Shown: piece after piece, positions 1 through 64,000 of the stretch | Layout: the number at the start of each line of letters is the position of its first letter | Position numbering within the stretch: the stretch's first letter is position 1 | Made by a program: the position numbers and the translations under genes | The notes under the pieces: generated by a model | Told to the model about the DNA's origin: nothing | What the model saw: only the letters and a program-made list of their open reading frames with translations | Databases searched by the model: none | Assembly (NCBI GenBank): GCA_053919585.1 | Contig: CM132823.1 | Length of the DNA: 64,000 nt | Source: Euprymna scolopes | Lineage: Eukaryota | Strand: one strand, 5' to 3'

Positions 1-1530
1 GACGCTGAAATTATTTTAAAACATAACATCTTAAATTACCTTTAAAATATGTCACAGGTCGATCGAATATTTTAAAGACACTAAAAACAAACTTATTGTA
101 AGGAAGGTCAGGATCCACTTTATCGTCTGCCATGTTGTCTAAAAGCTTCCGGCGAACAGGATCATCACGGAGCGAATGTCTTGTATATACAAGAAAACAT
201 TCTAAAAATGTTAATAATATATAATTATTAAATAATTATTTCTTAAATTATAATGAATTATAATCTAAATATAAATATTTTTTTTTTACATTATTTTATT
301 TTCACTATTGTTCGACCTACTTCCGCTTAAACGGTAGACAGGTTCATCACGTAGAGAATATCTTTTTTTTTTTTTTTTTCTTTCTTTCTTTCTTTCTTTG
401 GAGATTGTAATGCCGGGTATGGGGCAGCCAAACCAGCTGCTAACATTGCCCCGCTTTTTTATTGAAACCAACCGAGAGCTCTTTATTTAAATCTATGAAT
501 AAGAAAACGTTCTAAACAATAGTGTTGGTCATATATAATTATTAAATTATATTTGCAATCATAATTAACTATGATTTAAGTATAAATATTTTTGCATTCG
601 TTTTTTTTATTCATTTTTTTCTTGTCCTTGCTACTTCCGCTTAAACTTGGTACATGTTCATCACGTAAAAAGATTTTTTTTTTCTATGTAAATCAGATAT
701 TCTAAGTAAAAATATATTATTTAAATAGTTAATTTTTTAAAATTATTTTTTAAAATAATAATTTTTTTTAAAGTACTTCGGCGTTTATCGACCCGCGATT
801 TCCACGAAGTAACTCGGGTGTGACCGGAAGATGACGTAATTAACCGGAAACGGCCAAGCCTTCTAATCTCTACTTTATTGTTAAAAAGTAGGTGTGTGAA
901 AACACACACCTACTTTGATAAATGGCCGAACACAAAACTATGAAAAATACATGAAATACAAAAAAAGGGAACATGAAACTACCGTAAGTTTAATGGATAA
1001 ATATTTATGTGTTTGTTTGTTAGAAATCTTTGTTTGTAGGCTAAATGTTTTATTTCAATGTTTTAGCAAAAAGTTTTTGAAGAAAACTTTTACGAAAGTT
1101 TTTTTTTTTTTTTGTGTAGTTTTTTTTTTTTATGAAAACCAAAAAAATTGGAAGAAAAATAAATTTAAACTTAGAATTTTTTTTCCATCAAAAATTATTT
1201 CCATTTTTCACATTTTGGGGATAATAATATATGGGGGGAAAAAAAAAAAAAAAAAAAAAAAACTTCGACAGTGGACGTGAACAATGCATGCACCCCCTCA
1301 TAATTTCTTGTAAATTTTTAACTGGTTTCCACCTTAACTTTTTCTTTTCAAAAGACGACGAGTTTAATAAAAAAACATTAAAAATATAAAAATACTACAA
1401 AATATATTGTTCATACCGGTTATATAAAGTTCTCATAAAAAAAAAATGGTACTCATCATACACTTATTGATCCGTGCTGAAATAATGTTATTTTGAAAGC
1501 CATTCTTAACATGGGGACGGGAGGATGTTA

Positions 1531-1918
1531 GGGTTTGTATTACTGTACACATAGATTTGAAAAAGTTGTCAAAAAACAAATAGATAAAATACTGTTAAAA
1601 ACTCGCTCAATATATGTTACCGTGACATAGGTTGACATATATTCGGCGGGTTGTAATAGTATTTTGTGTAGTCTTTTATTTATAACACCTTTTCCCAAAC
1701 TTACCGTGTTAAAGAGAGAATCAGACGCCATCTTGAATTTTCCAATACATCGGTAAACACTATGTTTTTCGAGCTGAATAAATATGTTACATTGAATAAA
1801 AACACGAAAAATATATCCAGTTTGGTAGAAAAGTAACTTATCTTGCCTTTGATAACATTTGTTATATGTGTGTTTTTTGACAACTTTTTTGAATCTATGT
1901 GTACAGTAATACAAACCC
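1531..1918. mobile_element. Non-autonomous TIR element (MITE), MULE/Merlin-like
   Basis: ~55-bp imperfect TIRs (gggtttgtattactgtacacatagatt... / ...aatctatgtgtacagtaatacaaaccc) flanked by an 8-bp TSD ggatgtta. A related half-copy lies at ~7110-7210. Confidence 0.8.
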
Positions 1919-2756
1919 GGATGTTATGTACCTATTCTGTACTTTCACCTGACAATTGAATAAAAACAGGTATCGTAAAACTTTAAACTTTACTACTATT
2001 AAAAAATAGTGCGGATCATCTCATCACTGATCCGCCGGATCAGTAAGTACATTAGCACCAACAAAATTCACTTAATTTGATCATAAATCTTTTTATTTTA
2101 TTTATTTTTACAGCATGAAAATCAAATTTTAATGAGATCGATCGTATCTCGGCCATCTTGCTTATTTCGCGCACGAGGAGGGGCTCCTGTTAATGCTGGT
2201 CATTGCTCTGGTGGCCATATTGGGACGTGCGTAGTTGCTTTGGATTGCGGTTATACAAAAGAGCTCGCGCATATCAAGATGGCCACCAGCATTAACATAA
2301 CATTGCTTAATATCCGGCTCCTTTAAACGAAAACTGGATTAAAAAGGGACAGAAACTCTGTAAAATAAGCAAAAAAAAATCAAACAAACAAAAAAAACTT
2401 GATCAAATTAAGTAAAATCTTTTCAGAATTTCTTTCCACTACTTGTATCTTGGAATTTTAAACGTTAGTGGTAATTTTAAAGTCCCCCCCTCCTCCGCCC
2501 TCGAAAAAAAAAAAATCGTGGTCACAAAGTGGGTGCTCATTTTACGTTAAATTATTATTGAAAAGTGATCACCCACTTTTTAAAACTAATTTCTGCATAC
2601 CTTGGAAACAACTCGTTTGCCGTCATTTTAAACGTTATTTTTGTTTTCAGCGACCCCAAAAACCTAGAAGAGTGGTAATTTTTAAAGATAGAGTATTGAG
2701 TAATTTTTTTAATTTTTTTTTTCTTAATGTCATAATTAAACAAGTATCGAATCACG

Positions 2757-3015
2757 GGTATGCTGAAAACGAATATCGCATTTAAATTTTCCTCAAATAA
2801 GTAGTTTTCCGGATATTAGGCAATGCCATTTCTTATGTTAATGCTGGTCATTGCTGGTGGCCATATTGGGACGTTTATAGTTGTTTTGGATTGCGGTTAT
2901 ACAAAAGAGCTCGCGCATATCAAGATGGCCACCAGCATTAACATAACATTGCTTAATATCCGGAAAACTACTTATTTGTGGAAAATTTAAATGTGATATT
3001 CGTTTTCAGCATACC
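2757..3015. repeat. Inverted-repeat (MITE-like) unit with an internal segment duplicated upstream
   Basis: 2757-2826 is an inverted match to 2947-3015. 2836-2963 is a direct near-copy of 2188-2317. Confidence 0.6.
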
Positions 3016-3962
3016 AGGAAACTTTTAAAAGTCTGTCGTCATAAGTGAAGGTCATTAGTTACCTGACTAGGGTATTAAGACCATATGCTAAGTTGATCCT
3101 CTTTTGCCAAAGAGTTTCAAGTAGCACTAGTAATTCACATGAAAAAAAAATGAGGGTGGGGTCCTAAAGGAAAATGGATATTAGTGCTAGGTGTATCAGA
3201 AATTTGGAATTTTTGACACCCCTAACAAAAACTGCGAATAAAATATAAACTCGTAATTTCTCTGTTAAAAGTGGGTTGTTTATTTTTTTTATGGAATATA
3301 CTTCCAAAATAAACTATTCAAGTTGTTTAAAAAAAAAAAAAAAATAGAAATATTTTTTAAAAAGTTTACAAAATGCTGGCGTGCCATTTTTCTATTTTTT
3401 TTTTTTTTTTTTTTAATAATATTGAAGCAGGGTTTAAATAACCCATTTTCACGTGTTTTTTATGAGGGGGGTAACGTTCGTTTTTCTGTTTCGCGTTTTC
3501 TTTATTGTTCGTTTGCCTTACATTAGTTTTTTTTTTTTTTTTTTTTTTTACTTCGCTTATTCGTGTCTTCATTAACACCCCCCTCCACCCCCGCCCGAGC
3601 ACACCCCCAAAAACACCCGGGCAAAGCCAGGTACCCCCCCCCGCTTGCCTTACGTGGTGTGAGATGGCTCCCCCCCCCCCGATGTTTAAAGGTTTAATAT
3701 TGAAACAGTTATTTAAGCCAATTTTTCACGTTCTATGTTTTTGTTTTTTTTTTCAGATTTTTTAAAGAAGTTTTAACGTTCGTTTTTCCGTTGTTTTTTT
3801 TGTTTTTTTTTCCCAGATTTTTACATTTAACATCGTTCGTTTGCCTTACGTTGTTTTAACATTTTTTTTTTTTATAAAATATTTAATATTTAAAAATATT
3901 TACTTTGCTTATTATGTTTTGATAAACACCTCCCACCCACGCCCGTGCACACACCTCGAAAC

Positions 3963-3997
3963 ACCCGGGCAACGCCGGGTACCCTTCCCTTCGCTAG
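3963..3997 (+). mobile_element. Helitron-like 3' terminus of a non-autonomous element (internal direct repeats ~3460-3990)
   Basis: GC hairpin acccgggcaacgccgggt followed ~12 nt later by CTAG|T. A similar degenerate motif lies at ~3614-3645. Confidence 0.6.
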
Positions 3998-4114
3998 TTA
4001 AGAAAATGACAGATTCATAATTTTTTAAACTGGGTGAGCGCAATTTGAAAACAAAAATATTTATTGTATAAAAATTTATCAAAATATAATTGTAAAAACA
4101 TTTATTGAAAAGTT

Positions 4115-4983
4115 GGTTATGGTTAACTTTCGCCACCCGTTGTTTACAAAGCCATTTGCCGGAAGTGACGTTTTATCTACGGATGATCAAAACCGTATAG
4201 AATGAATCTTTTTTTTTTTTTATGTTTTATTCAAACAGGCTTTATGGACTTTTTTTTGTATTTATTAACTGTTTTATTCTTTTTATCAAAAAAAAAAATA
4301 GAATTTTTATATTGACATATTATCGACTGTTTTTCAAACATCGAAATTTTAAAATTAGTTTTATTTAAAAAAAAAAAGACTGTTTTTTTTTTTTTTTAAA
4401 TTAAATTCTAAACTTTATTTGAATTTTTCAACAAATTTTTACAGACATAAAAAATAGACTTTATAGATATTTTATAATTTATTTTAAATATATTTAATGA
4501 AAAGTCTTTGTTTATTTTAAATCTTTAACAAATTTTTTCATTCATATAAAAAAATAGACTTTATAGATTCGATAACTCTAGAAGGGTCATAAAACTTTAA
4601 TTTTAAAATTTCGATGTTTGAAAAACAGTCCATTATGTCTGTAAAAGTTTGAAAAATTCAAATAAAGTTTAGAATTCAATTAAAAAAAAAACACCGTCTT
4701 TCTTTTTTTTTTTTTTTTTAAATAAAACTAATTTTAAAATTTCGATGTTCGAAAAACAGTCCATAATATGTCAATATAAAAATTCTATTTTTGTTTGATA
4801 AAAAGAATAAAACAGTTAATAAATACAAAAAAAAAGTCCATTAAGTTCAAATAAAGCCTGTTTGAATAAAACTAATATAAAAAAAAAAAGGTTAATTCTA
4901 TACGGTTTTGATTATCCGTAGATAAAACGTCACTTCCGGCAAATGGCTTTGTAAACAACGGGTGGCGAAAGTTAACCATAACC
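4115..4983. mobile_element. Foldback MITE (near whole-length palindrome), Merlin/MULE-like
   Basis: Arms begin ggttatggttaactttcgccacccgttgtttacaaagccatttgccggaagtgacg and match in inverted orientation for several hundred bp. 8-bp TSD gaaaagtt on both sides. Confidence 0.85.
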
Positions 4984-6090
4984 GAAAAGTTTGCGTAAGA
5001 AAATATAATTTTAATATTACAATTTTGTAATAAAGAGTTCTACTTCTTCATATCTTGGAGACTACTAATTTGTCGTAATTTTAAAGGAATTTTCGAGGGT
5101 GGAGTAATTCTTCATATTTACCGTATTTTTTACCCCCTTATAAATTCCACAAATAATTTTTAATTAAACAGTTCAAATAATTAGAATTTAAAAAAAAAAA
5201 AAAATTCTGTCATGCGTCCTCGGTTGTATTTGGTTAACCCGCTACTTTATAATTTACTAAAATCGATAGAACACTAATTAAAATATCGTATTTAAGCGTA
5301 CTTTATGATGGAGTTACACCGGTCGTCGTCCCCGCTAACAGATAAATACTTTTGCACTTTGAACAAAAAAAGTTGCAATTTCAGAGCATCTTCATTTACG
5401 CTGACTATCTACAGGATGCCAACATCAATAAATCCCTTGTGGAATTTCCACAGGTACCGCTAGTGTAGAATGTATAACTATACAGAGAGGTACAAAAAAA
5501 AAAAAAGATCTCCAATAAATGTTATCAACGGCAAGAGAAGTTACTTTTCTACCTAACTGCAGTGTTTTTATTTAATGTAAACTAGGCACCGCCAAAAATG
5601 GCCGCAAAATCAAGTTGTTGTTTTTTAAAACGAAATTACATTTATTAAAATCCATTATTTCTGAGTAACTTTTTTTTTTTTCCAGAAAGATAAAACCCTG
5701 AATTTTATCATATAGAAAACAGAATAATATAAAACTTTTTCTATTTTTAATTAAATTTTAAATGTTAAATTTTCCCAAAAAGTTAACAATTGACATTTTT
5801 TGTCTTGCACAAAAAACGTACATAAATATTTAAAAAAAAAGGTTTTTGAAATTTATTTATTTATTGTCTAACTAAGATTTAGGATGATTTTCTAAGAGAA
5901 TATGCAAAAATATTATAATATAAGTACCTGGATTTCAAATAATTCCACTTATTCATATAGGTAACCAGTTATTTCGCGTCGATCTAGAGTCTAGATCGAC
6001 ACTGTTTACGTTTGCTAAGAAGCAAACTATGGAAGACCAAACAGGCCAAAAAAACTTATTTTTCAATGACGAAAATTTTAATGTATTATT

Positions 6091-6130
6091 AAGCTGAGGC
6101 TGGCCAGTACCAGATGGGTGACCATTTGTA
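6091..6130 (+). repeat. Short 5S rRNA/SINE3-head fragment
   Basis: ggctggccagtaccagatgggtgacc matches the 5S-like head of the SINE at 9727-9971. Confidence 0.45.
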
Positions 6131-6725
6131 TGAGTTTGGTTTTTAATATGTATGTGTGTGGGGGCCAGGCTCCCCAAAATGGGGGGGGGGTAATTTAAAG
6201 CGGAATAAAAAAAATTATTTCAGCGCGTTTGGTCCACCGTAGTCGAAAGGCGGCAAACGTTTTCCAACGGGATCGAAAAAAATGATGCTATTTTTAACAC
6301 AAAGGGCATAATATTTATCGATTTTTTTTTTTTTTTTTTGTATCGATTCTTCAAAGCATGCCCTGTTTAATAATGGTCATGCATTATTCGGCTCGCTAAA
6401 AAAAAATTAATTTATTTATCAAAGATTTTAAAATGGCTTCTTTCGTATAAATATTAAAAATTTTCTTTGTTTTTCTTAACTTAAATTAATTATTTTACTT
6501 AACATATTCACCGAATTTCACACTTCAAAACTCAAAAGCGGGATAATTAAACACAATCGAAGTTCTGATATTCAGACGTTAAAATAAGGTATGCAAACAA
6601 TTTTTTTTTTTTTTTAATCTATAATTCTGTCCCTTACAACAACACAATATGTTGTGTTCAGTTTCAGATGATTATTTTAAGCATATTTGTTCCCACTTCA
6701 AAACGGGGGGGGGGTTGTAAGCAAA

Positions 6726-6779
<54 letters not shown>

Positions 6780-7357
6780 TTTATGAAAAATAAGTACACT
6801 GTTATAAAGTTCATTCTTCTCTTAATTGCTGAAAATTTCGTATTGATCGGATAATTACCTGATTTTTGGTAGATTTTTAAAAAGACGGTCCGTCAAAAAG
6901 TACTGACCTGGCCCCCCCAGTTTTAGCGGTGCCTAATGTAAACTGTTACTGTAACATTTAAGTGGGTTTCTACCATTTTGTTTTATTTCTTATTTTAAAG
7001 TGATTATCGAGTCTTCAAAGACATCGTGGCCATCTTTACTTGTTCTCCGGCAGCGTCTTTCTAATCTAACAAACAGTTTACATTAAATAAAAACAATAAA
7101 AACTTGTCCAGTTAGGTAGAAAAGTAACTTATCTTGCCTTTGGTAACATTTATTTTATTTATTTTTTTGGACAATTTTTTTCGTACCTCTGTGTATAGTA
7201 ATACAAACCCATGAATCAATGAAAAGAAAAAAACAAAAAATAAAGTTAAACAACTTTTAAAGTTTTTCGAATTAAGACAACAAAACATCGAACCGGAAAT
7301 GAAAATATGGAACAAAATATTCATATTTTTTCCATTTTTCTTATCGAAATGGGTTAA

Positions 7358-7985
7358 CATGTACGGATAGGATCCCGACGTCCCGCCTCGTTCTGAGTTC
7401 GGGGAAAAGCCGTCTGACGTAAGCGGTGTTGAGGCAGAAAATTACCCTAACCCCTTCAGCATGGATTTGACAAGCATGAGCAAATTTTGGAGTTGTTACA
7501 ATGAGGCGAAAATTTTCTTACGAGAAAATAACATTTTACGATGTAAGACAAATGACAGAAGTAAAAAGGAACAAAAATTATTGTTGGACAAATAAAGAAA
7601 TTATTAGCAACCCCCATCAAAAGTAAGGGGGCCCCGGAATAATTGTGAAGATAGATTAGTCCGTGTTGTAACGAAAAGAAAATACAACCGAGGGCGCATC
7701 ATGACGGCAGTTTTTATTTTTTAAATTCTAATTATTTGAACTGTTGAATTAAAAAAAAAATAATCTGTATATCAAAAATTCTAAATATTTGTGGAATTTA
7801 TAAGGGGGTAAAAAATACTAATTATTTGAACTGTTTTTTTTTTTTTTTTTTAAACTTGAGTTAACAAATCGGCACTTTATCTTCAATATCTGAAGAGGTA
7901 ATTTTTTGCGTCGACACTGCTCACGTCAGACGATTTTTCCCCGAACTCAGAACGAGGCGGGACTTTGGGACCCTATCCGTACAGG
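7358..7985. mobile_element. piggyBac-like MITE
   Basis: ~90-bp TIRs (c[a/c]tgtacggatagg...cccgcctcgttctgagttcggggaaaa) with TTAA on both flanks. Confidence 0.75.
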
Positions 7986-8250
7986 TTAACATAAAAATAA
8001 TTTTATTTATTTACTTTTTTTTTTTTTCGTTTATTTTTATTTTTTAATTTTCGTTTTGTTTTTGTTTCTTTTTATTTGTTTTTGTTTCTTTTTATTTCTT
8101 TTTGTTTCTTATTTCTTTTTGTTTCTTATTTCTTTTTGTTTCTTATTTCTTTTTGTTTCTTTTTATTTCTTTTTGTTTCTTTTTGTTTCTTTTTATTTGT
8201 TTTTATTTGTTTTTGTTTTTTTTTAGGTAAAGATGCACTTAGATGCAGTA

Positions 8251-8462
8251 NNNNNNNNNNNNNNNNNNNNNNNNNNNNNNNNNNNNNNNNNNNNNNNNNN
8301 NNNNNNNNNNNNNNNNNNNNNNNNNNNNNNNNNNNNNNNNNNNNNNNNNNNNNNNNNNNNNNNNNNNNNNNNNNNNNNNNNNNNNNNNNNNNNNNNNNNN
8401 NNNNNNNNNNNNNNNNNNNNNNNNNNNNNNNNNNNNNNNNNNNNNNNNNNNNNNNNNNNNNN
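8251..8462. other. Assembly gap (further gaps at 9309-9464 and 17999-18131)
   Basis: Runs of N. Confidence 1.
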
Positions 8463-9726
8463 AGTATCTTTCTACCCTCAAAATCCTTAAAAATTACTAC
8501 TCTTAGAGGTTGTCGGGGGCGCTGAAAACGAAAATAACTTCTAAAATTCCAGAAAAATAGTTTAGTTTCAAAAAGTGCATTAAAAAAAGTGGTTATTTTA
8601 AAGTTACCATTTATTTAATTCGATGTGTGAAGTTTGAAATTTATATATTGTAACGCAATTATTCAAAGATCGATGATTTAAAAATATGAACAAATCACTT
8701 TAACTTTTTTTTTTTTTTTTTTTCAAATATTTTGTAGCACTTATTTTTAATTATTTTATTCTAAGACGTGTGAGGTTTAAGATTTACATATTGCAACGCA
8801 ATTATTATCAAAAGTTTTTTGTTGTTAGTGGTGAAAAATAAAGATACTGACAGAAATACATAAAAATTTTTTAAAGAAAAAAAAGAATCCAGCAAACCAA
8901 AAAATTCAAATATTTAACAATTATCCAAAAAATAAGCAGTGATTTTAAAATGAAAAATTGTTTCATTTTCTTAGAAAAAAGATCCCATGTTTTCATTCAC
9001 GAAAACAACTAAGACTAACTATTTTACATCTGGAAGCCAACATTACCAACTTCTATTTTTGTATTTGCTTTAAAAGAAAAATACATATCGTGTTGGTCAT
9101 CCGTACCTTAAAATTTGTCTGACATCACTTCCGGCAAATGGCTTTGCAAACAAGGAAGTGCCAATCTTAAGAAAAACAAGATTAAAAAAAAAAAAACAAA
9201 ACGGAAAAAAATTCAATATTTAAATATTTATAGAGGGTGCTCAGTTTCTAATGCAACATTCTAGTAAATCGATCACTCATTTTAGAACCATTCAACGCTT
9301 TTTAAGTCNNNNNNNNNNNNNNNNNNNNNNNNNNNNNNNNNNNNNNNNNNNNNNNNNNNNNNNNNNNNNNNNNNNNNNNNNNNNNNNNNNNNNNNNNNNN
9401 NNNNNNNNNNNNNNNNNNNNNNNNNNNNNNNNNNNNNNNNNNNNNNNNNNNNNNNNNNNNNNNNNGCCTTTTTCCGATTTTATACATATTTATATATTTT
9501 ATATATTTGTTTATCTTCAAAGTTTTGTCACCCAACATTGTTAATTTTTAAATTAACAGAAAAACTCTTTCGTAAACTTATGTGTGTGCACAATTTCAAA
9601 TACAAAATTGATCTCCCATATGGGAACCACTCGACAAGAACACGCACATCCTTTTTATATAAAGACCTGAATACCCTTATAAATCAATTTTTAAAAGGTA
9701 AGTCTTTAGTTGGTACTTTAACGCAT

Positions 9727-9971
9727 CCATCCATCAATAGCCCTTGAGCCCCTGGAGGGGCATAGGCCATCTACAACTTTTTGTACATGTTTTTGTAGCA
9801 AAGAGTTCTTTTTACAGTGTGAGGGTGCTGGCCCCATGCCCAACCTTCCCAAAAGATACATACAGCGCCTAGCCTTCACAAATGGTTACCCATCTGGTAC
9901 TGGCCAGACTCAACATTGCTTAACTTTGGTGATCTGGCAAGAACCTGTGTCAACGTGATTGTGCCGTACAC
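9727..9971 (-). mobile_element. 5S rRNA-derived SINE (SINE3) with RTE-like body/tail
   Basis: Minus strand reads TACGGCAC...GATCACCAAAGTTAAGCA...CTGGCCAGTACCAGATGGGTAACC (5S-like), then GGTTGGGCATGGGGCCAGCACCC...TGTAAAAA and a GATGGCCTATGCCCC...(ATGG)n tail. 13-bp TSD tacttta[a/g]cgcat. Confidence 0.75.
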
Positions 9972-10835
9972 TACTTTAGCGCATATTCACCTTTAATTAT
10001 TGCCTTCATATTGTTAAATGAAAAAATCCTTTATCTTAAAATGCAAACACAGATTTACGTTGCAATATTGAAATGCACAAATGCCAAAATTAAATACCCC
10101 CCCCCCCCCAATATTTCAAAACTAACACTGAATGTAACAAATGTTTACAAAACTTTTTTGAAAAGTGTTTAAAAAAAAAAAAATAAATAAATAACTTAAA
10201 GGAACATGAAAACCGCAATTTTCAAAATGAGGCTTGGTTCTTATAAAGAAGAAGGTCGGTTGCCATTTTGTTGGCTAACAACTCATAAAAAGGTAATGTT
10301 TGCAATAGAATAAAGAGAATTTAAAGCTATGACGTTTCTAAATGTTTTTTTTTTTTTTTTTTCATGAGGATTTATTCGTATTATTTGGATTCATCGGACT
10401 ACTGTTCTCATTTTGAGCGTCATTTTCACGTTTTGGTTGATGCAACCTCGGACCTTAAGGTGTATTTTGTCGAACTTGGGAATGTTTCTGTCAAACTCAA
10501 TCTGTTGCACAGTGGTTAAACTAATGGAAAAAGTCATTTGTAAAAGCGATCTTCTGAAGATTGAAAGTTCACTTCTCGGTGTGGGCGAGCGAAAAATACA
10601 AAAAAAAGATATGGCTGACATTAGATGGTCACTTAGGCACCTTTTGATAATCGCTCAAAACTTGAAAATGGAATAGAAACCCATCCAATAAATGTTACTG
10701 TGACATTTAGTTGAGTTTCTATCAGTACCGTTTCATTTTCGGTTTTTGAGCTATTGTCGAGGGTCCACATGCCTCTAATGAGACTGCCATTTTTTTTACC
10801 ATTTTAACTCTTCAAACTTCCCCCCCCCCCAGGTA

Positions 10836-10867
<32 letters not shown>

Positions 10868-11615
10868 CACCACTTGAAAATAAGTTAAAACGCAAAACTT
10901 GTTCCAGTAAGTAGAAGAGTAACTTATCTTGCTTTTGGTAACATTTACTAAAAAAAAAAAAGTAAATATTTTCCATTTTAATAGTTATATTATTCTTTAG
11001 TAGACATTTTAATTTTTAAATAAGAAGAAAAAGAAATGAGAGTTGTTTCTGTTACCAGATCGATTATTATTAATATATGAAAAGTTTTAAGAAAAAAGCC
11101 TATCACCAATGAACACCTCTATTGGAGACACTTTGTCAATCTGCTAGACCACGACCAACAGTTCTTCCGAATAATGGCAAACACACCCACACAGGAACAA
11201 GGTTGTAGCTGTCATCAAAAGTTTAAAGAAAAATAAGCTGCAGGTAAAGTTTGGCGGGGGGGGGGGCATAGATTGGAGCTCAGATGAGCACTTGCCATGG
11301 AAATAAAATAACGATAAAGCAGTCATTAAAAACAAGTATTAAATCTCATCCAACCTTTTTCTTTATTGTTAAGCACTGTGAAAGAACACTTCAAAGAAGA
11401 AAACAGTTTCAGTATGTTTAAAGTATACAGGTTAATAAATAATTAAATTCTTTGGTATAATCGGACATGTTGAGGCTAGAAAACTTGACACGTACATGTT
11501 TAAAAATTATTATTTTTAATGTTTTCCAATTTTATGTGAAAGCATTTTATTTGTCGAAAGAAAATTTGAGATTTGTTTGTAATTTTTTTTTTTTCTTTCA
11601 TTCTCCTCTTTTCAG

Positions 11616-11767
11616 AGATCAATAAGGAGGAAGTTATAAAATGGCCGCCCCATCATGTGTGTTGGTATTGTGGGTTACATCGACATCCAGCGTGAAATCC
11701 AGGCTTTCAAGACAATCTGGCCTGAACATCTTGGAGAGGAGTTTGAGCATCGATTTTACAAGAACTG
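11616..11767 (+). other. Candidate spliced exon of a probably non-coding + strand transcript
   Basis: Long polypyrimidine tract plus ttttcag acceptor, and a CTG|gtgagt donor. Other candidate sites: donor ~11243 and exon 14966-15003. The ATG frame (MAAPS...) stops soon after splicing. Confidence 0.4.
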
Positions 11768-12819
11768 GTGAGTATTTCTTACCTCTTCTTGTTTTTAAGG
11801 TTCCTTCTTGGTGTGAACGTTTGTTGTGGTTGTATATTCTCCTTACCAACAACTGACATATTCTTTAAATTTGTCCCCCCACCCCCCAAAATTTAAATGT
11901 TTGTTTTACAATAGTCTAATCGAACTTAATAGCTGTCAGTTTGATATTCTTTTTGGTACTCTAAGAAAATCGTAAACCGAAATTGCTGGCTTCCAAATTG
12001 GTAACTAACATGTTTTTTGGTGTTTCTCCAGAATTATACCTAATTTAATTTTTTAAAAAAATCTTTAATACAGAAAATCTTTGATATACATACTCGTGAC
12101 CAAACAAAAATATCATGTTCCAAAAGTCACAAATTAATCAAGTAGTTATGTCTGTCTGTCTCCATATTTTCAAACTAGCTCTTCCAAAACTAAGTCGCAG
12201 AGCGATGCTTGGGGCCTCAAATGATTGGATTTTTTATGGACCATTCTTCTAATAGTTTTTAAGGGGTCAAAATTGAAAAATTGTTTTACAGATAGAGGAT
12301 AGGGATAGCATTCCATTGTAAATTTTTTGATTCAAACTATGGCTGTTTTTGAACAGTTTCCATGAAAACTTGTCTAATTGAATAGTTTTTCGGAAAGGTG
12401 CATTCTTATATTGGTGTTCCTGTCAAGATGTCAGTGTGAAAACGTATAAAAAGCCTGTGGCTACCCTTAACTCTAAATCTTGGTCGTAATATAAATTTAT
12501 AAAAAATCTCTTTTGGTCATCTATTTGGTTCTACGATTTTGCTAGAGTATCTAGGGACCTATGTCCCCAGTGTTGCCCAGGGAAATTGATGAATTTAAGA
12601 AACTCTTATTCCCACGACACACACCAAGTTTCTTTAAAGGATGTCTGTGTTTGGCTTTCACTTTGTGTCTTAAGTAAATAATGCGAAAGTTTGTGTAATT
12701 TGTGTATCAGGTTTGCAAAAGTTAATTTCGTTAATAAATTTTATTTAACTAATTATTTTCTAATTGATTGTTTTGATTTTAATATAACAGATTTTGTTTT
12801 GCAAAATTGTTTTACGTCC

Positions 12820-13195
12820 TCGCTGAATGTTCAGTTCTTCTGCTCTATCATCCTGTCATCTGCGTCGTCTTTCAGGGCGCTTCACCACTGAATCTACATG
12901 GCTTCTCCAGTTCTCTCGATCTTGCATGACAGTTTGTAGGTCCCGAACACTTTCTAATCCTGTGTCCTGTAGCATTTTTGGTGTCCATCTGTTAGTTTCC
13001 AGAGAACTAGCTTGCTGGCTTCCTCTTCACTGTGTCTCATGCAGTGACCGGCTACTCTCATCCTTCTCTGCTGTACTTTCAGAGATACTGGCGGTAGGTC
13101 ACGATAAAGCTGTTGGTTTGTTGCATGGCTCCTCCATGATGTATTGATGGCCATCCTGAGCATCCGTGTGTAACGGCCATCCAGTCTCTTCTGTT
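12820..13195 (-). mobile_element. RTE-clade LINE 3' fragment, degenerate
   Basis: Translation LYRDLPPVSLKVQQRRMRVAGHCMRHSEEEASKLVLWK resembles the post-RT C-terminus of RTE-type ORF2. Confidence 0.65.
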
Positions 13196-14149
13196 TGAAT
13201 TTTCCTTAAAAAGGATCAACTTAATTTTCAATATGTTGCGATCCATTTCTAAATTGCTTAGTGTAAAAGATACATCTTTATTTTTATTTTTCCCATTTCT
13301 TTATGGTTACAGATAGGCTAGGGATTTTTATTCTGGGCCCCCAAAATCAAGAGGTTAGACTATTCTTGTAATGATCCGGTCCCTCTGTGTTCTGTGGTGG
13401 GAGTTTCATTCTGTCCAGTTCTAGGAAATCCACTCTCTTGGGCTTTGCCTTCTCTTTCAGGAGGTTAGTTTATTGTTAATCGCCTGAGACACCCTCACCG
13501 GGGAATGCCGACAGAATTGCCTACCCACTTTTTGCAGGCCAGAGTGCCCCTCCTCGGAGGTGCTGACTTCTCAATCCCACTTTCCAACCCTGCTGTCTAA
13601 GTTATTGTAGTACGAGAGAACAAAATAACGTTCATGGTTAAAAGAAATTGGTATCAGAATTAGCAAAGAATTAATGTTTATCTTTTTACGAATAGACAAG
13701 TCTTTTTGTGTGTGTGTCACAACAAAGTTATGAGCGAGATATATCAAATATTTAAAGTAGCGAACGCCTTATAAATTTGAAGATTTAAGGCAATAAACTC
13801 CTTGGCAACGCTGGGTAGATATGGTCCGTTTACAAACTTTGATTTATTCAAGTAATCCGTTTGAATTTTTTAGATAAGGATTGATTATTTGGATTCTTTA
13901 AACTAATGTTCATCTTGAGTGTTATTTTCACAACATTTCCACCGATGTAATCTCCAATCTTCTTGTCAAACTCTAGAATCTTATCTGTTGCACCATCGGT
14001 CTGTGTGGATTAAATAAAATGTTTAGTTTATAATTCTGCATAGGTTCCCATGCTCAACATAATTATATGCCTGAAAAGGGCGAAAGGTTACATCAGACGA
14101 AACATTGTGAAATAATATCCAAGATGAGAATATTGAACTTGAGAATTTG

Positions 14150-14290
14150 CCTGTTCTCGTACTGTCCGTCATGACTGGGTAGAAGTTCTAAGTAATTTAC
14201 AATTGTATTTTGAATGTCGCCTGCAGGGAGGATTGAACCTTCAACCTCCAAAAGAATGTAACTTACAACTGAATGACCAAGCACTTTATT
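14150..14290 (-). mobile_element. Possible tRNA-derived SINE remnant
   Basis: B-box-like GGTTCAATCC on the minus strand at ~14229-14238. The rest is degenerate. Confidence 0.3.
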
Positions 14291-17016
14291 CATTATGCCA
14301 TGCAAGGACAATTTCTTTCAGAATTTAATAATCACTGTATTTATCTTTCAGTGTAGGAAACACTGAATTAACACTGAATTACGTACGGCTACGTCTTGCT
14401 CATGGCTGATGTCCTCGTGGATTAAATAAAGTGTTCGATTTGAAATTTTTGCAGATTTCAAAGTTTGACCAGATACACCTAATAAAAATCAGGTTATATT
14501 GACTGAAACGTTGTGAAAATAACATTTTTAAGATGAGAACAGTGGCCCAGGGAATCAAAATAATACATATAATTAATGCTCATCTCAAAAATTCAGAAAC
14601 TGTCAAAAAAATTATTTGTTAGATAATCTGTATTACATTAAAAAAATTGTTTTAAAACTATCTGAAGAATCCAAATAATACAAAGTATCAGTAACTTTGA
14701 AATAGTTTTGAATAATTTAATAGTTTCATCTTGATTGAATACATTTTTTTTCCAGGTATGAAAAACTTTTTTTTTTTTCTTTGGTATATTTTTCTATAAA
14801 CAAAAAAATTGTCATCTTTTTAAAAAAAAAAAAAAAAAAATCTTTTTTTACATCAGATTTGAGACTAAATTTTTTTTTCTGTTTACTTCTCGTTTTTACC
14901 CAGGATTAAATATTTGCAATCTTAAAAAAAAATATTTTTTCTCGCTTTTTTTTTTTTTTCCGTAGGACTATACTAGTTGCAGGATGATTCTGCAGAAGCA
15001 ATGGTATAGTTCCGCTCAACTGGTCTTTGAATGAATATGGAACTGTTTTAAATATCCTCTAATTATCCGTACAATGAATGTCATTAAAATCTTTTCGCTT
15101 TTTTTAACTGGTAAATTTCGAATTTGAGAACACGTGTTTATTGCAAACTTGTTCCCTTAAGTTTTTTTTTTTTTATTTATATTATTGTGAAATTGTGTGC
15201 AAAATGATGTGTTGCATTTTGGAACGACGTAGATTCCAACTCTTATAAAGGTGGAGGATTGCATCAAGAGTTGCAATGATTATGCGGAAAAATTGGAACC
15301 TGGGGGGGGGGGGGGTCAGTAATATAAAAATGAAATATTTTATTGATATCAGATCTCATCTTCACAGGAAAGCAACACCAAGTTAAAGGTTACACAAGAG
15401 GATCATCACCAATGTTAGGACAACAGGAGTTAAATATCAACTCAAGGGTTAGAGATAAAGATACAATTTCCGATTCTTTTAAAATCTCCAAATGTAGCTG
15501 TTATGGTACGCATGCAATGTTTGCATATATTTTTTTGGAAATGTAAAAATACACTATAGACTTTAATTTTATTAATGGCTTAAAATCAATAAATATTTGT
15601 CATTTTGCTAAAGTTTCCTTTAAGGCCTTTCTTACACTAGTAGATAAAAATTTGTTTTTCTTGTAGATTTCGTTGTATTTTAAAAATATCTGCTAACCAT
15701 TTCTATCACAAAAAGTAAGCTGTTTCTTTGCTGAGAGTTGGTATTGGATTGTCACCTTCTCTAATGAGTTAGTAGCTAGCTATTGGATTGAGTGGGTCTT
15801 TCATGGCATCCTTTCTCAGGATTGGAAATTCCTCTTTCTGTTTGACAACTTTATTACGAACCCTTCAAAGGGCCACATTCATGTGCATGTCAAGAGTCAA
15901 GTCATTACACCCAAATCTTTAAATACGTCTTTATGTTTTATAAATCTGTCTTTGGATGCAATGGTTGCACAAAAAAAAACTTTCTGCATTCCCCGCACCA
16001 ATATTTCGCCATGAAATATGAATCATATACTCTATGGAAATATGAGAAGTACCAATATTTTGCTACAGATGAGATACCATGATCCAAAAACAAATCACCT
16101 TGGAATTGAGATGACAATGCAAATTCTTGCAGCATCAATTTCTTCGTCAGAATCGGTATGACAACAAAGTTTTTCCAATTCACAAATTCTTGACATTTCA
16201 GACATTGGCAATTTTCTTTGGCTCTGTCCAAATTTTTGATAAAAAATCTTTCAAAAAAAAAAAAAAAACAAATAGAATTTTTTTTTTTTTTCACATTTTA
16301 TTTCTTTTTATAAAATGTTTAAAATAAAAAAAAAAAAAAATAAAAATTTCAATATTTTTTTTTACGGAAACCAAAATTTTGTTTTCAAAATAAAATTAAT
16401 ATTTTTTTATTCTTCAAATAAAATCAATTTTTTACTAAAAACAAAAAAATTCAATCCGAATCGCAAAAAAAAAAATTGTTTTAAATTTTCTCTTTTTCAT
16501 CGAATTAATTTGTTTGAATCATGATGTTCGTAAACTGATCACCAAATCTTCCAACTTTAAGGATCAACACGAATCCACAAATGCCATCCAAATAATCCCA
16601 ATAATTTATTCCCTCAAGTTGAAAATTTTCTAATTTGTCTCCTTTTATTGTAAACGAATGAATTTTTGAATTTTCATCCAAAACAGAAATTTTTTCGTGT
16701 TATTTAAAATTTGCACCAATTCAAAGCATCATGTTCTACCTTTTCTGAAATCTAATAATATTCTAACCTCATTTTATGGGTAGTTGGATTGGAATTCTTC
16801 AACAAATTTCAAAAGATTTTTAATTTATTTTAAAACGAACACTGAATAGGTTCACATTCATGCACACGTCAGTTGGTTGCACTAGAGCTTTCCACATTCC
16901 CCGCACCAATATTTTGTCATGAATAAAACACTAATGCTATACTCTATGAAAGAAGTACCAATATTTCGCAACAGATAAGATGCCATCCTCCAAACATTGG
17001 AATTCGGATGAGCATG

Positions 17017-17978
17017 TGTTGTATTGTGGTGTGGGCCCCCAGGTTGGGAATCGTAGTAGTTCGTAGGACCCCCTGGTTGTGGCACACAGCAGTTTTAATT
17101 ACATCGATCGTCCGTGGTTTCACCTGTTTACTAAGCGGTTGTCATGACAACGAGTTAAGACTAGTGAGTTATCTCACCTTAGACTGGCACTTTTTTTTCG
17201 ATCTTGCCTCTCGTCAAATGTCAAAAAATGTCATAACAGTGTTGAACCTGAAAACAAATCGGTTGACAACTTAGAACGATCAGCCGTAACTTAAAACATG
17301 TATTAAAGACGTAAGTCACAATTGCTTTGTTTTTGTATAAGATTATATTTTATATCATACATATTTACAATTTAACAGTTCGTCTTTTTCTTTTGGTGGG
17401 TTTGAAATTCACAGCGATAGCAACAGCGTTCTCACAGTGATCTGAGGAGGGAATGACGTTTCGACGATGCAGTCTTCAGCAACGTTCTGTTGCCTTTCTC
17501 TCTCCTCTCTGTCGCGCGTCTGTTCCTTATATGGCATTCAGCTCAACTTTCTGACGTCACGCGTCCTAGAGCTAATTTACATATAACCAACAGACAATTC
17601 CAAGGATCTAGGAATTTAGGTCTCGGTTTCCACGTGAGTCCTTAACACGTTTTTGTTTTATTTATTTAGTCGGGCGATTATTTCTGCACACGCTGATAAT
17701 CCACCTGTTTACTAATTGTTATATTTCTCAGGAAATTCCATTCATTGTTTTTGTTCGCCGTAGAATGCCGTGCAAAATATGCGAATTCCAGTAACCTGAT
17801 TTCTCGTTTTGTCAACAATTACGATCGTCCGACTTTTTCTATTTACACTGCGAATTCTTTATTTTCTTTAATTCATACTAGTGGACTATCAACATTCGAT
17901 GTCCACCTCAAGTTAATAAAAAGGGATTTTATTTTAACCCTTATGTATTGGTTGGCCCTAGCGAACCGCTACATAACA
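17017..17978 (-). mobile_element. Solo LTR (Gypsy-type)
   Basis: TGTT...AACA ends with a 4-bp TSD catg. It interrupts ggatgagcatgcaaattc, which is intact at ~19153-19170. TATA-like CATATAAGG on the minus strand at ~17530 gives a tentative orientation. Confidence 0.7.
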
Positions 17979-20773
17979 CATGCAAATTCTTTTTACATNN
18001 NNNNNNNNNNNNNNNNNNNNNNNNNNNNNNNNNNNNNNNNNNNNNNNNNNNNNNNNNNNNNNNNNNNNNNNNNNNNNNNNNNNNNNNNNNNNNNNNNNNN
18101 NNNNNNNNNNNNNNNNNNNNNNNNNNNNNNNATTTTTTTCGACGGAAACCAAAATTTTATTTTCAAAACAAAAGTAAAATTAATATAATTTTGTTATTCA
18201 AATAAAATCAATTTTTTGTTTTGAAATCAATTCAATCCGAATCACAAAAAAAAGTGTTTAAATTTATTAAAATTTAAATGTTCTTTTTTCATCGAATTAA
18301 TTTGTTTGAAATTTGAACCAAAACAAATTAATTCATGAAGTTCGTAAATTTGACCACCAAATCTCTCCAATTTAATGATCAAGCATAACTCCATCCACCC
18401 ACCTCTCAGTCCACATTCTCTCTCTCTAGCTGGGAGCACACACGAGGCAATAAAGAGAAGAAGCAGAATAAAAGTTTTATATTTTTTCCAACAAAAATGT
18501 CTGTGAAAATGAAACAAAAATGAGGGTTGCAAGGAGTTGTCATTGTAAACAAAAAATTGAAATTCAGTTCGAAATTAACATTTTATTTGTCAGTTCAATA
18601 AACGAACAATTCATCACAAACAAAAGGAGTTCATTCATGGCTAGGTCTCCATATTAGACTTGCGCAAGCATAAATAAATTAAACTTCTATAAAATGAACA
18701 AAAAAATTTATTTAAAAAAAAAATTTTTTTTTCGTTTATAAAATATATTTAACATTTCCATTCCAATTTTTTCAACAAAAACCAAAATGTTATTTTCAAT
18801 ACAAAAACGGAATGAATATAAATTTTTTTTTTTTTTTTTTTTTTGGTTTAAAGTCAAACAATTTTGGATTTGGAAAAAAAAATTAAAAACTTTTCTTTTT
18901 CTACTGAATTTGTTTGAAATTTGAATTGGATTACAAAAAAATTGTCCAAATTTATTAAAATTTAAAATTTTATTTTAAAACGAACACTGAATAAGTTCAC
19001 ATTCATGCACACGTCAGTTGGTTGCACTAGAGCTTTCCACATTCCCCCGCACCAATATTATGTCATGAATAAAACGCTAATGCTATACTCTATGAAAGAA
19101 GTACCAATATTTCGCAACAGATAAGATGCCATCCTCCAAACATTGGAATTCGGATGAGCATGCAAATTCTTTTTACATTAATTGCTTCAATATGAATAAA
19201 ATAAATAAAAAATTAAAAAAACAAAAACAAAAAAAACAATTTTTTTTTTTTCACATTTTATTTCTTTTTATAAAATGTTTAAAATAAAAAAAAATTTCAA
19301 TTTTTTTTGACGGAAACCAAAATTTTGTTTTCAAAATAAAATTAATATTTTTTCATTCTTCAAATAAAATCAATTTTTTACTAAAAACAAAATTCAATCC
19401 GAATCGCAAAAAAAAAAATTGTTTTAAATTTTCTCTTTTTCATCGAATTAATTTGTTTGAATCATGATGTTCATAAACTGATCACCAAATCTTCCAACTT
19501 TAAGGATCAACACGAATCCGCAAATGCCATCCAAATAATCCCAATAATTTATTCCCTCAAGTTGAAAATTTTCTAATTTGTCTCCTTTTATTGTAAACGA
19601 ATGAATTTTTGAATTTTCATCCAAAACAGAAATTTTTTCGTGTTATTTAAAATTTGCACAAATTCAAAGCATTGTGTTCTACCTTTTCTGAAATCTAATA
19701 ATATTCTAACCTCATTTTATGGGTAGTTGGATTGGAATTCTTCAACAAATTTCAAAAGATTTTTAATTTATTTTAAAACGAACACTAAATAGGTTCACAA
19801 ATGCAAATTCTTTTACATTAATTGCTTCAATATAAATAAAATAAATAAAAAATTTAAAAAAAAAATTTTTTTTTCACATTTTATTTCTTTTTATAAAATG
19901 TTTAAAATAAAAAAAAGATTTCAATTTTTTTTGACGGAAACCAAAATTTTGTTTTCAAAATAAAATTAATATTAAAGTGGCATCAGTCAACCAGTCTGTG
20001 TTTGCTCTCAATGTTGGTCTTGTGCTCTGTCACAGCCTGCAACATATTTTTGCCCTGAATAAAACCTGAATCGCATACTCCATGGAAACATGAGAAATAC
20101 CAATATTTTGCTACAGATAAGATGCCATCATCCAAACACGAATCGCATTGGAATTCGGATGACGAAGCAAATTCTTGTTACATTAATTCCTTCGACAGAA
20201 TCTGTGAAACGACAAAGCTTTTCCAGTTCACAAATTCTTCATGACATTTCAGACATTTGCAATTTGTTTTGGCTCTGTCCAAAGTTTTGATGAAACATGA
20301 TTCGCATACTCCATGGAAACATGAAGCATTTGAAGAGTCTAGTTGTCTGTAATACCTTTTTTCTTTCCTTTGTGAGTTTATTTTATTGTTTCTAAATGTA
20401 CCGTGACATTTTTAAAATATAATTTTCTTTTTTCGTCCTGTTTTCTTTCGTGTGTGTTTGTATTAGTTATTTCTTAATTGTTTTGTGTATTTTCTTCTTA
20501 ATCATCAGTCTTTCCTATATTATTGTGTAATTGGTGCTCCCATCCTCATGTGTGAATGGTAGGTGTATGATGCAAAGGTCGCATAAGGAAGAAACCAAGC
20601 ATACCGATATATAAGAAATAAATGTAGATTTATTTAGATAAAAAATGCAAAAGAGAGAATAAGTGACAATAAGAGTTTGGTAAAAAGAGATTGTTAGTAA
20701 TGTTGCTTGTGTCATTGGAAGCGTTATTGTCAATCTTTACTTGTTGATAGTCCAGCGAATAGAGAAAGAAATC

Positions 20774-20815
20774 TATAAAACAGGAAGTGACGTAGTTGCA
20801 TTGCCCTCTGGTGGC
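20774..20815. promoter_or_regulatory. ETS/CRE composite plus CTCF-like motif upstream of a RING pseudogene copy
   Basis: caggaagtgacgt (ETS+CRE) and tgccctctggtggc (reverse complement CCACCAGAGGGC, CTCF core). Duplicated at 44901-44934. Confidence 0.45.
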
Positions 20816-21922
20816 AAGGCATGTGTTACTAGAGTTAAAGGGCGATAAGCGTGTTTTGCTTAAGAGTAAAGTCTTGTCTATGAGTCTGTTGGCTGGGAAA
20901 TTTCGATTTCCACAAATTCTCATCTTCTCCAGCAAGAGTTGATAAGTTGTGGACAGTGACAGGAGAGGGAGAGAAATCTGTGTTGCTTGCCGGTTGAGTC
21001 CTCTCTGATGGTTTTTGTGTTTCTACAGCGGGCTAAAAATAGTTCCTAAGAGACAAATGAAATTCATCTGCTCTGCTAACAGATGGGCATTAGTTTGCAG
21101 AAGCAAATATTCTTTATTCTGTTTACTGCTATAAATTTTTTATTTTTGTAATTTAAACATTTTCCTAAACAAATTAGACCTCTTGGGTTTAAAGGGAGGC
21201 AATCACTTTTTTCCAATAATGATGTGAAATTCACGTTTCACTTCTGTTGGTCTTAAGGAATATTGGAAAACTGGAGATTGCCTATTTTCTATTGACATTT
21301 TCTATTTGAAACAAAACACTGACATATCACAGATCTTTGTTCATCAAATGATCAGAATTTAGTTAACGTTGTCTTTCTTCCATTCCATCGATTTGTTCGT
21401 ACAGTCTCAAAGCCTTGTTTGGCTTTTTCTAGAATCAATTGATATTCCAAATATTTTATTTTTCTTTTAAATTCAAACAATTTTTGATTTGGAAAACAAA
21501 AACATTCCATCTGCATTACAAGAAAATTGTCCAAATTTATTAAAATTTTATTTTTTCACGAATGAATTTGTTTGAAATTTGAATCAAAACAAAGGATGTT
21601 TGTAATTTGATCACCAAATCTCCCCACTTGAGGGAATAAATGAATTATTGGGAATTAGTTGAATGGCATTCCTGGATTCATGTTGAATCTTTCAAATCGA
21701 AAATTTTCCAATTTGTCTTATTTTATTGTAAATGAATGAATTTTTTAATTCCCATCAAAAAAAAAAAAAAAAAAAAAAAAAAATTCTATCATATTTTTCA
21801 AACATAAAAAGAAACTTTTTGTTTCAACAATTTTTTTTGTTTAATTTAAAGAAAAAATTTTAATTTTCATTAAAACCACAAACTCCAAAAATGTCCATGG
21901 AAATGAAATTAATATCCTAGAG

Positions 21923-24900
21923 CAGGGGTCGGCAACCTTTTGTTTAGCGTGTGCCGACTTAGGGTTTCAAATTATTCAGCGTGCCAACATTTATTATTTA
22001 TAACGATCAAGGTCAATATACCTGTTCTCTATATTTATTTCATAAAATATATAATAATGTCAAAGTTTATAAATAATGTGAAAAAACTGTTTCTGAAAAG
22101 TTTTTATTATTAATGGGACCCTTGTCCTTGCATGGTCTTTGCCAATTCCTCAATGTCGGGAACATACTTTGTAACTTTGAGCTTAACACAGTTTTCTGAA
22201 TGTTCAGGTGTTAGACGACTTCGACGTGGAGACAACACTGCTTTCATGTGAGAGAAAATTTGCTCACAAGAATAAGTTGAACCAAAAGCTGAGAGAAGAG
22301 CAAAAGCAATTTTCTTCAAACAGATGAATGAGCTTGGGAGGGAGATCCAACAGTTCAGAATAGCACCAGACTTTTCAAAATTTTCATCTTCCAGAGACTT
22401 TCTTAGTTCAGCAAATTTTAATGTCCATATTTCTGAAGACCTAAATTCAATCTGTTGCATTTCAAAATCATCAATGTCCATCCAGCTAAAAAGTTCCAGT
22501 TGGGCATTTGTCAAATCAAGCATGTCGGGCTTAATCAGATATGAAAATAAGGATCCATGAATGTAGAAGTCCTGGCTTCGTTTTTCGAATTCTGCTTTGA
22601 GTGCTTTCACGTACTCCTGAAGCTCATCTGTGTTCACTTCGAATTGATTTGCATGATTTTTCACATTTGGAAAGTACTTAAATGCTTTGATGTTGATGTC
22701 ACGGGTAAAAATGTCAAGTTTCATTGTAAACGCTTTCCAATAGCTGAAAAGATCAAGGACTGTTTGTCCCTGTCCTTGTAATTTCAAATTAAGCTCATTC
22801 AAATGTGTGTTTATGTCGGTCATAAACATCAACTTCAACAACCAGCTTTCATCATTCAGCTGAGGGAATCGTTTCTGTTTTTCATCAAGAAACATCTTAA
22901 TAGCCTCAAGACAACAAACAAATCTAGCTAAAACTTTGCCTCGACTAAGCCAGCGAACATTGTTGTATAACAGAAGATCTCCATATTCACACTCAACTTC
23001 TTGTAGAAGCGATTTGAATTGCCTGTGAACCAATGAAGAGCGAGAAATAAGAAAGTTGATTATCTCAACAACAGTTTTCATCACAGAGACCAAATCCAAA
23101 GACGAGGTCTTTGCACATAAGCCCTCCTGATGTATAATACAATGAAAACTTAACAGTTTGCGTCCAACATGATTTTCCAGAAGTTTTACAAATCCTTTCT
23201 TCTTGCCAACCATTGCAGCAGCACCATCGGTTGTTACGCAGAATAATTTGTTCAAGTTAATGTCTTGTTTAGAAAAATAACCAGTAAATGCACACAAAAT
23301 ATCTTCTGCTTTGGTTGTATCATGAAGGGGTAATAAACAACACAACTCCTCATAAATGTGATTATTCTCGAGATATCTTGCAACCACTGCTAGGCGAGAC
23401 GCATCGTTTACATCGGTGCTTTCATCAAGAGCGACACTAAATACAAGGGATTGCTTTAATCCAGTTGTTTGCTTAGTTGTCACATTTTCAGCCAAGTCAG
23501 ATATGCGCCTCTCAACTGATCTTGCAGAGACTGGTATTTCTCTAATTCGAGAGAGTATAATGTCCTTATTTTTTAAATCACGAAACAAAACTTCAGCACC
23601 ACTCAAAAAAGCTTCTTTGATGTATTCACCATCTGTAAAAGGTTTACCATTTAAAGCCACACACTGGGCTATTTTGTAACTACATTCAGTAGCTTTACTC
23701 TTCATTCCAACAGCTTGGCTCAAAATAACAGTTTGTTTTTTGAAACCAGAAATAGCTTTTTTGATGGCTTCACCTTTTTCTTCTGAAGCTTTAAACTTAG
23801 ATTGATGTTTGGTTTGAAAGTGCCTTTGTACACTAGATGTGCGACACACAACACTTTCGCAACAGAAAGCACAAACAGCACGATCCTTTTGTTCCACAAA
23901 TCCATATTCTATTGTCCAATTGTCTTGAAATGGGCGATGATCAAGTTTTCTTTTCTTTTCAGTCGTATCTAACAGCAGGGGTATTCTGAAAATATAAATA
24001 GGCCTAATTACGTAAACATCAATTATGATATATATAAAATACCAAACAAATTATTCTTGCCTTTGCTGTGGGAGAACCAGGATACATTTTAATAAAAATT
24101 GTGGAGAAAAATTATGTACAGGGTGTCCCAGAAAAAGTCTAAAGGTTTTGATTAGCTCGAGCTAGGATCCTATTCGTGCGTGGCATTCACAATTTAAAAA
24201 AAATATTTCATCCACGTATTCCTCCAATCATACCATTTTGTTTAGTATGAAGATGATCGAAATTGCTCATCTCTTCTAATCCCAGTTACGAGCTTGAAAA
24301 TTAAAAGTACAATTTCAAGAATTTGAAAGGCAATTATACCTTATCTTGTATTCATATTCTGACCACTGAACAATTCTGTAACTCTAGCACCCTTCCTAAA
24401 TTTAACACCCCTCAATTTCAAACAGCAAATAAAATGTTTAAAACTAATAATTTTCAAAATTTTTTTAGCTCATTGTGTTTAGGAAAGATTTTTCTTAAAG
24501 AAAAGTAAAACTTTTTAAAATAAAATCTCATATAATTAATTTTATCGTAAAAAATATCACAAAAAAGTCAAAGCTTCCTTACTGCGCGTGAGCGTTTTCA
24601 CGTAATAGTTTCAATTTCAATTTGTAAATTTGTAAATTCTTGAAAATTTTCTATGATTTTAAAAATCGATAATTTTTTTTCTATTCATCAAATCCTTTTC
24701 ATTTTTTCAGATTTTATGTAAAATTCTACGCTCTTTCGAATGGAAATAAAATTATTTTCTGAAAAATTCATTTTCATACTTCTTTTATTTATTTTTACCC
24801 CCCCTCTGTCTAAAAGTATGAAAGTATGAATTTCTATTAAAAATTCGTCTCGGAACACTCTAATTTATATCTTTATTTAAAGATCATAAAAAAATGAATA

Positions 24901-26542
24901 AAATAATGTGTTGTTTTTTTTTAAACCTTTATCCCTTCATTTTGAAAATAAACGCTAAAGTTTAAAATATGTACATTCTTTTATTTTTTAAAAAAGATTT
25001 ATGAGCTGTGTAATTTTTTTATTTTTATCATGCTAAAAAAATTAAAGTTTCTTTAGTCTTTCCCTTAAAATTAAATTTGCTCTTTCGAAGATCTGCTAAA
25101 ATAGCTATTTTATCTGTATCGGAACACTTAGTAAATGTTACGAAAAAAAAAAAACCATGTAAAAATATTTAAAAACAAAAAAAAAAATATAAACTGAAAG
25201 TTATCCCTTCTATTTATAATCATTATTTAAAGCTTAAAGTACTCACAACAAACATTCTCCTTTTTTCAAATAGAGTCCACGTGTTTTTAATCTCTCTTAG
25301 AGCTGATGACAGATTTATGACAAGCTTAGTGAAAGAAAGGGTAAGTGGTAAGTTAGAGAGTTACAGTATAGGGAGATAACAAAAATGGAAGTTTGTTTTG
25401 TTTTGGTAAGCTTTAACCCCAAAATGACCCAAAGGGATGGTAAATAGTGTCATTTAGTGTGAAAAAAGGAGGGGTTTTACATATTGTTCCAGAACATTAT
25501 AATCATTTCTCACTCTTTCTCTCTCTTTCTGCTAAACGAACGACAGACAGACAGCCAGACAGATATTGAAAAAAAAATGACTACCAAAAAATAATTTGTT
25601 TCCTAATAAGGTTTATCATATTTTGAATATGGTAGCATATACTTAGTTTCATTACAAAACTTAAATAATAATAAAAAGCTAAAAACAAAAGTTTTATAAT
25701 TACAAATAAAAATTTATATACTTTTCTTAACTTTTTTTCCGGCATTGTTTTTTTATTTGTATAAATATTAAAATAAATTTAAACAAAAACAAATAAACTC
25801 CATGTTACACGTGTTGTTATTATCACTGGTAAGTGTTTTATTTTAATTAAGATAATCATAGTCAAAAGATTTTTTGGTTTACATATACACTTTTTATAAT
25901 TTCAAGTTAAATTTTATATACACTTCAAGGCATCCGTAGATTTCAAATGTCAGCGCTGCTGCTGATGTAAACAAAACTTCCGGCGATTCGTTGAAATTTT
26001 GGGCGGATTTTATCAACCTATCTCTGAAAATATTGCTTTAATTTCCAAATTTATGAATTCTTGATTATTTTTATTGTTGATTTTTGTAGAGGAATCATTC
26101 ATTTACTTAATGGTCATTTATTTTCGTCTGATAAGTTACTTTTTATATATTTATTAGATTTTTTTATTATGATTTTTGACTAAATTTTACATTTGCAACT
26201 CTCTCACGCTACGTTGTATTTCATCTGGGTCGGTGAGACTGAGTCACCAGACTCAATTCAAAACGCATTTCAAAATTATAGTATCTGACAGAACATACTT
26301 TGAACGAGCATGGAGCATCTAACGCCTACGGTTCGCACGGACAAAAATAAAACGCGTTTTCTTGTTGTGGGCATGCACTTAGGTGGCAAGAGTACGCAAG
26401 AGATCGCAGATATCCTCATAATTCCAAGGAGAACTGTTTCCTTTTGGCTGTATGAAGTTTAAAAGATTTGGAGGCTCGGCGTGCCATTAGAATTGCTTGG
26501 CGTGCCACCTGTGGCACGCGTGCCGTAGGTTGCCGACCCCTG
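21923..26542 (-). mobile_element. hAT transposon, Buster/SPIN group, full length
   Basis: 16-bp TIR caggggtcggcaacct / aggttgccgacccctg and 8-bp TSD tcctagag with central TA. Confidence 0.95.
22110..23985 (-). CDS. hAT transposase (GTF2IRD2/EPM2AIP1-like), main exon
   Basis: BED-like CAFC...HFQTKH, LDESTD, TTDGAAAM, HCIIHQE, VRWLSRG, FGSTYSCEQIFS. The frame stays open upstream of 23897 to a tttcag acceptor at ~23986. Confidence 0.92.
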
Positions 26543-26599
26543 TCCTAGAGTTTGGAGTCGTCATTCAAAACAGAATAAAATTGAAATTCGGTTTTAATT

Positions 26600-27200
26600 T
26601 CGCCATTTTTTTTTTTTTTTGTGAGTTCAAAAAGCAAAGTTAAAAGGGCAACATTTGTGCTCATGTCATTTCTCACGGATTCATTCGTGTGTGTGTAGCG
26701 TAACATTTTCCCAATATATTTCTGTTTTTCATGAAGTGCACAATTGTTCCGCATCCTCATCACCATTGTAATTGCATCAGACATGCCATTGCATCCATAT
26801 CTTTAAAGGTGTGTTCCGTTTTTATAAATCTGTTGTCTTTAGATGCAAATTGTTACACAAGAACTTTCCACACTCCCCGCACCAATATTTTACCATGAAT
26901 AAAACCTGAATCGCATATTCCACGGAAACATGAGAAATACCAATATTTTGCTATAGATAAGATGTCATCATCCAAACACAAATCACATTGGAACTCTGAT
27001 GATGAAGCGAATTCTTGTTACATTAATTCCCTCAAAAGAATCTATGAAACGGCAAAGTTTCACAAATTCTTCATGACGTTTCAGACATTTGCAATTTGTT
27101 TTTGCTCTGTCCAAATTTTTGATAAAACACAACTCGCATATTCCATGGAAACATGAGAAGCATTTGAAGAGTCTAGTTAGGTGTCGCAGCCAACACATCA
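26600..27200 (-). pseudogene. Most complete RING-B-box (TRIM-like) pseudogene copy
   Basis: FKCFSCFHGICELCFIKNLDRAKTNCKCLK(R)HEEF, then QCDLCLDDDILSIAKYWYFSCFRGICDSGFIH, then KYWCGECGK, with frameshifts. Confidence 0.6.
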
Positions 27201-29304
27201 ATAAAGTGATTGATATCGATTAGAAGCCATTGTTTTCTCAAATCATGAGGAAAGAAAGTCAAACTGAAACAAATAGAAAATGTATTAGATTTTAGAATGT
27301 GTGTGTGTGTGTGTATATATATATATAATTCCCCTGAATGCCATCCTCCGAACACGTGTGTGTGTGTGTGTATATATACACACACACATATATATATAAT
27401 TCCCATGAATGCCATCCTCCGAACACGTATCACATTGGAATTTGGATGACGATACAAATTTTTGCTGCATTAATTCCTTGAACAGAATTTGTGTGACAAG
27501 AGTCAACACGAATCCAGGAATGCCAGCCGAGTAATCCCAATAATTCATTTATTTCTTCAAGTTAAAAATTTCCTAATTTGTCTCCATTTCTTGTAAATTT
27601 TTTTTATTTTCATCCAAAACAAAAAATCATTTTGTGTTTTTCGAACATACACAAAATTTGTTGCCTCATTCAACAATTTTTTTTTTTTTTAAACTATAAG
27701 AAAGGAAAATTCTTATTTCCATTAAAACGACAAAAATGTCTGTAAAATAAAACAAAAATATGAGGATTGGAAGGAGTTGTCATTCAAAACAGAAGAAAAT
27801 TCATTATTTTGTCAGTTCAATAAATGAACGATTCATCACTAACAAAAATGTTTTAATCATTTTTATTTACGTGAATCAAAGCTTCTCCAGCTGATAAGCT
27901 GTTGCGGTCAGTTGCAGGAAAGAGGGATCGGACATTTGCAATTTTCTTTGGCCCTTTCCAAATTTTTGATGAAATACGACTCGCATACTCCATGGAAACA
28001 TGAGAAGCATTTTGAAAGTCTAGTTAGTTGTCGCAGCCAACACATCTATAAAACGATTTGAAGCCATTGTCTTCCAAAAAACACAAAAAAGTCAAACCGA
28101 AACAAATAAAAAAAAATATAAAATATTGGATTTCATAATCCTTGATTTTGTAATGTAAGATATGACTTAGATACTCCATGGAAACCTAGGAGTATTTTGC
28201 TCAGACAAACTTGTTTGGAAACTCGATCTGTGATGGCCACTGTTACTTTACGTTAAATCGCAATATTTATAATGAGTGGAGGAGTTCATTCATGGCTAGG
28301 GTAAGGAGAGTTGGCCACCAAATTCTAACTTTTTTTATATTTCTTTCGCTAGTGTTGAGGTGATTGGTTGTATCAAGCTGAATATTTGTACATGTAAACC
28401 TAAATGAAGTCAGCCTTTTCTATAACTCGATAACAAAATACAACAAAATGAGCATATTTACTAGTCTTTACATTATTTCTGCATCATAATAACATCTGAT
28501 AATGTCCTGAAATATGCTCTCGGCTCAGCCATATACATGTCTTCATATGATCAATACTACACGTGAATGATGAAATATAAGCACGCACACACGCACTTGT
28601 TAGAAATCTGCGTCCCAGATGTATTTTAATTAGCAAATGTTCAGGTTTTCCAGCACCTCTTTAAAGAAGAAAGTGTTGTTGGTGCATTCTGTTGTTCCAA
28701 AGAGTTTGGTTCGAGTCAGCTTGACTTTGATGATGCTAAATGGCACTCTATCAATGTCTTCAACCTGAGGCTTGATGACCTTTTTCACTGCTTAGAAAAT
28801 CTCTATTCTCGCCTCTGTGTCACCAACGTACAAAGTCGCTGACTTTTTGCCTTCATACTGACACAGCACAAAATCTTCAGAGCTAACACTTTTATTTTAT
28901 CACAAATTAATCTGTTTTAAATTTGAATCAAAACAAATTAATTCAGGATGTTTGTAATTTGACCACCAAATCTACCCATTTATGGCATAAATTAATTATT
29001 GGGATTACTTGGACAGATTGGAAGAAGTAAGCTGTTTCTTTGCCGAGGGTTGGTATTGAATTGTCACCTTCTCTAATGAGTTAGTAAGTTATTGGATTGA
29101 GTGGGTCTTTCATGGCATCCTTTCTCAGGATTGGAAATTCCTCTTTCTGTTTGACAACTTTATTACGAACCCTTCAAAGGGCCACATTCATGTGCATGTC
29201 AAGAGTCAAGTCATTACACCCAAATCTTTAAATACGTCTTAATTAATAAAATCTGTTGCCTTTGGATGCAATGGTTGCACAAAAAAAAACTTTCTGCATT
29301 CCCC

Positions 29305-32300
29305 GCACCAATATTTCGCCATGAAATATGAATCGTATACTCTATGGAAATATGAGAAGTACCAATATTTTGCCATGAAATATGAATCATATACTCTATG
29401 GAAATATGAGAAGCACCAATATTTTGCCATGAAATATGAATCGTATACTCTATGGAAATATGAGAAGCACCAATATTTTGCCATGAAATATGAATCGTAT
29501 ACTCTATGGAAATATGAGAAGCACCAATATTTTGCCATGAAATATGAATCATATACTCTATGGAAATATGAGAAGCACCAATATTTTGCCATGAAATATG
29601 AATCGTATACTCTATGGAAATATGAGAAGTACCAATATTTTGCCATGAAATATGAATCGTATACTCTATGGAAATATGAGAAGCACCAATATTTTGCCAT
29701 GAAATATGAATCATATACTCTATGGAAATATGAGAAGCACCAATATTTTGCCATGAAATATGAATCATATACTCTATGGAAATATGAGAAGCACCAATAT
29801 TTTGCCATGAAATATGAATCGTATACTCTATGGAAATATGAGAAGTACCAATATTTTGCCATGAAATATGAATCGTATACTCTATGGAAATATGAGAAGT
29901 ACCAATATTTTGCCATGAAATATGAATCGTATACTCTATGGAAATATGAGAAGCACCAATATTTTGCCATGAAATATGAATCGTATACTCTATGGAAATA
30001 TGAGAAGCACCAATATTTTGCCATGAAATATGAATCGTATACTCTATGGAAATATGAGAAGCACCAATATTTTGCTATGAAATATGAATCGTATACTCTA
30101 TGGAAATATGAGAAGTACCAATATTTTGCTATGAAATATGAACCATATACTCTATGGAAATATGAGAAGCACCAATATTTAGCCATGAAATATGAATCGT
30201 ATACTCTATGGAAATATGAGAAGTACCAATATTTTGCTATGAAATATGAACCATATACTCTATGGAAATATGAGAAGTACCAATATTTTGCCATGAAATA
30301 TGAATCGTATACTCTATGGAAATATGAGAAGTACCAATATTTTGCCATGAAATATGAATCGTATACTCTATGGAAATATGAGAAGCACCAATATTTTGCC
30401 ATGAAATATGAATCATATACTCTATGGAAATATGAGAAGCACCAATATTTTGCCATGAAATATGAATCGTATACTCTATGGAAATATGAGAAGCACCAAT
30501 ATTTTGCTATGAAATATGAATCGTATACTCTATGGAAATATGAGAAGCACCAATATTTTGCCATGAAATATGAATCGTATACTCTATGGAAATATGAGAA
30601 GCACCAATATTTTGCCATGAAATATGAATCGTATACTCTATGGAAATATGAGAAGCACCAATATTTTGCCATGAAATATGAATCGTATACTCTATGGAAA
30701 TATGAGAAGCACCAATATTTTGCCATGAAATATGAATCATATACTCTATGGAAATATGAGAAGTACCAATATTTTGCCATGAAATATGAATCGTATACTC
30801 TATGGAAATATGAGAAGCACCAATATTTTGCCATGAAATATGAATCGTATACTCTATGGAAATATGAGAAGCACCAATATTTTGCCATGAAATATGAATC
30901 GTATACTCTATGGAAATATGAGAAGCACCAATATTTTGCCATGAAATATGAATCGTATACTCTATGGAAATATGAGAAGTACCAATATTTTGCTATGAAA
31001 TATGAACCATATACTCTATGGAAATATGAGAAGCACCAATATTTTGCCATGAAATATGAATCGTATACTCTATGGAAATATGAGAAGTACCAATATTTTG
31101 CCATGAAATATGAATCATATACTCTATGGAAATATGAGAAGCACCAATATTTTGCCATGAAATATGAATCGTATACTCTATGGAAATATGAGAAGCACCA
31201 ATATTTTGCCATGAAATATGAATCGTATACTCTATGGAAATATGAGAAGCACCAATATTTTGCCATGAAATATGAATCGTATACTCTATGGAAATATGAG
31301 AAGCACCAATATTTTGCCATGAAATATGAATCGTATACTCTATGGAAATATGAGAAGTACCAATATTTTGCTATGAAATATGAATCGTATACTCTATGGA
31401 AATATGAGAAGCACCAATATTTTGCCATGAAATATGAATCGTATACTCTATGGAAATATGAGAAGCACCAATATTTTGCCATGAAATATGAATCGTATAC
31501 TCTATGGAAATATGAGAAGTACCAATATTTTGCCATGAAATATGAATCGTATACTCTATGGAAATATGAGAAGTACCAATATTTTGCCATGAAATATGAA
31601 TCGTATACTCTATGGAAATATGAGAAGTACCAATATTTTGCCATGAAATATGAATCGTATACTCTATGGAAATATGAGAAGCACCAATATTTTGCCATGA
31701 AATATGAATCGTATACTCTATGGAAATATGAGAAGCACCAATATTTTGCCATGAAATATGAATAGTATACTCTATGGAAATATGAGAAGCACCAATATTT
31801 TGCTATGAAATATGAATCGTATACTCTATGGAAATATGAGAAGTACCAATATTTTGCTATGAAATATGAACCATATACTCTATGGAAATATGAGAAGCAC
31901 CAATATTTTGCCATGAAATATGAATCGTATACTCTATGGAAATATGAGAAGTACCAATATTTTGCTATGAAATATGAACCATATACTCTATGGAAATATG
32001 AGAAGTACCAATATTTTGCCATGAAATATGAATCGTATACTCTATGGAAATATGAGAAGTACCAATATTTTGCCATGAAATATGAATCGTATACTCTATG
32101 GAAATATGAGAAGCACCAATATTTTGCCATGAAATATGAATCATATACTCTATGGAAATATGAGAAGCACCAATATTTTGCCATGAAATATGAATCGTAT
32201 ACTCTATGGAAATATGAGAAGCACCAATATTTTGCCATGAAATATGAATCGTATACTCTATGGAAATATGAGAAGCACCAATATTTTGCCATGAAATATG

Positions 32301-34240
32301 AATCGTATACTCTATGGAAATATGAGAAGCACCAATATTTTGCCATGAAATATGAATCGTATACTCTATGGAAATATGAGAAGCACCAATATTTTGCCAT
32401 GAAATATGAATCGTATACTCTATGGAAATATGAGAAGCACCAATATTTTGCCATGAAATATGAATCGTATACTCTATGGAAATATGAGAAGCACCAATAT
32501 TTTGCCATGAAATATGAATCGTATACTCTATGGAAATATGAGAAGCACCAATATTTTGCCATGAAATATGAATCGTATACTCTATGGAAATATGAGAAGC
32601 ACCAATATTTTGCCATGAAATATGAATCGTATACTCTATGGAAATATGAGAAGCACCAATATTTTGCCATGAAATATGAATCGTATACTCTATGGAAATA
32701 TGAGAAGCACCAATATTTTGCCATGAAATATGAATCGTATACTCTATGGAAATATGAGAAGTACCAATATTTTGCTATGAAATATGAACCATATACTCTA
32801 TGGAAATATGAGAAGCACCAATATTTTGCCATGAAATATGAATCGTATACTCTATGGAAATATGAGAAGTACCAATATTTTGCCATGAAATATGAATCAT
32901 ATACTCTATGGAAATATGAGAAGCACCAATATTTTGCCATGAAATATGAATCGTATACTCTATGGAAATATGAGAAGCACCAATATTTTGCCATGAAATA
33001 TGAATCGTATACTCTATGGAAATATAAGAAGCACCAATATTTTGCCATGAAATATGAATCGTATACTCTATGGAAATATGAGAAGTACCAATATTTTGCT
33101 ATGAAATATGAATTGTATACTCTATGGAAATATGAGAAGCACCAATATTTTGCCATGAAATATGAATCGTATACTCTATGGAAATATGAGAAGCACCAAT
33201 ATTTTGCCATGAAATATGAATCGTATACTCTATGGAAATATGAGAAGTACCAATATTTTGCCATGAAATATGAATCGTATACTCTATGGAAATATGAGAA
33301 GTACCAATATTTTGCCATGAAATATGAATCGTATACTCTATGGAAATATGAGAAGCACCAATATTTTGCCATGAAATATGAATCGTATACTCTATGGAAA
33401 TATGAGAAGTACCAATATTTTGCTATGAAATATGAATCGTATACTCTATGGAAATATGAGAAGCACCAATATTTTGCCATGAAATATGAATCGTATACTC
33501 TATGGAAATATGAGAAGCACCAATATTTTGCCATGAAATATGAATCGTATACTCTATGGAAATATGAGAAGTACCAATATTTTGCTATGAAATATGAATC
33601 GTATACTCTATGGAAATATGAGAAGCACCAATATTTTGCCATGAAATATGAATCGTATACTCTATGGAAATATGAGAAGCACCAATATTTTGCCATGAAA
33701 TATGAATCGTATACTCTATGGAAATATGAGAAGAACCAATATTTTGCTATGAAATATGAATCGTATACTCTATGGAAATATGAGAAGCACCAATATTTTG
33801 CCATGAAATATGAATCGTATACTCTATGGAAATATGAGAAGCACCAATATTTTGCCATGAAATATGAATCGTATACTCTATGGAAATATGAGAAGCACCA
33901 ATATTTTGCCATGAAATATGAATCGTATACTCTATTGAAATATGAGAAGTACCAATATTTTGCTATGAAATATGAATCGTATACTCTATGGAAATATGAG
34001 AAGCACCAATATTTTGCCATGAAATATGAATCGTATACTCTATGGAAATATGAGAAGCACCAATATTTTACCATGAAATATGAATCGTATACTCTATGGA
34101 AATATGAGAAGCACCAATATTTTGCCATGAAATATGAATCGTATACTCTATGGAAATATGAGAAGCACCAATATTTTGCCATGAAATATGAATCGTATAC
34201 TCTATGGAAACCTGAGAAATACCAATATTTTGCTACAGAT
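29305..34240. repeat. Tandem satellite, 91 x 54 bp
   Basis: Unit g[c/t]accaatattttgc[c/t]atgaaatatgaa[t/c]c[g/a]tatactctatggaaatatgagaa. Unit starts at 29305 and 34219 are 4914 = 91x54 bp apart, so there is no net indel. Confidence 0.99.
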
Positions 34241-34288
34241 GACGTGACCCCCATCATTAACGTTAATGATGGGGGTCACGTCATCTGT
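34235..34288. other. Perfect 54-bp palindrome, putative parvoviral terminal hairpin
   Basis: acagatgacgtgacccccatcattaac|gttaatgatgggggtcacgtcatctgt marks the end of the viral segment. A second copy ends the third EVE at 55364-55407. Confidence 0.8.
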
Positions 34289-34977
34289 TTTTTTTTACCT
34301 GATAATTTTAAAATAAAATAGAATTGCATTGCATGGGTCCGAGCCCTGATGCGGGTAGTGCCACGGCCTAATATCATAGTCATTGCTTAATATAGTTTTT
34401 AGCTGTGACCTAATTCCTTGACCTAGTTTTGTAATTTTCAATCGTCGCTGACGCTGATTCGATGACGGTTCCTTTGAATTTCTTTAACGATCCCATGTCT
34501 GATGGTCGATCTGAAAGGGAATATCGAACATGCGAAATAATATTGAATCATGCGAAATAATATTGAACCATGCCACTGTCATATCAGTTCAAGATGCAGT
34601 ATTATAAGAACGATTTGAGTTTAGTGTATATATATAGTTTATTTACAATATGTACATCATCGTCAGTGTGTTTTAGAAAATATTTACAAAAGTCCAAGGA
34701 ATCATTGATCAGTGTCATTGAGCGTATAGTTTATCCATCGGAGTCACTGAGCACTTCCTCACATTCTAAAAATAGCTGTGACGTCGGCCCTCGTCCGGTG
34801 ATTTGTCGTAGGTACAGTGCCAATGTGTAGTTAATGTTTTTTTTTTTTTTTTGGGGGGGGGGGGGTCACGAAGATGTCGTCGTCCGGCTCCTCTGACTCA
34901 CTGAGCACTATGACCCCGGAGACCGGCGTGTCCTCGGCCAGTGTGTCCTGTGAGAAGCTCGCTGCCGCGGGGCTGGG

Positions 34978-36711
34978 TTAGCTTGGTCCTCTAGGACACC
35001 TGTGTGCTTTGCAACCGTGCGTTTTACAGTACTGTGTTGGCTGGTTTTCGTCTATTTCGCAGGCCTGTATCATCCAGTCCTCGACGTCGGAGTCGTCGGA
35101 GATTCGCACGTTTTCTACTTCTTCTCCAGCCATGAGGTCCTGGAACAGCTGTCTGCGTGCTTTCATGTATCCTGCCTGTTTGTCTGGTGACAATCCTTCC
35201 ACTGCTTGGACAGTGAAATTTGTAGATGCGGCTGGTTCTTCTATATCCTCCTCCTCCTGGAATTGGTAGGTCTGGTTCGTATAGTCCATGACGTATTGTC
35301 TCCAAACGGTTAGCCACATTGTAGGATTCAATTCTCGGACTCCCCAACCCTTTAGGGCCGGCATAGGCCTTTTGGTTTCGTATAGGAACATGCGGTTGTG
35401 CATTGCCATGCGTTCCTGGGGTACGTGTCGCCATGGGTCGTCGTTGGATGTAGAGAGACACGGTGTCCTTTCTAGGTATCGTTCGGCCTGGTGCTTTACG
35501 TTGACTGCTGTCGTTGTGCCCTCAAGTATACATTTGCCCTCCTCTACATTTTGTGGTGTAAACCACATTTCGTCTGTGTAGATAAGGGTCTTATCGACGC
35601 ACGAACCGAACGTGAAGTTGTCGGAGGCCTGACATCGCATTCGGCCGCAATTCATGAGGCCGTTCCTGATCGATCTGAGCACGTATGATTTGCCAGAGTT
35701 ACTGGGTCCCGTTATGTGGAACCCGTTCTTTTTTGCTCGTATCATGTGGCATACTTCGAACAGGTTTCTACCGAACTCAACCGGATCGAAATTGTGGTAT
35801 TGGGCCCATGCGTCGTAAATGTCCAACGACTTCTGCACTGACCAATACCTGTTACCGTCCATGCTGAAGAGGTCCTTCTTTTGACGGATCTGTTCAAATA
35901 TGGGGGTGACCTTTGTTTGGATCTGTAGGTCGCTTGCTGCCGCCTGCATGATCGGTTGAATATTTTGGGTATTGGTAAAGATGTGTTCCCACGTGTCCCG
36001 GACCTTTGTATTGGCAGATTGTTTACAGTAGAGCATGACTTTTGCCATGTCAGTACTGTTACATTTTTTCATTATGTCTAAAATGAATTTATATTTTTGA
36101 CCTCTCAGGGTCGATTTTCCAGTTAGACCTGTGTCTACGGTCGGCTCGTCCTGTTTCTTTAAGGGCTTTTCGCATATTTTTCTGTACGCGGCTAGTTGAC
36201 CGGGCGTTTCCAGGTGCCCTGCAGCTACTACTGAGCGTTTCGACGGGTCCATTGTCAGGTAACTGCAGAGTCCGTACGGGTTGTAAATCTTCTGGCATGA
36301 AATTTGGTACGGGTTGATTTGCCGTTCCGCCTGTAGTTTTTTCATTTGCACGTAACTGTGCTCACACGTAGGGTGGTTGTGGTGCCACGTGATCATGTGG
36401 AAATGGTCTACGTCTGCGCAATGTTTCAGACTGCTTGGCCCCGCTACGAGGTATACTATTATGTAGGGTCGCTGGTCGAGAATTCTGGCGAAGTACCCGT
36501 GGGTAGCGTTTGATGGCTGTAACGTTATCGCATCCTGGTATGGTTTGGTCTCCGTAGTTCCTGGACTTAGTCTGAATTCTCCCTCGGTTTCCCAGCGGTA
36601 GATCCAGGTGTAGGGACGGATTTGTTTGCCGTTGACAGTTTCTCCGTTTACTAGGTCGTTGAATTGTTGTTGTTCCTCTCTTTGGGTGTTGCTGCTGGTC
36701 GTGGCTTCCAT
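34978..36711 (-). CDS. NS1: Endogenous parvovirus NS1 (HUH nuclease + SF3 helicase), copy 1
   Basis: HUH DHFHMI, catalytic-Tyr-like YGLCSYL, Walker A GPSNSGKS, Walker B IYTDEM, motif C STSN. TATAAAA ~45 nt upstream (36757-36763). Confidence 0.9.
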   Translation of the reverse strand: MEATTSSNTQREEQQQFNDLVNGETVNGKQIRPYTWIYRWETEGEFRLSPGTTETKPYQDAITLQPSNATHGYFARILDQRPYIIVYLVAGPSSLKHCADVDHFHMITWHHNHPTCEHSYVQMKKLQAERQINPYQISCQKIYNPYGLCSYLTMDPSKRSVVAAGHLETPGQLAAYRKICEKPLKKQDEPTVDTGLTGKSTLRGQKYKFILDIMKKCNSTDMAKVMLYCKQSANTKVRDTWEHIFTNTQNIQPIMQAAASDLQIQTKVTPIFEQIRQKKDLFSMDGNRYWSVQKSLDIYDAWAQYHNFDPVEFGRNLFEVCHMIRAKKNGFHITGPSNSGKSYVLRSIRNGLMNCGRMRCQASDNFTFGSCVDKTLIYTDEMWFTPQNVEEGKCILEGTTTAVNVKHQAERYLERTPCLSTSNDDPWRHVPQERMAMHNRMFLYETKRPMPALKGWGVRELNPTMWLTVWRQYVMDYTNQTYQFQEEEDIEEPAASTNFTVQAVEGLSPDKQAGYMKARRQLFQDLMAGEEVENVRISDDSDVEDWMIQACEIDENQPTQYCKTHGCKAHRCPRGPS

Positions 36712-36879
36712 CCTGACGGTCTGGAGCGAGTGCCTGATCTGTGGTGGATGTGCGTCTTTTATAGCACGTTATTGCGTCGTAAGAAATTAGAATCTGCTGC
36801 CGGTTTAGTAATTATCTGTAGAAGTAATTGAATTATGCTGACGTTGATGAATTTGAAAAATAGGTAATTGATTTCTGCC

Positions 36880-37150
36880 CTATTTGTTTACGAAACGCCC
36901 ATAAGGCATGCCGAATATTTGACCGTTGTGGTCCCATATGTGTGTGCCGTGATTATGAAGCATTCCTTTCGCTGATTGGCCGTGGAAATGTCTATTGGGC
37001 GGTACAATGGTGTGGTATTCGTAACTGAAGTCCGCCGATGTTGCTGATAGTGCTTGTTTGTGGGTGGTGACTGGGACCTTCTGCGGGTGGATAAGTGCGT
37101 CACAGACTATTTCAATTTCTAGCATATAAGTTATTTCGAAGTTGAAATAT
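36880..37150 (-). pseudogene. Probable parvoviral capsid (VP) C-terminal fragment
   Basis: Open frame YFNFEITYMLEIEIV...GMPYGRFVNK* with a beta-strand pattern like the last jelly-roll strand, contiguous with the NS1 promoter. The assignment is inferential. Confidence 0.45.
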
Positions 37151-37814
37151 AAAATAGAATTGCATTGCATGGGTCCGAGCCCTGATGCGTTAAGTGCCAC
37201 GGCCTAATATCATAGTCATTGCTTAATATAGTTTTTAGTTGTGGCCTAATTCCTTGACCTAGTTTTGTATTTTTCAATCGTCGCTGACGCTGATTCGATG
37301 ATGGTTCCTTTGAATTTCTTAAACGATCCCATGTCTGATGGTCGATCTGAAAGAGAGTATCGAACATGCGAAATAATATTGAATCATGCGAAATAATATT
37401 GAACCATGCCAATGTCATATCAGTTCAAGATGCAGTATTATAAGAACGATTTGAGTTTAGTGTATATATATAGTTTATTTACAATATGTACATCATCGTC
37501 AGTGTGTTTTAGAAAATATTTACAAAAGTCCAAGGAATCATTGATCAGTGTCATTGATCGTATAGTTTTTCAATCGGAGTCACTGAGGACTTCCTCACAT
37601 TCTAAAAATAGCTGTGACGTCGGCCCTCGTCCGGTGATTTGTCGTAGGTATACTGCCAATGTGTAGTTTATTATGTTTTTTTTTTTTTTTTTGGTGTTAC
37701 GAAGTCGTCCTCGTCCGGCTCCTCCGTTTCTGAGTCGCTGAGCACTATCACTCCGGAGACGGGCGAGTCCTCTCCGACTGTGTCCTGTGAGATGCTCGGT
37801 GCTGCGGGGCTGGG

Positions 37815-39534
37815 TTAGTTTGTTACTGTAGGACATCTGTGTGCCTTGCAACCGTGTGTCTTACAGTACTGCGTCGGCTGGTTTTCGTCTATTTCGCATG
37901 TTTCAGTCATCCAGTCCTCGACGTCGGAGTCGTCTGATATGCGCAGGTTTTGTACCTCCTCTCCTGCCATGAGGTCCTTGAAGAGCTGTCTCCGAGCTTT
38001 CATGTATCCTGCCTGTTTGTCCGGTGACAGGCCTTCTACTGCTTGGACAGTGAAGTTTGTAGATGCGGCTGGTTCGTCTATATCCTCCTCCTCCTGGAAT
38101 TAGTACGTCTGGTTCGTATAGTCCATGACGTATTGTCTCCAGACGGTTAGCCACATGGTTGGATTTAGTTCTCGGACTCCCCAACCTTTTAGGGCAGGCA
38201 TGGGCCTTTTGGTCTCGTACAGGAACATTCGGTTGTGCATTGCCGTTCGTTCAAGGGGTCGTCGTTACTTGTAGACAGGCATGGTGTTCTCTCTAAGTAT
38301 TGTTCCGCCTGATGCTTTACGTTTACTGCTGTTGTAGTACCCTCCAGGATGCACTTTCCCTCCTCTACATTCTGTGGTGTGAACCACATTTCGTCCGTGT
38401 AGATGAGGGTCTTGTCCACGCAGGATCCGAACGTGAAGTTGTCGGAGGCCTGACATCGCATCCGGCCGCAGTTCATGAGGCCGTTCCTGATCGACCTCAG
38501 CACGTACGATTTGCCGGAGTTACTTGGTCCTGTTATGTGGAACCCGTTCTTTTTTGCGCGTATCATATGGCAGACCTCGAATAGGTTTCTTCCGAACTCC
38601 ACTGGATCGAAGTTATGATGTTGGGCCCACGCGTCGTAAATGTCCAACGACTTTTGCACTGACCAATACCTGTTACCGTCCATGCTGAAGAGGTCCTTCT
38701 TTTGACGGATCTGTTCGAATATGGGTGTGACCTTTGTTTGGATCTGTAGGTCGCTTGCTGCCGCCTGCATGATCGGTTGAATATTTTGGGTATTGGTAAA
38801 GATGTGTTCCCACGTGTCCCGGACCTTTGTATTGGCAGATTGTTTACAGTAGAGCATGACTTTTGCCATGTCAGTACTGTTACATTTTTTCATTATGTCT
38901 AAAATGAATTTATATTTTTGACCTCTCGGGGTCGATTTTCCAGTTAGACCTGTGTCTACGGTCGGCTCGTCCTGTTTCTTTAAGGGCTTGTCGCATATTT
39001 TTCTGTACGCGGCTAGTTGACCGGGCGTTTCCAGGTGCCCTGAAGCTACTACTGAGCGTTTCGACGGGTCCATTGTCAGGTAACTGCAGAGTCCGTACGG
39101 GTTGTAAATCTTCTGGCATGAAATTTGGTACGGGTTTATCTGTCGTTCCGCCTGTAGTTTTTTCATTTGCACGTAACTGTGCTCGCATGTAGGGTGGTTG
39201 TGGTGCCACGTGATCATGTGGAAGTGGTCCACGTCTGCGCAATGTTTCAGACTGCTTGGCCCCGCTACGTGGTATACTATTATGTAGGGTTGCTGGTCGA
39301 GAATTCTGGCCAAGTACCCGTGGGTAGCGTTTGCTGGCTGTAACGTTAGCGCATCCTGGTATGGTTTGGTCTCCGTCGTCCCCGGCTTTAGGCTGAATTC
39401 TCTCTCGGTTTCCCAGCGATAGATCCAGGTGTACGGCCGGATTTGTTTGCCGTTGACTGTTTCTCCGTTAACTAAGTTGTTGAATTGTTGTTGTTCCTCT
39501 CGTTGGGTGCTGCTGCTGCTGGTCGTGGCTTCCA
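37815..39534 (-). pseudogene. NS1: Endogenous parvovirus NS1, copy 2 (disrupted)
   Basis: Same motifs as copy 1. A frameshifting deletion at ~38255 removes WRHV, and there is a CAA>TAA stop at ~38100. TATA at 39581-39587. Confidence 0.9.
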
Positions 39535-39689
39535 TCCTGACGGTCTGGAGCGAGTGCTTGATCTGTGGTTTATGTGCGTCTTTTATAGCACGTATATGCG
39601 TCGTAAGAAATAAGAATCTGATGCCGGTTTTGTAATTATCTCTGTAAGTAATTGAATTATGCTGACGTTGATGAATTTTGAAAGTAGCT

Positions 39690-42600
39690 GGGTTATTCCA
39701 GCCCAATTCATCCAGCCCCGACACACCCCCTCTTGGATTTTTTTCATATTTACACCATACAAACTTTGGGTTAAAACTAAGAAATCTGCAATTTCAGCCC
39801 AGTTGGATTTCAGGAACATATTTTTTTTCACAGTTGGTTTCGGCCTGGAAATCAAAAATTGCTATCTCATGACGTAGAATTTTCGACTCCCGGCGTTTTA
39901 CAAAATTTGCATTTTTGTTGCAAAAAATAAAGCTCTGGAGCTAAATATTCACACATATAAGGTTTTGAGGGCAAGGAATCCAAAAATCATGGTTAGAAAG
40001 ATGGCAAATGAGAGGAAGTACCTTATTTTTACCATTTTAGGTGGTGCCGCAGCACTTTTTTAGAGCTTGTTTGGGGCGATATTTTATTGAGAAAAAAACA
40101 TAACTGTGGTGCTTTGCCAGACTTCTCCTTTGGATTTTTAAAGTGACAATGGGTTGGAAATTACAAAAATCAAATAAAACCTTTCGGCATATTTGACATT
40201 TCCAGACACTAAAGCCTCAAAATTGGCATTTTTATAAAAATTTAAGGATTTTTTGGTGAATTTGGCAACAATCTAATCTTAAGTTATGATCAATATCTAG
40301 AGCTGAAAAAAGACTTGGATCGGCTCATTATAGCCCATTTTCATAATATAATGTCAAATTACATCATATAAAAGGATATGGACCCCTACTTCACAGTCAA
40401 AATGGACAAAAAAATAGTCGAAAATAAAAGACTGATGCATAATCTAGTTTATCATAAGAAAAACTGTCAAACAAATATAAAACAGACATTTGTTATAACT
40501 CCAACTATCGACTTAATCTGTCAAAATAGTTCTGAGTCTTATTTTTCTCCTCCTTGGTGATGAAATATGTTCTACCATTCACTGAAATACTTGGGGTCTG
40601 CACTCTCATAACGACCTTGCTTAGTGGAATATAGCCTCTATCCCTATTAGTTGGCCAGTGGAATTGATGTGATGGTCCATGTGGATGCAGGAATTTGCAA
40701 GTAAGATCTTTCTCTTCCCTGTTGACACTCTCAATCAATGCTAACCACCAATATCCATCAAAAATGCAAGTAATGTAGTCATTGCATTTGAGCAACTCCA
40801 GAGTTTCATCTAGCGGCGTAGGCATGTCCAGGAAAGAATGGTCGATAAAGATCGTTGTGTCAGCACTCAGTTGCTTGCCCTGAATAGTAAACTGAGAAGT
40901 TGGTTTGAAATAGTGACAGCTCCTTGTACCAGGCACAGTATCTCCCAGTTTATATCTCATTTGAAGTTTCTCTCGAACTGAAACCATGTCTTCTTTGTCG
41001 ATCTTTAGAAACATGATACCAGTGATCGATGATCTGCAAAAGTCTGCAACAGCATGAAAAGTGAGTATTTGGTCTTTTATTGGCCTTTGCAAGCTGGCAC
41101 GGAGAACTTTGCGTTTGACAGCCCCACCAATTCCATCACAGGGTGATTTGCCATGGCTAGTTGCAAAAAATGCCCAAGTTGCATCAATTCCAAAATCTGA
41201 TGAGTGATGGCAAAGGTTAATAAATGCTTTGAAGTTTTTATATTGGGCAGCACAGCCATCGCTGAAGTACTCTACACTCTTGATCCAGGGAAATTTCTCT
41301 TTGATGTACAACATCACCATTCTTTGCAGTTCATGCACAAAACAGGTGTCATGCTCAAGGTCATCTGAAATGATGCATAATGAGATCTGTTGAAGTTTAC
41401 CATTGTTATCTTTGTAATAAATTACCACTGGATGTATGGTACACTGGTCTTTGTTCCAGTGATATCCCTGGATCTCATCTTGCACCACGTAGTGATAATT
41501 TTCCGCAAAGTCCAAGAGAAGTATACATTCGGTCTCAGTTATTTCTTCTCTTCTCTTTTTTAGATACTGCGCTTGGCTCTTTGCTGTGAAGGAATGGGTC
41601 GTTAGATTATCAACATTGTATACCAATATCTCTATGAAGTAATCTACATCAGCCATCTGTGTCCGTAGCATTGTCCTATCCACACTCTCCCACTGACTAT
41701 ATGACATCTCACTGTCAATTTCCAATTCAGTAAATTTATCTCTGATATACTTCTCTAGAGCAGGGAAACCTGGGCATTTAGGACAACGGTGGACCATACA
41801 TTCAAGACTATTGGTGTCGCAAACTACCAAGGCCATCAAATCTTTGTAAGTGATATTAAAATTGGGATTTTCAGTTGGTACATTAGCAGCACTCTCATCT
41901 CTGGATTCTTCAGCTTTCCTTCTGAGCTGAGTCTTGACAGTTGAAACAAAGCAGTCAACAAGCAATTTGGTATTTTGATGGTGGGTGCAAACACAAACTG
42001 AATGAGAACCTGATGTCAAGACGGTGACGCACCATTTTGGACGGAGCTCACAGAACTTTGAAAGACCTATTTTGTGTTCAGGATAGCTTTCTTTGTAAGC
42101 TACATAAAGCTCCTTAAGATTGCATAATAGGAGCCGTTTCTGGACATGAACTTTATTACCAATGCTCACAAAATCTTTCCCTCCAGGCATTAACCGTGAA
42201 AATTCATTGTCCTCATAGAAAGCCAAGACAGAATTGATAACCTCTTTTGAGAGACCTCTCCCCTTCTTTTTCTGTGGCAATGAAAGAATACCTCGATCCT
42301 TTTTCAGTTGCCGTGCTTCACGTACTATATATTCAGAGACATTGAAATATTCAGACACCTCTTTTCGAGACCAACTTTCCGGAGCTAAAGTCATCAACTG
42401 GATCCTCTCACTGGTTTTCATTTCTTTATTCTCAAGTTTGTCCTTCATTGCATCCAACAAACAATCATAATCTTTTGCCTTTGCCACTAAATCCGTTTGA
42501 CTCGTTTGGCTGCTAATAGGGCTTCCTAATTCAGGGCTAGAGATGTTAAGGACTTTGACAGCTGCCTCTACTTGCATTTCATAGTTTCTTTCTAATTTCT

Positions 42601-43858
42601 CTCTGACAATATTGATTTTTGTGTGCTTCTGCATTCTACCGGTTTTTATAGGGGATATATCAAACATCATTAGACTGTCATTCAGTTTCTCTCTCTTTTG
42701 TTCAATTTGCGACTCATTTTCAAGGTCTTGGTTGTCACTTCCTTCTGTTTCACTTGTATCTTCTAACTTCTTGGCAGCTACTTCACAGTGACGGCAAAGC
42801 TTCCAGCCAGGAACAACATGGTAGCCCTTCTGCTTTAGCATCTCAGCCATGTCTAACTTGATAGCACGATCACCCTTTACCTTTCTTTTGTGCTTCAAAA
42901 AGATGTTGCAGCACTTTGTATATTTTTTCTCAAAGTAATGCCCCAAATGAAATTCGTGATACCTGCAAATGTTAGCAACGGTTTCATCAGTGAGTGTGAC
43001 ACCAGCTCTTAATTTGAGCACAGTTCTTACATCATGCTCTAATGCAGTTATTGGTGTTGAAGATGGCTTCAGATTGCGGTGACATGCACTCTTCATTAGT
43101 AATCCAAAAGAACATTGAGGAGCACTTGTCATCAATGATGTATCTCCTCCCTCTCGTTTCCTTGGTTCAGAAGACATTCTTAATTTATTGCTCTGGAAGA
43201 AAGATGTGAAATAATAATTCACAATGAGCAGAATATGCAATACTCAACTGAATCAGAACTTTTTGAGATATTGGAATCAGAAAAATTTTAACCTAATTTC
43301 TGATTCCAAAAACAATTCTTTTAATATCATTTTAAACTTAATTTTCCACTGCTGGTACTGATAAATATTTATTGTTTTTAAACTATTAGTAAAAATAAAC
43401 TTTAGATCATAATAACATCAAAATAAGGTGTAAATTTAATTTACTTGCATAAAATAAACAAAACAGAAATTGAAACTTCATGAAAATTCGTTCTTAACCT
43501 TTAGAAAATGCAGTTTATTTACAAGTTTATAAAAAAAATGGTTTTCAAGAAAAATAATATCAACTTTATTGTCAATTAAATCAAACGTAGAATATAAAAC
43601 GTGCCTTTTTTATAATTTATTTATTTTATGCTTTTGTCCTCTATGACAAGGCAAAAGATGTGAAAAAGAACATCTTACCAAGTTTGTTTAATCTTGGCCA
43701 TGTTAATGTTACTGATAAAACTTCATAAAATCAGTAAAACCACGTCCCTTTCCTCCTAACCTTAAGTCCTGATGGTAATACGAATAATGAAATTTAATAA
43801 AATTAACAAAAGATAAAAAGTATATGCGATGTGGATGTAACAGGGTTTTTAATAGTTC
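39690..43858 (-). mobile_element. Sola2-like DNA transposon, one end truncated
   Basis: Begins GGGTTATTCC exactly where homology to the viral upstream region ends. No matching TIR at the other end, which abuts the VP fragment. Confidence 0.65.
40505..43177 (-). CDS. DDD transposase, Sola2-like (~890 aa, uninterrupted)
   Basis: VCVCTHH, LLDFAENY, FSDGCAAQYKN, FFATSHGKSPCDGIGG. Likely start is MSSEP after a ttccag acceptor. Confidence 0.8.
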   Translation of the reverse strand: MSSEPRKREGGDTSLMTSAPQCSFGLLMKSACHRNLKPSSTPITALEHDVRTVLKLRAGVTLTDETVANICRYHEFHLGHYFEKKYTKCCNIFLKHKRKVKGDRAIKLDMAEMLKQKGYHVVPGWKLCRHCEVAAKKLEDTSETEGSDNQDLENESQIEQKREKLNDSLMMFDISPIKTGRMQKHTKINIVREKLERNYEMQVEAAVKVLNISSPELGSPISSQTSQTDLVAKAKDYDCLLDAMKDKLENKEMKTSERIQLMTLAPESWSRKEVSEYFNVSEYIVREARQLKKDRGILSLPQKKKGRGLSKEVINSVLAFYEDNEFSRLMPGGKDFVSIGNKVHVQKRLLLCNLKELYVAYKESYPEHKIGLSKFCELRPKWCVTVLTSGSHSVCVCTHHQNTKLLVDCFVSTVKTQLRRKAEESRDESAANVPTENPNFNITYKDLMALVVCDTNSLECMVHRCPKCPGFPALEKYIRDKFTELEIDSEMSYSQWESVDRTMLRTQMADVDYFIEILVYNVDNLTTHSFTAKSQAQYLKKRREEITETECILLLDFAENYHYVVQDEIQGYHWNKDQCTIHPVVIYYKDNNGKLQQISLCIISDDLEHDTCFVHELQRMVMLYIKEKFPWIKSVEYFSDGCAAQYKNFKAFINLCHHSSDFGIDATWAFFATSHGKSPCDGIGGAVKRKVLRASLQRPIKDQILTFHAVADFCRSSITGIMFLKIDKEDMVSVREKLQMRYKLGDTVPGTRSCHYFKPTSQFTIQGKQLSADTTIFIDHSFLDMPTPLDETLELLKCNDYITCIFDGYWWLALIESVNREEKDLTCKFLHPHGPSHQFHWPTNRDRGYIPLSKVVMRVQTPSISVNGRTYFITKEEKNKTQNYFDRLSR

Positions 43859-44180
43859 ACGCTCCGCTGCCGTTGTCGTTCGCGACTGTGCTCGCCTCCG
43901 AATCGACTTCCATACCTGCTTCGCAGCTAGCAGTGTAAGTAGGATCAAGTTTAATTCGTTTAGGTGGGGGATCGAAGTAGTCGTCCAGTCCCAGGTAATG
44001 CTTTGCTCTGAGTGCCCCTCGCGATAAAGCTCCCAACACACCTGTTCCAGCAGAGTCCTTGTAGAATTGGTCATCTGCTTCTTTGGTCTTGCCTTTTCCG
44101 TAGTTGAAATCGTGTCTTTTTGCGGCCCAGTCCAAGCGATTTAGGGGAGGCAGGTATTTTTTGTAGTCGAGGTTTTTGCC
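43857..44180 (-). pseudogene. VP1: Parvoviral VP1-unique region fragment with phospholipase A2 domain
   Basis: GKNLD...PLNRLDWAAKRHDFNY...EADDQF (parvoviral PLA2 HDxxY motif), then NLS-like PPPKRIKL and a Gly/Ser-rich start. Confidence 0.85.
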
Positions 44181-45130
44181 CTGAATAAAACCTGAATCGC
44201 ATACTCCATGGAAACATGAGAAATACCAATATTTTGCTACAGATAAGATGCCATCATCCAAACACGAATCGCATTGGAATTCGGATGACGAAGCAAATTC
44301 TTGTTACATTAATTCCTTCGACAGAATCTGTGAAACAACAAAGTTTTTCCAGTTCACAAATTCTTCATGACATTTCAGACATTTGCAATTTGTTTTGGCT
44401 CTGTCCAAAGTTTTGATGAAACATGACTCACATACTCCATGAAAACATGAGAAGCATTTGAAGAGTCTAGTTGTCTGTAATACCTTTTTTCTTTTCTTTG
44501 TGAGTTTATTTTATTGTTTCTAAATGTATAGTGACATTTTTTAAATATAATTTTCTTTTTTCATCCTGTTTTCTGTCGTGTGTGTTTGTATTAGTTTTTT
44601 CTTAATTGTTTTGTGTATTTTCTTCTTAATCATCAGTCTTTCATATATTGTGTAATTGGTGCTCCCATCCTCATGTGTGAATGGTAGGTGTATGATGCAA
44701 AGGTCGCATAAGAAACCAAACATACCGATATATAAGAAATAAATGTAGATTTATTTAGATAAAAATGCAAGAGAGAATAAGTGACAATAAGAGTTTGGTA
44801 AAAAGAGATGATTGGAAATGTTGCTTGTGGTATTGGAATGCGTTATTGTCAATCTTTACTTGTTAATAGTCCAGCGAAAAGAGAAAGAAATCTATACAAA
44901 AGGAAGTGACGTAGTTGCATTGCCCTCTGGTGGCAAGGCATGTGTTGTGTTTGTGAGTTTGTTGGCTGGGAAATTTCAATTCCCACAAATTCTCATCTTC
45001 TCCAGCAAGAGTTAATAAGTTATTGTGGACAGTGACAGAAGGAGACAGATCTGTCTTCCTTGCCAGTTGAGTCCCCTGATGATTTTTGTGTTTCTACAAC
45101 TGGCTAAAAATAGTTCCTAAGAGACAAATG
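44173..45130 (-). repeat. Duplicate of host segment 20047-21058 (RING/B-box fragment + motif-rich upstream region)
   Basis: Colinear high-identity match, sandwiched between viral VP and NS1 fragments. Confidence 0.9.
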
Positions 45131-45630
45131 TGGAACCCGTTCTTTTTGGCCCGTATCATGTGGCATACCTCGAAGAGGTTCCGCCCGAATTCGACTGGAT
45201 CGAAACCGTGATACTCGGCCCATGCGTCGTAAATGTCCAGGCTTTTTTGTACAGTCCAGTAGCGGTTTCCGTCCATTGAGAACAGGTCCTTTTTCTGTCA
45301 TATCTGCTCGAATATTGGTGTCACTTTTGTTTGGATTTGCAGGTCACTGGCCGCGGCCTGCATTATGGGCTGAATGTTTTGAGTGTTCGTGAAAATGTGT
45401 TCCCATGTATCACGAAGTTTAGAGTTTGTAGACTGCTTGCAGTACAACATGACCTTGGCCATGTCGGTGCTGTTGCAGCGCCGCATGATGTCCAATATGA
45501 ACTTGTATTTTTGTCCACGTAGTGTGGACTTACCAGTGAAGCCTGTCTCAACATTCGGTTCCTCAGTTTTCTGCAGCGGTTTGTCACAGATTCTTCTGTA
45601 GATCGCAAGTTGCCCGGGCGTCTCCATGGT
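45128..45630 (-). pseudogene. NS1: Parvovirus NS1 internal fragment, copy 4
   Basis: ETPGQLAIYRRICDKPLQK...KVTPIFEQI*...YWTVQKSLDIYDAW...KKNGFH. A distinct variant, disrupted. Confidence 0.9.
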
Positions 45631-45782
45631 GTTTGTCCTCTCCCTCATGAATTGGCACTTCGGCAATTTAAGCCTCAGGCCGTGCTCCCTCAGGCTGCTC
45701 ATCACCTGCCGCAGGTGGACATAGTGCTCCTCCGGGTTCCTTGAAAATATCAGGATGTCGTCTAGGTAGGCCATGGCAAAGT
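45631..45782 (-). mobile_element. Gypsy RT fragment duplicated from 49570-49721
   Basis: FAMAYLDDILIFSRNPEEH...KCQFMRERT, essentially identical to the downstream copy. Confidence 0.9.
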
Positions 45783-46337
45783 GGGCCCAGATGGCCAATG
45801 TTTGGAAATAGAGGTGAAGCATCATCACAAATGACTTTTATAAGATTATTTTCAAAACTTTTGAGGCATATGATCAACTTGGGTTCATTTTAATTAGATT
45901 TTAACTGATATTTGTCTCTGAAAACAGTTCTGGGACCAAATTGACCTATTTTGGCTGTGTCACAAAATGTCGCGAATCTACCGAAATTTACTAAATTCAG
46001 AGAAATATTGAAATAGGCATTATTTCAGTTTGGATTGAGATAGGAAAGTGGTTGAGGGCTTGTTAGAAGCGTATGGCCAAGGAGAACATAATGGAAGCAA
46101 TTCATGTTGAGCTAATATACCAGTTTATGTATTGGCTTTTATAAAGTAATGAATCTGTCTGAAATTGTGTATTTCTGTTGAAAATTGCACAGGTAACAAT
46201 ACAAACATTATGTGTATTATTGAATTTTCTCAAAACCTCACATAAAGATAATATAAATTAATCAAGAAAAATGTCTTCAATAAGGCTTGCATACCAGTTC
46301 TTGGACAAGCCAAACAACCGATTATGTGAACATATGG
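45777..46337 (-). mobile_element. 3' end remnant of a second Transib-like element
   Basis: Terminus caaagtgggcccagatggcc. Last codons SHNRLFGLSKNWYASLIEDIFLD* are paralogous to the adjacent transposase C-terminus. Confidence 0.75.
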
Positions 46338-49300
46338 CACACTGGCCCCAGATCGCCAAACTTTGGAAATAGAGATTAGGCGAAGTCTTACTTTGATTTT
46401 TCTGGCATTTTCTCGTTTTTTTTTTCAGTTTTATACCCAAGTACAGAGTAACTAAAGCATATTTTGACTTAGAGAAAGTGTATAAAAGGATACAGGAACC
46501 AAAAATGCTTTGATTTTGTCTAAATTCACGAAATTAGGAGAAATTATAAAATTGGAGTAGTTTCGTTGACTCAACCGAGATAATTCAGTTTGTGTTATGT
46601 TTCTCATTCCATACTGGCAGATAAGAATATAAAATAAAACAACAAATAAATCACCATCTAGTCAAGAAAAATGTCTTCAACGAGGCTTGCATACCACCGC
46701 TTCGGTAGACCTACCAACCGACCATGCGACCGAATGGTGTGATCGTCAGCTCCACATTCCGTGCAAAATTTTCTTGCCTGAAAATGAGTGGTTATGTTCT
46801 GGATGATTGGATCTGATCGTTCCAGTAACCTGGCCATTACATCAGTTAATTGGAGCAGTGGGTCAGTTTTCCTCGACAAGAACTGCAAGTAGTTGCGAAT
46901 GTCTTTGTTGTTCGACTCTAAGCATTCCTCTGACAGACTTCCCAGTCCATGAGCATCATTTAGACTCATCAATTCTGTTGAATGATGAAGAGTCCCATGC
47001 AAGGTGTGATTCATCATGACCCATGGGAAGTTGTCACACAAATTGTATGAAGTCTGCTCACAAAGTTCTTTGAACTTCATCAGATCGATCTTACGTGACG
47101 ACGACACAACCGATAGAACAGTGGAGAGCTGACGATGAAGGAGAAGCAGGTTTTCTCGGTGTTTTTCATCAACTAATTTTTCGATTGAAGCTAGAACTTC
47201 CTCTGAAAAGAAGCGACGGCCTTGTGGACCATTGGTTGATGTCCCACCTTTTCCACCAGCAGAGTTGACTCTATCAAGATACAGGCCTGTCTCTGTGTAG
47301 ATCGCTTTGAGAACTCGATCCTTCGTTCGACTGACAGGTTCACCACGAACGTCGGACCTCTCAATCCACTGTTGGTAGTCAGCATGGCACCGATACAAAA
47401 CCTTCAGGAACCACGTTGTTCCATTGATGTACGAATGAGTCACAGTGATGCTTGATTGGTCAGATGTTGTGAGTGGCTTCTTGGTTAATCCTTGACGAGT
47501 CTCAAAATCTCCTTGTTTTGCTTTGACTTTACCATTCTCATCAACTAGTTCATTGTACAGCTCGAGAGAATTCTTTGCCGATCTGTTAATGGGAAAGCCC
47601 TCTGCAACCTTGGTTCTGTCAGTCCAATCAGCCCCTCCCAACCCTGAAATGTCCCTTTTGAATTTCAGATCCTTCATTGAATCGTGTACTATGACATTCA
47701 CATCATATCCTTGACCATCAGCAGTAACAAAAATTCCATCTGAAGCCAACTCTTGGCGTGCTTTGTCTGTAGTGGGAACGACCATATTAAGATCTTCATC
47801 GGTCTCTTTCTCCCTGATCAAGAATAGTGGTCTTAATGTTCTACAGTTGTTTGGCGAGTGATTCTGCCACAGACAAAAAGAAGAACCGTCCTGGTAACGA
47901 GCAAGTAGTTTCAGTGGTGTAATGCCATACTGGAACATATTTTCAGTTGCGTCCAGCATACTTGTAGACTTCCACACTACTTGTTGACCAGCACCGTCAC
48001 ATCCATCTTTAAACACCATTTCAAGGACACCATCTCTGCATTTATCTTTTATGATTTTCTTAGGGATCAAGGATATGATGGACTCGATCGTCATTTTCAC
48101 TAGGTCCTTGTACTGCACCTGAACTCCACTGTCATCAAGAACTGGGGAGATACTGGGGCGGAGCTTTTTACGTCCCTCCAACAACTCATTGCTGGTTGGA
48201 AAATAGATTCCCTTCGCAGCAAGTATGTGCCTCATCTTTCTCATTTGCTCCCTACTCAACGTTAATGAATGCATCAATGCAATCGCTTCATTGATCTCAA
48301 AGGAATGAATATCGTTCACATTGGACGAAAATATCTCATACCCAACTCGAGCTGTCTTCTTTTCCGATTGAATATTCACACGATGAATCATATATCCTAG
48401 CAACTGAGTGACTGAAAGCTCAGGACATTCCTTTGCAGCGTATTCTTCAATGTAGTCGAGCAGACCCTGTGTTCTTTCCTTCTGCATTCTCTCCCCTAAG
48501 TTGACAAAACTCTTCCTTTGCTTCTTTCCAACTTGTGGACAGTTCCCTTCCATTTCGATTTCTTCTTTCGATGCTTGAGCAAGGATTTCGGTGTTTGCTA
48601 GGCGTTTCTTTTTCAATCGTTTGAAATGGTTCCATGCATTCAAGAAGAAGCCACTGATTTCTTTGTTTTCGTGAAAACCATGAGTTTCTCTGAATTGGCG
48701 AAAGCATTTGGCATATTCAGGTGGTTTGGTACGGCATAATGCAGCCTGACTAATGATGGCTTCGAAGACCTGATATTCTGTGGTGAGAACATTGTTGCCT
48801 GCCATCTGAATATGATAATTTCTTTTTTTTAAACTTCAGTTAACCCGATAATAGCCTGTAATGAAGAAAAAAGCATAGACATTAACTGAATGGTCATATA
48901 GAATAATAGAATACTCAAAATATTTGATAGAACATGTAAAAGCAAATTAAAACTTTGGCAAAATGCCCGAATTTGGTAATTTGGTCCCAGATCCCGGAAA
49001 AATGAAAATTCTATTTGTCAGAAAAAAAATTTACTGCTAAGATTTACAAAACAAATTTGACATAGTTAGAAAGGTCTTAGGCTATATTTTTTGAAACATA
49101 TATACTTTGATATGTAAATCTTAGCGGTTTTTGAGCTATTTGAGGAATTGAACAAAAAATAAATGACAATTTTGCTGAAACATTAAGCTAAAATTTCACT
49201 AAATAAGCTTTTATCTTATCAAAATTTCATCTATTATACCACAAACAAGACCTCTGTTAGAAAAAAAAGATGAATTTAGTTATACAAATTGAAAAAATAA

Positions 49301-49564
49301 CATCAAAAAATCCATTATGGCATTTTATTTACAAATTCTGGCTTAGTTTATATGATAAGGTTCATATGTAGTCAAGAATATGATCTCGACACGATTTTGA
49401 ATTTCCGCTAGGTTTGAGATAGCATAAAATCACTTCACGTGATGCTACAGACCTAATTTTTTTTTTGTTTGTTCAGAAATTTTATTTACTTACAGAATTT
49501 CTATAGTTCAAGGTACATAGAGAAAGTTTTTTTTTAGGCTATTTCCACGTCTGGGCCCACTGTG
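46338..49564 (-). mobile_element. Transib/RAG1-like DNA transposon
   Basis: Termini CACACTGGCCCCAGA and (reverse complement) CACAGTGGGCCCAGA. No matching TSD. Confidence 0.85.
46658..48805 (-). CDS. Transib/RAG1-core-like DDE transposase (715 aa; lacks the CxxC after the 2nd Asp)
   Basis: FKDGCDG (RAG1 KESCDG), SMKDLK, INRSAKNSLELY...RQGLTKKPL (RAG1 ITRSHAENLQRY...VKGVSAKPF), HGTLHH, LSEECLESNNKDIR (RAG1 SEGNESGNKLFR). Confidence 0.85.
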   Translation of the reverse strand: MAGNNVLTTEYQVFEAIISQAALCRTKPPEYAKCFRQFRETHGFHENKEISGFFLNAWNHFKRLKKKRLANTEILAQASKEEIEMEGNCPQVGKKQRKSFVNLGERMQKERTQGLLDYIEEYAAKECPELSVTQLLGYMIHRVNIQSEKKTARVGYEIFSSNVNDIHSFEINEAIALMHSLTLSREQMRKMRHILAAKGIYFPTSNELLEGRKKLRPSISPVLDDSGVQVQYKDLVKMTIESIISLIPKKIIKDKCRDGVLEMVFKDGCDGAGQQVVWKSTSMLDATENMFQYGITPLKLLARYQDGSSFCLWQNHSPNNCRTLRPLFLIREKETDEDLNMVVPTTDKARQELASDGIFVTADGQGYDVNVIVHDSMKDLKFKRDISGLGGADWTDRTKVAEGFPINRSAKNSLELYNELVDENGKVKAKQGDFETRQGLTKKPLTTSDQSSITVTHSYINGTTWFLKVLYRCHADYQQWIERSDVRGEPVSRTKDRVLKAIYTETGLYLDRVNSAGGKGGTSTNGPQGRRFFSEEVLASIEKLVDEKHRENLLLLHRQLSTVLSVVSSSRKIDLMKFKELCEQTSYNLCDNFPWVMMNHTLHGTLHHSTELMSLNDAHGLGSLSEECLESNNKDIRNYLQFLSRKTDPLLQLTDVMARLLERSDPIIQNITTHFQARKFCTECGADDHTIRSHGRLVGLPKRWYASLVEDIFLD

Positions 49565-49998
49565 AGGTAGTTTGTCCTCTCCCTCATGAATTGGCACTTC
49601 GGCAATTTAAGCCTCAGGCCGTGCTCCCTCAGGCTGCTCATCACCTGCCGCAGGTGGACATAGTGCTCCTCCGGGTTCCTTGAAAATATCAGGATGTCGT
49701 CTAGGTAGGCCATGGCAAAGTCCTACATGCCCCCCAGCACAATGGACATCAACTGAGTAAACACCCCCGGAGCGTTAGCCCACCCAAAAGGCATCATTCT
49801 AAAATGAAATAGCCCGGCATGACAAGTTAAAGGCGGCCTTCTCCCGATCCCTCTTCTTTAGGCTCACCTGCCAATAACCCGACCTCAAGTCCAGGATGGA
49901 GAAGCACGTGGATCTCCCTAGCAAAGCCAAGATATCATCAATCAGGGGAAGGGGCACCGCCAACAGCTTGGTGACGGCATTCAGCCGCCGGAAATCTA

Positions 49999-51324
49999 CA
50001 GGGTGGCCGAAAAGTCCCAGGACGCTATACATGTATTTTTAATAAAACACAGTATTTTTTAATGAAACACAAAACATATACATTCAACAAAAAAAGAGAA
50101 CTTTATTAGAAACAAAGCAGAAAACAACTAGAGTAATTTAGTGGTCTAGGGGATCAGTATGTTGGCCCTCGTTGTTCTTGCACAATTCCATTCGCCTCCA
50201 GGTTCTTTGTGCCATTTTTTTTAGAGAATTCCTTGATACGCTAGCAAAAGCTGCAATAATCGCATGCTTTAGCTGATCAATGGTTTCGTATCTAATACCA
50301 GAAACTTGACCTTTAATTAAACCCCATAATGAGTTGTCTGGAGTGGTCAAGTCGGGGCTTCGTGGTTGCCAAGCAAAAGAATTTGATCCGCGCCCAATCC
50401 ATCGATCACGAAAATCTGCATTTAGCAGCGCTCTCACAGGAAGTGCATAATGTGCGGGTGCACCATCTTGCTGTAGCCATACACGATCCTTAATACCAAG
50501 TTCTATTAACTTGGGAATGAACCAGTTTCTAATCATGTTGGCATATGATTCCTGATTGACATTGCCATCAAAGAAATAAGGACCAATCAAATGTTCAGAT
50601 GTCAATGCAGCCCAAATCATGACATGTGGAGGATTATTTTCAACTTCTTCTTTGTAAAAGGGGTTTTCTTTAGCCCAGAAATATATGTTTCGACTTTTAG
50701 AACTTTTATAAATGGCGCATTCATCGCTGAATATTATCTTTCTGTGATTTCTTGGACCATCAGGAAAGCGTTTTAAAAATTTCTCACAGAATTTTTTTCT
50801 TCGATCCATATCTTCATCTGACAACTGATTTACCGAGATGGGCTTATAAGCTTTGACATCCAAGTCCTTTTTCATATGATCCATCATGGTAGCCCTTGGT
50901 ATTCCAAGTTCAGCAGAACGTTTTCTGGTGGATTTCTTGGGAGACTGTTGCAGTGATTCTTGAACACCAGCACACGTTTCCTTTCGTGTTTTAGGCCTGC
51001 CACTTCTTGCCTGATCCAGAACGCTACCTGTTTCAAAAACTTTCTTCTCCCACAGATACAGATTACTTCTTGATAGCACGGGCTTTCCAAATCTTTCTGT
51101 GAAAGCACTTCGAACATCTTCCATAGTCATGTCATTCCTGATGCGGTCGTGAACCCAAACAGCAGCAATTAAGCGCTCCTCAACAGTAAATACACTGATG
51201 TCAGTCATAACCTGAAAAAATAAATGAAATAAATTGTTTTAACAACATTAGAATATTAAAATCAATCATATTTAACAGCATTAAAATATTAAAAATAGTG
51301 TCCTGGGACTTTTCGGCCACCCTG
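49999..51324 (-). mobile_element. Tc1/mariner transposon, rosa (DD41D)-like, full length
   Basis: TIR cagggtggccgaaaagtcccaggac with TA TSD. Splits Gypsy RT at FCV|DFR. Confidence 0.95.
50138..51208 (-). CDS. DDxD transposase (DD42D by my count), intact 356 aa
   Basis: RSGRP, FSDE, QQDGAPAH, WQPRSPDLTTPD. Confidence 0.92.
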   Translation of the reverse strand: MTDISVFTVEERLIAAVWVHDRIRNDMTMEDVRSAFTERFGKPVLSRSNLYLWEKKVFETGSVLDQARSGRPKTRKETCAGVQESLQQSPKKSTRKRSAELGIPRATMMDHMKKDLDVKAYKPISVNQLSDEDMDRRKKFCEKFLKRFPDGPRNHRKIIFSDECAIYKSSKSRNIYFWAKENPFYKEEVENNPPHVMIWAALTSEHLIGPYFFDGNVNQESYANMIRNWFIPKLIELGIKDRVWLQQDGAPAHYALPVRALLNADFRDRWIGRGSNSFAWQPRSPDLTTPDNSLWGLIKGQVSGIRYETIDQLKHAIIAAFASVSRNSLKKMAQRTWRRMELCKNNEGQHTDPLDH

Positions 51325-53741
51325 TACACAGAATCGGTGCCCCCCATCCTTTTTCTCGACCACTACTATCGGGAAGCTCCAGGGAGAGCCTGACCTCTCT
51401 ATAACTCCTGTTTCCAGCGTTACATTTACCGCTTCTCTCACTAGTTTTCTCTTATGAAGCGGTGTTCTATAAGGCCTTAGTTTAATGGGCAGGTGTCCAC
51501 CCGTGTCTATCCCCACCTCTATGGTCCGGGTCTGTCCCAGCTCCTTATCTGTCATGGCTATCACATCCCTGTTGTCTCTCAGTAACTGCCTGATTTCGTA
51601 CCTATATCTATCCGGTACTACCCGTACCTTCTCCATCTGCCTCAGAGGGCGGGTGTAGGCTAACTTTTCTCCCTTCCCGATGGTCACGTTTGTATTCGTG
51701 GTGTTTGCCACCAGTACTGGGACTGTCTCGCATCCCTGAACCACGCCCTCGCTCAGTCACTCCCTCCTCGTTGTCTGTATACTTCTCGGTCGGGTCTATC
51801 TGAAACACCCTTCCTTCCAGTCCATCCGTGCCGTCCACCTTGCCCCCACAGGACATGACTGTCCGTGGGGGAAGACTCTCGTCTCCCTCGGCCTTCACCG
51901 GAAGAGGAGCGTATTCTGTGAACCCCCCCCCCCAGTGGGATCTCCACCCCTCCCACCGTCAAGGTGGCCGGGCTGAAACTCAGTGTAGCTCCCCTCACCC
52001 TGATCCAGTCTCCACCCAGAATCATCTCGCTACACAGTCTGGATACCACATAGAAGGGAAATCTCACCCTTTGTTTCGCTACTTGCACCGGCAGCCATAC
52101 CTTCCCCATCACTGACAGCCGACTACCGTCGGCCTGACTGACCTCTAGGTCCGACAGGTATAATTTTCTCCCTCCCGCGACCGCATCATAGATCCCGCGT
52201 CTATCAACAAGATCGATGCCCCAGTGTCGACTAGTGCCTCTACCCGGGTGGTCCCTACCACCACACTACAAGTAAATTCCTTGTCTTCCGTAAGCAGGGA
52301 CAGCACCTGCGCCTTCTTCCCTTCTCGCTCTGGGGCTTCCTCCCAGTGTTCTCCCACCGTGGACATTGGGGCTGGCAGCAGCAGTCCCCTCCTGGTCTCG
52401 TCCTCCCACTCTCCCCTGCACTGCAGCGCCTCTCTCGAGGCATTGGACAGTCTGGACTCCCTCTATACATCCCAGAGTTCTCCTCCCAGGCGTGACCGCC
52501 CCTCTGGTGGGAGCAGTCCTCCCTGTGACTGGTCCTCCCACCCAGGCGGCTCTCTCAGAACTGGCAGTTGGTGGCAAGGTGGTCATCCTTGTTGCATATC
52601 CAACCTGCGAGGGGTTTAGATTTTATGGGGGCCACCCTGCTCCTTACTACCCCTGGGGAGGTCTTAGGTGGGGTACCCCGGTCATGTGTTCTCAATCCCC
52701 ATCCCTGGTTTCCCGCCACACCACACCATTGAGCTTCGTGCCCAGACTGTCCACAACGGGTGCAGCCGGGACCGGCCAGGCGGGATGATCTCCCAAGACC
52801 GGTGGCCTTCGCCCCCACAGGTCCAGCACACAAATCCAGGCCGGCCCCGGGCGAATCCTCCGGACCCATCTCATTCTGTTCCCCAGTTCCCCGCTCCTAT
52901 TTCGCGACTTCTCCCCCATTATTCTTTTCTGCAACCACGCATAGTTCTTAGCTATTTTGCGTGCTTCCTCTTGCGTGTGCGGGCCACCCTTTAGCACCTC
53001 TATCTTGGTCGCTTCGTCCTGCAATGGATCCACCATCGTGTCAACTAGCATTGCTTGGGTTGTGGGCATATCGCAGTGTTTGGTCACTGGATCCGCCAGC
53101 ACCGCCAGTTCCTGCATGCGGTTGACCAGTCCATCCACATCCTCCCCGTCGGCCATCTCTATTCGAGACAGCTCGGGCACCGCCTGCACCGTGGTCTTTT
53201 CGCTGGCGAATTTCCTCTTCACTTGATCGCGAAAATCAGACCAGGCTATGTGTGGGTTACTTTCCAAGCATTTGCATATATATTCCGAGGCCGCCCCGGT
53301 CGCCCCGTCGCAGGCCAGCAGCACCATTTCCCTCTCTGTCAAACCATAAACTAATCTTTTCTTTTCTTTGATCGCCAACCACTCCTTAACTCTCCTCGGG
53401 TCTCCCCCATATGCGGGTATGCTAACCCCCCATAATGGCCGCTCCATGGTCATCTGCAGCTCAACAGTCTGCTCTGACCCCTCCCCCATCGATTGACCCG
53501 CCCCGAATCCCTCCTGAGAATGCATTGTCATTATTTTTTTTTTTTTTTTCCACCCAATAACAGGGCTACTCCTCACCCCCTACAAGGTTGAACAGCACCC
53601 CACACAAAACACAAACAGCCGCTGAAACCGAGCAAGGTATACAAAAGAGGGAACCAGCAAAAAAAAGAAAGGACACCCGGTCTGCTGCACCTGTTTTCTT
53701 CTGCAACTGGCGGATGGTTAACGAGCTGTCCAGACTGTATA

Positions 53742-55287
53742 CAGTGCGTTACTTGCTTTATTGCAGATCACATTTTCCTTGATAACTTTATTACTAAACG
53801 TAATTAACTGAAATTTTGTACAGCTATAGAAAACACATTGATAAGTTAGTCCATAAAATTTTATCCAAATATTCTTACTATTTCAAAAGTTATAACAATT
53901 TTTGAAACATATGAAATTTTTACTGTTTCTCACTTTATTGCAACGTATTGAAAATACAGTTTAAAGGTAATAAAAGTATGAATTTATTTGTTAATTTAAT
54001 TCAAATTAGTAACAGTAACAGATATATAACCATATAGAAATCAAATACAACCCACAAAGCGTGACATTTTAACGAAAAACGAATTATTTATCAACATAAT
54101 TTCCCTTCCTTGCAATCACCTTAAACAGTCTATTATCAACAGATGAGGTTAGTTTTTTTATTTGAGAAGGTGTTATGGTCCTAGACACTTCAAGAATTTT
54201 ATTCCAAAGGGCATCTTTTGATGTGAATTGCCGTCCTCCTTCATAAACCCCTCTTTTCAGAATTGACCAAAAGTTCTCTATTGTGTTCAGAGAACAAGGC
54301 GGCCAGGTCATGAGTTTCGTCTTTGATCCACAGAGACTCAAGGTAGGATTTGATAGCTTTTGCAGCGTGAGATGGAGCGTTATCGTGCATAAAAGTAAGG
54401 CGTCTACGACGAAGAAGTGGAAGATCATCCAGCCAAGGTGACAAATGCTCCTCCAAAAACTGGATGTATGTTTGGCTGGTAAGTTTAACGCCGTCAGGCA
54501 CTCTGAAGGGTCCTAAGAGTTCATCTCCAACGATTCCAGCCCAAAACATAACTCCTCCCCCTCCTTGTTGACGCCTGATACGATATGGCATAGGATCTCC
54601 CTTAGGACTCCAAACTTTAGCCCATCCATCTGGACCATCCAGCGTGGCTCTCGATTAAAACTTGTTGAAAGTCTGTTTTCATGTATTTTTGTGCCCAAGC
54701 TATGTGTTTTTTCATGTTGGTTTGGTTCAAAGGAGGTTTTGAAATGGGTTTTACGTTTCTTGCAATTTCGTTTAAAATACTACATCTTGTTTTTCTTGAC
54801 ATTGCAGCAACGCCAGCTTTTATAAAAATAGACTTGCTGGTGTCATTTGGGTCCTTATTGACTTCTTTGCTTATTTTTCGCATGTCACGAGGAGAAATGA
54901 CCTTTCTTTTGCCCTTATCCTTACGTGGTGAAATCTTTGGCTTCTCCACAAAGGATGCCACAGTTCTTTTATCTCTACCAAGTTCTTCTGATAACTGGAG
55001 AATTGTAAGACCCTCTGCAAGACCTGCGGTTATCCTGTTCTTCTCTGGTGCAGTCAATCGTCCATTTTTAGGCATTTTTAGAACTCCTGCAATAAAGCGA
55101 GAAACAGTAAAAATTTCATCTTTTTCAAAAATTGGTATAACTTTTGAACTAGTAAGAATATTTGGATAAAATTTTATAGACTAACCTTTCAAAGTGTGTT
55201 CAATGGCTGTACAAAATTTGAATTATGTTTAGTATTAAGAAAGTTATTAAATAAAATATGATCTGCAATAAAGCAAGTAACGCACTT
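53742..55287 (-). mobile_element. Tc1 (DD34E) transposon with frameshifted transposase (54084-55075)
   Basis: TIR cagtgcgttacttgctttattgcagatca with TA flanks. GGGGVMFWAGI, FMHDNAPSH and LNTIENFW are split across frames. Confidence 0.92.
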
Positions 55288-55363
55288 TATACTAGGTGAT
55301 AGATGTCCCAAGGATAGTGAATCTAACTGGGCTCTAACATGCTCTAATAGGGTTATCAATGAT

Positions 55364-55407
55364 TGACGTGACCCCCATCATTAACATTAATGATGGGGGT
55401 CACGTCA
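55364..55407. other. Second copy of the putative viral terminal hairpin
   Basis: tgacgtgacccccatcattaacattaatgatgggggtcacgtca, with one central mismatch. Confidence 0.8.
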
Positions 55408-55858
55408 TCTGTTTTTTTTTTACCTGATAATTTTTAAATAAAATAGAATTGCATTGCATGGGTCCGAGCCCTGATGCGGGTAGTGCCACGGCCTAATATC
55501 ATAGTCATTGCTTAATATAGTTTTTAGCTGTGACCTAATTACTTGACCTACTTTTGTAATTTTCAATCGTCGCTGACGCTGATTCGATGATGGTTCGTTT
55601 GAATTTCTTTAACGATCCCATGTCTGATGGTTGATCTGAAAGAGAATATCGAACATGCGAAATAATATTGAATCATGCGAAATAATATTGAACCATGCCA
55701 ATGTCATATCAGTTCAAGATGCAGTATTATAAGAACGATTTGAGTTTAGTGTATATATATAGTTTATTTACAATATGTACATCATCGTCAGTGTGTTTTA
55801 GGAAATATTTACAAAAGTCCATAGAATCATTGATCAGTGTCATTGATCGTATAGTTTA

Positions 55859-57845
55859 TCAATCGGAGTCACTGAGCACTTCCTCACATTCTAAAAATAG
55901 CTGTGACGTCAGCCCTCGTCCGGTGATCTGTCGTAGGTACAGTGCTAATGTGTAGTTTATGATTTTTTTTTTTTTTTTTTTTTTTTTGGGGGGTCACGAA
56001 GATGTCGTCGTCAGGCTCCTCAGTCTCTGACTCACTGAGCACTATCACACCGGAGACCGGTGTGTCCTCGACGAGTGTGTCCTGTGAGAAGCTCGGCGCC
56101 GCGGGGCTGGGTTGGTTTATTCTTGTTGGGCACCTGTGTGCTTTGCAGCCGTGCGTTTTGCAGTATTGTGTTGGTTGGTTTTCGTCTATTTCGCAGGGCT
56201 GTACCATCCAGTCTTCTACGTCGGAGTCGTCGGAGATGCGCACGTTTTCTACTTCTTCTCCGGCCATAAGGTCCTGGAATAATTGTCTGCGTGCCTTGCA
56301 GTACCCTGCTTGTTTGTCTGGCGACAACCCTTCCACTGCCTGCACAGTGAAGTGTGTCGATGCCGCGGGTTCCTCTATGTCCTCCTCCTCTTGGAACTGG
56401 TATGTTTGGTTTGTGTAGTCCATGACGTATTGTCTCCATACGGTCAACCACATCGTCGGATTCAATTCACGGACTCCCCAACCTTTTAGTGCCGGCATCG
56501 GTCGTTTTGTTTCGTATAGGAACATTCGGTTGTGCATTGCCGTTCGTTCCTGGGGTACGTGCCGCCATGGATCGTCGTTGGAAGTCGAGAGACACAGTGT
56601 TCTTTCGAGGTAGCGTTCTGCCTGGTGTTTGACGTTCACCGCAGTTGTCGTCCCTTCCAGGATGCATTTTCCTTCCTCTACATTTTGTTGGGTAAACCAC
56701 ATTTCGTCAGTGTATATTAATGTTTTGTCTACGCATGATCCGAACGTGAAGTTGTCGGATGCTTGGCAGCGCATCCTGCCGCAGTTCATGAGGCCGTTCC
56801 TGACCGATCTAAGCACGTACGATTTGCCCGAGTTACTGGGTCCCGTTATGTGGAACCCGTTCTTTTTCGCCCGTATCATGTGGCAAACCTCGAACAAGTT
56901 TCTGCCGAACTCTACTGGGTCGAAATTGTGATACTGCGACCATGCGTCGTAAATGTCTAACGACTTTTGGACGGTCCAATACCTGTTTCCGTCCATGCTG
57001 AAGAGGTCCTTTTTCTGTCTTATTTGTTCGAAGATTGGTGTCACCTTCGTTTGTATTTGTAAGTCGCTAGCTGCCGCCTGCATAATGGGTTGTATGTTTT
57101 GCGTGTTAGTGAAGATGTGGTCCCACGTTTCACGCACTTTCGCACTGGCAGATTGTTTGCAGTAGAGCATGACTTTAGCCATGTCCGTACTGTTACATTT
57201 TCGCATGATCTCGAGGATAAACTTGTATTTCTGTCCTCTGAGGGTCGATTTTCCAGTCAGGCCTGTGTCTACTGTTGGTTCCTCTGGTGTCTTTAATGGC
57301 TTGTCGCAGATTCTTCTGTAAGTGGCGAGTTGCCCGGGCGTCTCCAGGTGTCCTGCAGCTACCACTGAGCGTTTTGCCGGGTCCATCGTCAGGTAACTGC
57401 AGAGACCGTACGGGTTGTAGATCTTTTGGCAGGAGATTTGGTAAGGGTTGATTTGCCGTTCGCTTTGTAGTTTCTTCATTTGCACGTAAGTGTGCTCACA
57501 TGTCGGGTGGTTGTGGTGCCACGTGATCATGTGGAAATGGTCTACGTCTGCGCAGTGTTTTAAGCTGCTTGGTCCTGCTACGTGATATACGACTATGTAG
57601 GGACGCTGGTCGAGAATTCTGGCGAAGTAACCGTGGGTGGCGTTAGATGGCTGTAAGGTTATGGAATCCTGGTATGGTTTGGTTTCTGTAGATCCTGGAC
57701 TTAGTTTGAATTCTCCCTCGGTTTCCCAACGGTAGATCCAGGTGTAGGGACGGATCTGTTTGCCGTTGACAGTTTCTCCGTTCACCAGGTCGTTGAATTT
57801 TTGTTGTTCCTCTCTTTGGGTGCCGCTGCTGGTCGAGCCTTCCAT
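55859..57845 (-). CDS. NS1: Endogenous parvovirus NS1, copy 3 (near intact; 1-nt frameshift in an A25 run)
   Basis: All NS1 motifs present and no internal stops. With 24 instead of 25 A the frame would end ...INYTLALYLRQITGRGLTSQLFLECEEVLSDSD*. TATA at 57891-57897. Confidence 0.9.
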
Positions 57846-57924
57846 CCTGACGGTCTGGAGCGAGTGCCTGAACTCTGGTAGATGTGCGTCTTTTATAGCG
57901 CGTTAATGTGTCGTAAGAAATTAG

Positions 57925-58587
57925 TTTGTCGCACCCTAGCTGTAATTGGCAACAAATGGAAATACTGCTGCATAAAACTGCTTACCTCTTGCAATTCAGA
58001 TTTCATTGACTCAGTAATATTAGATAATTCTACTTGTAACTCTCGTAGATTTCTCGTTAGCCAATTTATATTTACTCGGTTTTTGGCTAATTCCATTCTC
58101 GTGACATTTAATATCGATACGCTCTCTCTAGCCACCTGAGCTAAAGTTTTCTGATTCCTTTCCACATCAAGCAACTTTCGCCTGATAATTTTCACATCAT
58201 CCTCGGATACTGTGCCGAACAACACACTTAACGCTTTTCCCACTATACGAATTACTGCCCTCTTTGGTCTAGCTTGTAACAGCCCAATGTCTTTTAGATA
58301 CAAATTCATCTCCTTCCATTGATATTCCATAACCCTAGTTTCTTGCCCTAAGGAAAATAATAGCTTCATGTACCCTTCCTCCTGTACATAGTTACTGGCT
58401 ACATCTCATCTTTTAACCCGTCCAACAGCATTCTGTAAGGTTTAAGGTCCACCACTAAGGTAATTAGCCACTTCGACCTGGCAATTATGACTTCACTAAC
58501 TTTCTTAAAGATAGTATTTCGTTCATTCCTCTACGCATTTGCCGAGCAAATCGCAATCACAATCATCAGCAAAATTCTTCGGTCCAT
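57925..58587 (-). pseudogene. env: env (baculovirus F-like/errantivirus-type fusion protein), truncated
   Basis: Signal peptide MDRRILLMIVIAICSANA after a ttgcag acceptor, furin site RPKR, fusion peptide AVIRIVGKALSVLFGTVSEDD and a heptad region. Contains stops/frameshift and is cut off by the NS1 EVE. Confidence 0.8.
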
Positions 58588-59499
58588 TCCTGCAACGAGA
58601 TGCAAGAACAATTCATTCTTCATTTGTGTACACCTTTTTATTAAGTATTTATCTTTCCCTAGCCGGCTAAAATTCTCTATAACACAGGTAATTTATTTTG
58701 AGACATAGTTAAGGACCAGATGAGATCCACCACACCCGAAGCAAAATGAATGGAGGGGCCCTTCTCCACCCACCAGCCTATCCGAGCATCGCCAACCCCA
58801 ACCGATCCAAGACGCGTCTACTTTGCAATACCTCACTCACTCAATCTAATCTTGGGGCTCAGCATTCTTGGCTCCCCTCAACCGATATTTAATGGGTATC
58901 TCCCCTGTTTCAGGGATCCCTTTTTCTTTCTGCCACCTCTCACAAAGTTGGGCAAGAGGTATCTCATCCTCTGACTCCCAATCACTTCCACTGGTTCTAT
59001 TTCCAGTATTTGACATCAGCGGCTGTTCATCGACTTCTCGATCTCCAGGCTTTATCATTTTATCTCCTAGTTCCGTTACTTCGAAGACTCGTGGGTCTTC
59101 TATCAGGTTATAATCACTTTCCTCGCCTGATTCTTCCTCCTCAGAATCTGCTAAAGTGACCCTTCTCCTTTTTCATCGTGTTGGCTTTAACTCTGGTCCT
59201 TCCCAAGTATCTATTCTAGCCAACTTTAACTCATTTGCATGGGCTTGTTTCACCTTCCCTGAAACTTGGTCCCATATCACAAACGTGACCGGTCCGGTCT
59301 GATCTACGATTCTATAATAAGGCTCCCATCTAGCACTCAATTTGCCCTGTCGCAGATTAACCTTATAATACACTGGGTTTCCAATTCCCAGCTTTACTTC
59401 CTCTCTTCCTTTATTAATTCTGGCATTATGCCTTTTCTGAGCACGGGCGATTCTTCGCCTCGCTTGCGCGAATATTCTATGCTGCTTCTCAATTATTAA

Positions 59500-62071
59500 C
59501 ACTAGTCAACACAATATTTTTGGCGGGCAAAGTAAGACTGGTTTCTGGGGTTTTCAAGGGCGCTGAATCCGAATCTGACATTAGTTTTTTTCAAATTGGC
59601 TCTAGTTTGTGAGATATCACAGGGGGGTCGTTTGTCTGAAATCACCCATTCGCGACCATAGCTAAACGTACAAAAAACGGCTAAATAGTGCATAAATGTC
59701 AGATATTGATTTTTATGATAATCTTAAACCACAAAGACAGTGTAAAATCTCAATCTAACAAGTTAAGTTAGATATAACATCATTTTATTTATCCTATAAC
59801 TGAACACTTTTCATAGATTTCGAGGATATACAAAAAATTTGCTAAAAATTTGCTGAATTTTAATTCTCCAAGTGAAAAAAAACATTTACATAATCAGTTA
59901 TATATCATAAATTAATGCAAAGCATTATACACTAGATTCTTAGTTACAATGAACACACAAAACAATATTTTATTCACAAAACTAAAATTGACGTTTATAC
60001 GATTTTCGCTTGTGGGCAACTTTTGGGCAGTCTCTCAAAAGGTTCCAGCAGTAGTCTGCCATCATGTGCTCATCCCATTTGCCTTGATACCTCCTTCCAT
60101 TGTTTTGATGTCTTGATGGAATCTCTCTCCCTGCTCCTCACTGTAATCACCAAGATTACCAGGAAATCTGCCGAGGTGGCTAAACAAGAAATGAACTTTA
60201 ATGCTCATATTTGCCCCTAGTTTTCCGTATGCAGTAAGCATCTTACGGACCAATTGCTTGTAATTGTCAGCTTTGTGATTTCCCAAAAAGTTTGTCACTA
60301 CATCTGTGAAGGACACCCAAGCATTTAACTCAACCGTGTTCATATGATTAGTGAAGTCAGAATCCCTCATGAGCATTCGAATCTGAGGTCCATCGAAGAT
60401 GCCACCTTTAGCTTTTTCGATGGAAAGACCTGGAAATTGCCTGCATATGTACTTGAAGCAATCCCCATCCTTGTTCAACGCCTTAACAAACTGCTTCATG
60501 AGCCCTAGTTTTATGTGCAATGGAGGGAAGATGATTCTATCCCTGGGTACCAAAGGCTCATTGATGACGTTGGCTGTGCCGACTTCGAGACTTTCTCGTT
60601 CTGGCCAGTTCTCCCTTCTCCAGTGCTGGATTCTTGCTCTGCTATCCCACAAACAAAGAAAGCAGGGATACTTTGTGTACCCACTTTGCTGACCAAGCAG
60701 AAAATTCACCATTTTCAAGTCCACACAAATCAGCCATTTATGAGTGTTGTAATTCAGCTTTTCAAGAACAAATTTGATAGCATCATACTCTTCTTTCATC
60801 TTGGTAGAATGGCCAATTGGTACAGGAGCAAACTTATTGCCATTGTGCAAAAGTACAATTTTTAGAGTTGCTTTCGAGCTATCTATGAAGAGACGCCAAT
60901 CTGCTGGGTTATATGATGAGATCCCCATGCAGTTAAGAAGTGCAGAAACGTCATTACAAAAGATCAGGTCGTTTTTAGAAAAGAAACGGAGCAAGCTGCC
61001 TTCCCTTGTCCTATAGTATGTTACTTTTGTGCCAGAATCAAGAATGTTTTTCTCTTGGAGTCGTGATGCAAGAACTTCAGACTGCTCCTTCGACAAACAA
61101 AGGTCTCGCACTAGGTCATTAAGTTCAGATTGATTGAAAAGCTGAGGGCCATTTGAGGGTTCTTCATAGTCACTACATCTATCATCACTTGATATTGAAA
61201 GATCAGCTGGAATCTCTTCGGTTTCATCGATTTCAGGCAAACTGGTGAAAACAGGCACAGGTAGATCCTCAGAGTGCGCAACAGGACGGATAGCAGAATC
61301 CAGGCTTGGATACTGCCAATTTGCTTTCTTGTGCTTGTTAAACCCCGTCATGTCATTGAGACAGAAGTAGCAGTCATCAAAATGATTGTTGGGCTCTCTC
61401 CACACCATTGGTACAGCAAACTTCAACTTCAGCTTACCGTTGGTCCAACCGCGGAGACTTTCTACACAGGTTTTGCACACCATATGTGGGGCCCAAGACT
61501 TGTCTTGGTCACCAAGTATCATATCGAAGTATGCTTTGTATGCCCTCTTGACAAAGTCTGTAATATTCCTCTTTTGTTGTGCCATCATATACTGTCCACA
61601 AATGTAACAAAAGACATCCGGTTCATATCTGCAACATCTTCTAGAAGAACTCATTTTCTCTCTGGAACTCATTTTCAACTGTGGAATTAAAAAGAAAATT
61701 CTTAATTACTGTTTAATTTATACTGCAACTATATTTATGGAACATGTTATTAAGTAATTACAGTATATAATTATATAAAAATTCTCCCTATATAAATAAT
61801 TATATAAAAATTCTCCCTGAAATACTTCAATATATACATAATCATTATAATGATTCAATAATATCAGAAAATTATTATTTACTGCTTCTATATTGAAGTA
61901 TTTCAGGGAGAATTTTAGCAGTTTAGGCTTATTTGGGGCTATCAGTATCTTCTAAACTAGAGCCAATCTGGCAAAACCAATGTTATATTCGTAATCAGCG
62001 ACCTTTAAAACCCCAGAAAACACTCCTAGATGGTCTGCCAAAGAAAAAAAATAAAAATTTGTTGACCAGTG
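59500..62071 (-). mobile_element. Chapaev3 (CMC superfamily) DNA transposon
   Basis: Termini cactagtcaac / gttgaccagtg with a 3-bp TSD taa. Splits the Gypsy integrase at GEDHHKL|IIEKQH. Confidence 0.88.
59980..61678 (-). CDS. Chapaev3 transposase with a C-terminal frameshift
   Basis: PDVFCYICG, FIDSSK, CVDLKMV...YPCFLCLWDSR, PPLHIKLGLMKQF, SEEQGERFHQDI. The expected RYQGKWDEHMMADYCW continues in another frame after ~60095. Confidence 0.85.
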
Positions 62072-64000
62072 TAATTTATGGTGATCCTCACCCATGTACT
62101 TTCGTCGTGGCTTTAGCAAATTGTCCACTAGCAGCACTACATCTCGCCCAAATATCATATAGTATGGCGAGAATTTTGAAGTTTCATTCTCACAAAATCT
62201 CACTGCAGCTAGTGCCCGAGTTAAATATAAATCCCAATTCTCCTCATTGTCCTTCACCAATTTGGACAATACATCGGCTAAGGTTTTATGGAATCTCTCC
62301 ACCTTAGCGTTGCTCTGCGGGTGATATGGAGATGTCGTCACATGCTCCACCCTCAAACTCTCCAATGCCTCACGCATTATTCTATTTACATTCTCGGGTC
62401 CATTGTCTGTGACTAATTGCACAGGTGACCCATAACGAGGGAAGATTTCAATTAAAATCACATCTGACACGGTCTGTGCCTTTCTATCAGGGAGGGCATA
62501 TGCTTCTGGCCAATTAGTTAGCCAATCTACAAAACTCGCTATATATTGATTTGCCCTGGGGGTCTCTCCATATGGACCTGATATGTCCATACTGACTTTT
62601 TCAAACGGAAAATTCGGTATGTCAGTCTCCCTCAAGGGGGCCAATCGCTGCCTCCTACCCTGGACTTGACATACCTGACAGCCATTTATATACTCTGTGA
62701 CTTCTACATACAATTTTGGCCAGTAGTGCTTTCGGCCGATTAATTCATGGGTCTTATCAATTCCCATGTGTCCCATCCTCTCATGACACTGTACGAGGAT
62801 TTCCCTTCTAAGCGCTCTCGGGACAACCACTCTCAGTCTGGGCTCTTCCTCAGCCCCAGATAGGTAATATAACACATCGTCATGCACTATTAACTTCCTT
62901 GCTTTTCCAGCCTCCGCTTCTTTCCTCAAGGCTAGTATCTCTTCATCCCTCTGACTATTCTCGATTACTTCCTTCCAGTGTGGGTCACTGACGATCACTA
63001 AACTACCCGTTTCATCTTCCTCAAACTCAGGTCTACCCTTCAAGGTATGCGCATTTAAGACATTCACCTGGTAAGCCCTATCATCTACTCCAGGCTCTAA
63101 ATGTATCGATTCTGCTTCTAACTGTTTAGGTATTCGGGATAATAAGTCAGCACAAGTATCATCCTTTCCCGCCAAGTACTCAATTTTACAGTTATAGCCA
63201 CTCAACTTCAGTGCCCATTGCTGAATCTTCTTGTTCGTCCATTCTGCCTCCAGCAGATATTTCAAGGGTTTATGATCAGTTTTGATCGTGAACACGGCTC
63301 CACTAAGGTAGTAGTCTAATTTTTGTACTGCGTACATAATTGCATACGCTTCTTTTTCTATCACCGGCCATCTCTGCTGTGTCTCCGAGAGCCGATGTGA
63401 CAAGAAATACACAGGGACCTCCTCCGGTATATTTGGCACCGGCCCGTCCCTGTCTGGACAAGATTGTGTTAATACCGCACCTATGCATCTATCACTGGCA
63501 TCAGTGTATAAGACCATAGGTCTGCTCAAATCTGGGTAAGTCAAAAGTGGAATCGCTGTTAACTGTTCCCTGAGACAATCAAAGGCTCGCTGACAATCCT
63601 CCGTCCACCTGAATCTAGCGTATTTCTTGGTGAGAGCTATCAGTGGTCCGGCCAATCGCGAGAAGGCAGGGATAAACCTTCTATAGTACCCAATGGCACC
63701 TATAAATCCCCTCACTTCTCTAACACTCTTGGGCGCAGGCATTGCCCTGATTATTTCTACTTTATCCAAATCAGGTTTTATCCCTTCCTTATCGATTATA
63801 AATCCCAAATACTTAGTCTCGTCTTTCATAAATTGACACTTTGGCAATTTTACTTTCAGGTTGTGTTCTCTCAACCTCTCCATCACCTTCTCTAAATGCT
63901 TAATGTGCTCGTCAGGTGTTTTGGAGAACACCAACACATCATCCAGATAGGCCATAGCAAAGCCCTCTAATCCTTCTAAAACAATAGACATCAATTGAGT

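What the first reader, a model, noticed from the sequence alone, without database searches (positions are those of the whole stretch)
11600..64000. Candidate flamenco-like unistrand piRNA cluster: all orientable insertions are antisense to one strand
Seen: over ~52 kb, RTE, hAT, Sola2, Transib, rosa, Tc1, Chapaev3, two Gypsy elements and the parvoviral copies are all on the minus strand, including DNA transposons nested in others. For 12 independent insertions, the chance of one shared orientation is (1/2)^11, about 5e-4. Known: cut-and-paste transposons have no intrinsic orientation bias, and unistrand piRNA clusters (Drosophila flamenco, mosquito EVE-rich clusters) accumulate antisense TE and viral fragments. 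Inference: a long + strand precursor yields antisense piRNAs. The payload here is rich in DNA transposons and a ssDNA virus rather than mainly LTR elements.
Basis: partly seen in the sequence, partly recalled or inferred. Interest (0 to 1): 0.92.

Follow-up and report, generated by a model that had tools for sequence, protein, structure and literature searches.

The report
Same-strand pile-up of transposons and viruses
A gene-poor 42-kb stretch holds about a dozen young transposons and parvovirus-like gene copies that all point the same way, which fits a one-strand piRNA "trap" locus of a known kind but cannot be proven without small-RNA data.

Summary
The orientation claim is essentially real. 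Between 21.9 kb and the window end, one gap-free stretch holds a hAT, a Sola2-like transposase, a Transib, a Tc1, a mariner-like element, a CACTG-ended (CMC/Chapaev-type) element, two Gypsy elements and four parvoviral NS1 sequences, about 30 kb in all. Every one is on the minus strand. None of 71 plus-strand ORFs hit Pfam. Several elements have clean target duplications, so they are separate insertions. The N gap lies outside all verified elements.

Independence is lower than claimed. NS1 copy B is joined to copy A, and fragment D is fused in frame to a Gypsy RT. That leaves 9-10 events, P about 0.002-0.004 before allowing for how many windows were scanned.

The NS1 copies are not decaying duplicates. 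They differ mainly at third codon positions (dN/dS 0.04-0.11). Each keeps a TATA box, and A and C keep a conserved 3' region ending in the same palindrome. This indicates repeated recent captures of diverged lineages.

A unistrand piRNA cluster is the best single explanation (about 0.45), but no expression evidence exists here. The locus is not Gypsy-dominated like flamenco. Densovirus EVEs in arthropod piRNA clusters are already known.

The parts
17999..18131 (.). Assembly gap (133 N) in AT-rich non-coding repeat DNA. No verified element touches it.
21923..26542 (-). Full-length hAT transposon. Its 646-codon open frame is at 22113-24050. It has a 16-bp perfect terminal inverted repeat and a perfect 8-bp target duplication (TCCTAGAG).
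   Evidence: Pfam Dimer_Tnp_hAT; terminal repeats and target duplication
29305..34233 (.). 54-bp satellite of 91 copies, derived from the low-coordinate end of dispersed repeat X. The 1672-aa 'ORF' and the two long plus-strand ORFs here are artefacts of the repeat.
34236..37152 (-). Parvovirus-like unit A. On the minus strand, in order: the C-terminal part of an upstream viral ORF, a TATA box, the NS1 gene (34981-36711, 577 aa, with HUH and Walker A motifs kept), a conserved 3' non-coding region of about 500 nt, and a perfect terminal palindrome at 34236-34287.
37146..39708 (-). Parvovirus-like unit B, joined head to tail to A. It has the same promoter and NS1 gene. The NS1 gene is broken (2 frame changes and 2 stops relative to copy C). 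The terminal palindrome is missing.
40508..43243 (-). 912-codon open frame of a Sola2-like transposase. It has no Pfam family. It has 305 homologues of about 850 aa, multi-copy in many metazoans. The structural model (pLDDT 81) gives weak integrase/IstA-like fold hits. The ends of the element were not found.
44173..45130 (.). Second copy of non-coding repeat X, 90% identical to 20047-21059 and in direct orientation. It abuts NS1 fragment D.
45127..45627 (-). NS1 fragment D, matching residues 186-352 of copy A. Amino-acid identity is 88% but nucleotide identity only 75-79%. It has one internal stop. It is joined in the same reading frame to the Gypsy#1 RT fragment.
45783..49569 (-). Transib element with a 725-codon open frame at 46661-48835 (RAG1-like). 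It has short terminal inverted repeats. It is bracketed by a 152-bp, 100% identical direct repeat (45631-45782 and 49570-49721).
49570..53579 (-). Gypsy#1, 5' part only: gag, a protease motif and part of RT. It has no LTR pair. It is interrupted by two nested DNA transposons and ends at the junction with NS1 fragment D.
49997..51326 (-). Tc1 element nested in Gypsy#1. It has a 366-codon open frame, a 32-bp terminal inverted repeat and a TA target duplication.
53737..55292 (-). It has terminal inverted repeats of about 200 bp and a TA duplication. The transposase frame is in at least three pieces.
55363..57924 (-). Parvovirus-like unit C: TATA box, NS1 gene (55887-57845, 653 aa, open), the conserved 3' region, and the terminal palindrome shortened by 3 nt.
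59500..62071 (-). Full-length CACTG-ended (CMC/Chapaev-type) DNA transposon with a 547-codon open frame and a 3-bp TTA target duplication. It is nested in the Gypsy#2 pol gene. A 94% identical copy with different flanks is on an ENA metagenome contig.
62072..64000 (-). Gypsy#2 pol (RT, RNase H, integrase), running off the window end.

Best explanation
The stretch from about 21.9 kb to beyond 64 kb is a gene-poor zone next to a satellite, where mobile DNA accumulates. At least nine or ten separate, mostly recent insertions have been retained in one orientation. They come from eight transposon families and a parvovirus-like lineage.

The most likely reason is that the region is part of a single-strand piRNA source locus read on the plus strand. 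Insertions antisense to that transcript yield silencing piRNAs and are kept. Sense insertions are lost or never fixed.

SHOWN: the elements, their strand, their separate insertion scars, their youth, and the repeated capture of diverged NS1 lineages.
INFERRED: the plus-strand transcript, its processing into piRNAs, and selection on orientation.
For: - All about 30 kb of orientable sequence is on the minus strand and none on the plus strand.
- The insertions are discrete events with their own target duplications, and some are nested in one another.
- The elements are young. They have long open frames. Their GC3 of 0.33-0.61 sits in a 22-35% GC background. The hAT target duplication is perfect.
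- Four NS1 sequences lie within 24 kb and diverged under purifying selection: dN/dS 0.04-0.11, and 193 of 238 A-C differences are at third codon positions. Their 5' ends differ, and A and C share a natural 3' palindrome. This means repeated capture, not copying of one dead insert.
- No host coding domain was detected in the window.
- Precedents exist. Strand bias alone located flam-like clusters that sRNA-seq later confirmed (PMC10643416). Unidirectional EVE-plus-TE piRNA clusters are known in Aedes (10.1101/127498). Parvoviridae EVEs are enriched in arthropod piRNA clusters (10.1101/396382). A densovirus NS-plus-terminal-repeat EVE lies in a piRNA cluster in D. citri (PMC7527727).
Against: - There is no RNA evidence of any kind.
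- The source organism is unknown, so it is not known whether it has unistrand clusters at all.
- P of 0.002-0.004 is not rare across thousands of windows.
- Some of the co-orientation has a mechanical cause: the A-B head-to-tail junction and the in-frame RT-NS1 fusion.
- Most elements are full-length rather than the fragments typical of old clusters.
- Only two elements are Gypsy.
- Poly(A) hexamers are not depleted on the plus strand.
- The NS1 units carry their own minus-strand promoter-like TATA boxes, so minus-strand transcription is possible.
- Only 42 kb is visible, and neither a promoter nor an end was seen.
Confidence: 0.45

Rival explanations
1. Chance co-orientation in an ordinary heterochromatic transposon nest. 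The region is next to a satellite and recombines little. It simply accumulates young elements, and their shared strand is one of the few such runs expected somewhere in any TE-rich genome.
For: A 4.9-kb satellite and dispersed repeats flank the nest. With 9-10 independent events, P is only 0.002-0.004. The window was picked out of a whole-genome scan. Elements are full-length and nested, as in ordinary TE islands.
Against: Zero plus-strand elements among about 11 units and 30 kb. Four captures of one virus lineage in 24 kb, all on the same strand, are hard to get by chance alone.
Confidence: 0.3
2. Orientation is filtered by a host transcription unit that is not a piRNA precursor. The stretch would lie in a very long intron or under a long non-coding RNA on the plus strand. 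Insertions that bring sense-strand splice or poly(A) signals would be selected against.
For: Antisense bias of TEs inside genes is established knowledge. The window shows neither end of the biased stretch.
Against: No host coding domain was found on either strand anywhere in the 64 kb. Intronic bias is usually modest rather than total, and is weak for cut-and-paste elements. The plus strand carries many poly(A) hexamers. A 4.9-kb satellite inside an intron would be unusual.
Confidence: 0.1
3. Mechanical coupling rather than selection. Co-orientation would arise from how the pieces were made or joined: head-to-tail joining of viral genomes, template switching between a Gypsy RNA and NS1 mRNA, homology-guided or NS1-guided integration next to earlier copies, and local duplication.
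For: B is joined head to tail to A. D is fused in frame to the Gypsy#1 RT, like the LTR-virus hybrids in Aedes, where 543 of 614 LTRs share polarity with the nearest EVE (10.1101/127498). All dispersed repeats in 15.7-45 kb are in direct orientation. A 152-bp perfect duplication brackets the Transib.
Against: This cannot explain the strand of the hAT, Tc1, mariner-like, Transib, CACTG-ended and Sola2-like elements. These are unrelated cut-and-paste elements, and four of them have their own target duplications.
Confidence: 0.1
4. The NS1 units are host genes or a still-active NS1-encoding element rather than passive captures, and the surrounding transposons are incidental.
For: dN/dS is 0.04-0.11. 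The TATA box, HUH and Walker A motifs are conserved. The 3' region is 96-100% conserved.
Against: B and D are broken. The 5' ends differ between copies. A and C end at a viral-type terminal palindrome, which fits integration of a replicating virus better than a host gene family. No capsid gene was found; the only hint is a PLA2 hit at E 0.007, below the Pfam cutoff.
Confidence: 0.05

Closest known systems
Drosophila flamenco and flam-like unistrand piRNA clusters (van Lopik et al. 2023, PMC10643416)
   Same: Dense transposon array with near-total bias to one strand. The same sequence-only criterion was used there to find clusters de novo, and sRNA-seq later confirmed them.
   Different: In those clusters the bias is carried by Gypsy-family elements, the clusters span hundreds of kb, and they are defined by a promoter and somatic piRNAs. 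Here only 2 of about 11 units are Gypsy, most are DNA transposons and parvoviral sequences, only 42 kb is visible, and no expression data exist.
Unidirectional EVE-containing piRNA clusters of Aedes aegypti (Whitfield et al. 2017, 10.1101/127498)
   Same: Viral fragments interspersed with transposons, all in one direction. One viral fragment here (D) is fused to a Gypsy RT, like the LTR-virus hybrids proposed there.
   Different: The Aedes EVEs derive from RNA viruses and sit among LTR fragments. Here the virus is a ssDNA parvovirus-like lineage. Three copies are near-complete NS1 gene units with promoter, and two of these (A, C) keep the terminal palindrome. This looks like DNA-level integration.
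Diaphorina citri densovirus-derived EVE (endogenous NS plus endogenous ITRs) in a piRNA cluster (Nigg et al. 2020, PMC7527727); Parvoviridae EVEs across 48 arthropods (ter Horst et al. 2018, 10.1101/396382)
   Same: An integrated densovirus-type non-structural gene together with terminal-repeat sequence, in a repeat-rich locus. Such EVEs commonly yield primary piRNAs.
   Different: That EVE is an 862-bp partial fragment of one known virus. Here there are four insertions of diverged lineages (dS 0.3-1.1), up to 2.9 kb long and with open NS1 frames. The nearest relatives are unnamed Logan contigs at 47-61% identity.

Membership tests
Unistrand (flamenco-like) piRNA cluster | 24-32-nt, 1U-biased small RNAs arising from one genomic strand only | not testable with these tools
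   No small-RNA data are available and the source organism is unknown.
Unistrand (flamenco-like) piRNA cluster | Long Pol II precursor transcript from a discrete promoter | not testable with these tools
   No RNA data. No eukaryotic promoter tool. Neither end of the biased stretch is in the window.
Unistrand (flamenco-like) piRNA cluster | Strong strand bias of transposon insertions | tested here: met
   About 30 kb in 11-12 units is on the minus strand and none on the plus strand.
Unistrand (flamenco-like) piRNA cluster | Enrichment of Gypsy-family LTR elements that carry the bias (PMC10643416) | tested here: not met
   Two Gypsy elements, against six DNA transposons and four parvoviral sequences.
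Unistrand (flamenco-like) piRNA cluster | Size of a hundred kb or more, outside centromere and telomere | tested here: inconclusive
   At least 42 kb is visible and it runs off the window end. A 4.9-kb satellite lies inside it.
Parvoviridae-derived endogenous viral element | NS1 with SF3 helicase domain and HUH nuclease motif | tested here: met
   PF01057 scores 58-66 bits against a cutoff of 20. AAV Rep68 aligns at the same positions in PDB. HUH and Walker A motifs are present in A, B and C.
Parvoviridae-derived endogenous viral element | Terminal palindrome at a genome end | tested here: met
   A 25-bp perfect stem at the 3' end of A (dG -30.5, z -11.6). The same palindrome, 3 nt shorter, ends C. 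No left-end palindrome was found.
Parvoviridae-derived endogenous viral element | Capsid (VP) gene | tested here: not met
   The only hint is a PLA2-like hit at E 0.007, below the Pfam cutoff, at 43860-44303. There was no PDB match.
hAT transposon | hAT dimerisation domain, short terminal inverted repeats, 8-bp target duplication | tested here: met
Tc1/mariner transposons (two elements) | DDE_3 / HTH transposase, terminal inverted repeats, TA target duplication | tested here: met
Transib transposon | RAG1-like transposase, terminal inverted repeats, 5-bp target duplication | tested here: inconclusive
   The RAG1 Pfam hit is above cutoff and short inverted termini were found. No 5-bp duplication was found. 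Instead a 152-bp perfect direct repeat brackets the element.
CMC (CACTA/Mirage/Chapaev) transposon | CACTG/CACTA termini, 3-bp target duplication, family-specific transposase | tested here: inconclusive
   The termini and the 3-bp TTA duplication are met. The transposase has no Pfam family and no named relative. The 'Chapaev3' name is unverified.
Sola2 transposon | Sola2-type DDE transposase, terminal inverted repeats and target duplication | tested here: inconclusive
   It is a multi-copy protein of about 850 aa in metazoans with weak integrase-like fold hits, E >= 0.004. No terminal repeats were found and no named hit.
RTE non-LTR retrotransposon | APE endonuclease plus RT coding sequence | tested here: not met
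   ORFs on both strands of 11.6-21 kb gave no Pfam hit. The ORF of repeat X has a single hit to a repetitive protein. A copy decayed below ORF-based detection is not excluded.

The most novel reading that the evidence does not exclude
The 2.6-2.9-kb NS1 units derive from a recently circulating, undescribed parvovirus-like lineage. Its diverged variants were captured at least three times, always in the same orientation, in one small locus of a non-mosquito host. If the locus makes antisense piRNAs, this would be a record of repeated, orientation-selected 'immunisation' against a ssDNA virus. Alternatively, the units could be an NS-only replicon or genome segment that integrates next to earlier copies in a fixed direction.
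Probability: 0.12. Interest if true: 0.75.

Novelty: new member of a known kind. Interest (0 to 1): 0.45.

Why it matters
If small RNAs confirm it, this would be a unistrand piRNA source locus outside the Drosophila and mosquito models. Its strand bias extends to cut-and-paste transposons and to a ssDNA virus, so orientation selection would not be limited to Gypsy-type retroelements.

The NS1 copies are useful in themselves. They are several near-intact, selectively constrained variants of an unnamed parvovirus-like lineage, each with a promoter-like TATA box, and two (A, C) keep the terminal palindrome. They give a dated series of captures and a handle for finding the exogenous virus by sequence surveys.

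If small RNAs are absent, the locus is an ordinary transposon nest. It would then be a caution that orientation runs of about ten elements occur by chance.

Tried and rejected
- RTE: Pfam on ORFs of both strands in 11.6-21 kb found nothing. An exhaustive HMMER search with the longest ORF of repeat X found one repetitive protein only.
- Host exons and the intron model: 21 ORFs in 1-11.6 kb and 111 ORFs in 11.6-64 kb gave no host domain. This is a weak test, because short exons escape it.
- The 1672-aa ORF and two plus-strand ORFs of over 800 aa at 29-34 kb are rejected as artefacts of a 54-bp (18-codon) satellite.
- Neutral duplication of one dead NS1 insert is rejected by dN/dS 0.04-0.11 and by the different 5' ends.
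- Identifying the organism failed. An exact-protein look-up of the Transib ORF found nothing. The window's proteins are absent from the protein collection. Searching papers for two SRA run numbers found nothing. Only a 5S rRNA-like gene and no tRNA were found.
- A scan of IMG/VR for NS1 relatives found none.
- Capsid: the PLA2-like ORF and the upstream viral ORF gave no PDB match.
- Poly(A)-hexamer asymmetry between strands was uninformative.
- Terminal repeats of the Sola2-like element were not found.
- Logan relatives of NS1 (L001, L003-L005) share the upstream ORF. They share neither the 3' region nor the palindrome.

Full report
LAYOUT OF THE WINDOW. The window is AT-rich: 22-37% GC up to 34 kb, with patches of 38-52% GC beyond. 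It has three N runs, at 8251-8462, 9309-9465 and 17999-18131. The flagged gap lies in non-coding AT-rich repeat DNA. The only 'ORF' across it is made of Ns. Every element whose strand I could verify lies in the gap-free stretch 18132-64000, so the gap has no bearing on the observation. The only claimed element to its left, the RTE, could not be verified.

WHAT IS ON THE MINUS STRAND. Pfam places all of the following on the minus strand:
- a hAT transposase;
- three Parvo_NS1 genes;
- a RAG1-like Transib transposase;
- a Tc1 DDE_3 transposase;
- a second Tc1/mariner transposase, in pieces, inside 200-bp terminal inverted repeats;
- a Gypsy gag, a protease motif and two RT pieces (Gypsy#1);
- a Gypsy RT-RNaseH-integrase that runs off the window (Gypsy#2).

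Two long ORFs with no Pfam family are also on the minus strand.
- The 912-codon ORF has 305 homologues of about 850 aa. They are multi-copy in Hydra, a sea spider, a spider and a frog. A confident model (pLDDT 81) has weak best fold matches to retroviral integrases and the IstA transposase. This fits a DDE transposase, but the name Sola2 remains unverified.
- The 547-codon ORF has 2213 homologues, 57-70% identical in lizard, frogs, Hydra and beetles. A metagenome contig carries a 94% identical copy with different flanks. This fixes the element at 59500-62071, with CACTG termini and a 3-bp TTA duplication. It is a CMC/Chapaev-type transposon nested in the Gypsy#2 pol gene.

INSERTION SCARS. The hAT element (21923-26542) has perfect 16-bp termini and a perfect 8-bp duplication. 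Tc1 (49997-51326) and the mariner-like element (53737-55292) have TA duplications. Tc1 and Transib lie inside Gypsy#1. These are therefore separate insertion events in time.

CONTROLS FOR THE 'ALL MINUS' CLAIM.
- 71 plus-strand ORFs of at least 55 aa that do not merely mirror the known genes gave no Pfam hit at E <= 0.01.
- 40 comparable minus-strand ORFs gave another RT piece and a weak parvoviral PLA2-type hit.
- tblastn with every TE protein of the window and 127 fetched homologues found only minus-strand matches. It also revealed a fourth NS1 fragment, D.
- The huge ORFs at 29-34 kb on both strands are artefacts of a 54-bp satellite, which equals 18 codons.
ORFs on both strands of 11.6-21 kb have no Pfam hit. 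The longest ORF of the 1-kb dispersed repeat X has only one hit, to a repetitive protein.
- Limit of the method: an ORF-based Pfam scan misses heavily decayed fragments, and no curated repeat library was available.

INDEPENDENCE AND STATISTICS. Self-alignment shows that all repeats within 15.7-64 kb are in direct orientation. The X/Y/V repeats and the satellite derived from X probably reflect local duplication, so I do not count them. NS1 copy B is joined head to tail to A. Fragment D is fused in the same reading frame to the Gypsy#1 RT fragment. Counting A+B as one event and Gypsy#1+D as one gives ten events:
- hAT
- Sola2-like
- Transib
- Tc1
- mariner-like
- CACTG-ended element
- Gypsy#1+D
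- Gypsy#2
- A+B
- C

Lumping all the near-complete NS1 units (A, B, C) as one gives nine. The chance of one shared strand is then (1/2)^9 to (1/2)^8, about 0.002-0.004. A TE-rich genome would yield a few such windows by chance.

THE PARVOVIRAL COPIES ARE THE MOST INFORMATIVE PART. Units A (34236-37152), B (37146-39708) and C (55363-57924) are 85-91% identical in DNA but 88-94% identical in protein.
- Nei-Gojobori estimates on the open frames as they stand give dN/dS of 0.11 (A-B), 0.04 (A-C) and 0.06 (B-C), with dS of 0.31, 0.91 and 1.15.
- Of 238 A-C differences, 193 are at third codon positions.
- HUH and Walker A motifs are kept. The helicase aligns to AAV Rep68 at matching positions.
- All three share a TATA box about 50 nt before the start codon.
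- About 500 nt of 3' non-coding sequence is 96-100% identical, more conserved than the gene itself.
- A ends in a perfect palindrome with a 25-bp stem (dG -30.5 kcal/mol, z -11.6). C ends in the same palindrome, 3 nt shorter. B lacks it.
- The 5' ends differ. A retains part of an upstream ORF that is also found upstream of NS1 in distant Logan relatives. B and C stop at different points.
- D has 88% amino-acid but only 75-79% nucleotide identity to A and C.
- Breaks relative to the C frame: A has 2 stops, one of which may be the natural stop because relatives encode 514-568 aa. B has 2 frame changes and 2 stops. D has 1 stop. C has none.

INTERPRETATION OF THE NS1 COPIES. This part is inference. 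The sequences diverged while NS1 was under selection, that is, in a replicating lineage. They then entered this locus separately and recently, through or near a natural genome end. This resembles the densovirus NS-plus-terminal-repeat EVE of D. citri (PMC7527727). D looks like an RNA-level hybrid with Gypsy, as proposed for Aedes EVEs (10.1101/127498). No capsid gene was found. Relatives are only unnamed Logan contigs at 47-61% identity, and there are none in IMG/VR.

WHAT THE LOCUS MOST LIKELY IS.
- The features: at least ten young insertions from nine unrelated sources, packed into about 42 kb, with no recognisable host coding sequence in the whole window. The stretch lies next to a satellite, all insertions are on one strand, and one virus lineage was captured repeatedly.
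- This is the pattern expected of a transposon trap read on one strand. Strand bias alone has successfully located such clusters in Drosophila (PMC10643416).
- Arguments against. There is no RNA evidence. The host is unknown. The bias is not Gypsy-driven. The elements are mostly intact. Plus-strand poly(A) hexamers are not depleted. The P value is modest, and part of the co-orientation is mechanical.
- My estimates: unistrand piRNA source locus 0.45, chance in a heterochromatic nest 0.30, other host transcription unit 0.10, mechanical coupling as the main cause 0.10, active or host-gene NS1 units 0.05.

NOVELTY. Unistrand clusters with co-oriented EVEs, and Parvoviridae EVEs in arthropod piRNA clusters, are already described (10.1101/396382, 10.1101/127498, PMC7527727). 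If real, this is a new member of a known kind. Its unusual composition is DNA transposons plus multiple near-intact NS1 units.

Noticed in passing
29305-34233; 20047-21059; 44173-45130: The 54-bp satellite (91 copies, 97% matches) is 80-87% similar to the low-coordinate end of a 1-kb dispersed non-coding repeat (X) and lies in the same orientation. The satellite probably grew out of that repeat. NS1 unit A abuts the satellite, and NS1 fragment D abuts the other X copy.
   Followed up: partly
45631-45782 and 49570-49721: A 152-bp, 100% identical direct repeat, part of the Gypsy#1 RT, brackets the Transib element. This is far longer than a Transib target duplication. Its left edge coincides with the RT/NS1-D junction. 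It may be an assembly artefact or an aberrant repair event.
   Followed up: partly
45127-45837: A single stop-free frame runs from a Gypsy RT fragment straight into an NS1 fragment. This in-frame retroelement-parvovirus chimera suggests template switching during reverse transcription.
   Followed up: partly
34310-34810; 37146-37650; 55440-55930: The 3' non-coding region of the NS1 units is 96-100% identical among copies whose synonymous sites differ by dS 0.3-1.1. It contains a 20-bp tandem repeat (2.2-2.7 copies) and an 87-codon plus-strand ORF with no Pfam hit. It could be a cis-acting replication region or a product of gene conversion.
   Followed up: partly
59500-62071; locus L002: The CACTG-ended transposon has a 94% identical copy in an ENA metagenome assembly. 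Its transposase is 57-70% identical in lizard, frogs, Hydra and beetles. This is a strong signature of horizontal transfer.
   Followed up: partly
9857-9971 (-): A 5S rRNA match (53.8 bits, full model length) sits in the otherwise non-coding first 11.6 kb. It could be a gene, a pseudogene or a 5S-derived SINE.
   Followed up: no
8251-8462; 9309-9465: Two further N runs that the scan's note did not mention. Both lie outside the finding's verified elements.
   Followed up: yes
4115-4983; 2757-3015; 7353-7990; 5500-7168: Several long hairpin-like inverted repeats (MITE-like) lie in the first 10 kb. This is the only part of the window where repeats occur in both orientations.
   Followed up: no
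43860-44303 (-): A weak hit to the parvoviral VP1 phospholipase A2 family (E 0.007, below cutoff), downstream of NS1 fragment D and repeat X. If real, it is the only capsid-gene trace in the window.
   Followed up: partly

Follow-up and report, generated by a model that had tools for sequence, protein, structure and literature searches.

What turned one short piece of a dead TRIM gene into a 4.9-kb tandem array, and did the virus that now lies against this array take part in its making? The question arises in the window analyzed here, a 64,000-nt stretch of Euprymna scolopes DNA on contig C41, in which a preliminary description had seen a satellite born from a zinc-finger pseudogene and expanded 91 times up to a viral hairpin. 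The array in question is:

29305..34233, no strand assigned: 54-bp minisatellite of 91.3 units, with 16 unit types among 91 whole units

The expansion of about 91-fold from position 29305 is borne out, with 91.3 copies at a period of 54, 97% matches and 0% indels. The modal unit type accounts for 47 of the 91 whole units, whose mean pairwise difference is 2.4%, with 10 singleton variants in 4914 bases. We searched the 5.9-Gb assembly (925 contigs) with a 31-nt pattern of the unit, allowing up to one mismatch, and with the reversed pattern as a control. All 85 genome matches fell inside the window (84 in the array and 1 at 16010), and the reversed control gave 0 genome matches. This genome-wide search, which had been proposed as a check, shows that the unit is specific to the locus and rules out a widespread satellite. 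The array is a single-locus minisatellite of 4.9 kb, not the satellite of the preliminary description: a satellite would form very long or multi-locus arrays, and here one 4.9-kb locus was found genome-wide. Its size fits the 0.5 to several kb expected of minisatellites born from short repeats.

The unit is not native TRIM text but a RING-derived piece inserted in the B-box between direct repeats of 15–17 bp. The window holds it in both expanded and unexpanded form, as follows:

15712..16247, minus strand: one-unit sister copy, with flank, left repeat (15995), RING-derived core, right repeat (16049) and the rest of the TRIM fragment
16903..16971, minus strand: unexpanded 52-bp seed
19049..19117, minus strand: unexpanded 52-bp seed
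20047..21059, minus strand: TRIM fragment with a 58-bp-type insert, the virus-free counterpart of 44173–45130
26879..26953, minus strand: unexpanded 58-bp seed
29024..29304, minus strand: TRIM pseudogene fragment downstream of B-box 1 that flanks the array on its left and differs by substitution from 15712–15994 at 8 of 278 aligned bases
44173..45130, minus strand: TRIM fragment of the 20047 type that starts inside the left repeat of the insert, with 39 substitutions in 952 bases against 20047–21059

The insert is present in every one of the 11 C41 fragments that span the site: those at 15995, 16903, 19049, 20047, 26879 and 44173, the array, and four outside the window. It is absent from all 8 TRIM loci compared on contigs C46 and C27, which were found by a genome search with the 15995 copy; these homologs match both sides of the unit, not across it. 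In the 8 loci, RING and B-box domains and others besides are encoded in single long frames, with matches to B-box families. The core of the insert is identical at 33–34 of 38 bases to the cluster's own RING, about 200 bases away; the RING text from which it was copied lies at 44416–44454, within the 44173–45130 fragment. On a tree, the cluster fragments (n = 8) form one clade (100/100), whose inner order the tree does not settle. Because all local fragments carry the insert, its core matches the RING and the fragments form a single clade, one old event made the seed. The insertion may have occurred by template switching or by duplication followed by deletion, which look alike here. The proposed local birth from a RING/B-box pseudogene is therefore upheld by the 11 of 11 local fragments that have the insert and the 0 of 8 TRIM loci elsewhere. 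The unit had been derived from the text AKYW-FSCFHGVCDSGF: its RING derivation stands, but this text is itself a chimera seen only in the cluster, and TRIM genes elsewhere have an uninterrupted B-box. A viral origin of the unit is ruled out, as it matches the RING and differs from the viral piece by 9 mismatches per 28 nt.

Most fragments on C41 have an insert period of 58 and three have 52; a period of 54 is confined to 15995 and the array. With the 58-base insert the TRIM frame is broken. The seed repeats at 15995 and 16049 are identical at 13 of 15 bases, and six further seeds are whole. No closer intact source gene outside the cluster appears among the 20 matches listed. The TRIM loci on C46 and C27 (L043–L050), together with others on C17, are members of a RING/B-box gene family that has expanded and whose genes appear to have a single exon; the divergence between this family and the C41 lineage, of which only fragments survive, is about 23–27%.

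The order of variants in the array bears on how it grew. The left and right repeats of 15995 differ at unit positions 2, 13 and 16. Classified by positions 2 and 16, the 90 inner junctions comprise 59 left-left, 16 right-left, 11 right-right, 3 left-right and 1 other or private, so that 86 of them fall into the three expected hybrid classes. The order of the junction classes gives a Fisher p of 7e-5, calculated on units that are not independent of one another. At a lag of 32 units, 11 of 31 non-modal units recur, which none of 5000 shuffles reached at any lag; as this match is imperfect, a block of 1.7 kb was duplicated and later overwritten in part. The array closes on an incomplete unit, which is the right repeat (91.3 copies). 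The unit variants in the expected repeat order and the 32-unit block duplication point to stepwise growth. The preliminary description had offered slippage or rolling-type amplification. A slippage-type start agrees with a motif between direct repeats whose differences are ordered as expected. A single burst of rolling copying is disfavored, since it would leave identical units or a strict higher-order period; we looked for these and found instead 16 unit types, interspersed variants and the imperfect 32-unit repeat.

Expansion to this size is not unusual in the genome. Arrays longer than 1 kb occur in 5 of the 15 control windows (10 kb each), one of them 60 bp × 101 at 96%, and kilobase arrays are thus common as judged from these windows. 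Another minisatellite, 32 bp × 108 at 94% and homogeneous, lies on C41 about 8.2–11.6 kb before the window (L039, L040), 38 kb upstream of the 54-bp array. The 54-bp seed folds back on itself at −6.4 kcal/mol (z −2.5, the best of 16 windows and so inflated); six other seeds give −0.8 to −4.3 kcal/mol and the modal unit −3.7. This slightly better fold-back is only a hint of why the lineage of the 54-bp seed expanded.

The far end of the array has a different history from its interior. The features from the end of the array onwards are:

34204..34240, no strand assigned: terminal 37 bases of the array locus, matching the 20047/44173-type paralog and not the 15995 type
34235..34288, no strand assigned: parvovirus-like terminal palindrome, perfect over 54 nt, its first 6–8 bases common to the host
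34289..37155, minus strand: viral piece 1, with the 3' non-coding region, the NS1 frame (34978–36768) and a short adjoining part
37149..39689, minus strand: viral piece 2, a second, broken NS1 region 91% identical to piece 1
39709..43857, minus strand: non-viral insert with a 912-codon frame (40505–43243) and no Pfam match
43858..44173, minus strand: viral piece with a partial phospholipase A2 (PLA2)-like region, cut at the junction with the TRIM fragment, with 1 shared base
55364..55412, no strand assigned: second hairpin copy, with no array adjoining

As first described, the expansion ends at the viral hairpin, and the palindrome overlaps the end of the array locus. The assignment of the terminal 37 bases comes from two diagnostic positions (unit position 47 and the first base of the closing repeat), alongside one private change. 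The first base of the junction is G in 90 of 90 inner junctions and A at the terminal one; the inner junctions derive from the 15995-type right repeat, and the array end is of the 44173 type. At the other side, the viral block (34235–44173) meets a 20047-type fragment inside the left seed repeat at 44173. Collinearity with 15710...21059 extends over the whole of 29022...45130, whose two ends show 2.6% and 4.1% substitutions, except that the 4 kb separating the two units is absent.

The viral assignment follows from an NS1 with SF3 helicase (Parvo_NS1, E 6e-18 in piece 1, and 1e-15), the terminal palindrome and the PLA2-like region (Phospholip_A2_4, E 0.007 at 43858–44173; a match in 1 of 2 frames scanned). 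Piece 1 is collinear with other copies, as is the viral block as a whole apart from an inner repeat and the 4-kb foreign insert, which is likely a transposon. An apparent TRIM-PLA2 fusion protein at 43857–44303 was rejected as a chance open frame at the junction, running from B-box text into a PLA2-like piece, with an upstream stop. The equal length of hairpin and unit (54) was judged to be chance, as no mechanism was found.

The parvovirus-like family is multi-copy and occupies 34235–44173, 45128–45631 and 55364–57924 in the window. Many of its copies retain the terminal hairpin, often broken at the center, and several, about 4.4–4.8 kb long, are bounded on either side by palindromes. The PLA2-like region belongs to a frame that lies upstream of NS1 and shares its strand; the usual parvovirus gene order is the opposite. 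The closest relatives of its NS1 are 9 unnamed proteins at 47–63%. Four mollusc metatranscriptomes contain 49–68% of the words sampled from the family, and the sequencing runs in which the viral part occurs bear the labels mollusc metagenome or organism A. This family may merit more attention than the array.

We put a probability of about 0.7 on the following reading: the minisatellite grew by slippage and unequal exchange from a direct-repeat seed in a dead TRIM gene, and the parvovirus end joined it later. In the cluster ancestor, B-box 1 received a copy of about 40 RING bases from about 200 bases away, together with a duplication of 15–17 bases; this end state is seen in the fragments, and template switching or duplication plus deletion may have produced it. 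Local duplications, visible in the cluster, multiplied the fragment, and one lineage shortened to period 54, giving the sisters 15995 and 29305. The first tandem copies would then have arisen when the right repeat mispaired with the left one, to which a modest fold-back of the looped-out strand may have contributed. Unequal exchange and conversion, as suggested by the variant pattern, would have lengthened the array, once by about 32 units. In the last step, which we slightly favor over its denial, the virus would have entered a 20047-type paralog, and recombination between a unit of the array and one of this paralog would have removed the 4 kb and left the hairpin flush with the array; the order of these events draws on the two diagnostic bases and the collinearity, and is accordingly put as a proposal. 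The array needs no function and probably persists neutrally in a piRNA-cluster-like region. Several points count against this reading, among them the small fold-back advantage of the 54-bp seed. The only expanded seed is the one that touches the hairpin (1 of the 8 seeds with both repeats whole), with an exact overlap, and one extra change (C-to-T at position 13) is required for the modal unit type if 15995 is ancestral.

The status of 15995 bears on this point. It had been described as the one-unit progenitor, with a flank of about 290 bp in common with the array and a single 54-bp unit followed by a 12-base tail. The common flank is confirmed (8 substitutions in 278 aligned bases, plus small indels), and so are the unit and its tail, present at 15995–16072; the one-unit copy therefore exists, but the rank of progenitor is overstated. 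Against the other paralogs, the flanks of 15995 and of the array locus each carry private changes, which makes the two loci sisters from a duplication, of which 15995 most likely retains the one-unit state. Conversely, 15995 might be a collapsed or converted derivative of an early array, the remaining history being as proposed above. This is kept in play by a derived T at unit position 47, which 15995 shares with 90 of the 91 array units while the last unit has the state of the RING and other paralogs, and by C at position 13, which is common to 15995 and array unit 1 alone. On the other hand, a patch of the 44173 type explains the last unit with fewer changes, and no second unit or remnant was found at 15995. 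We regard such a collapse as unlikely, at odds of roughly one chance in several.

The link to the viral integration that had been suspected can be examined across the family. The hairpin is present at 49 sites on 22 contigs, and all of them were surveyed with about 5 kb of flank or within the examined stretch. Within 300 bp of hairpins we set aside virus-internal repeats of 14–20 bp (L100, L101, L119 and 55385) and an AT-rich repeat (64–73%) at L121. None of the 48 other sites adjoins a tandem array; about 32 of these are independent, as 17 sites on C46 share flanks. The nearest true arrays lie 343, 344 and 356 bp from the hairpin center (L098, L108 and L113), about the density in the controls. 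Given 0 of 48 other sites and the frequency of arrays in the controls, the hairpin does not create arrays as a rule, and a general effect of the virus is ruled out across all 49 sites. The 17 sites on C46 (153–203 Mb) have an identical host flank and so represent one insertion multiplied by segmental duplication. At L086, L099 and L088, viral 3' sequence flanks the hairpin on both sides (head-to-head), as in replication intermediates.

A driving role of the virus at this one array is unlikely. Such a role would be played if array and integration were one event, in which a broken end in the right repeat kept re-annealing to the left one, or a small circle served as template, and capture of the hairpin brought the process to a close. 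The array does stand flush with the hairpin with 6–8 shared bases, both ends of the viral block lie in or beside seed repeats, and repeated switching could likewise yield the three right-to-left junction classes. Yet no array adjoins the other hairpins, the imperfect 32-unit block duplication speaks for later growth and turnover, the paralog type of the virus-adjacent end differs from that which gave rise to the inner junctions, and arrays of this size are common in the genome. We consider break-driven amplification improbable. Its fullest form, in which capture of the parvovirus hairpin at a chromosome break drove a one-event 91-unit array within a piRNA cluster and flooded the output with one TRIM-derived small RNA, is more improbable still.

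The piRNA setting itself has some basis. On the minus strand are 26 of the 27 non-repeat frames of at least 200 codons from −8 kb to +113 kb (about 121 kb, with bounds chosen after the fact), and 27 of 32 such frames over all 184 kb; microsatellites make up 1.9% of the region against 10.9% in controls. From this layout, the region is likely a candidate one-strand piRNA-cluster-like setting. The minus-biased frames (C41:1.54–1.66 Mb) come from transposons, retroelements and viruses and include hAT (22110–24050), RAG1-like (46658–48835) and DDE (50138–51238) frames, among others. The 912-codon frame at 40505–43243 and a 547-codon frame at 60062–61705 had no Pfam match at E 0.01 and are likely transposases; a relative of the latter lies at about 86 kb in window coordinates. 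An imperfect inverted repeat of 870 bp (80%) at 4115–4983 is MITE-like.

On another reading, the array was retained or expanded because it supplies many copies of one antisense piRNA directed at the TRIM family; we judge this very improbable. The strand bias of the frames would suit it, as would the RNA reads of runs X23/X24, in which the first mate was minus in 30 of 30, an orientation consistent with antisense transcription; it is what plus-strand RNA is expected to give in most stranded libraries, although the library chemistry is uncontrolled. Against it, the loose ends of these reads point to paralogs, and 0 of the 30 are 99% alike. There is also no close target: the best 28-nt array match has 6–8 mismatches to the 8 TRIM loci (and 9 to the adjoining viral piece), and no closer gene outside the cluster is found among the 20 matches listed. 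A working piRNA amplifier is unsupported.

Next in order stands the reading of the array, or of its length, as an assembly artefact, which is slightly less probable again. Of 24 listed runs, none of which bears a small-RNA label, we checked four over 34057–34700 as short-read contigs, reading 71% of X5 and the whole of X6; such contigs drop records and show presence, not absence, and their depth is no copy number. In X5, a 70-nt contig crosses from one unit into the next and shows T at position 16; no single-unit paralog has this form. In X6, the only two contigs over 34211–34232 among those displayed both continue into host TRIM, not hairpin, and the array-hairpin junction was not seen in the X6 contigs displayed. 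Depth over the units in X6 is 54–132, against about 9 at single-copy joints, and the array is visible in X6 by depth only. As a rough estimate, about a dozen units, not 91, would account for the summed depths of X5 and X6, which would be in line with an artefact; set against this are the 16 unit types in non-random order with 0% indels, the unit-unit junction contig in X5 and the position of the array in a 76-Mb contig. The X5 and X6 data are at most suggestive of an array without the hairpin junction, and of shorter alleles, as a VNTR would have. Finally, we give almost no credence to a repeat protein encoded by the minus frame, which reads AKYWCFSYFHRVYDSYFM repeatedly through all units (1678 open codons): a frame stays open by chance when the period is 54 and variant sites are few, the plus frame is open save for one stop, the minus frame starts within the viral hairpin, and none of the 30 RNA reads comes from the array itself.

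Returning to growth by slippage and unequal exchange with later viral joining, the locus can be set beside known systems. One-strand piRNA clusters such as flamenco hold dense, strand-biased transposon and virus fragments; dense strand-biased fragments and few microsatellites are likewise found here, as read from the DNA alone. At AAV integration sites, Rep-linked amplification of host DNA occurs, and rearranged, repeated host DNA beside a parvoviral terminus is also seen here; the resemblance is superficial, as nothing of the kind recurs where this virus joins host DNA elsewhere. Templated insertions that carry short duplications arise by polymerase theta end joining or replication template switching. 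The insert here is similar in being copied from about 200 bp away on the same strand with a short site duplication; it differs in being indistinguishable from tandem duplication followed by deletion, and in that the product later seeded a minisatellite. Literature searches found no papers on Rep-linked host-DNA amplification at AAV sites, cephalopod parvoviral elements, templated insertion combined with a minisatellite, or reversed parvovirus gene order, nothing of use on cephalopod piRNA clusters, and no description of this locus or viral family, in a scope that lay outside most subscription journals and supplements.

Endogenous parvoviral elements are known, and parvovirus-related sequences have been reported from molluscs (PMC5013282 and PMC11357303); junctions of B19V with host DNA have short shared bases (PMC11602146). 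The NS1 helicase, PLA2-like region, terminal palindrome and junction microhomology are the same here; the differences lie in the retention of hairpins at 49 sites and in a PLA2-bearing frame that precedes NS1 on its strand.

The closest parallel is the birth of minisatellites from short direct repeats. In the model of Haber and Louis (1998) and Taylor and Breden (2000), as given in PMC6947457, PMC3389668 and PMC2820488, a motif between short direct repeats starts the minisatellite; slippage or unequal crossing-over duplicates it, amplification follows and the terminal unit is incomplete (PMC6947457 and PMC3389668). A motif between direct repeats, amplification and an incomplete terminal unit are all present here. 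The repeats are longer (15–17 bp against 5–10 bp) and were made by an intragenic RING-into-B-box insertion, and at least 7 unexpanded seeds lie nearby. The start of a minisatellite is seldom visible because the seed is overwritten (PMC3389668). Here the stages stand side by side, from insert-free TRIM genes through at least seven unexpanded seeds (52, 54 and 58 bp) and a one-unit sister to the 91-unit array, and the locus is a natural test of what makes one seed expand, be it period, repeat identity or fold-back. It brings no new model and confirms a known one, as an unusually well documented case of minisatellite birth from flanking direct repeats.

Follow-up and report, generated by a model that had tools for sequence, protein, structure and literature searches.

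Parvovirus genomes are monosense, ambisense or bipartite according to the accessible part of one account (PMC13426907), and in all of them NS occupies the left side and VP the right according to the accessible part of another (PMC11357303). For monosense genomes NS before VP is treated as a family rule, and this order underlies the programme of early NS and late capsid expression. A stretch of 64,000 nt in the 5.9-Gb genome of Euprymna scolopes (G000:C41:1550001-1614000, the window hereafter) raises the question of whether the rule can be reversed. The first-pass annotation of its minus strand had read a putative VP C-terminus ending at 36880, a TATA-driven NS1 starting about 170 bp later and a hairpin about 700 bp past NS1, and had offered two sources for this order: a lineage with VP first, or a segmented or rearranged genome.

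Structure and history of the window

Three NS1 copies and one NS1 fragment were found by self-comparison of the window (Table 1). In copy 1, the VP stop lies exactly where it had been placed, and NS1 begins (ATG 36711) after a spacer of the expected length, which contains its TATA box, no hairpin (longest stem 5 bp) and no poly(A) signal. The right hairpin also exists, 690 nt from the copy-1 NS1 stop, but this distance overstates the tail: the NS1 frame stops about 80 codons ahead of the C-terminal region that other copies conserve, and the true 3' tail is thus nearer 450 nt. The tail carries AATAAA at 34643-34638, a position kept in 9/9 family-A tails, and its hairpin meets a host repeat via a 6-nt shared word. 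A plus-strand frame of 86 codons in the tails of the three window copies was rejected as a gene, being cut short in L039 and L041 and not seen in other subfamilies.

Copies 1 and 3 do end in NS1, UTR and hairpin with no VP between, as had been described. Copy 2 has no hairpin of its own, its tail being joined by a 7-nt microhomology to the interior of the copy-1 VP; since this joint recurs in contigs of two public runs from one study, an assembly error is argued against. Copy 2 is 91% identical to copy 1 at the nucleotide level (dS 0.28, dN/dS 0.065), with its NS1 frameshifted near 38250, and copy 3 is 5'-truncated within the spacer, where it is fused to what we take to be an env-like ORF. A PLA2-bearing VP fragment does lie upstream of copy 2, as noted earlier, but a transposon of 4.17 kb that ends inside the copy-2 spacer separates the two. 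For each transposon end, 40-41 genome matches are listed, most of them at 99-100%. Beside the PLA2 piece, the transposon lacks its far part and VP lacks about 1.5 kb, so that this piece now abuts the cut transposon; insertion followed by deletion would be the simplest history of this joint. Adjacent copies differ at dS 0.3-1.0, and the window contains two different genomes in a damaged, rearranged tandem that a young transposon has cut.

Table 1. Features of the window, with positions counted from its first nucleotide.
Feature	Position	Strand	Description
Right terminal hairpin, copy 1	34235..34288	-	Perfect 54-nt palindrome, fold z -10.4
3' tail, copy 1	34289..34977	-	Remnant of conserved NS1 C-terminal region, then UTR
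NS1 copy 1	34978..36711	-	577 aa, open; HUH, Tyr motif, Walker A/B; Pfam Parvo_NS1 E 6e-18
VP-NS1 spacer, copy 1	36712..36879	-	168 nt; TATA box 36763-36757
VP C-terminus, copy 1	36880..37155	-	Last 88 codons, residues 528-615; stop 36880-36882
Microhomology	37149..37155	-	7 nt; copy-2 tail joined to interior of copy-1 VP
Copy 2	37149..39689	-	Partial spacer, TATA 39587-39581, NS1 from 39535, tail without hairpin
DNA transposon, not viral	39690..43857	-	Young, truncated; 912-aa ORF 40505-43243
VP N-terminal piece, part of PLA2 domain	43858..44173	-	98% nt identity to L039 VP
Internal NS1 fragment, more diverged variant	45128..45631	-	75-79% nt identity to the three window copies
Copy 3	55364..57919	-	NS1 open over 57845-55884, then the tail; right hairpin partial, 55364-55415

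Gene order across the host genome

The window has dozens of relatives on other contigs, and sixty flanking stretches, each of at most 10 kb, were fetched. The family has a common layout of about 4.6-5.0 kb on one strand, consisting of a left hairpin (about 120-215 nt), VP (about 615 aa, PLA2 domain at the N-terminus), a TATA-containing spacer of 165-240 bp, NS1 (600-660 aa), a tail and a perfectly palindromic right hairpin different from the left one. Full units with both hairpins are found in four subfamilies (L039, 4800 nt; L071, 4566 nt; L079, 5012 nt; and L080, 3763 nt with a short NS1 match), and all of them read VP and then NS1, as the suggestion of a VP-first lineage would have it. In size, and in having two gene cassettes with a hairpin at each end, they resemble Parvoviridae; both genes lie on the same strand, contrary to the ambisense arrangement, and within one hairpin pair, contrary to a segmented genome of the AdSDV type.

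The same order emerges from counts. The fetched loci contain 44 distinct VP C-termini (47 rows minus three duplicate places), of which 38 lead into an NS1 start 136-282 nt further on, one runs into an internal-deletion joint and five have neither behind them. The genome as a whole holds at least 151 helicase and at least 98 VP matches on 45 contigs, and when the 98 VP matches were joined with 150 of the 151 helicase matches, both lists being lower bounds, the NS1 helicase lay downstream on the same strand for 34 of the 83 dispersed VP matches listed, upstream on that strand for 0/83 and on the opposite strand for five, with none listed for the remaining 44. The known monosense genera, with NS to the left of VP, would show the reverse. 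On inspection, three of the five opposite-strand cases proved to be rearrangements, either fold-backs at the right hairpin or an inversion within NS1. Among VP matches in tandem clusters, 12 of 15 have a helicase downstream (four of these 12 also upstream) and three have none. Different subfamilies are stacked in tandem at three sites.

The order is the same across subfamilies whose NS1 proteins are 38-58% identical and whose VP proteins are down to about 30% identical. The gene-order evidence is drawn entirely from integrated copies in one host genome, and on it the VP-first order belongs to the lineage itself, a conclusion held with more confidence than the full explanation developed below. 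Segmentation or rearrangement is not supported as the origin of this order: although the window is indeed rearranged, VP before NS1 is native to the lineage, and the NS1-only copies are truncations.

VP and NS1 proteins

NS1 matches the Pfam family PF01057 (Parvo_NS1, E 6e-18) and AAV Rep (E 1e-9), and as expected of a Parvoviridae NS1, the HUH and Walker A/B motifs are present in 9/9 proteins and the Tyr motif in 8/9. The PLA2 domain of VP, a motif that most Parvoviridae carry at the VP1 N-terminus, is recognised by PF08398 on the full VP (E 3.8e-7, above cut-off). The two orphan peptides of the window are 98% identical at the nucleotide level to the start and end of the family VP. The C-terminal one, at 98% nt identity to the full VP of L039, begins at the last (aligned) strand of the predicted VP jelly roll, and its 98-100% identity to complete VP frames of 615 aa at other loci confirms the capsid assignment that had been proposed for it.

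A structural check of this assignment, also suggested by the first-pass annotation, was carried out on the VP core. The PDB sequence search with VP gave no match, and a first full-length VP model from nine sequences was poor (pLDDT 38); the matches of that model were set aside because PLA2 alone could produce them, and the core was refolded without PLA2 on 61 sequences (pLDDT 63.6). The top Foldseek rows for this core are all parvoviral capsids (E 7e-10 in PDB, 5e-14 in BFVD), and structural fitting to parvoviral capsids gave, for VIA, a Z of 16.4 and an rmsd of 5.5 over 259 residues. As modelled, the VP core folds as a parvovirus capsid with a single jelly roll. VP is 10-15% identical to solved capsids, and by sequence the match to known parvoviruses, in the comparison with the monosense heterotelomeric genera, is limited to the helicase. 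Many family frames are open, and a capsid profile finds 92 representatives.

Termini, signals and selection

The left hairpins have stems of 54-62 bp (fold z -20 to -23); the longest stem in the spacers is 5-9 bp in 9/9. Having no hairpin between VP and NS1, the layout is neither that of a permuted canonical genome nor that of a segmented one. Both orientations of the asymmetric left-hairpin loop are present: flip is seen in 11 rows (about 10 events) and flop in seven (two events). Flip and flop ends together are the expected trace of terminal resolution in rolling-hairpin replication, and the left loops of the integrated copies would thus preserve an indirect trace of this mode of replication. 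A TATA-like word is found before VP in 5/7 copies and near the NS1 start in 5/6, while AATAAA occurs in 0/6 spacers.

Among the window copies dN/dS is 0.042-0.065, and other pairs of NS1 and of full VP mostly give 0.02-0.10, with a maximum of 0.28, at dS from 0.04 to more than 1. The C46 copies, which share their junctions, are the control for passive duplication and have dN/dS values of 0.44-0.71. These values show purifying selection between copies, and because differences between loci are mostly silent in both genes, the copies outside the C46 set appear to have diverged as functional viruses before capture.

No target-site duplication was found at the junctions of seven units, and ends are ragged at both hairpins, unlike the precise ends and target sites of a rolling-circle or cut-and-paste transposon. 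The right hairpin is kept more often than the left among copies.

Origin of the integrated copies

These sequences are probably integrated copies of a VP-first lineage, likely a linear ssDNA virus of cephalopods, which likely entered the germline through many separate captures. NS1, as an HUH nuclease and SF3 helicase, would drive rolling-hairpin replication with terminal resolution, leaving flip and flop left hairpins. VP is predicted to be expressed from a TATA promoter beside the left hairpin and NS1 from an internal TATA promoter, with both transcripts probably using one common poly(A) site past NS1. The usual positions of early-left NS and late-internal VP would thereby be exchanged, so that expression of NS1 from the internal promoter would have to come first or coincide with that of VP. 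Double-stranded replication forms may then have been joined to host breaks by end-joining at microhomologies, and the integrated copies would later have been cut by deletions and transposons; the C46 set, as one case, was probably copied passively together with a zinc-finger array. Ragged ends, microhomologies and the lack of duplications in seven units favour host end-joining over a precise integrase, and NS1 may help in integration.

If NS1, like AAV Rep, nicked its own hairpin and ligated it to host DNA, the family could be a germline-resident, self-integrating element that spreads within the genome as a rolling-hairpin transposon and has kept its capsid. At least 151 helicase and at least 98 VP matches on 45 contigs, numerous open frames, right hairpins retained more often than left ones and different subfamilies in tandem stacks at three sites would all suit such an element. 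We nonetheless consider it unlikely in view of the ragged ends at both hairpins, the seven units without target-site duplication, the dS of 0.3-1.0 between neighbouring copies and a constraint on VP that equals that on NS1; moreover, no burst of dispersed, nearly identical copies in differing flanks was seen, in contrast to the adjoining DNA transposon. Permutation is largely refuted and highly improbable. A canonical NS-VP parvovirus integrating from circular or head-to-tail replication forms could leave tandem and head-to-tail joints such as those at L043, L060 and in the window, but the hairpins flank the VP-NS1 pair and never occupy the spacer, NS1 is upstream on the same strand for none of the 83 dispersed VP matches listed, and subfamilies only about 30% identical have the order in common. 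Equally improbable is a two-segment virus on the pattern of Acheta domesticus segmented densovirus, whose NS-only and VP-only segments were sometimes joined. NS1-tail-hairpin copies without VP exist (window copy 3, L047, L048 and L050), yet they start raggedly inside the spacer or NS1, as 5'-truncated copies do, a left hairpin directly before NS1 was not seen in the loci examined, and 38 of 44 VP ends lead into an NS1 start.

Repeated germline capture of a VP-first virus is thus the preferred account, though the high copy number and the tandem hotspots go beyond simple capture and are unexplained by it. A bolder version, which is rather doubtful, would make the family a capsid-first coleoid lineage of subfamily rank that lives largely as a germline provirus, integrated by NS1, piling up at hotspots and still invading.

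Hosts, relatives and expression

Named homologues are limited to gene models from Sepia pharaonis (cuttlefish) and Octopus vulgaris, and the best-matching public entries are labelled mollusc metagenome, which makes coleoid cephalopods the likely host group. The small-share runs X18-X20 were rejected as host evidence. Relatives at 50-60% identity are present in public run assemblies, where VP and NS1 clusters lie on contigs of equal size (4078, 4065 and 3790), consistent with one segment. Scans of IMG/VR (with NS1, a VP alignment and an NS1 alignment) and one JGI scan gave no relatives and no free virus contig, and a search for fused gene models in other species, with the natural VP-NS1 fusion frame of C46 as query, found none. 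Raw poly(A) reads over the element are present in trace amounts (depth 0-5, mixed strands) and contain no transcript starts and no splice joints, so the promoters and transcripts described above are predicted ones. The even contig cover in RNA runs X1 and X2 was not counted as expression, as it may be DNA.

Relation to known parvoviruses

Monosense, heterotelomeric Parvoviridae include Protoparvovirus, Bocaparvovirus and Iteradensovirus. The lineage resembles this group, as characterised in the accessible parts of PMC13426907 and PMC11357303, in its size class (4-6 kb), two cassettes and unlike terminal hairpins as well as in its HUH and SF3 NS1, the N-terminal PLA2 of VP and the jelly-roll capsid, and differs from it in having VP before NS1 in the direction of transcription. 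The lineage is therefore parvoviral in the features that could be compared and departs from the known monosense genera in gene order. With the ambisense Densovirinae (Aquambidensovirus, from aquatic invertebrates) it shares invertebrate hosts, a PLA2-bearing VP and a VP promoter, here a predicted one, near the genome end; their VP is on the opposite strand, whereas the genes here are co-stranded, with NS1 at a predicted internal promoter. The available excerpt of PMC12297876 likewise concerns the ambisense type, while that of PMC13218726 does not mention parvoviruses. In the accessible text of PMC13426907, a PLA2-bearing ORF, but not the capsid, lies upstream of NS1 in the SwaBA-MePV-1-like 'megaparvoviruses', the hosts of which are revealed by endogenous copies as well; their capsid ORF follows NS1 and is without PLA2, and the genomes are large and likely homotelomeric, whereas in the present lineage the whole VP is upstream. 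The accessible part of PMC10267136 treats the monosense promoter order as a limitation that ambisense and segmented genomes get round; Acheta domesticus segmented densovirus, described there, escapes that order as the present lineage does, being bipartite where this one is monopartite.

Neither a VP-first monosense parvovirus nor a cephalopod parvovirus was found in the literature outside subscription journals, taxonomy proposals and supplements, where an earlier description is possible. The lineage is diverse and apparently undescribed, has the swapped order and is known here from copies integrated in a single genome. That a diverse lineage has the reverse order implies that the family rule is not binding, and its arrangement is a third solution alongside the ambisense and the segmented genome. 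How NS1 comes to be made first when its promoter would be internal becomes a clear question, and the timing of replication and capsid production is likely to differ accordingly. No parvovirus sequences appear to have been tied to cephalopods before, and with more than 150 helicase matches and preserved ends these make up a fossil record of unusual richness for studying how parvoviruses integrate and how hosts silence them.

Tandem clusters and multiplied copies

At the three cluster sites, one on contig C11 and two on C41, integrated parvovirus copies of different subfamilies stand head to tail on a single strand amid transposon pieces, an arrangement which resembles that of small-RNA trap loci. 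The stretch L043 from the same genome reads, at 6393-9772, from the end of VP through NS1 and half of the right hairpin into half of the left hairpin and the start of VP, the kind of head-to-tail joint that a circle or concatemer would be expected to give.

In three further stretches (L045, L046 and L049; G000:C46, 153-203 Mb), one insertion is present in about 15 copies. An internal deletion in this insertion joins VP to NS1 in frame, giving up to 741 aa, and the fusion copies adjoin C2H2 zinc-finger arrays. Junctions common to these copies, together with relaxed dN/dS, indicate that they were multiplied by duplication along with host DNA.

Variation in NS1 and VP

The frame in which NS1 terminates depends on the length of a run of A close to the 3' end of the gene, and thus an alternative NS1 C-terminus is possible. 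Past this run, at 34600-34900 of the window and likewise in other copies, subfamilies A and B share a conserved second frame. VP is about 110 aa longer in L082 and L087, two stretches representing one subfamily, the extra part lying upstream of the PLA2 domain.

Repeats and transposable elements around the viral copies

The truncated transposon that cuts viral copy 2 has dozens of 99-100% identical copies among the genome matches, some of which carry this end in inverted pairs with ~4-5.5 kb between; its ORF has no Pfam match above cut-off. The RAG1-like frame presumably encodes a Transib-type transposase. Some frames of the satellite are without stops, for up to 1678 aa. The satellite's unit derives from a dispersed repeat of the host, which adjoins the viral array at both ends as well.

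Viral clusters and neighbouring repetitive elements
Feature	Location	Detail
Stacked viral copies	G000:C11 3.92-4.05 Mb; C41 9.50-9.57 Mb; C41 1.58-1.65 Mb	
Satellite, 54-bp unit	window 29305-34233	91 copies at 97%
Truncated DNA transposon, very young	window 39690-43857	912-aa ORF
RAG1-like open frame, 725 aa	window 46658-48835	Pfam RAG1, E 8.9e-8
Transposase-like and retroelement frames surrounding viral copies	window 50138-51238, 54084-55180, 60062-61705, 61952-64000

What the first reader, a model, noticed from the sequence alone, without database searches (positions are those of the whole stretch)
34235..57924. Repeated capture of distinct strains of one parvovirus at one locus (possible antiviral archive)
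Seen: four NS1 copies have nearly the same protein but differ heavily at third codon positions. For example, the CILEGTTTAVNVKH codons differ among copies 1, 2 and 3. Inference: divergence happened under purifying selection in replicating virus, so these are separate integrations of different strains rather than duplications after insertion. All are in the same orientation, consistent with serial acquisition of antisense immune memory against a ssDNA virus.
Basis: partly seen in the sequence, partly recalled or inferred. Interest (0 to 1): 0.85.

Follow-up and report, generated by a model that had tools for sequence, protein, structure and literature searches.

The report
Cluster of endogenous parvovirus NS1 copies
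A 24-kb, transposon-filled stretch of an unidentified AT-rich animal genome holds five pieces of at least three diverged lineages of one unclassified parvovirus group, all on the same strand; this is a clean example of a known kind of feature (viral DNA lodged in a possible small-RNA "memory" locus), not a new kind.

Summary
Three long NS1 units (c1 34235-37155, c2 37146-39708, c4 55364-57924) and one 501-nt NS1 fragment (c3 45127-45631) lie on the minus strand. Their proteins are 88-96% identical. Nearly all nucleotide differences are synonymous: dN/dS is 0.04-0.08, dS is 0.38-1.25, and c3 is saturated.

The divergence therefore arose in a replicating virus before integration. Flanks and end points indicate at least three integration events: c2+c1, c3, and c4.

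Relatives on about 4-kb contigs show the source. It is an unclassified parvovirus clade with the gene order VP, then NS1, then a right-end hairpin. The long window copies are right halves of that genome, and c1 and c4 keep the terminal hairpin. Two small VP pieces are also present.

All copies are young. c4 is unbroken, and c1 and c2 carry a few stops or frameshifts.

Every recognisable transposon gene in the window is also on the minus strand, which is the layout of a one-strand piRNA cluster. The "antisense archive" reading is therefore plausible. No small-RNA data were available to test it, and parvovirus copies in piRNA clusters are already described. c1 and c2 are joined directly and share a 99-100% identical block, so they are not cleanly independent.

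Verdict: a new member of a known kind, of moderate interest.

The parts
29305..34233 (.). 54-bp satellite array (about 91 units, 97% alike). It is host DNA that abuts the hairpin end of c1.
   Evidence: Tandem Repeats Finder. Single units of the same sequence form the end of a dispersed repeat of about 1 kb elsewhere in the window.
34235..34288 (-). c1 right-end terminal hairpin: a perfect 27+27 nt palindrome. Its outermost 8 nt are also the continuation of the host repeat, giving microhomology at the junction.
   Evidence: the repeat finder. DNA fold: 25-bp stem, z -6.3 for the terminal 406 nt. Junction comparison.
34289..34761 (-). c1 3' non-coding region, with a poly(A) signal and a tandem 20-nt direct repeat. 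It is 95-100% identical among c1, c2 and c4.
   Evidence: Alignment; sliding identity.
34762..36711 (-). c1 NS1 gene. It is broken: 2 premature stops and no frameshift relative to c4.
36712..36882 (-). c1 NS1 upstream region with a conserved TATA box.
   Evidence: Alignment.
36883..37155 (-). C-terminal piece (about 90-99 codons, open) of the inferred capsid (VP) gene, directly upstream of the c1 promoter. It is joined to the 3' end of c2.
   Evidence: 88% aa identity and 74% nt identity to the ORF upstream of NS1 in Logan contig L005. Differences by codon position are 4/3/30.
37146..37597 (-). c2 3' non-coding region. It stops some 30-50 nt short of the terminal hairpin, which is absent.
37598..39535 (-). 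c2 NS1 gene. It is broken: 2 frameshifting indels and 2 stops.
39536..39708 (-). c2 NS1 upstream region with TATA box. Homology to c1 ends here.
43858..44165 (-). Fragment of the N-terminal (VP1-unique, phospholipase-A2-like) part of the capsid gene, of the c3/L005 lineage. It is open over 102 codons.
   Evidence: 87% nt identity to L005 2-179. Weak Pfam PF08398 match, E 0.006-0.015, below cut-off. Weak match to the HD motif region of the L010 VP1 (E 0.024).
44173..45130 (.). Host dispersed repeat lying between the VP1u fragment and the c3 NS1 fragment.
   Evidence: 89.6% identical to 20047-21059; partial copies at 16.0, 16.9, 19.0 and 26.9 kb.
45127..45631 (-). c3: NS1 fragment of 167 codons (1 stop), from a different lineage. 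Its upstream end abuts a reverse-transcriptase fragment.
   Evidence: It is 90.7% identical to L005 but 75-79% identical to c1, c2 and c4.
55364..55407 (-). c4 right-end terminal hairpin (21+21 nt palindrome, outer arm slightly shorter than in c1), followed by non-viral DNA.
55408..55883 (-). c4 3' non-coding region.
55884..57845 (-). c4 NS1 gene: intact, 653 codons plus stop. The HUH nuclease motif and Walker A/B/C helicase motifs are present.
57846..57924 (-). c4 NS1 upstream region with TATA box. Homology ends about 80 nt upstream of the start codon.
40505..43240 (-). Context: intact 911-codon ORF of a widespread, multi-copy, transposon-like family. It has no Pfam domain.
46658..48805 (-). 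Context: Transib-type (RAG1-like) transposase ORF.
   Evidence: PF12940, E 9e-8.
50138..51208 (-). Context: Tc1/mariner-type DDE transposase ORF.
   Evidence: PF13358, E 4e-5, below cut-off.
52692..53576 (-). Context: retrotransposon gag-like ORF (weak match).
   Evidence: PF03732, E 0.003.
53737..55292 (-). Context: Tc1-like element bounded by 205-nt inverted repeats, with a Tc3-type HTH ORF. It ends about 70 nt from the c4 hairpin.
61952..63994 (-). Context: Ty3/gypsy pol ORF (RT, RNase H, integrase). It runs off the window.
22110..23897 (-). Context: hAT transposase ORF.

Best explanation
The region is a cluster of young endogenous parvoviral elements. The source is an unclassified clade of (probably invertebrate) parvoviruses. 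Its roughly 4-kb genome carries the capsid gene upstream of NS1 on the same strand and ends, about 300-500 nt after NS1, in a terminal hairpin. Lineages of this virus diverged while replicating, under strong purifying selection on NS1 and on the capsid. At least three times a genome fragment became joined to germline DNA here, probably by end joining. There are three blocks: c2+c1 (head to tail), c3 plus a VP1u fragment (rearranged and next to a reverse-transcriptase fragment), and c4. Since insertion the copies have decayed neutrally for only a short time. All pieces, and all recognisable transposon genes around them, lie on the minus strand. The likeliest meaning (inferred, not shown) is that the stretch is a one-strand piRNA cluster transcribed from the plus strand, so that it would yield piRNAs antisense to NS1 mRNA. 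Shown: viral origin, pre-integration divergence, several integration events, recency, and strand uniformity. Inferred: the piRNA-cluster identity and any antiviral effect.
For: Viral identity: Pfam Parvo_NS1 matches, AAV Rep/NS1 helicase structures, and invariant HUH histidines and Walker A/B/C residues across 12 relatives. Source clade and layout: VP1 (PLA2; PDB capsid VP1 E 2.6e-10) lies upstream of NS1 in L008, L010 and L011. VP C-terminal pieces lie upstream of NS1 in L001, L004, L005 and in the window at 36883-37155. L009 has a terminal hairpin about 310 nt after NS1, matching c1 and c4. Named relatives are unclassified 'parvoviridae sp.' plus one clam genome protein. Divergence before insertion: dN/dS is 0.047, 0.079 and 0.042, with dS 0.80, 0.38 and 1.25 (Fisher p<=1e-49). 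The same third-position bias appears for c3 vs L005 (7/3/34) and for the VP piece vs L005 (4/3/30). GC3 is 0.56-0.62 in a genome of about 30% GC. Separate events: c1 and c4 end at the hairpin against different non-viral DNA, the long copies have three different 5' limits, and no viral homology is found in the flanks. c3 belongs to another lineage. Recency: 0, 2 and 4 breaks in c4, c1 and c2. Strand uniformity: 8 of 8 recognisable transposon ORFs and all 5 viral pieces are on the minus strand, and none of 19 plus-strand ORFs tested has a Pfam match below E 0.01. Taking about 11 independent blocks gives p about 0.001. Precedent: Parvoviridae-derived elements are among the commonest in arthropod genomes and are enriched in piRNA clusters (10.1101/396382). 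Parvovirus (IHHNV) clusters described as piRNA-like are reported in Penaeus monodon (PMC12287923).
Against: No small-RNA, transcript or population data could be consulted, so the piRNA step rests on layout alone. An intron of a plus-strand gene would also favour antisense insertions. c1 and c2 are joined without host DNA and share a 99-100% block, so the number of events could be two or three rather than four. All three long copies are cut at the 5' side within one stretch of about 460 nt that preserves the NS1 promoter and gene (chance about 0.01 under uniform breakage). Simple random capture does not explain this. The 3' non-coding region is 95-100% identical although synonymous sites are 19-39% different. 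This needs either strong cis constraint in the virus or homogenisation after insertion. The host and the genome-wide number of such copies are unknown, so 'one locus' cannot be tested against chance.
Confidence: 0.7

Rival explanations
1. There was one integration of a mixed head-to-tail concatemer, formed from co-infecting lineages before insertion. Transposon insertions later split it into the present blocks.
For: c2 and c1 are joined directly: the c2 3' region runs into a VP C-terminal piece and then the c1 promoter. All pieces share one orientation. The transposon ORFs between the blocks are intact and so probably young.
Against: c1 and c4 each end exactly at the terminal hairpin, next to non-viral DNA. 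The stretches flanking c2 (5'), c4 (both sides) and c3 have no viral homology. Transposons landing in a concatemer would cut at arbitrary internal points. c3 is rearranged and abuts a reverse-transcriptase fragment.
Confidence: 0.13
2. The copies are a host gene family derived from one old NS1 capture. It was duplicated in place and kept under purifying selection for a host function.
For: c4 is intact, with TATA box and poly(A) signal. All three long copies keep the promoter and the whole gene, and their 5' cuts cluster. The abstract of 10.64898/2026.07.29.741575 links endogenous densoviral derivatives in aphids to a host trait.
Against: c1 and c2 are broken. Homology between copies stops at viral landmarks and no host flank is shared. 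A capsid piece shows the same synonymous-biased divergence from L005, which points to selection in virions. c3 is closer to a sequence from another sample than to its neighbours. GC3 is far from host composition.
Confidence: 0.06
3. The 2.6-kb NS1-plus-hairpin unit is itself a mobile element that spreads within the genome, and the divergence reflects subfamilies of that element.
For: There are three units of similar extent that encode only NS1 and have a terminal hairpin. Several relatives sit on Logan contigs of only 1.4-2.6 kb that hold NS1 and little else.
Against: Relatives on contigs of about 4 kb carry a capsid gene. VP C-terminal coding sequence lies upstream of NS1 in c1, L001, L004 and L005, so the short units are truncated genomes. 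Only one terminus is present, the 5' limits differ, and no target-site duplication was seen.
Confidence: 0.05
4. The copies are duplicates made after a single insertion and have since drifted apart neutrally.
For: c1 and c2 are in tandem. All copies share one orientation.
Against: dN/dS is 0.04-0.08 at dS 0.4-1.25. An intact 653-codon frame in c4 is incompatible with that much neutral change.
Confidence: 0.02
5. Assembly artefact: reads of an exogenous virus were stitched into host sequence.
For: PMC12287923 reports such artefacts for near-identical parvovirus copies in shrimp assemblies.
Against: There are no N runs between 18.2 kb and the window end. Four mutually diverged copies carry disabling changes. 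The c1 junction lies in a host repeat with microhomology. A host repeat lies between c3 and the VP1u piece.
Confidence: 0.03

Closest known systems
Endogenous viral elements inside piRNA clusters of arthropods (Aedes and others)
   Same: Virus-derived pieces lie embedded among transposon remnants. They are reported to be enriched in piRNA clusters and to yield primary piRNAs. Parvoviridae is one of the commonest source families (10.1101/396382).
   Different: Here no small-RNA evidence exists. The pieces are large (whole NS1 gene, 3' region and terminal hairpin), nearly intact, and come from several lineages of one DNA virus clade. The well-studied mosquito cases are mostly fragments of RNA viruses (own knowledge).
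IHHNV-derived element clusters in Penaeus monodon
   Same: These are parvovirus-derived, recent, and clustered, and they have been proposed as piRNA-like antiviral loci (PMC12287923).
   Different: That is a different parvovirus group: IHHNV has NS genes before VP and no PLA2 domain (PMC11357303; gene order from own knowledge). The copies here are co-oriented, ordered units from lineages up to 25% apart.
Unclassified 'Parvoviridae sp.' from bird-associated metagenomes, contigs of about 4 kb (L008, L010, L011), and a clam (Mactra antiquata) genome protein
   Same: They share the NS1 family (19-21% identity over full length for 9 of the 11 aligned relatives; invariant HUH and Walker residues). 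They also share the layout VP, then NS1, then hairpin.
   Different: They are only distantly related. The close relatives (50-90% identity) are unnamed Logan contigs from unidentified samples.
Head-to-tail concatemers and Rep-dependent site-specific integration of adeno-associated virus (own knowledge)
   Same: The c2-c1 junction looks like a concatemer joint with the hairpins deleted. A resident copy keeps the region next to the hairpin, with its direct repeats.
   Different: No nick site or NS1-binding site has been defined here. c1 joins host DNA through 8-nt microhomology, which points to end joining.
Densovirus-derived NS1 sequences in aphids and flatworms
   Same: NS1-only endogenous copies occur, sometimes intact (abstracts of 10.64898/2026.07.29.741575 and PMC13055364).
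   Different: Those are described as old, host-inherited or co-opted. Here the copies are young, partly broken, and differ by pre-integration divergence.

Membership tests
Parvoviridae NS1/Rep | SF3 helicase domain with Walker A, B and C motifs | tested here: met
   Pfam PF01057 scores 58-66 bits (cut-off 20) in c1, c2 and c4. AAV Rep40/68 and NS1 structures match at E 3.5e-8 to 5e-5. The Walker A G/K, the Walker B E and other helicase residues are invariant, and the Walker A N/S and the motif C N are at least 90% conserved, in 12 sequences.
Parvoviridae NS1/Rep | N-terminal HUH nuclease motif | tested here: met
   The two histidines (residues 103 and 105 of c4) are invariant across 12 relatives. 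The catalytic tyrosine motif was not assigned with certainty.
Parvoviridae (virus family) | Capsid gene with jelly-roll VP, often with a PLA2 domain in VP1u | tested here: inconclusive
   The window holds only two small pieces. The PLA2 match is below the Pfam cut-off (E 0.006-0.015). In the distant relatives L008 and L010 the upstream ORF carries PF08398 and matches solved VP1 (E 2.6e-10). The L005 upstream ORFs have no significant similarity to those VPs.
Parvoviridae (virus family) | Linear ssDNA genome of about 4-6 kb with terminal hairpins | tested here: inconclusive
   A right-end hairpin is present in c1, c4 and L009. No left end was seen. Relatives' contigs are 3.9-4.4 kb. Strandedness is not testable from sequence.
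Classified parvovirus subfamilies and genera | Gene layout with NS genes before VP on one strand, or NS and VP on opposite strands (own knowledge of the classified genera) | tested here: not met
   VP lies upstream of NS1 on the same strand, with only 19-200 nt and no hairpin between them, in L005, L008, L010, L011 and upstream of c1. No NS1 phylogeny against classified genera was made.
Endogenous viral element | Viral sequence contiguous with host DNA, with loss of coding integrity | tested here: met
   Junctions lie with a host satellite or repeat and with other non-viral DNA. Breaks are present in c1, c2 and c3. Germline fixation is not testable.
One-strand piRNA cluster | Dense transposon remnants in uniform orientation | tested here: met
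   8 of 8 recognisable transposon ORFs and 5 of 5 viral pieces are on the minus strand.
One-strand piRNA cluster | Abundant 24-32 nt, 5'-U small RNAs from one strand, and a long precursor transcript | not testable with these tools
   No small-RNA or RNA-seq data are available, and the host is unidentified.

The most novel reading that the evidence does not exclude
The locus may be a running, heritable record of an arms race fought at the nucleotide level. piRNAs from a resident NS1 copy would select for synonymous recoding of the viral NS1 message. The recoded lineages would then be captured again at the same place, perhaps helped by the origin-like right end of the resident copy acting as a landing site, as the direct c2-c1 joint hints. 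This would explain three things: synonymous sites that are 19-39% different, a 3' region lying mostly beyond the poly(A) signal that stays 95-100% identical, and copies that pile up in one orientation.
Probability: 0.08. Interest if true: 0.85.

Novelty: new member of a known kind. Interest (0 to 1): 0.48.

Why it matters
The locus shows unusually clearly that several diverged lineages of one DNA virus entered the germline at one transposon-rich place within a short time. If small RNAs confirm a piRNA cluster, it would be a tidy natural case for studying how sequence-based heritable immunity keeps up with a diversifying ssDNA virus. Separately, the copies and their relatives outline a parvovirus clade with the capsid gene ahead of NS1. 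I could not find this layout described, and it would be of interest to parvovirus taxonomy.

Tried and rejected
Host identification failed:
- Exact look-ups of two window proteins found nothing.
- The 911-codon transposon-like ORF has no homologue above 60% identity; the named ones come from a sea spider, a spider, a thrips and Hydra.
- Three full-text searches for sample or assembly accessions gave no paper.
- Rfam gave only a 5S rRNA-like match, and no tRNAs were found.

Searches for an exogenous counterpart also failed:
- IMG/VR gave one distant 7.9-kb contig.
- JGI metagenomes gave nothing.

I searched for more viral pieces in the window using the NS1 frames, the L005 VP region and the VPs of L008, L010 and L011. 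None were found beyond the five listed.

A hairpin at the 5' side of c1 is not present (z +1.1). A phrase search for a described VP-before-NS layout gave no hits.

I rejected hypermutation or editing as the cause of divergence, because the changes are an even mix of transitions and transversions confined to synonymous sites. I rejected an mRNA-derived (retro-copied) origin, because the copies include the promoter and extend past the poly(A) signal to the hairpin.

Full report
**Setting.** The window is AT-rich animal-type DNA, 22-37% G+C outside the viral and transposon parts. It has three N runs, all before 18.2 kb. Positions 29305-34233 are a 54-bp satellite of about 91 units. From 34 kb onward the sequence is a mosaic of transposon genes and parvovirus-like sequence.

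**Checking the observation.** Open frames on the minus strand from three places match Pfam Parvo_NS1 well above the cut-off. The intact frame of c4 (653 codons) also matches the helicase of solved AAV Rep40/68 and an NS1 structure.
- tblastn with the window's own frames finds four NS1-like regions and no more.
- blastn defines three units of about 2.6 kb: c1 34240-36884, c2 37146-39708 and c4 55364-57924. They are 85-91% identical. A 501-nt fragment, c3 45128-45631, is 75% identical in DNA but 88% identical in protein.
It differs at 8-12 of its 14 third positions and nowhere else.

**Selection.** I computed Nei-Gojobori counts separately for each in-frame piece and added only the counts.

| Pair | dN/dS | dS |
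|---|---|---|
| c1 vs c4 | 0.047 | 0.80 |
| c1 vs c2 | 0.079 | 0.38 |
| c2 vs c4 | 0.042 | 1.25 |

For c3, synonymous sites are saturated at pN 0.08. Fisher tests give p from 1e-49 to 1e-124. The substitutions are an even mix of transitions and transversions. GC3 is 0.56-0.62 in every copy, far from host composition. The divergence therefore arose under purifying selection on a working protein, not after insertion.

**What the virus is.**
- A full HMMER scan gave 944 relatives. Close ones (50-90% identity) are unnamed Logan contigs.
- Named ones are unclassified 'parvoviridae sp.' from bird metagenomes and a protein in a clam genome.
- The HUH histidines and Walker residues are invariant across 12 sequences.
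- Relatives on contigs of about 4 kb have a capsid gene upstream of NS1 on the same strand, 19-140 nt apart. It carries a PLA2 domain and matches solved VP1 at E 2.6e-10 (L008, L010). L011 has a homologous upstream ORF.
- L009 ends in a hairpin about 310 nt after NS1.
- L005, from SRR24189489, has VP-like ORFs and then NS1. It matches the window's c3 (86-91%), a 300-nt piece at 43858-44165 (87%), and the 270 nt just upstream of the c1 promoter (74% nt, 88% aa). The last piece differs from L005 at codon positions 4/3/30, so it is coding sequence under selection.
- L001 and L004 also carry this C-terminal piece ahead of NS1.

The long window copies are therefore right halves of a genome laid out as VP, NS1, 3' non-coding region, hairpin.

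**Anatomy of the copies.** Each long copy has a conserved TATA box, the NS1 gene, a poly(A) signal and a 3' non-coding region. c1 and c4 also have a terminal palindrome: 27+27 nt in c1 and 21+21 nt in c4.

c2 lacks the palindrome. It runs straight into the VP C-terminal piece that precedes c1.

The 5' limits differ: inside VP for c1, about 170 nt before the start codon for c2, and about 80 nt for c4.

Break counts:
- c4: none.
- c1: two stops.
- c2: two frameshifting indels and two stops.
- c3: one stop in 167 codons.
- Both VP pieces are open.

**Junctions.** c1 joins a host repeat, the last unit of the satellite, through 8 nt that belong to both partners. The flanks of c2 (5'), c4 (both sides), c3 (upstream) and the VP1u piece (downstream) show no viral homology by blastn or tblastx against all relatives held.

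A host repeat (44173-45130, also found at 20047-21059) lies between c3 and the VP1u piece. I compared those two pieces apart and did not join them.

**How many events.** In the block shared by all four copies, c1 vs c2 is 96.4% identical, c4 is 83% to both, c3 is 75-79% to the others, and c3 is 90.7% to L005. That gives at least three lineages.

Along the unit, c1 vs c2 is a mosaic. It is 99-100% identical over about 400 nt and 80-95% elsewhere. This indicates recombination between lineages or gene conversion between the tandem copies.

I count three blocks as separate events. I leave open whether c2 and c1 were one concatemer or two events.

**Two unexplained regularities.**
- The 3' non-coding 500 nt is 95-100% identical among c1, c2 and c4, while the 5' non-coding part is 82-92% and third positions are 19-39% different. 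A 77-nt piece of this region in L007 is also better conserved (84-87%) than NS1 (73-76%). That favours cis constraint in the virus, but homogenisation is not excluded.
- All three 5' limits fall within about 460 nt and spare the NS1 promoter. The chance of this is about 0.01 under uniform breakage.

**Context and function.** All eight recognisable transposon ORFs lie on the minus strand. They are hAT, the 911-codon family, an RT fragment, Transib, two Tc1-like, gag, and gypsy pol. None of the plus-strand ORFs of 90 codons or more that I tested has a domain match.

With the three viral blocks this makes about 11 of 11, p about 0.001. This is the layout of a one-strand piRNA cluster. Parvoviridae-derived elements are reported as common and enriched in such clusters (10.1101/396382), and parvovirus clusters of this sort have been proposed in shrimp (PMC12287923).

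I therefore regard the antisense-archive reading as the likeliest function, at roughly even odds. Nothing here shows small RNAs or protection.

**Novelty.** The kind of feature, viral elements gathered in a transposon-rich and probably piRNA-producing locus, is known. This is a new and unusually legible member of it. The VP-before-NS1 layout of the source clade may be undescribed. My phrase search found nothing, but that is weak evidence.

Noticed in passing
L005, L008, L010, L011; window 36883-37155: In this parvovirus clade the capsid gene lies upstream of NS1 on the same strand, with a short spacer and no hairpin between them. This is unlike the layouts I know for classified parvoviruses. 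A phrase search found no description of it.
   Followed up: partly
window 34289-34816, 37146-37650, 55408-55940: The 3' non-coding region is 95-100% identical among c1, c2 and c4 although synonymous sites are 19-39% different. It contains a tandem 20-nt direct repeat and mostly lies beyond the poly(A) signal.
   Followed up: partly
window 36790-37155, 39708, 57924: The 5' limits of the three long copies fall within about 460 nt of the viral genome and all spare the NS1 promoter and gene. The chance is about 0.01 under uniform breakage.
   Followed up: partly
window 34233-34242: There is an 8-nt microhomology between the outer hairpin arm of c1 and the host repeat it joins, suggesting end joining.
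   Followed up: yes
window 29305-34233; 15995-16247, 16903-17011, 19049-19188, 20047-21059, 26879-27178, 44173-45130: The 54-bp satellite unit is also the terminal part of a dispersed repeat of about 1 kb, so the array seems to have grown from that repeat's end.
   Followed up: partly
window 45298-45828 and 49570-49721: An open frame fuses a reverse-transcriptase fragment (YLDD region) in frame to the c3 NS1 fragment. The 152 nt of RT sequence next to c3 recur 100% identical 4 kb away.
   Followed up: no
window 40505-43240: An intact 911-codon ORF has no Pfam or PDB match but has hundreds of homologues, many on contigs of 3-4 kb, in a sea spider, spiders, a thrips and Hydra. It is probably an uncharacterised DNA-transposon protein.
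   Followed up: partly
window 9857-9971 (-): A 5S rRNA match (53.8 bits, full length) lies in otherwise repeat-like DNA.
   Followed up: no
window 53737-55292: A Tc1-like element with 205-nt terminal inverted repeats (87% alike) ends about 70 nt from the c4 hairpin.
   Followed up: no
L007 1-77 and 102-1050: A Logan contig from another sample joins a piece of the NS1 end/3' region directly to mid-NS1. Rearranged copies of this clade therefore exist elsewhere too.
   Followed up: no

What the first reader, a model, noticed from the sequence alone, without database searches (positions are those of the whole stretch)
46338..49564. RAG1-like transposon with an exact RSS heptamer and a ProtoRAG-like C-terminal Zn motif
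Seen: one end reads CACAGTG + 23 nt + AAAAAAAAC (7/9 match to the RSS nonamer), while the other end, CACACTG, has no convincing nonamer. The protein ends CTECGADDHTIRSH (C-x2-C-x4-H-x4-H). Known: invertebrate RAG1-like proteins carry a CX2CX3GHX4C C-terminal tail motif that is not a feature of canonical Transib. No RAG2-like ORF is visible. Inference: a single-gene intermediate between Transib and RAG1L.
Basis: partly seen in the sequence, partly recalled or inferred. Interest (0 to 1): 0.72.

Follow-up and report, generated by a model that had tools for sequence, protein, structure and literature searches.

The report
Defective Transib transposon with zinc-knuckle tail
This is a damaged copy of a Transib DNA transposon, the jumping-gene family related to the RAG1 antibody-gene recombinase; it belongs to a branch that keeps several RAG1-like features, but such branches have been described before, so it is a new family member rather than a new kind of element.

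Summary
Window 46338-49564 is a 3,227-bp single-gene element. It ends in CACACTG and CACAGTG, and its minus-strand ORF encodes a 715-aa RAG1/Transib-type DDE transposase with C-x2-C-x4-H-x4-H near the C-terminus. There is no RAG2-like ORF.

The tail motif is conserved in every homologue with an intact C-terminus (42 of 69), down to 38% identity. Related elements show bipartite, asymmetric ends: heptamer, then GGCCCAGA, then a 9-mer (TGGAAATAG) after 10 nt at one end and 19 nt at the other. One relative has a perfect 5-bp target duplication.

A family profile scores HzTransib (207 bits) above amphioxus RAG1L (147) and RAG1 (~90). The family keeps a ~40-residue stretch after the ZnC2 Cys pair that HzTransib lacks and RAG1L has. 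It also shares signature segments with the ctenophore "Subgroup I" Transibs of Tao et al. 2022. That group was already described as a Transib-RAG1L intermediate with a zinc-knuckle tail and asymmetric ends.

So this is a new family of a known kind, with a CCHH tail instead of CCGHC. The window copy has lost the ZnC2 Cys pair through a 30-bp deletion, has no matching target duplication, and is probably dead. No formal phylogeny could be run.

The parts
46338..49564 (-). Whole Transib-type element (3,227 bp), with the transposase on the minus strand
   Evidence: The inverted termini and single ORF are seen. It is the only full copy in the window.
49558..49564 (-). 5' TIR heptamer CACAGTG
   Evidence: Read. 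The same heptamer is found in L002, L004, L005 and L020.
49550..49557 (-). Heptamer-proximal conserved block GGCCCAGA, a candidate analogue of the TR2 region clamped by the RAG1L tail
   Evidence: The block is conserved at both ends of every family element examined. The assigned function is inferred.
49539..49547 (-). Second TIR element TGGAAATAG, 10 nt after the 5' heptamer
   Evidence: Seen. The spacing is the same in the 5' TIRs of L002, L004 and L005.
49527..49535 (-).
   Evidence: Read. An A-rich tract (CAAAAA-type) follows the 9-mer in all seven short-spacer TIRs seen.
48806..49526 (-). 5' non-coding region (presumed promoter/UTR), with no ORF of 60 aa or more
   Evidence: Part of it (48979-49131) is 90% identical to the 5' region of L001.
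46658..48805 (-). Transposase ORF, 715 aa, single exon, stop codon included
   Evidence: The ORF is listed. Pfam RAG1 PF12940 matches at 31 bits. PDB matches are HzTransib at 1.3e-25 and BbRAG1L at 5e-12. It is 88% identical to P0001.
47996..47998 (-). Catalytic Asp 270 (RAG1 D600 equivalent, in KDGCDGAG)
   Evidence: The column is invariant in alignment A1.
47669..47671 (-). Catalytic Asp 379 (RAG1 D708 equivalent, in MKDLK)
   Evidence: The column is invariant in alignment A1.
46928..46930 (-). Catalytic Glu 626 (RAG1 E962 equivalent, in LSEE)
47626..47627 (-). Junction of a 30-bp in-frame deletion that removes 10 residues, including the ZnC2 Cys-x2-Cys pair
   Evidence: The relative L001/P0001 has the 30 bp between two GCYGAT direct repeats. 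C397 and C400 are at least 90% conserved in A1.
46982..46999 (-). ZnH2 histidines H603 and H608 (RAG1 H937/H942 equivalents), retained
46724..46765 (-). C-terminal tail motif CTECGADDHTIRSH (C-x2-C-x4-H-x4-H), a zinc-knuckle-like tail
   Evidence: It is conserved in 42 of 69 homologues, which is every one with an intact C-terminus, and in more distant metagenome loci.
46373..46657 (-). 3' non-coding region
46364..46372 (+). Second TIR element TGGAAATAG of the 3' TIR, 19 nt after the heptamer
   Evidence: The 19-nt spacing is the same in L002, L003, L004 and L005 and in fragment A.
46338..46352 (+). 3' TIR heptamer CACACTG plus GCCCCAGA
45777..46337 (-). Fragment A: the 3' end of a second, diverged element of the same family (TIR with 19-nt spacer and TGGAAATAG, 482 bp non-coding, and the last 26 codons at 46259-46337). 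It abuts the 3' TIR of the main element.
   Evidence: (D2, D3, I15).
49565..49721 (-). Flanking reverse-transcriptase gene fragment into which the 5' end is inserted. Positions 49570-49721 are duplicated 100% at 45631-45782.
   Evidence: RVT_1, 3.3e-11.

Best explanation
Window 46338-49564 is one copy of a cut-and-paste Transib DNA transposon from a family that is abundant in marine metagenome assemblies. Relatives occur in krill and a rotifer.

Protein. The single gene encodes a RAG1-core-like DDE transposase. It has an NBD-like and DDBD-like N-terminal part, an RNase-H catalytic domain, a ZnC2/ZnH2 zinc site and a C-terminal zinc-knuckle-like tail (CCHH).

Mechanism (inferred from HzTransib, BbRAGL and RAG). 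An intact family member would bind one short-spacer end (heptamer-10-TGGAAATAG) and one long-spacer end (heptamer-19-TGGAAATAG). It would nick next to the CAC of each heptamer and form hairpins on the flanking DNA. It would then integrate the blunt-ended element with a 5-bp stagger. The heptamer-proximal block GGCCCAGA is the likely binding site of the C-terminal knuckle, as TR2 is for the RAG1L tail. The asymmetrically spaced 9-mer is the likely binding site of the NBD-like dimer, as in the 12/23 rule.

Classification. By its features the family belongs with, or next to, the Subgroup I Transibs of Tao et al. 2022.

This copy. It lacks the two ZnC2 cysteines because of a 30-bp deletion, and it sits in a rearranged nest of other transposable elements without a matching target duplication. 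It is most likely unable to transpose itself. At best it could be moved in trans.
For: Shown:
- RAG1/Transib homology: Pfam PF12940; phmmer against PDB; family profile against PDB gives HzTransib 6e-60 at 207 bits, BbRAG1L 9e-42 at 147 bits and RAG1 about 1e-24.
- Structure: the AlphaFold model of the intact relative P0001 has pLDDT 87.8. It matches RAG1 cores (TM 0.58-0.66 on the query over ~645 columns), HzTransib (target TM 0.79) and BbRAG1L (target TM 0.78).
- The D, D, E and ZnH2 residues are invariant or nearly invariant in the family, and all are present in the window copy.
- The tail motif is present in 42 of 69 homologues and in loci at 35-39% identity.
- Asymmetric bipartite TIRs recur in L002, L003, L004, L005 and L020.
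- L005 has a perfect 5-bp GC-rich TSD, CTGGG.
- The elements carry a single gene.
- Purifying selection along the lineage: dN/dS 0.14 against L001.
- About 40 residues after the CxxC align with BbRAG1L and are missing in HzTransib.
- Segments are shared with MleTransib_6236, 2823 and 3931: SGLGGAxCxLC, INRS...RKGLT, GKGGT, GLEANNK, RSDP, the knuckle at the same distance after RSDP, and an acidic-hydrophobic C-terminus.
- The 30-bp deletion of the Cys pair.

Inferred: the cleavage chemistry, which domain reads which TIR block, and inactivity of this copy.
Against: - No maximum-likelihood tree with named Subgroup I, Subgroup II, bacterial and RAG1L references could be built. Those sequences could not be brought in by reference, so the Subgroup I assignment rests on features and by-eye comparison.
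- The tail is CCHH with Gly after the second Cys, not the defining Cx2Cx3GHx4C.
- The profile score is higher to HzTransib (Subgroup II) than to RAG1L.
- Matching 5-bp TSDs are absent from the window copy and from L002, L004 and L020. Chimeric flanks in short assemblies of a repeat are a possible reason, but this was not shown.
- Zinc binding by the tail and its DNA target are untested.
Confidence: 0.82

Rival explanations
1. One reading: a previously unrecognised single-gene evolutionary intermediate between Transib and RAG1L, that is, a new kind of element.
For: The RAG1L-like features are real. The family has the zinc-knuckle spacing in the tail, the segment after ZnC2 that HzTransib lacks, an NBD-like N-terminal part covered by RAG1 core chains, and asymmetric ends. 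No homologue carries a functional name in the databases searched.
Against: Elements with exactly this combination are published as Subgroup I Transibs and are explicitly called intermediates (PMC9435367). Martin et al. 2023 list the zinc-knuckle tail, asymmetric TIRs and an NBD motif as already identified in Transib. The family is closer to HzTransib than to RAG1L by profile score.
Confidence: 0.1
2. The CCHH tail is not homologous to the RAG1L / Subgroup I zinc knuckle. It would be an independent acquisition, or not a zinc or DNA-binding module at all, and the family would be an ordinary Transib lineage with a lineage-specific tail.
For: The last ligand is always His, never Cys. The conserved Gly sits after the second Cys, not before the His. 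HMMER did not extend the alignment to the tail of BbRAG1L. Model confidence in the tail is lower, at pLDDT about 68-80.
Against: The ligand spacing is the same. The distance after the RSDP motif is the same as in the Mnemiopsis Transibs (13-14 residues). A similar acidic-hydrophobic extreme C-terminus follows. The four ligands are at least 90% conserved.
Confidence: 0.12
3. A domesticated RAG1-like host gene rather than a transposon.
For: The ORF is intact with no stop codons, and dN/dS is low against a relative.
Against: It is bounded by conserved TIRs. It lies inside a reverse-transcriptase gene among other transposable elements. It lacks the ZnC2 cysteines. Related copies occur as 3-5 kb elements with the same ends, and one has a TSD. 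The low dN/dS was measured between transposon lineages.
Confidence: 0.02

Closest known systems
Subgroup I Transib transposons (Tao et al. 2022, Natl Sci Rev, PMC9435367; e.g. MleTransib_6236/2823/3931 of Mnemiopsis leidyi, Transib-9_HM of Hydra)
   Same: Both are single-gene elements with a CACAGTG-type heptamer followed by G-rich bases. Both have a second conserved TIR block at unequal spacing on the two ends. Both retain the segment after the ZnC2 Cys pair (alpha11-alpha12 region). Both have a zinc-knuckle-spaced tail 13-14 residues after RSDP and an acidic-hydrophobic C-terminus. The shared motifs are SGLGGAxCxLC, INRS...RKGLT, GKGGT and GLEANNK.
   Different: The tail here is C-x2-C-G-x3-H-x4-H, not Cx2Cx3GHx4C. 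The gene is intron-less, whereas the Mnemiopsis predictions have introns. The second TIR block has a different sequence (TGGAAATAG or TGGTAAAAC, against ATGACATTAAG). The hosts appear to be marine arthropods or zooplankton. Phylogenetic grouping was not tested.
HzTransib (Helicoverpa zea; PDB 6PQN and others; Hencken 2012, Liu 2019), a Subgroup II 'canonical' Transib
   Same: It is the best sequence match among solved structures (207 bits) and has the same fold (target TM 0.79). It shares the DDE triad, the ZnC2/ZnH2 site, the CAC-heptamer ends and the 5-bp TSD.
   Different: HzTransib has 18 residues where this family has about 57 after the CxxC. Only about 533 columns align, against about 645 for RAG1 cores. 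A Subgroup II relative read has an acidic tail without Cys.
ProtoRAG / RAGL transposons (BbRAG1L-BbRAG2L, PDB 6B40; Huang 2016, Zhang 2019, Martin 2020)
   Same: The core fold is the same (target TM 0.78). The alignment is contiguous through the post-ZnC2 segment. The tail has zinc-knuckle spacing, and there is a conserved heptamer-proximal TIR block like TR2.
   Different: This element has no RAG2L gene, no RAG1-type N-terminal zinc-finger or RING region, and a lower profile score (147 bits). Its tail ligand pattern is CCHH. It is 3.2 kb and carries a single gene.
Vertebrate RAG1 and RSS
   Same: The CACAGTG heptamer is identical, and an A-rich nonamer-like tract lies about 22-23 nt away at one end. 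The catalytic D, D, E and the Cys2/His2 zinc-site positions are shared. The NBD region aligns, with a basic KKQRK at the GGRPR position.
   Different: Sequence similarity is remote (about 18-20% identity, about 90 bits). There is no RAG2 partner. The tail is a zinc knuckle rather than acidic. The spacer asymmetry is 10/19 rather than 12/23.

Membership tests
Transib superfamily (Kapitonov & Jurka 2003/2005) | A ~700-aa transposase homologous to the RAG1 core, with the DDE triad | tested here: met
   The ORF is 715 aa. PF12940 matches at 31 bits, above its cut-off of 25. HzTransib matches at 1.3e-25 with a single sequence and 6e-60 with the profile. The fold matches. D270, D379 and E626 are present.
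Transib superfamily (Kapitonov & Jurka 2003/2005) | TIRs starting with a CAC heptamer (CACAATG/CACAGTG-like) and an A-rich nonamer-like block about 23 nt inward | tested here: met
   The ends are CACAGTG and CACACTG. The A9C tract lies 22-23 nt from the 5' heptamer. The published consensus is quoted.
Transib superfamily (Kapitonov & Jurka 2003/2005) | 5-bp target site duplication | tested here: inconclusive
   The window copy has flanks TACCT and CCATA (transposase orientation), so no TSD. The family member L005 has a perfect CTGGG/CTGGG. L002, L004 and L020 have none, and their flanks may be chimeric assembly.
Transib superfamily (Kapitonov & Jurka 2003/2005) | A 3-4 kb autonomous element with one gene and no RAG2-like ORF | tested here: met
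   The element is 3,227 bp with one ORF. The same holds in L005 and L020.
Subgroup I Transib (Tao et al. 2022) | Retains the alpha11-alpha12 region of the zinc-binding domain, which is lost in Subgroup II | tested here: met
   Profile positions 422-479 align contiguously with BbRAG1L but correspond to only 18 residues in HzTransib. By eye, about 44% identity to MleTransib_6236 in this stretch.
Subgroup I Transib (Tao et al. 2022) | CTT1 tail with Cx2Cx3GHx4C | tested here: inconclusive
   The position and ligand spacing are the same, but the pattern is C-x2-C-G-x3-H-x4-H in all 42 intact homologues and in the metagenome loci. The strict motif is not met.
Subgroup I Transib (Tao et al. 2022) | Asymmetric TIRs | tested here: met
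   The 9-mer lies 10 nt from the heptamer at one end and 19 nt at the other in the window, L002, L004, L005 and L020.
Subgroup I Transib (Tao et al. 2022) | Groups with Subgroup I in a maximum-likelihood tree of the core region | not testable with these tools
   The reference sequences exist only as text in a paper supplement. Word-based searches returned only this family. The bacterial genome scan returned nothing.
RAGL (ProtoRAG-type) transposon | A RAG2-like kelch gene paired with RAG1L inside the TIRs | tested here: not met
   There is no second ORF of 60 aa or more in the non-coding parts of the element. None is found in L005 or L020 either.
RAGL (ProtoRAG-type) transposon | RAG1L closer to RAG1 than to Transib; N-terminal zinc-finger/RING region | tested here: not met
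   The profile gives 147 bits to BbRAG1L against 207 to HzTransib. Pfam finds no RAG1 N-terminal zinc-finger family.
Autonomous (active) copy | An intact ZnC2/ZnH2 zinc site and catalytic triad | tested here: not met
   The triad and the two His are present, but the Cys-x2-Cys pair is removed by a 30-bp deletion at 47626/47627. These Cys are at least 90% conserved in the family.

The most novel reading that the evidence does not exclude
The CCHH-tailed family is a separate, deep Transib lineage, not simply a member of the published Subgroup I. It is widespread and recently active in marine arthropods and zooplankton. It would preserve, in a single protein without RAG2, both ancestral modes of end recognition: a zinc-knuckle tail on a heptamer-proximal block, and an NBD-like dimer on an asymmetrically spaced 9-mer with a 10/19 rule. 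Different subclades have swapped which end carries the long spacer. It would then be a tractable one-protein model for how the 12/23 rule arose.
Probability: 0.2. Interest if true: 0.55.

Novelty: new member of a known kind. Interest (0 to 1): 0.3.

Why it matters
Transib elements that keep RAG1L-like features bear on how the V(D)J recombinase arose from a transposon. This family adds an apparently large, unannotated clade with:
- a histidine-ended version of the RAG1L-type zinc-knuckle tail;
- a strongly conserved heptamer-proximal block;
- a clean 10/19 spacer asymmetry.

Intact relatives could be used to test, with one protein, which domain reads which part of the end and whether unequal spacers enforce pairing. 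The window copy itself is a dead insertion, of value only for annotation.

Tried and rejected
- **Exact look-up of the window protein** in public assemblies found nothing on record, so the source organism stays unknown.
- **L001**, the closest relative at 88%, has no TIRs within its 3.9-kb contig.
- **A second word-based protein search** with the family alignment returned only more members of the same family and no outgroups. A third would fail for the same reason, because too few 5-mers are shared with HzTransib or RAG1L, so I did not run it.
- **The scan of bacterial and archaeal genomes** found no relative.
- **Cluster look-ups** gave no organism names, and a literature search for assembly GCA_024449665 found nothing.
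- **L019** is a decayed fragment and is useless as an outgroup.
- **The fourth TGGAAATAG** in the window (58997-59005) is not next to a heptamer and is a chance match.
- The protein is not left open and the claim does not rest on absence of relatives.
- **Rearrangement models** (simple nested insertion, adjacent deletion, sister-chromatid transposition) were considered for the 152-nt reverse-transcriptase duplication and fragment A. None fits cleanly, so this stays unexplained.
Full report
**What is there.** Window 46338-49564 is a 3,227-bp element bounded by inverted termini. The + strand reads CACACTGGCCCCAGA at 46338, and the reverse complement of the right end at 49564 reads CACAGTGGGCCCAGA. 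One long ORF lies on the minus strand (46658-48805, 715 aa). It is flanked by 759 bp of 5' and 320 bp of 3' non-coding sequence that hold no further ORF of 60 aa or more.
- Nine A (49527-49535) lie 22 nt inward of the CACAGTG end and are followed by C.
- CTECGADDHTIRSH is at residues 681-694 (46724-46765), 21 residues before the stop.
- This is the only full copy in the window.

**The protein.** Pfam gives a weak but above-threshold RAG1 match (PF12940, 31 bits). Against solved structures the best match is the Helicoverpa Transib transposase (6PQN, 1.3e-25), then amphioxus RAG1L (6B40, 5e-12), then RAG1. The word-based search found 69 homologues, later 84. All were pre-annotated only with PF26100 (RAG1_RNase_H). 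Nearly all come from 2-5 kb contigs of marine and other metagenome assemblies, plus a krill protein (Meganyctiphanes norvegica, 45%) and a rotifer fusion.

An alignment of 36 members (A1) shows these positions as invariant or nearly invariant:
- the catalytic Asp, Asp and Glu;
- the ZnC2 Cys pair;
- the ZnH2 His pair;
- the four tail ligands.

The AlphaFold model of the intact relative P0001 is confident (pLDDT 87.8). It matches RAG1 cores over about 645 columns, which includes the NBD region. It also matches HzTransib (target TM 0.79) and BbRAG1L (target TM 0.78).

**The tail motif is conserved.** C-x2-C-x4-H-x4-H is present in 42 of 69 homologues, which is every one whose C-terminus is intact. 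It is also present in metagenome loci at only 35-39% identity. The consensus is C-x-x-C-(G)-x-x-(D/E)-H-T-(I/V)-R-(S/T)-H. The last ligand is always His. However, the motif is not the Cx2Cx3GHx4C that defines the RAG1L tail (PMC7204232).

**The ends.** I fetched related elements and compared their termini. All share three parts:
- the heptamer (CACAGTG or CACTGTG);
- a conserved block GGCCCAGA directly after it;
- a 9-mer, which is TGGAAATAG in the window's clade and TGGTAAAAC in a 45%-identical clade.

The 9-mer lies 10 nt from the heptamer at one end and 19 nt at the other. In the window, L002, L004 and L005 the short spacer is at the 5' end. In L020, and apparently in L009 and L011, it is at the 3' end.

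The short-spacer end is always followed by an A-rich tract. With a 23-nt spacer it matches the classic Transib TIR consensus (CACAATG-23-AAAAAAATC, PMC1131882) at 8 of 9. The 9-mer is the block common to both ends. In the window it occurs at the two TIRs, at the TIR of a neighbouring fragment, and once elsewhere by chance.

L005, a 3,992-bp element, has a perfect GC-rich 5-bp target duplication (CTGGG). L002, L004 and L020 show none. That may reflect chimeric flanks in assemblies of a repeat, but this is unproven.

**Where the family sits.** The A1 profile scores HzTransib at 207 bits, BbRAG1L at 147 and RAG1 at about 90. The family is therefore a Transib, not a RAG1L. It also has no RAG2-like gene and no RAG1-type N-terminal zinc fingers.

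The same alignments show that HzTransib has 18 residues where this family has about 57, directly after the ZnC2 Cys pair. BbRAG1L aligns through that stretch without a break. This is the alpha11-alpha12 region. Tao et al. 2022 (PMC9435367) report it as retained in RAG1L, bacterial Transibs and their Subgroup I Transibs, and lost in Subgroup II (the HzTransib type).

Their supplement prints the Mnemiopsis Subgroup I proteins. By eye these share the following with this family:
- SGLGGAxCxLC, INRS...DG.IK.K.GD(Y/F)..RKGLT..P, GKGGT, GLEANNK and RSDP;
- a zinc knuckle 13-14 residues after RSDP;
- an acidic-hydrophobic extreme C-terminus.

Their TIRs are also heptamer plus a second block at unequal spacing. 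The family thus meets two of the three feature criteria of Subgroup I and meets a variant of the third (CCHH instead of CCGHC). I could not run the tree. The reference sequences are available only as text, the searches returned only this family, and the bacterial scan was empty.

**State of this copy.** Compared with the 88%-identical relative L001/P0001, the window ORF lacks 30 bp between two GCYGAT direct repeats. The junction is at 47626/47627, and the deletion removes ten residues including the ZnC2 Cys-x2-Cys. The DDE triad and the two His remain. The dN/dS against L001 is 0.14, which reflects past selection on the transposon lineage.

The flanks are not a simple insertion:
- The 5' TIR abuts a reverse-transcriptase gene (RVT_1).
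- The 3' TIR abuts the last 26 codons and 3' end of a second, diverged element of the same family (fragment A, 45777-46337).
- A 152-nt piece of the reverse-transcriptase gene is repeated at 100% identity on both sides (45631-45782 and 49570-49721).
- The two 5-bp flanks differ.

I take the copy to be non-autonomous and probably immobile.

**How it most likely works.** This is inference from HzTransib, BbRAGL and RAG. An intact family transposase pairs one short-spacer and one long-spacer end. It nicks at the CAC and hairpins the flanks. It then inserts the excised element with a 5-bp stagger. The tail knuckle probably clamps GGCCCAGA, as the RAG1L tail clamps TR2. The NBD-like N-terminal domain, which has a basic KKQRK at the GGRPR position, probably reads the 9-mer. 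The 9-nt difference in spacing then plays the part of the 12/23 difference.

**Novelty.** RSS-like Transib ends have been known since 2005. Transibs with a RAG1L-type tail, the alpha11-alpha12 region and asymmetric TIRs were described as intermediates in 2022, and this was restated in 2023. What is new here is:
- an unannotated, apparently large family with a His-ended knuckle;
- a very conserved heptamer-proximal block;
- a 10/19 asymmetry whose polarity differs between subclades.

That makes it a new member of a known kind, of modest interest.

**Limits.**
- There is no outgroup phylogeny, no Repbase comparison and no genome-wide copy census.
- The source organism is unknown.
- The comparison with the Mnemiopsis proteins is by eye, from the paper's supplement.

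Noticed in passing
window 45631-45782 and 49570-49721: A 152-nt piece of a reverse-transcriptase gene is present twice at 100% identity. One copy lies left of fragment A and the other right of the element's 5' TIR. The left copy starts 5 nt further into the gene than the right copy, and 5 nt is the Transib TSD length. The join to fragment A (…GGCAAAGT|GGGCCCAGA) replaces most of that TIR's heptamer with reverse-transcriptase sequence, like a microhomology repair joint. No simple insertion, deletion or known alternative-transposition model fits. An assembly artefact is not excluded.
   Followed up: partly
window 45777-46337: This is the 3' end of a second, diverged element of the same family: a TIR with a 19-nt spacer and TGGAAATAG, 482 bp of non-coding sequence, and the last 26 codons at 76% nucleotide identity to the main copy. 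It is cut off exactly at the main element's 3' TIR, and its remainder is not found on the other side.
   Followed up: partly
window 49997-51326: A Tc1/mariner-like element with 47-nt inverted repeats and an intact 356-aa ORF (50138-51208, minus strand; Pfam DDE_3 at 4.4e-5, below the curated cut-off) is inserted in the same reverse-transcriptase-bearing element.
   Followed up: partly
window 45128-45631; also 56848-57351, 35714-36216, 38535-39037: This is a repeat family whose copies all end at the equivalent of 45631. It carries a 108-aa minus-strand ORF (45298-45624) with no Pfam match. Two copies lie 2,821 bp apart.
   Followed up: no
window ~29300-34200 (and 44174-44239): A long tandem array with a period of about 54 bp. 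A related unit lies just left of the region studied.
   Followed up: no
L020 465-5846; L009 ~2539; L011 ~1562: In a subclade at about 45% identity (tail ...HTVRTH...EEFFL) the spacer polarity is reversed. The 19-nt spacer is at the 5' end and the 10-nt spacer at the 3' end. The 9-mer is TGGTAAAAC, which is closer to an RSS nonamer.
   Followed up: partly
window 45929-45966 and 48954-48991; L001 135-287: Sub-terminal sequences containing TCTGGGACCAAAT-like motifs that resemble the TIR core recur in the non-coding parts of the main element, fragment A and L001. They may be extra transposase-binding sites.
   Followed up: no
PMC9435367 supplement, CthTransib_0091: The 'bacterial' Transib that roots the published scheme comes from a 4.5-kb contig of an uncultured SUP05 assembly. 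The present eukaryotic family is also abundant on 3-5 kb contigs in marine metagenomes. My scan of 185,579 bacterial and archaeal genomes with this family's motifs found no relative. Whether some 'bacterial' Transibs are eukaryotic contamination may be worth a check.
   Followed up: no
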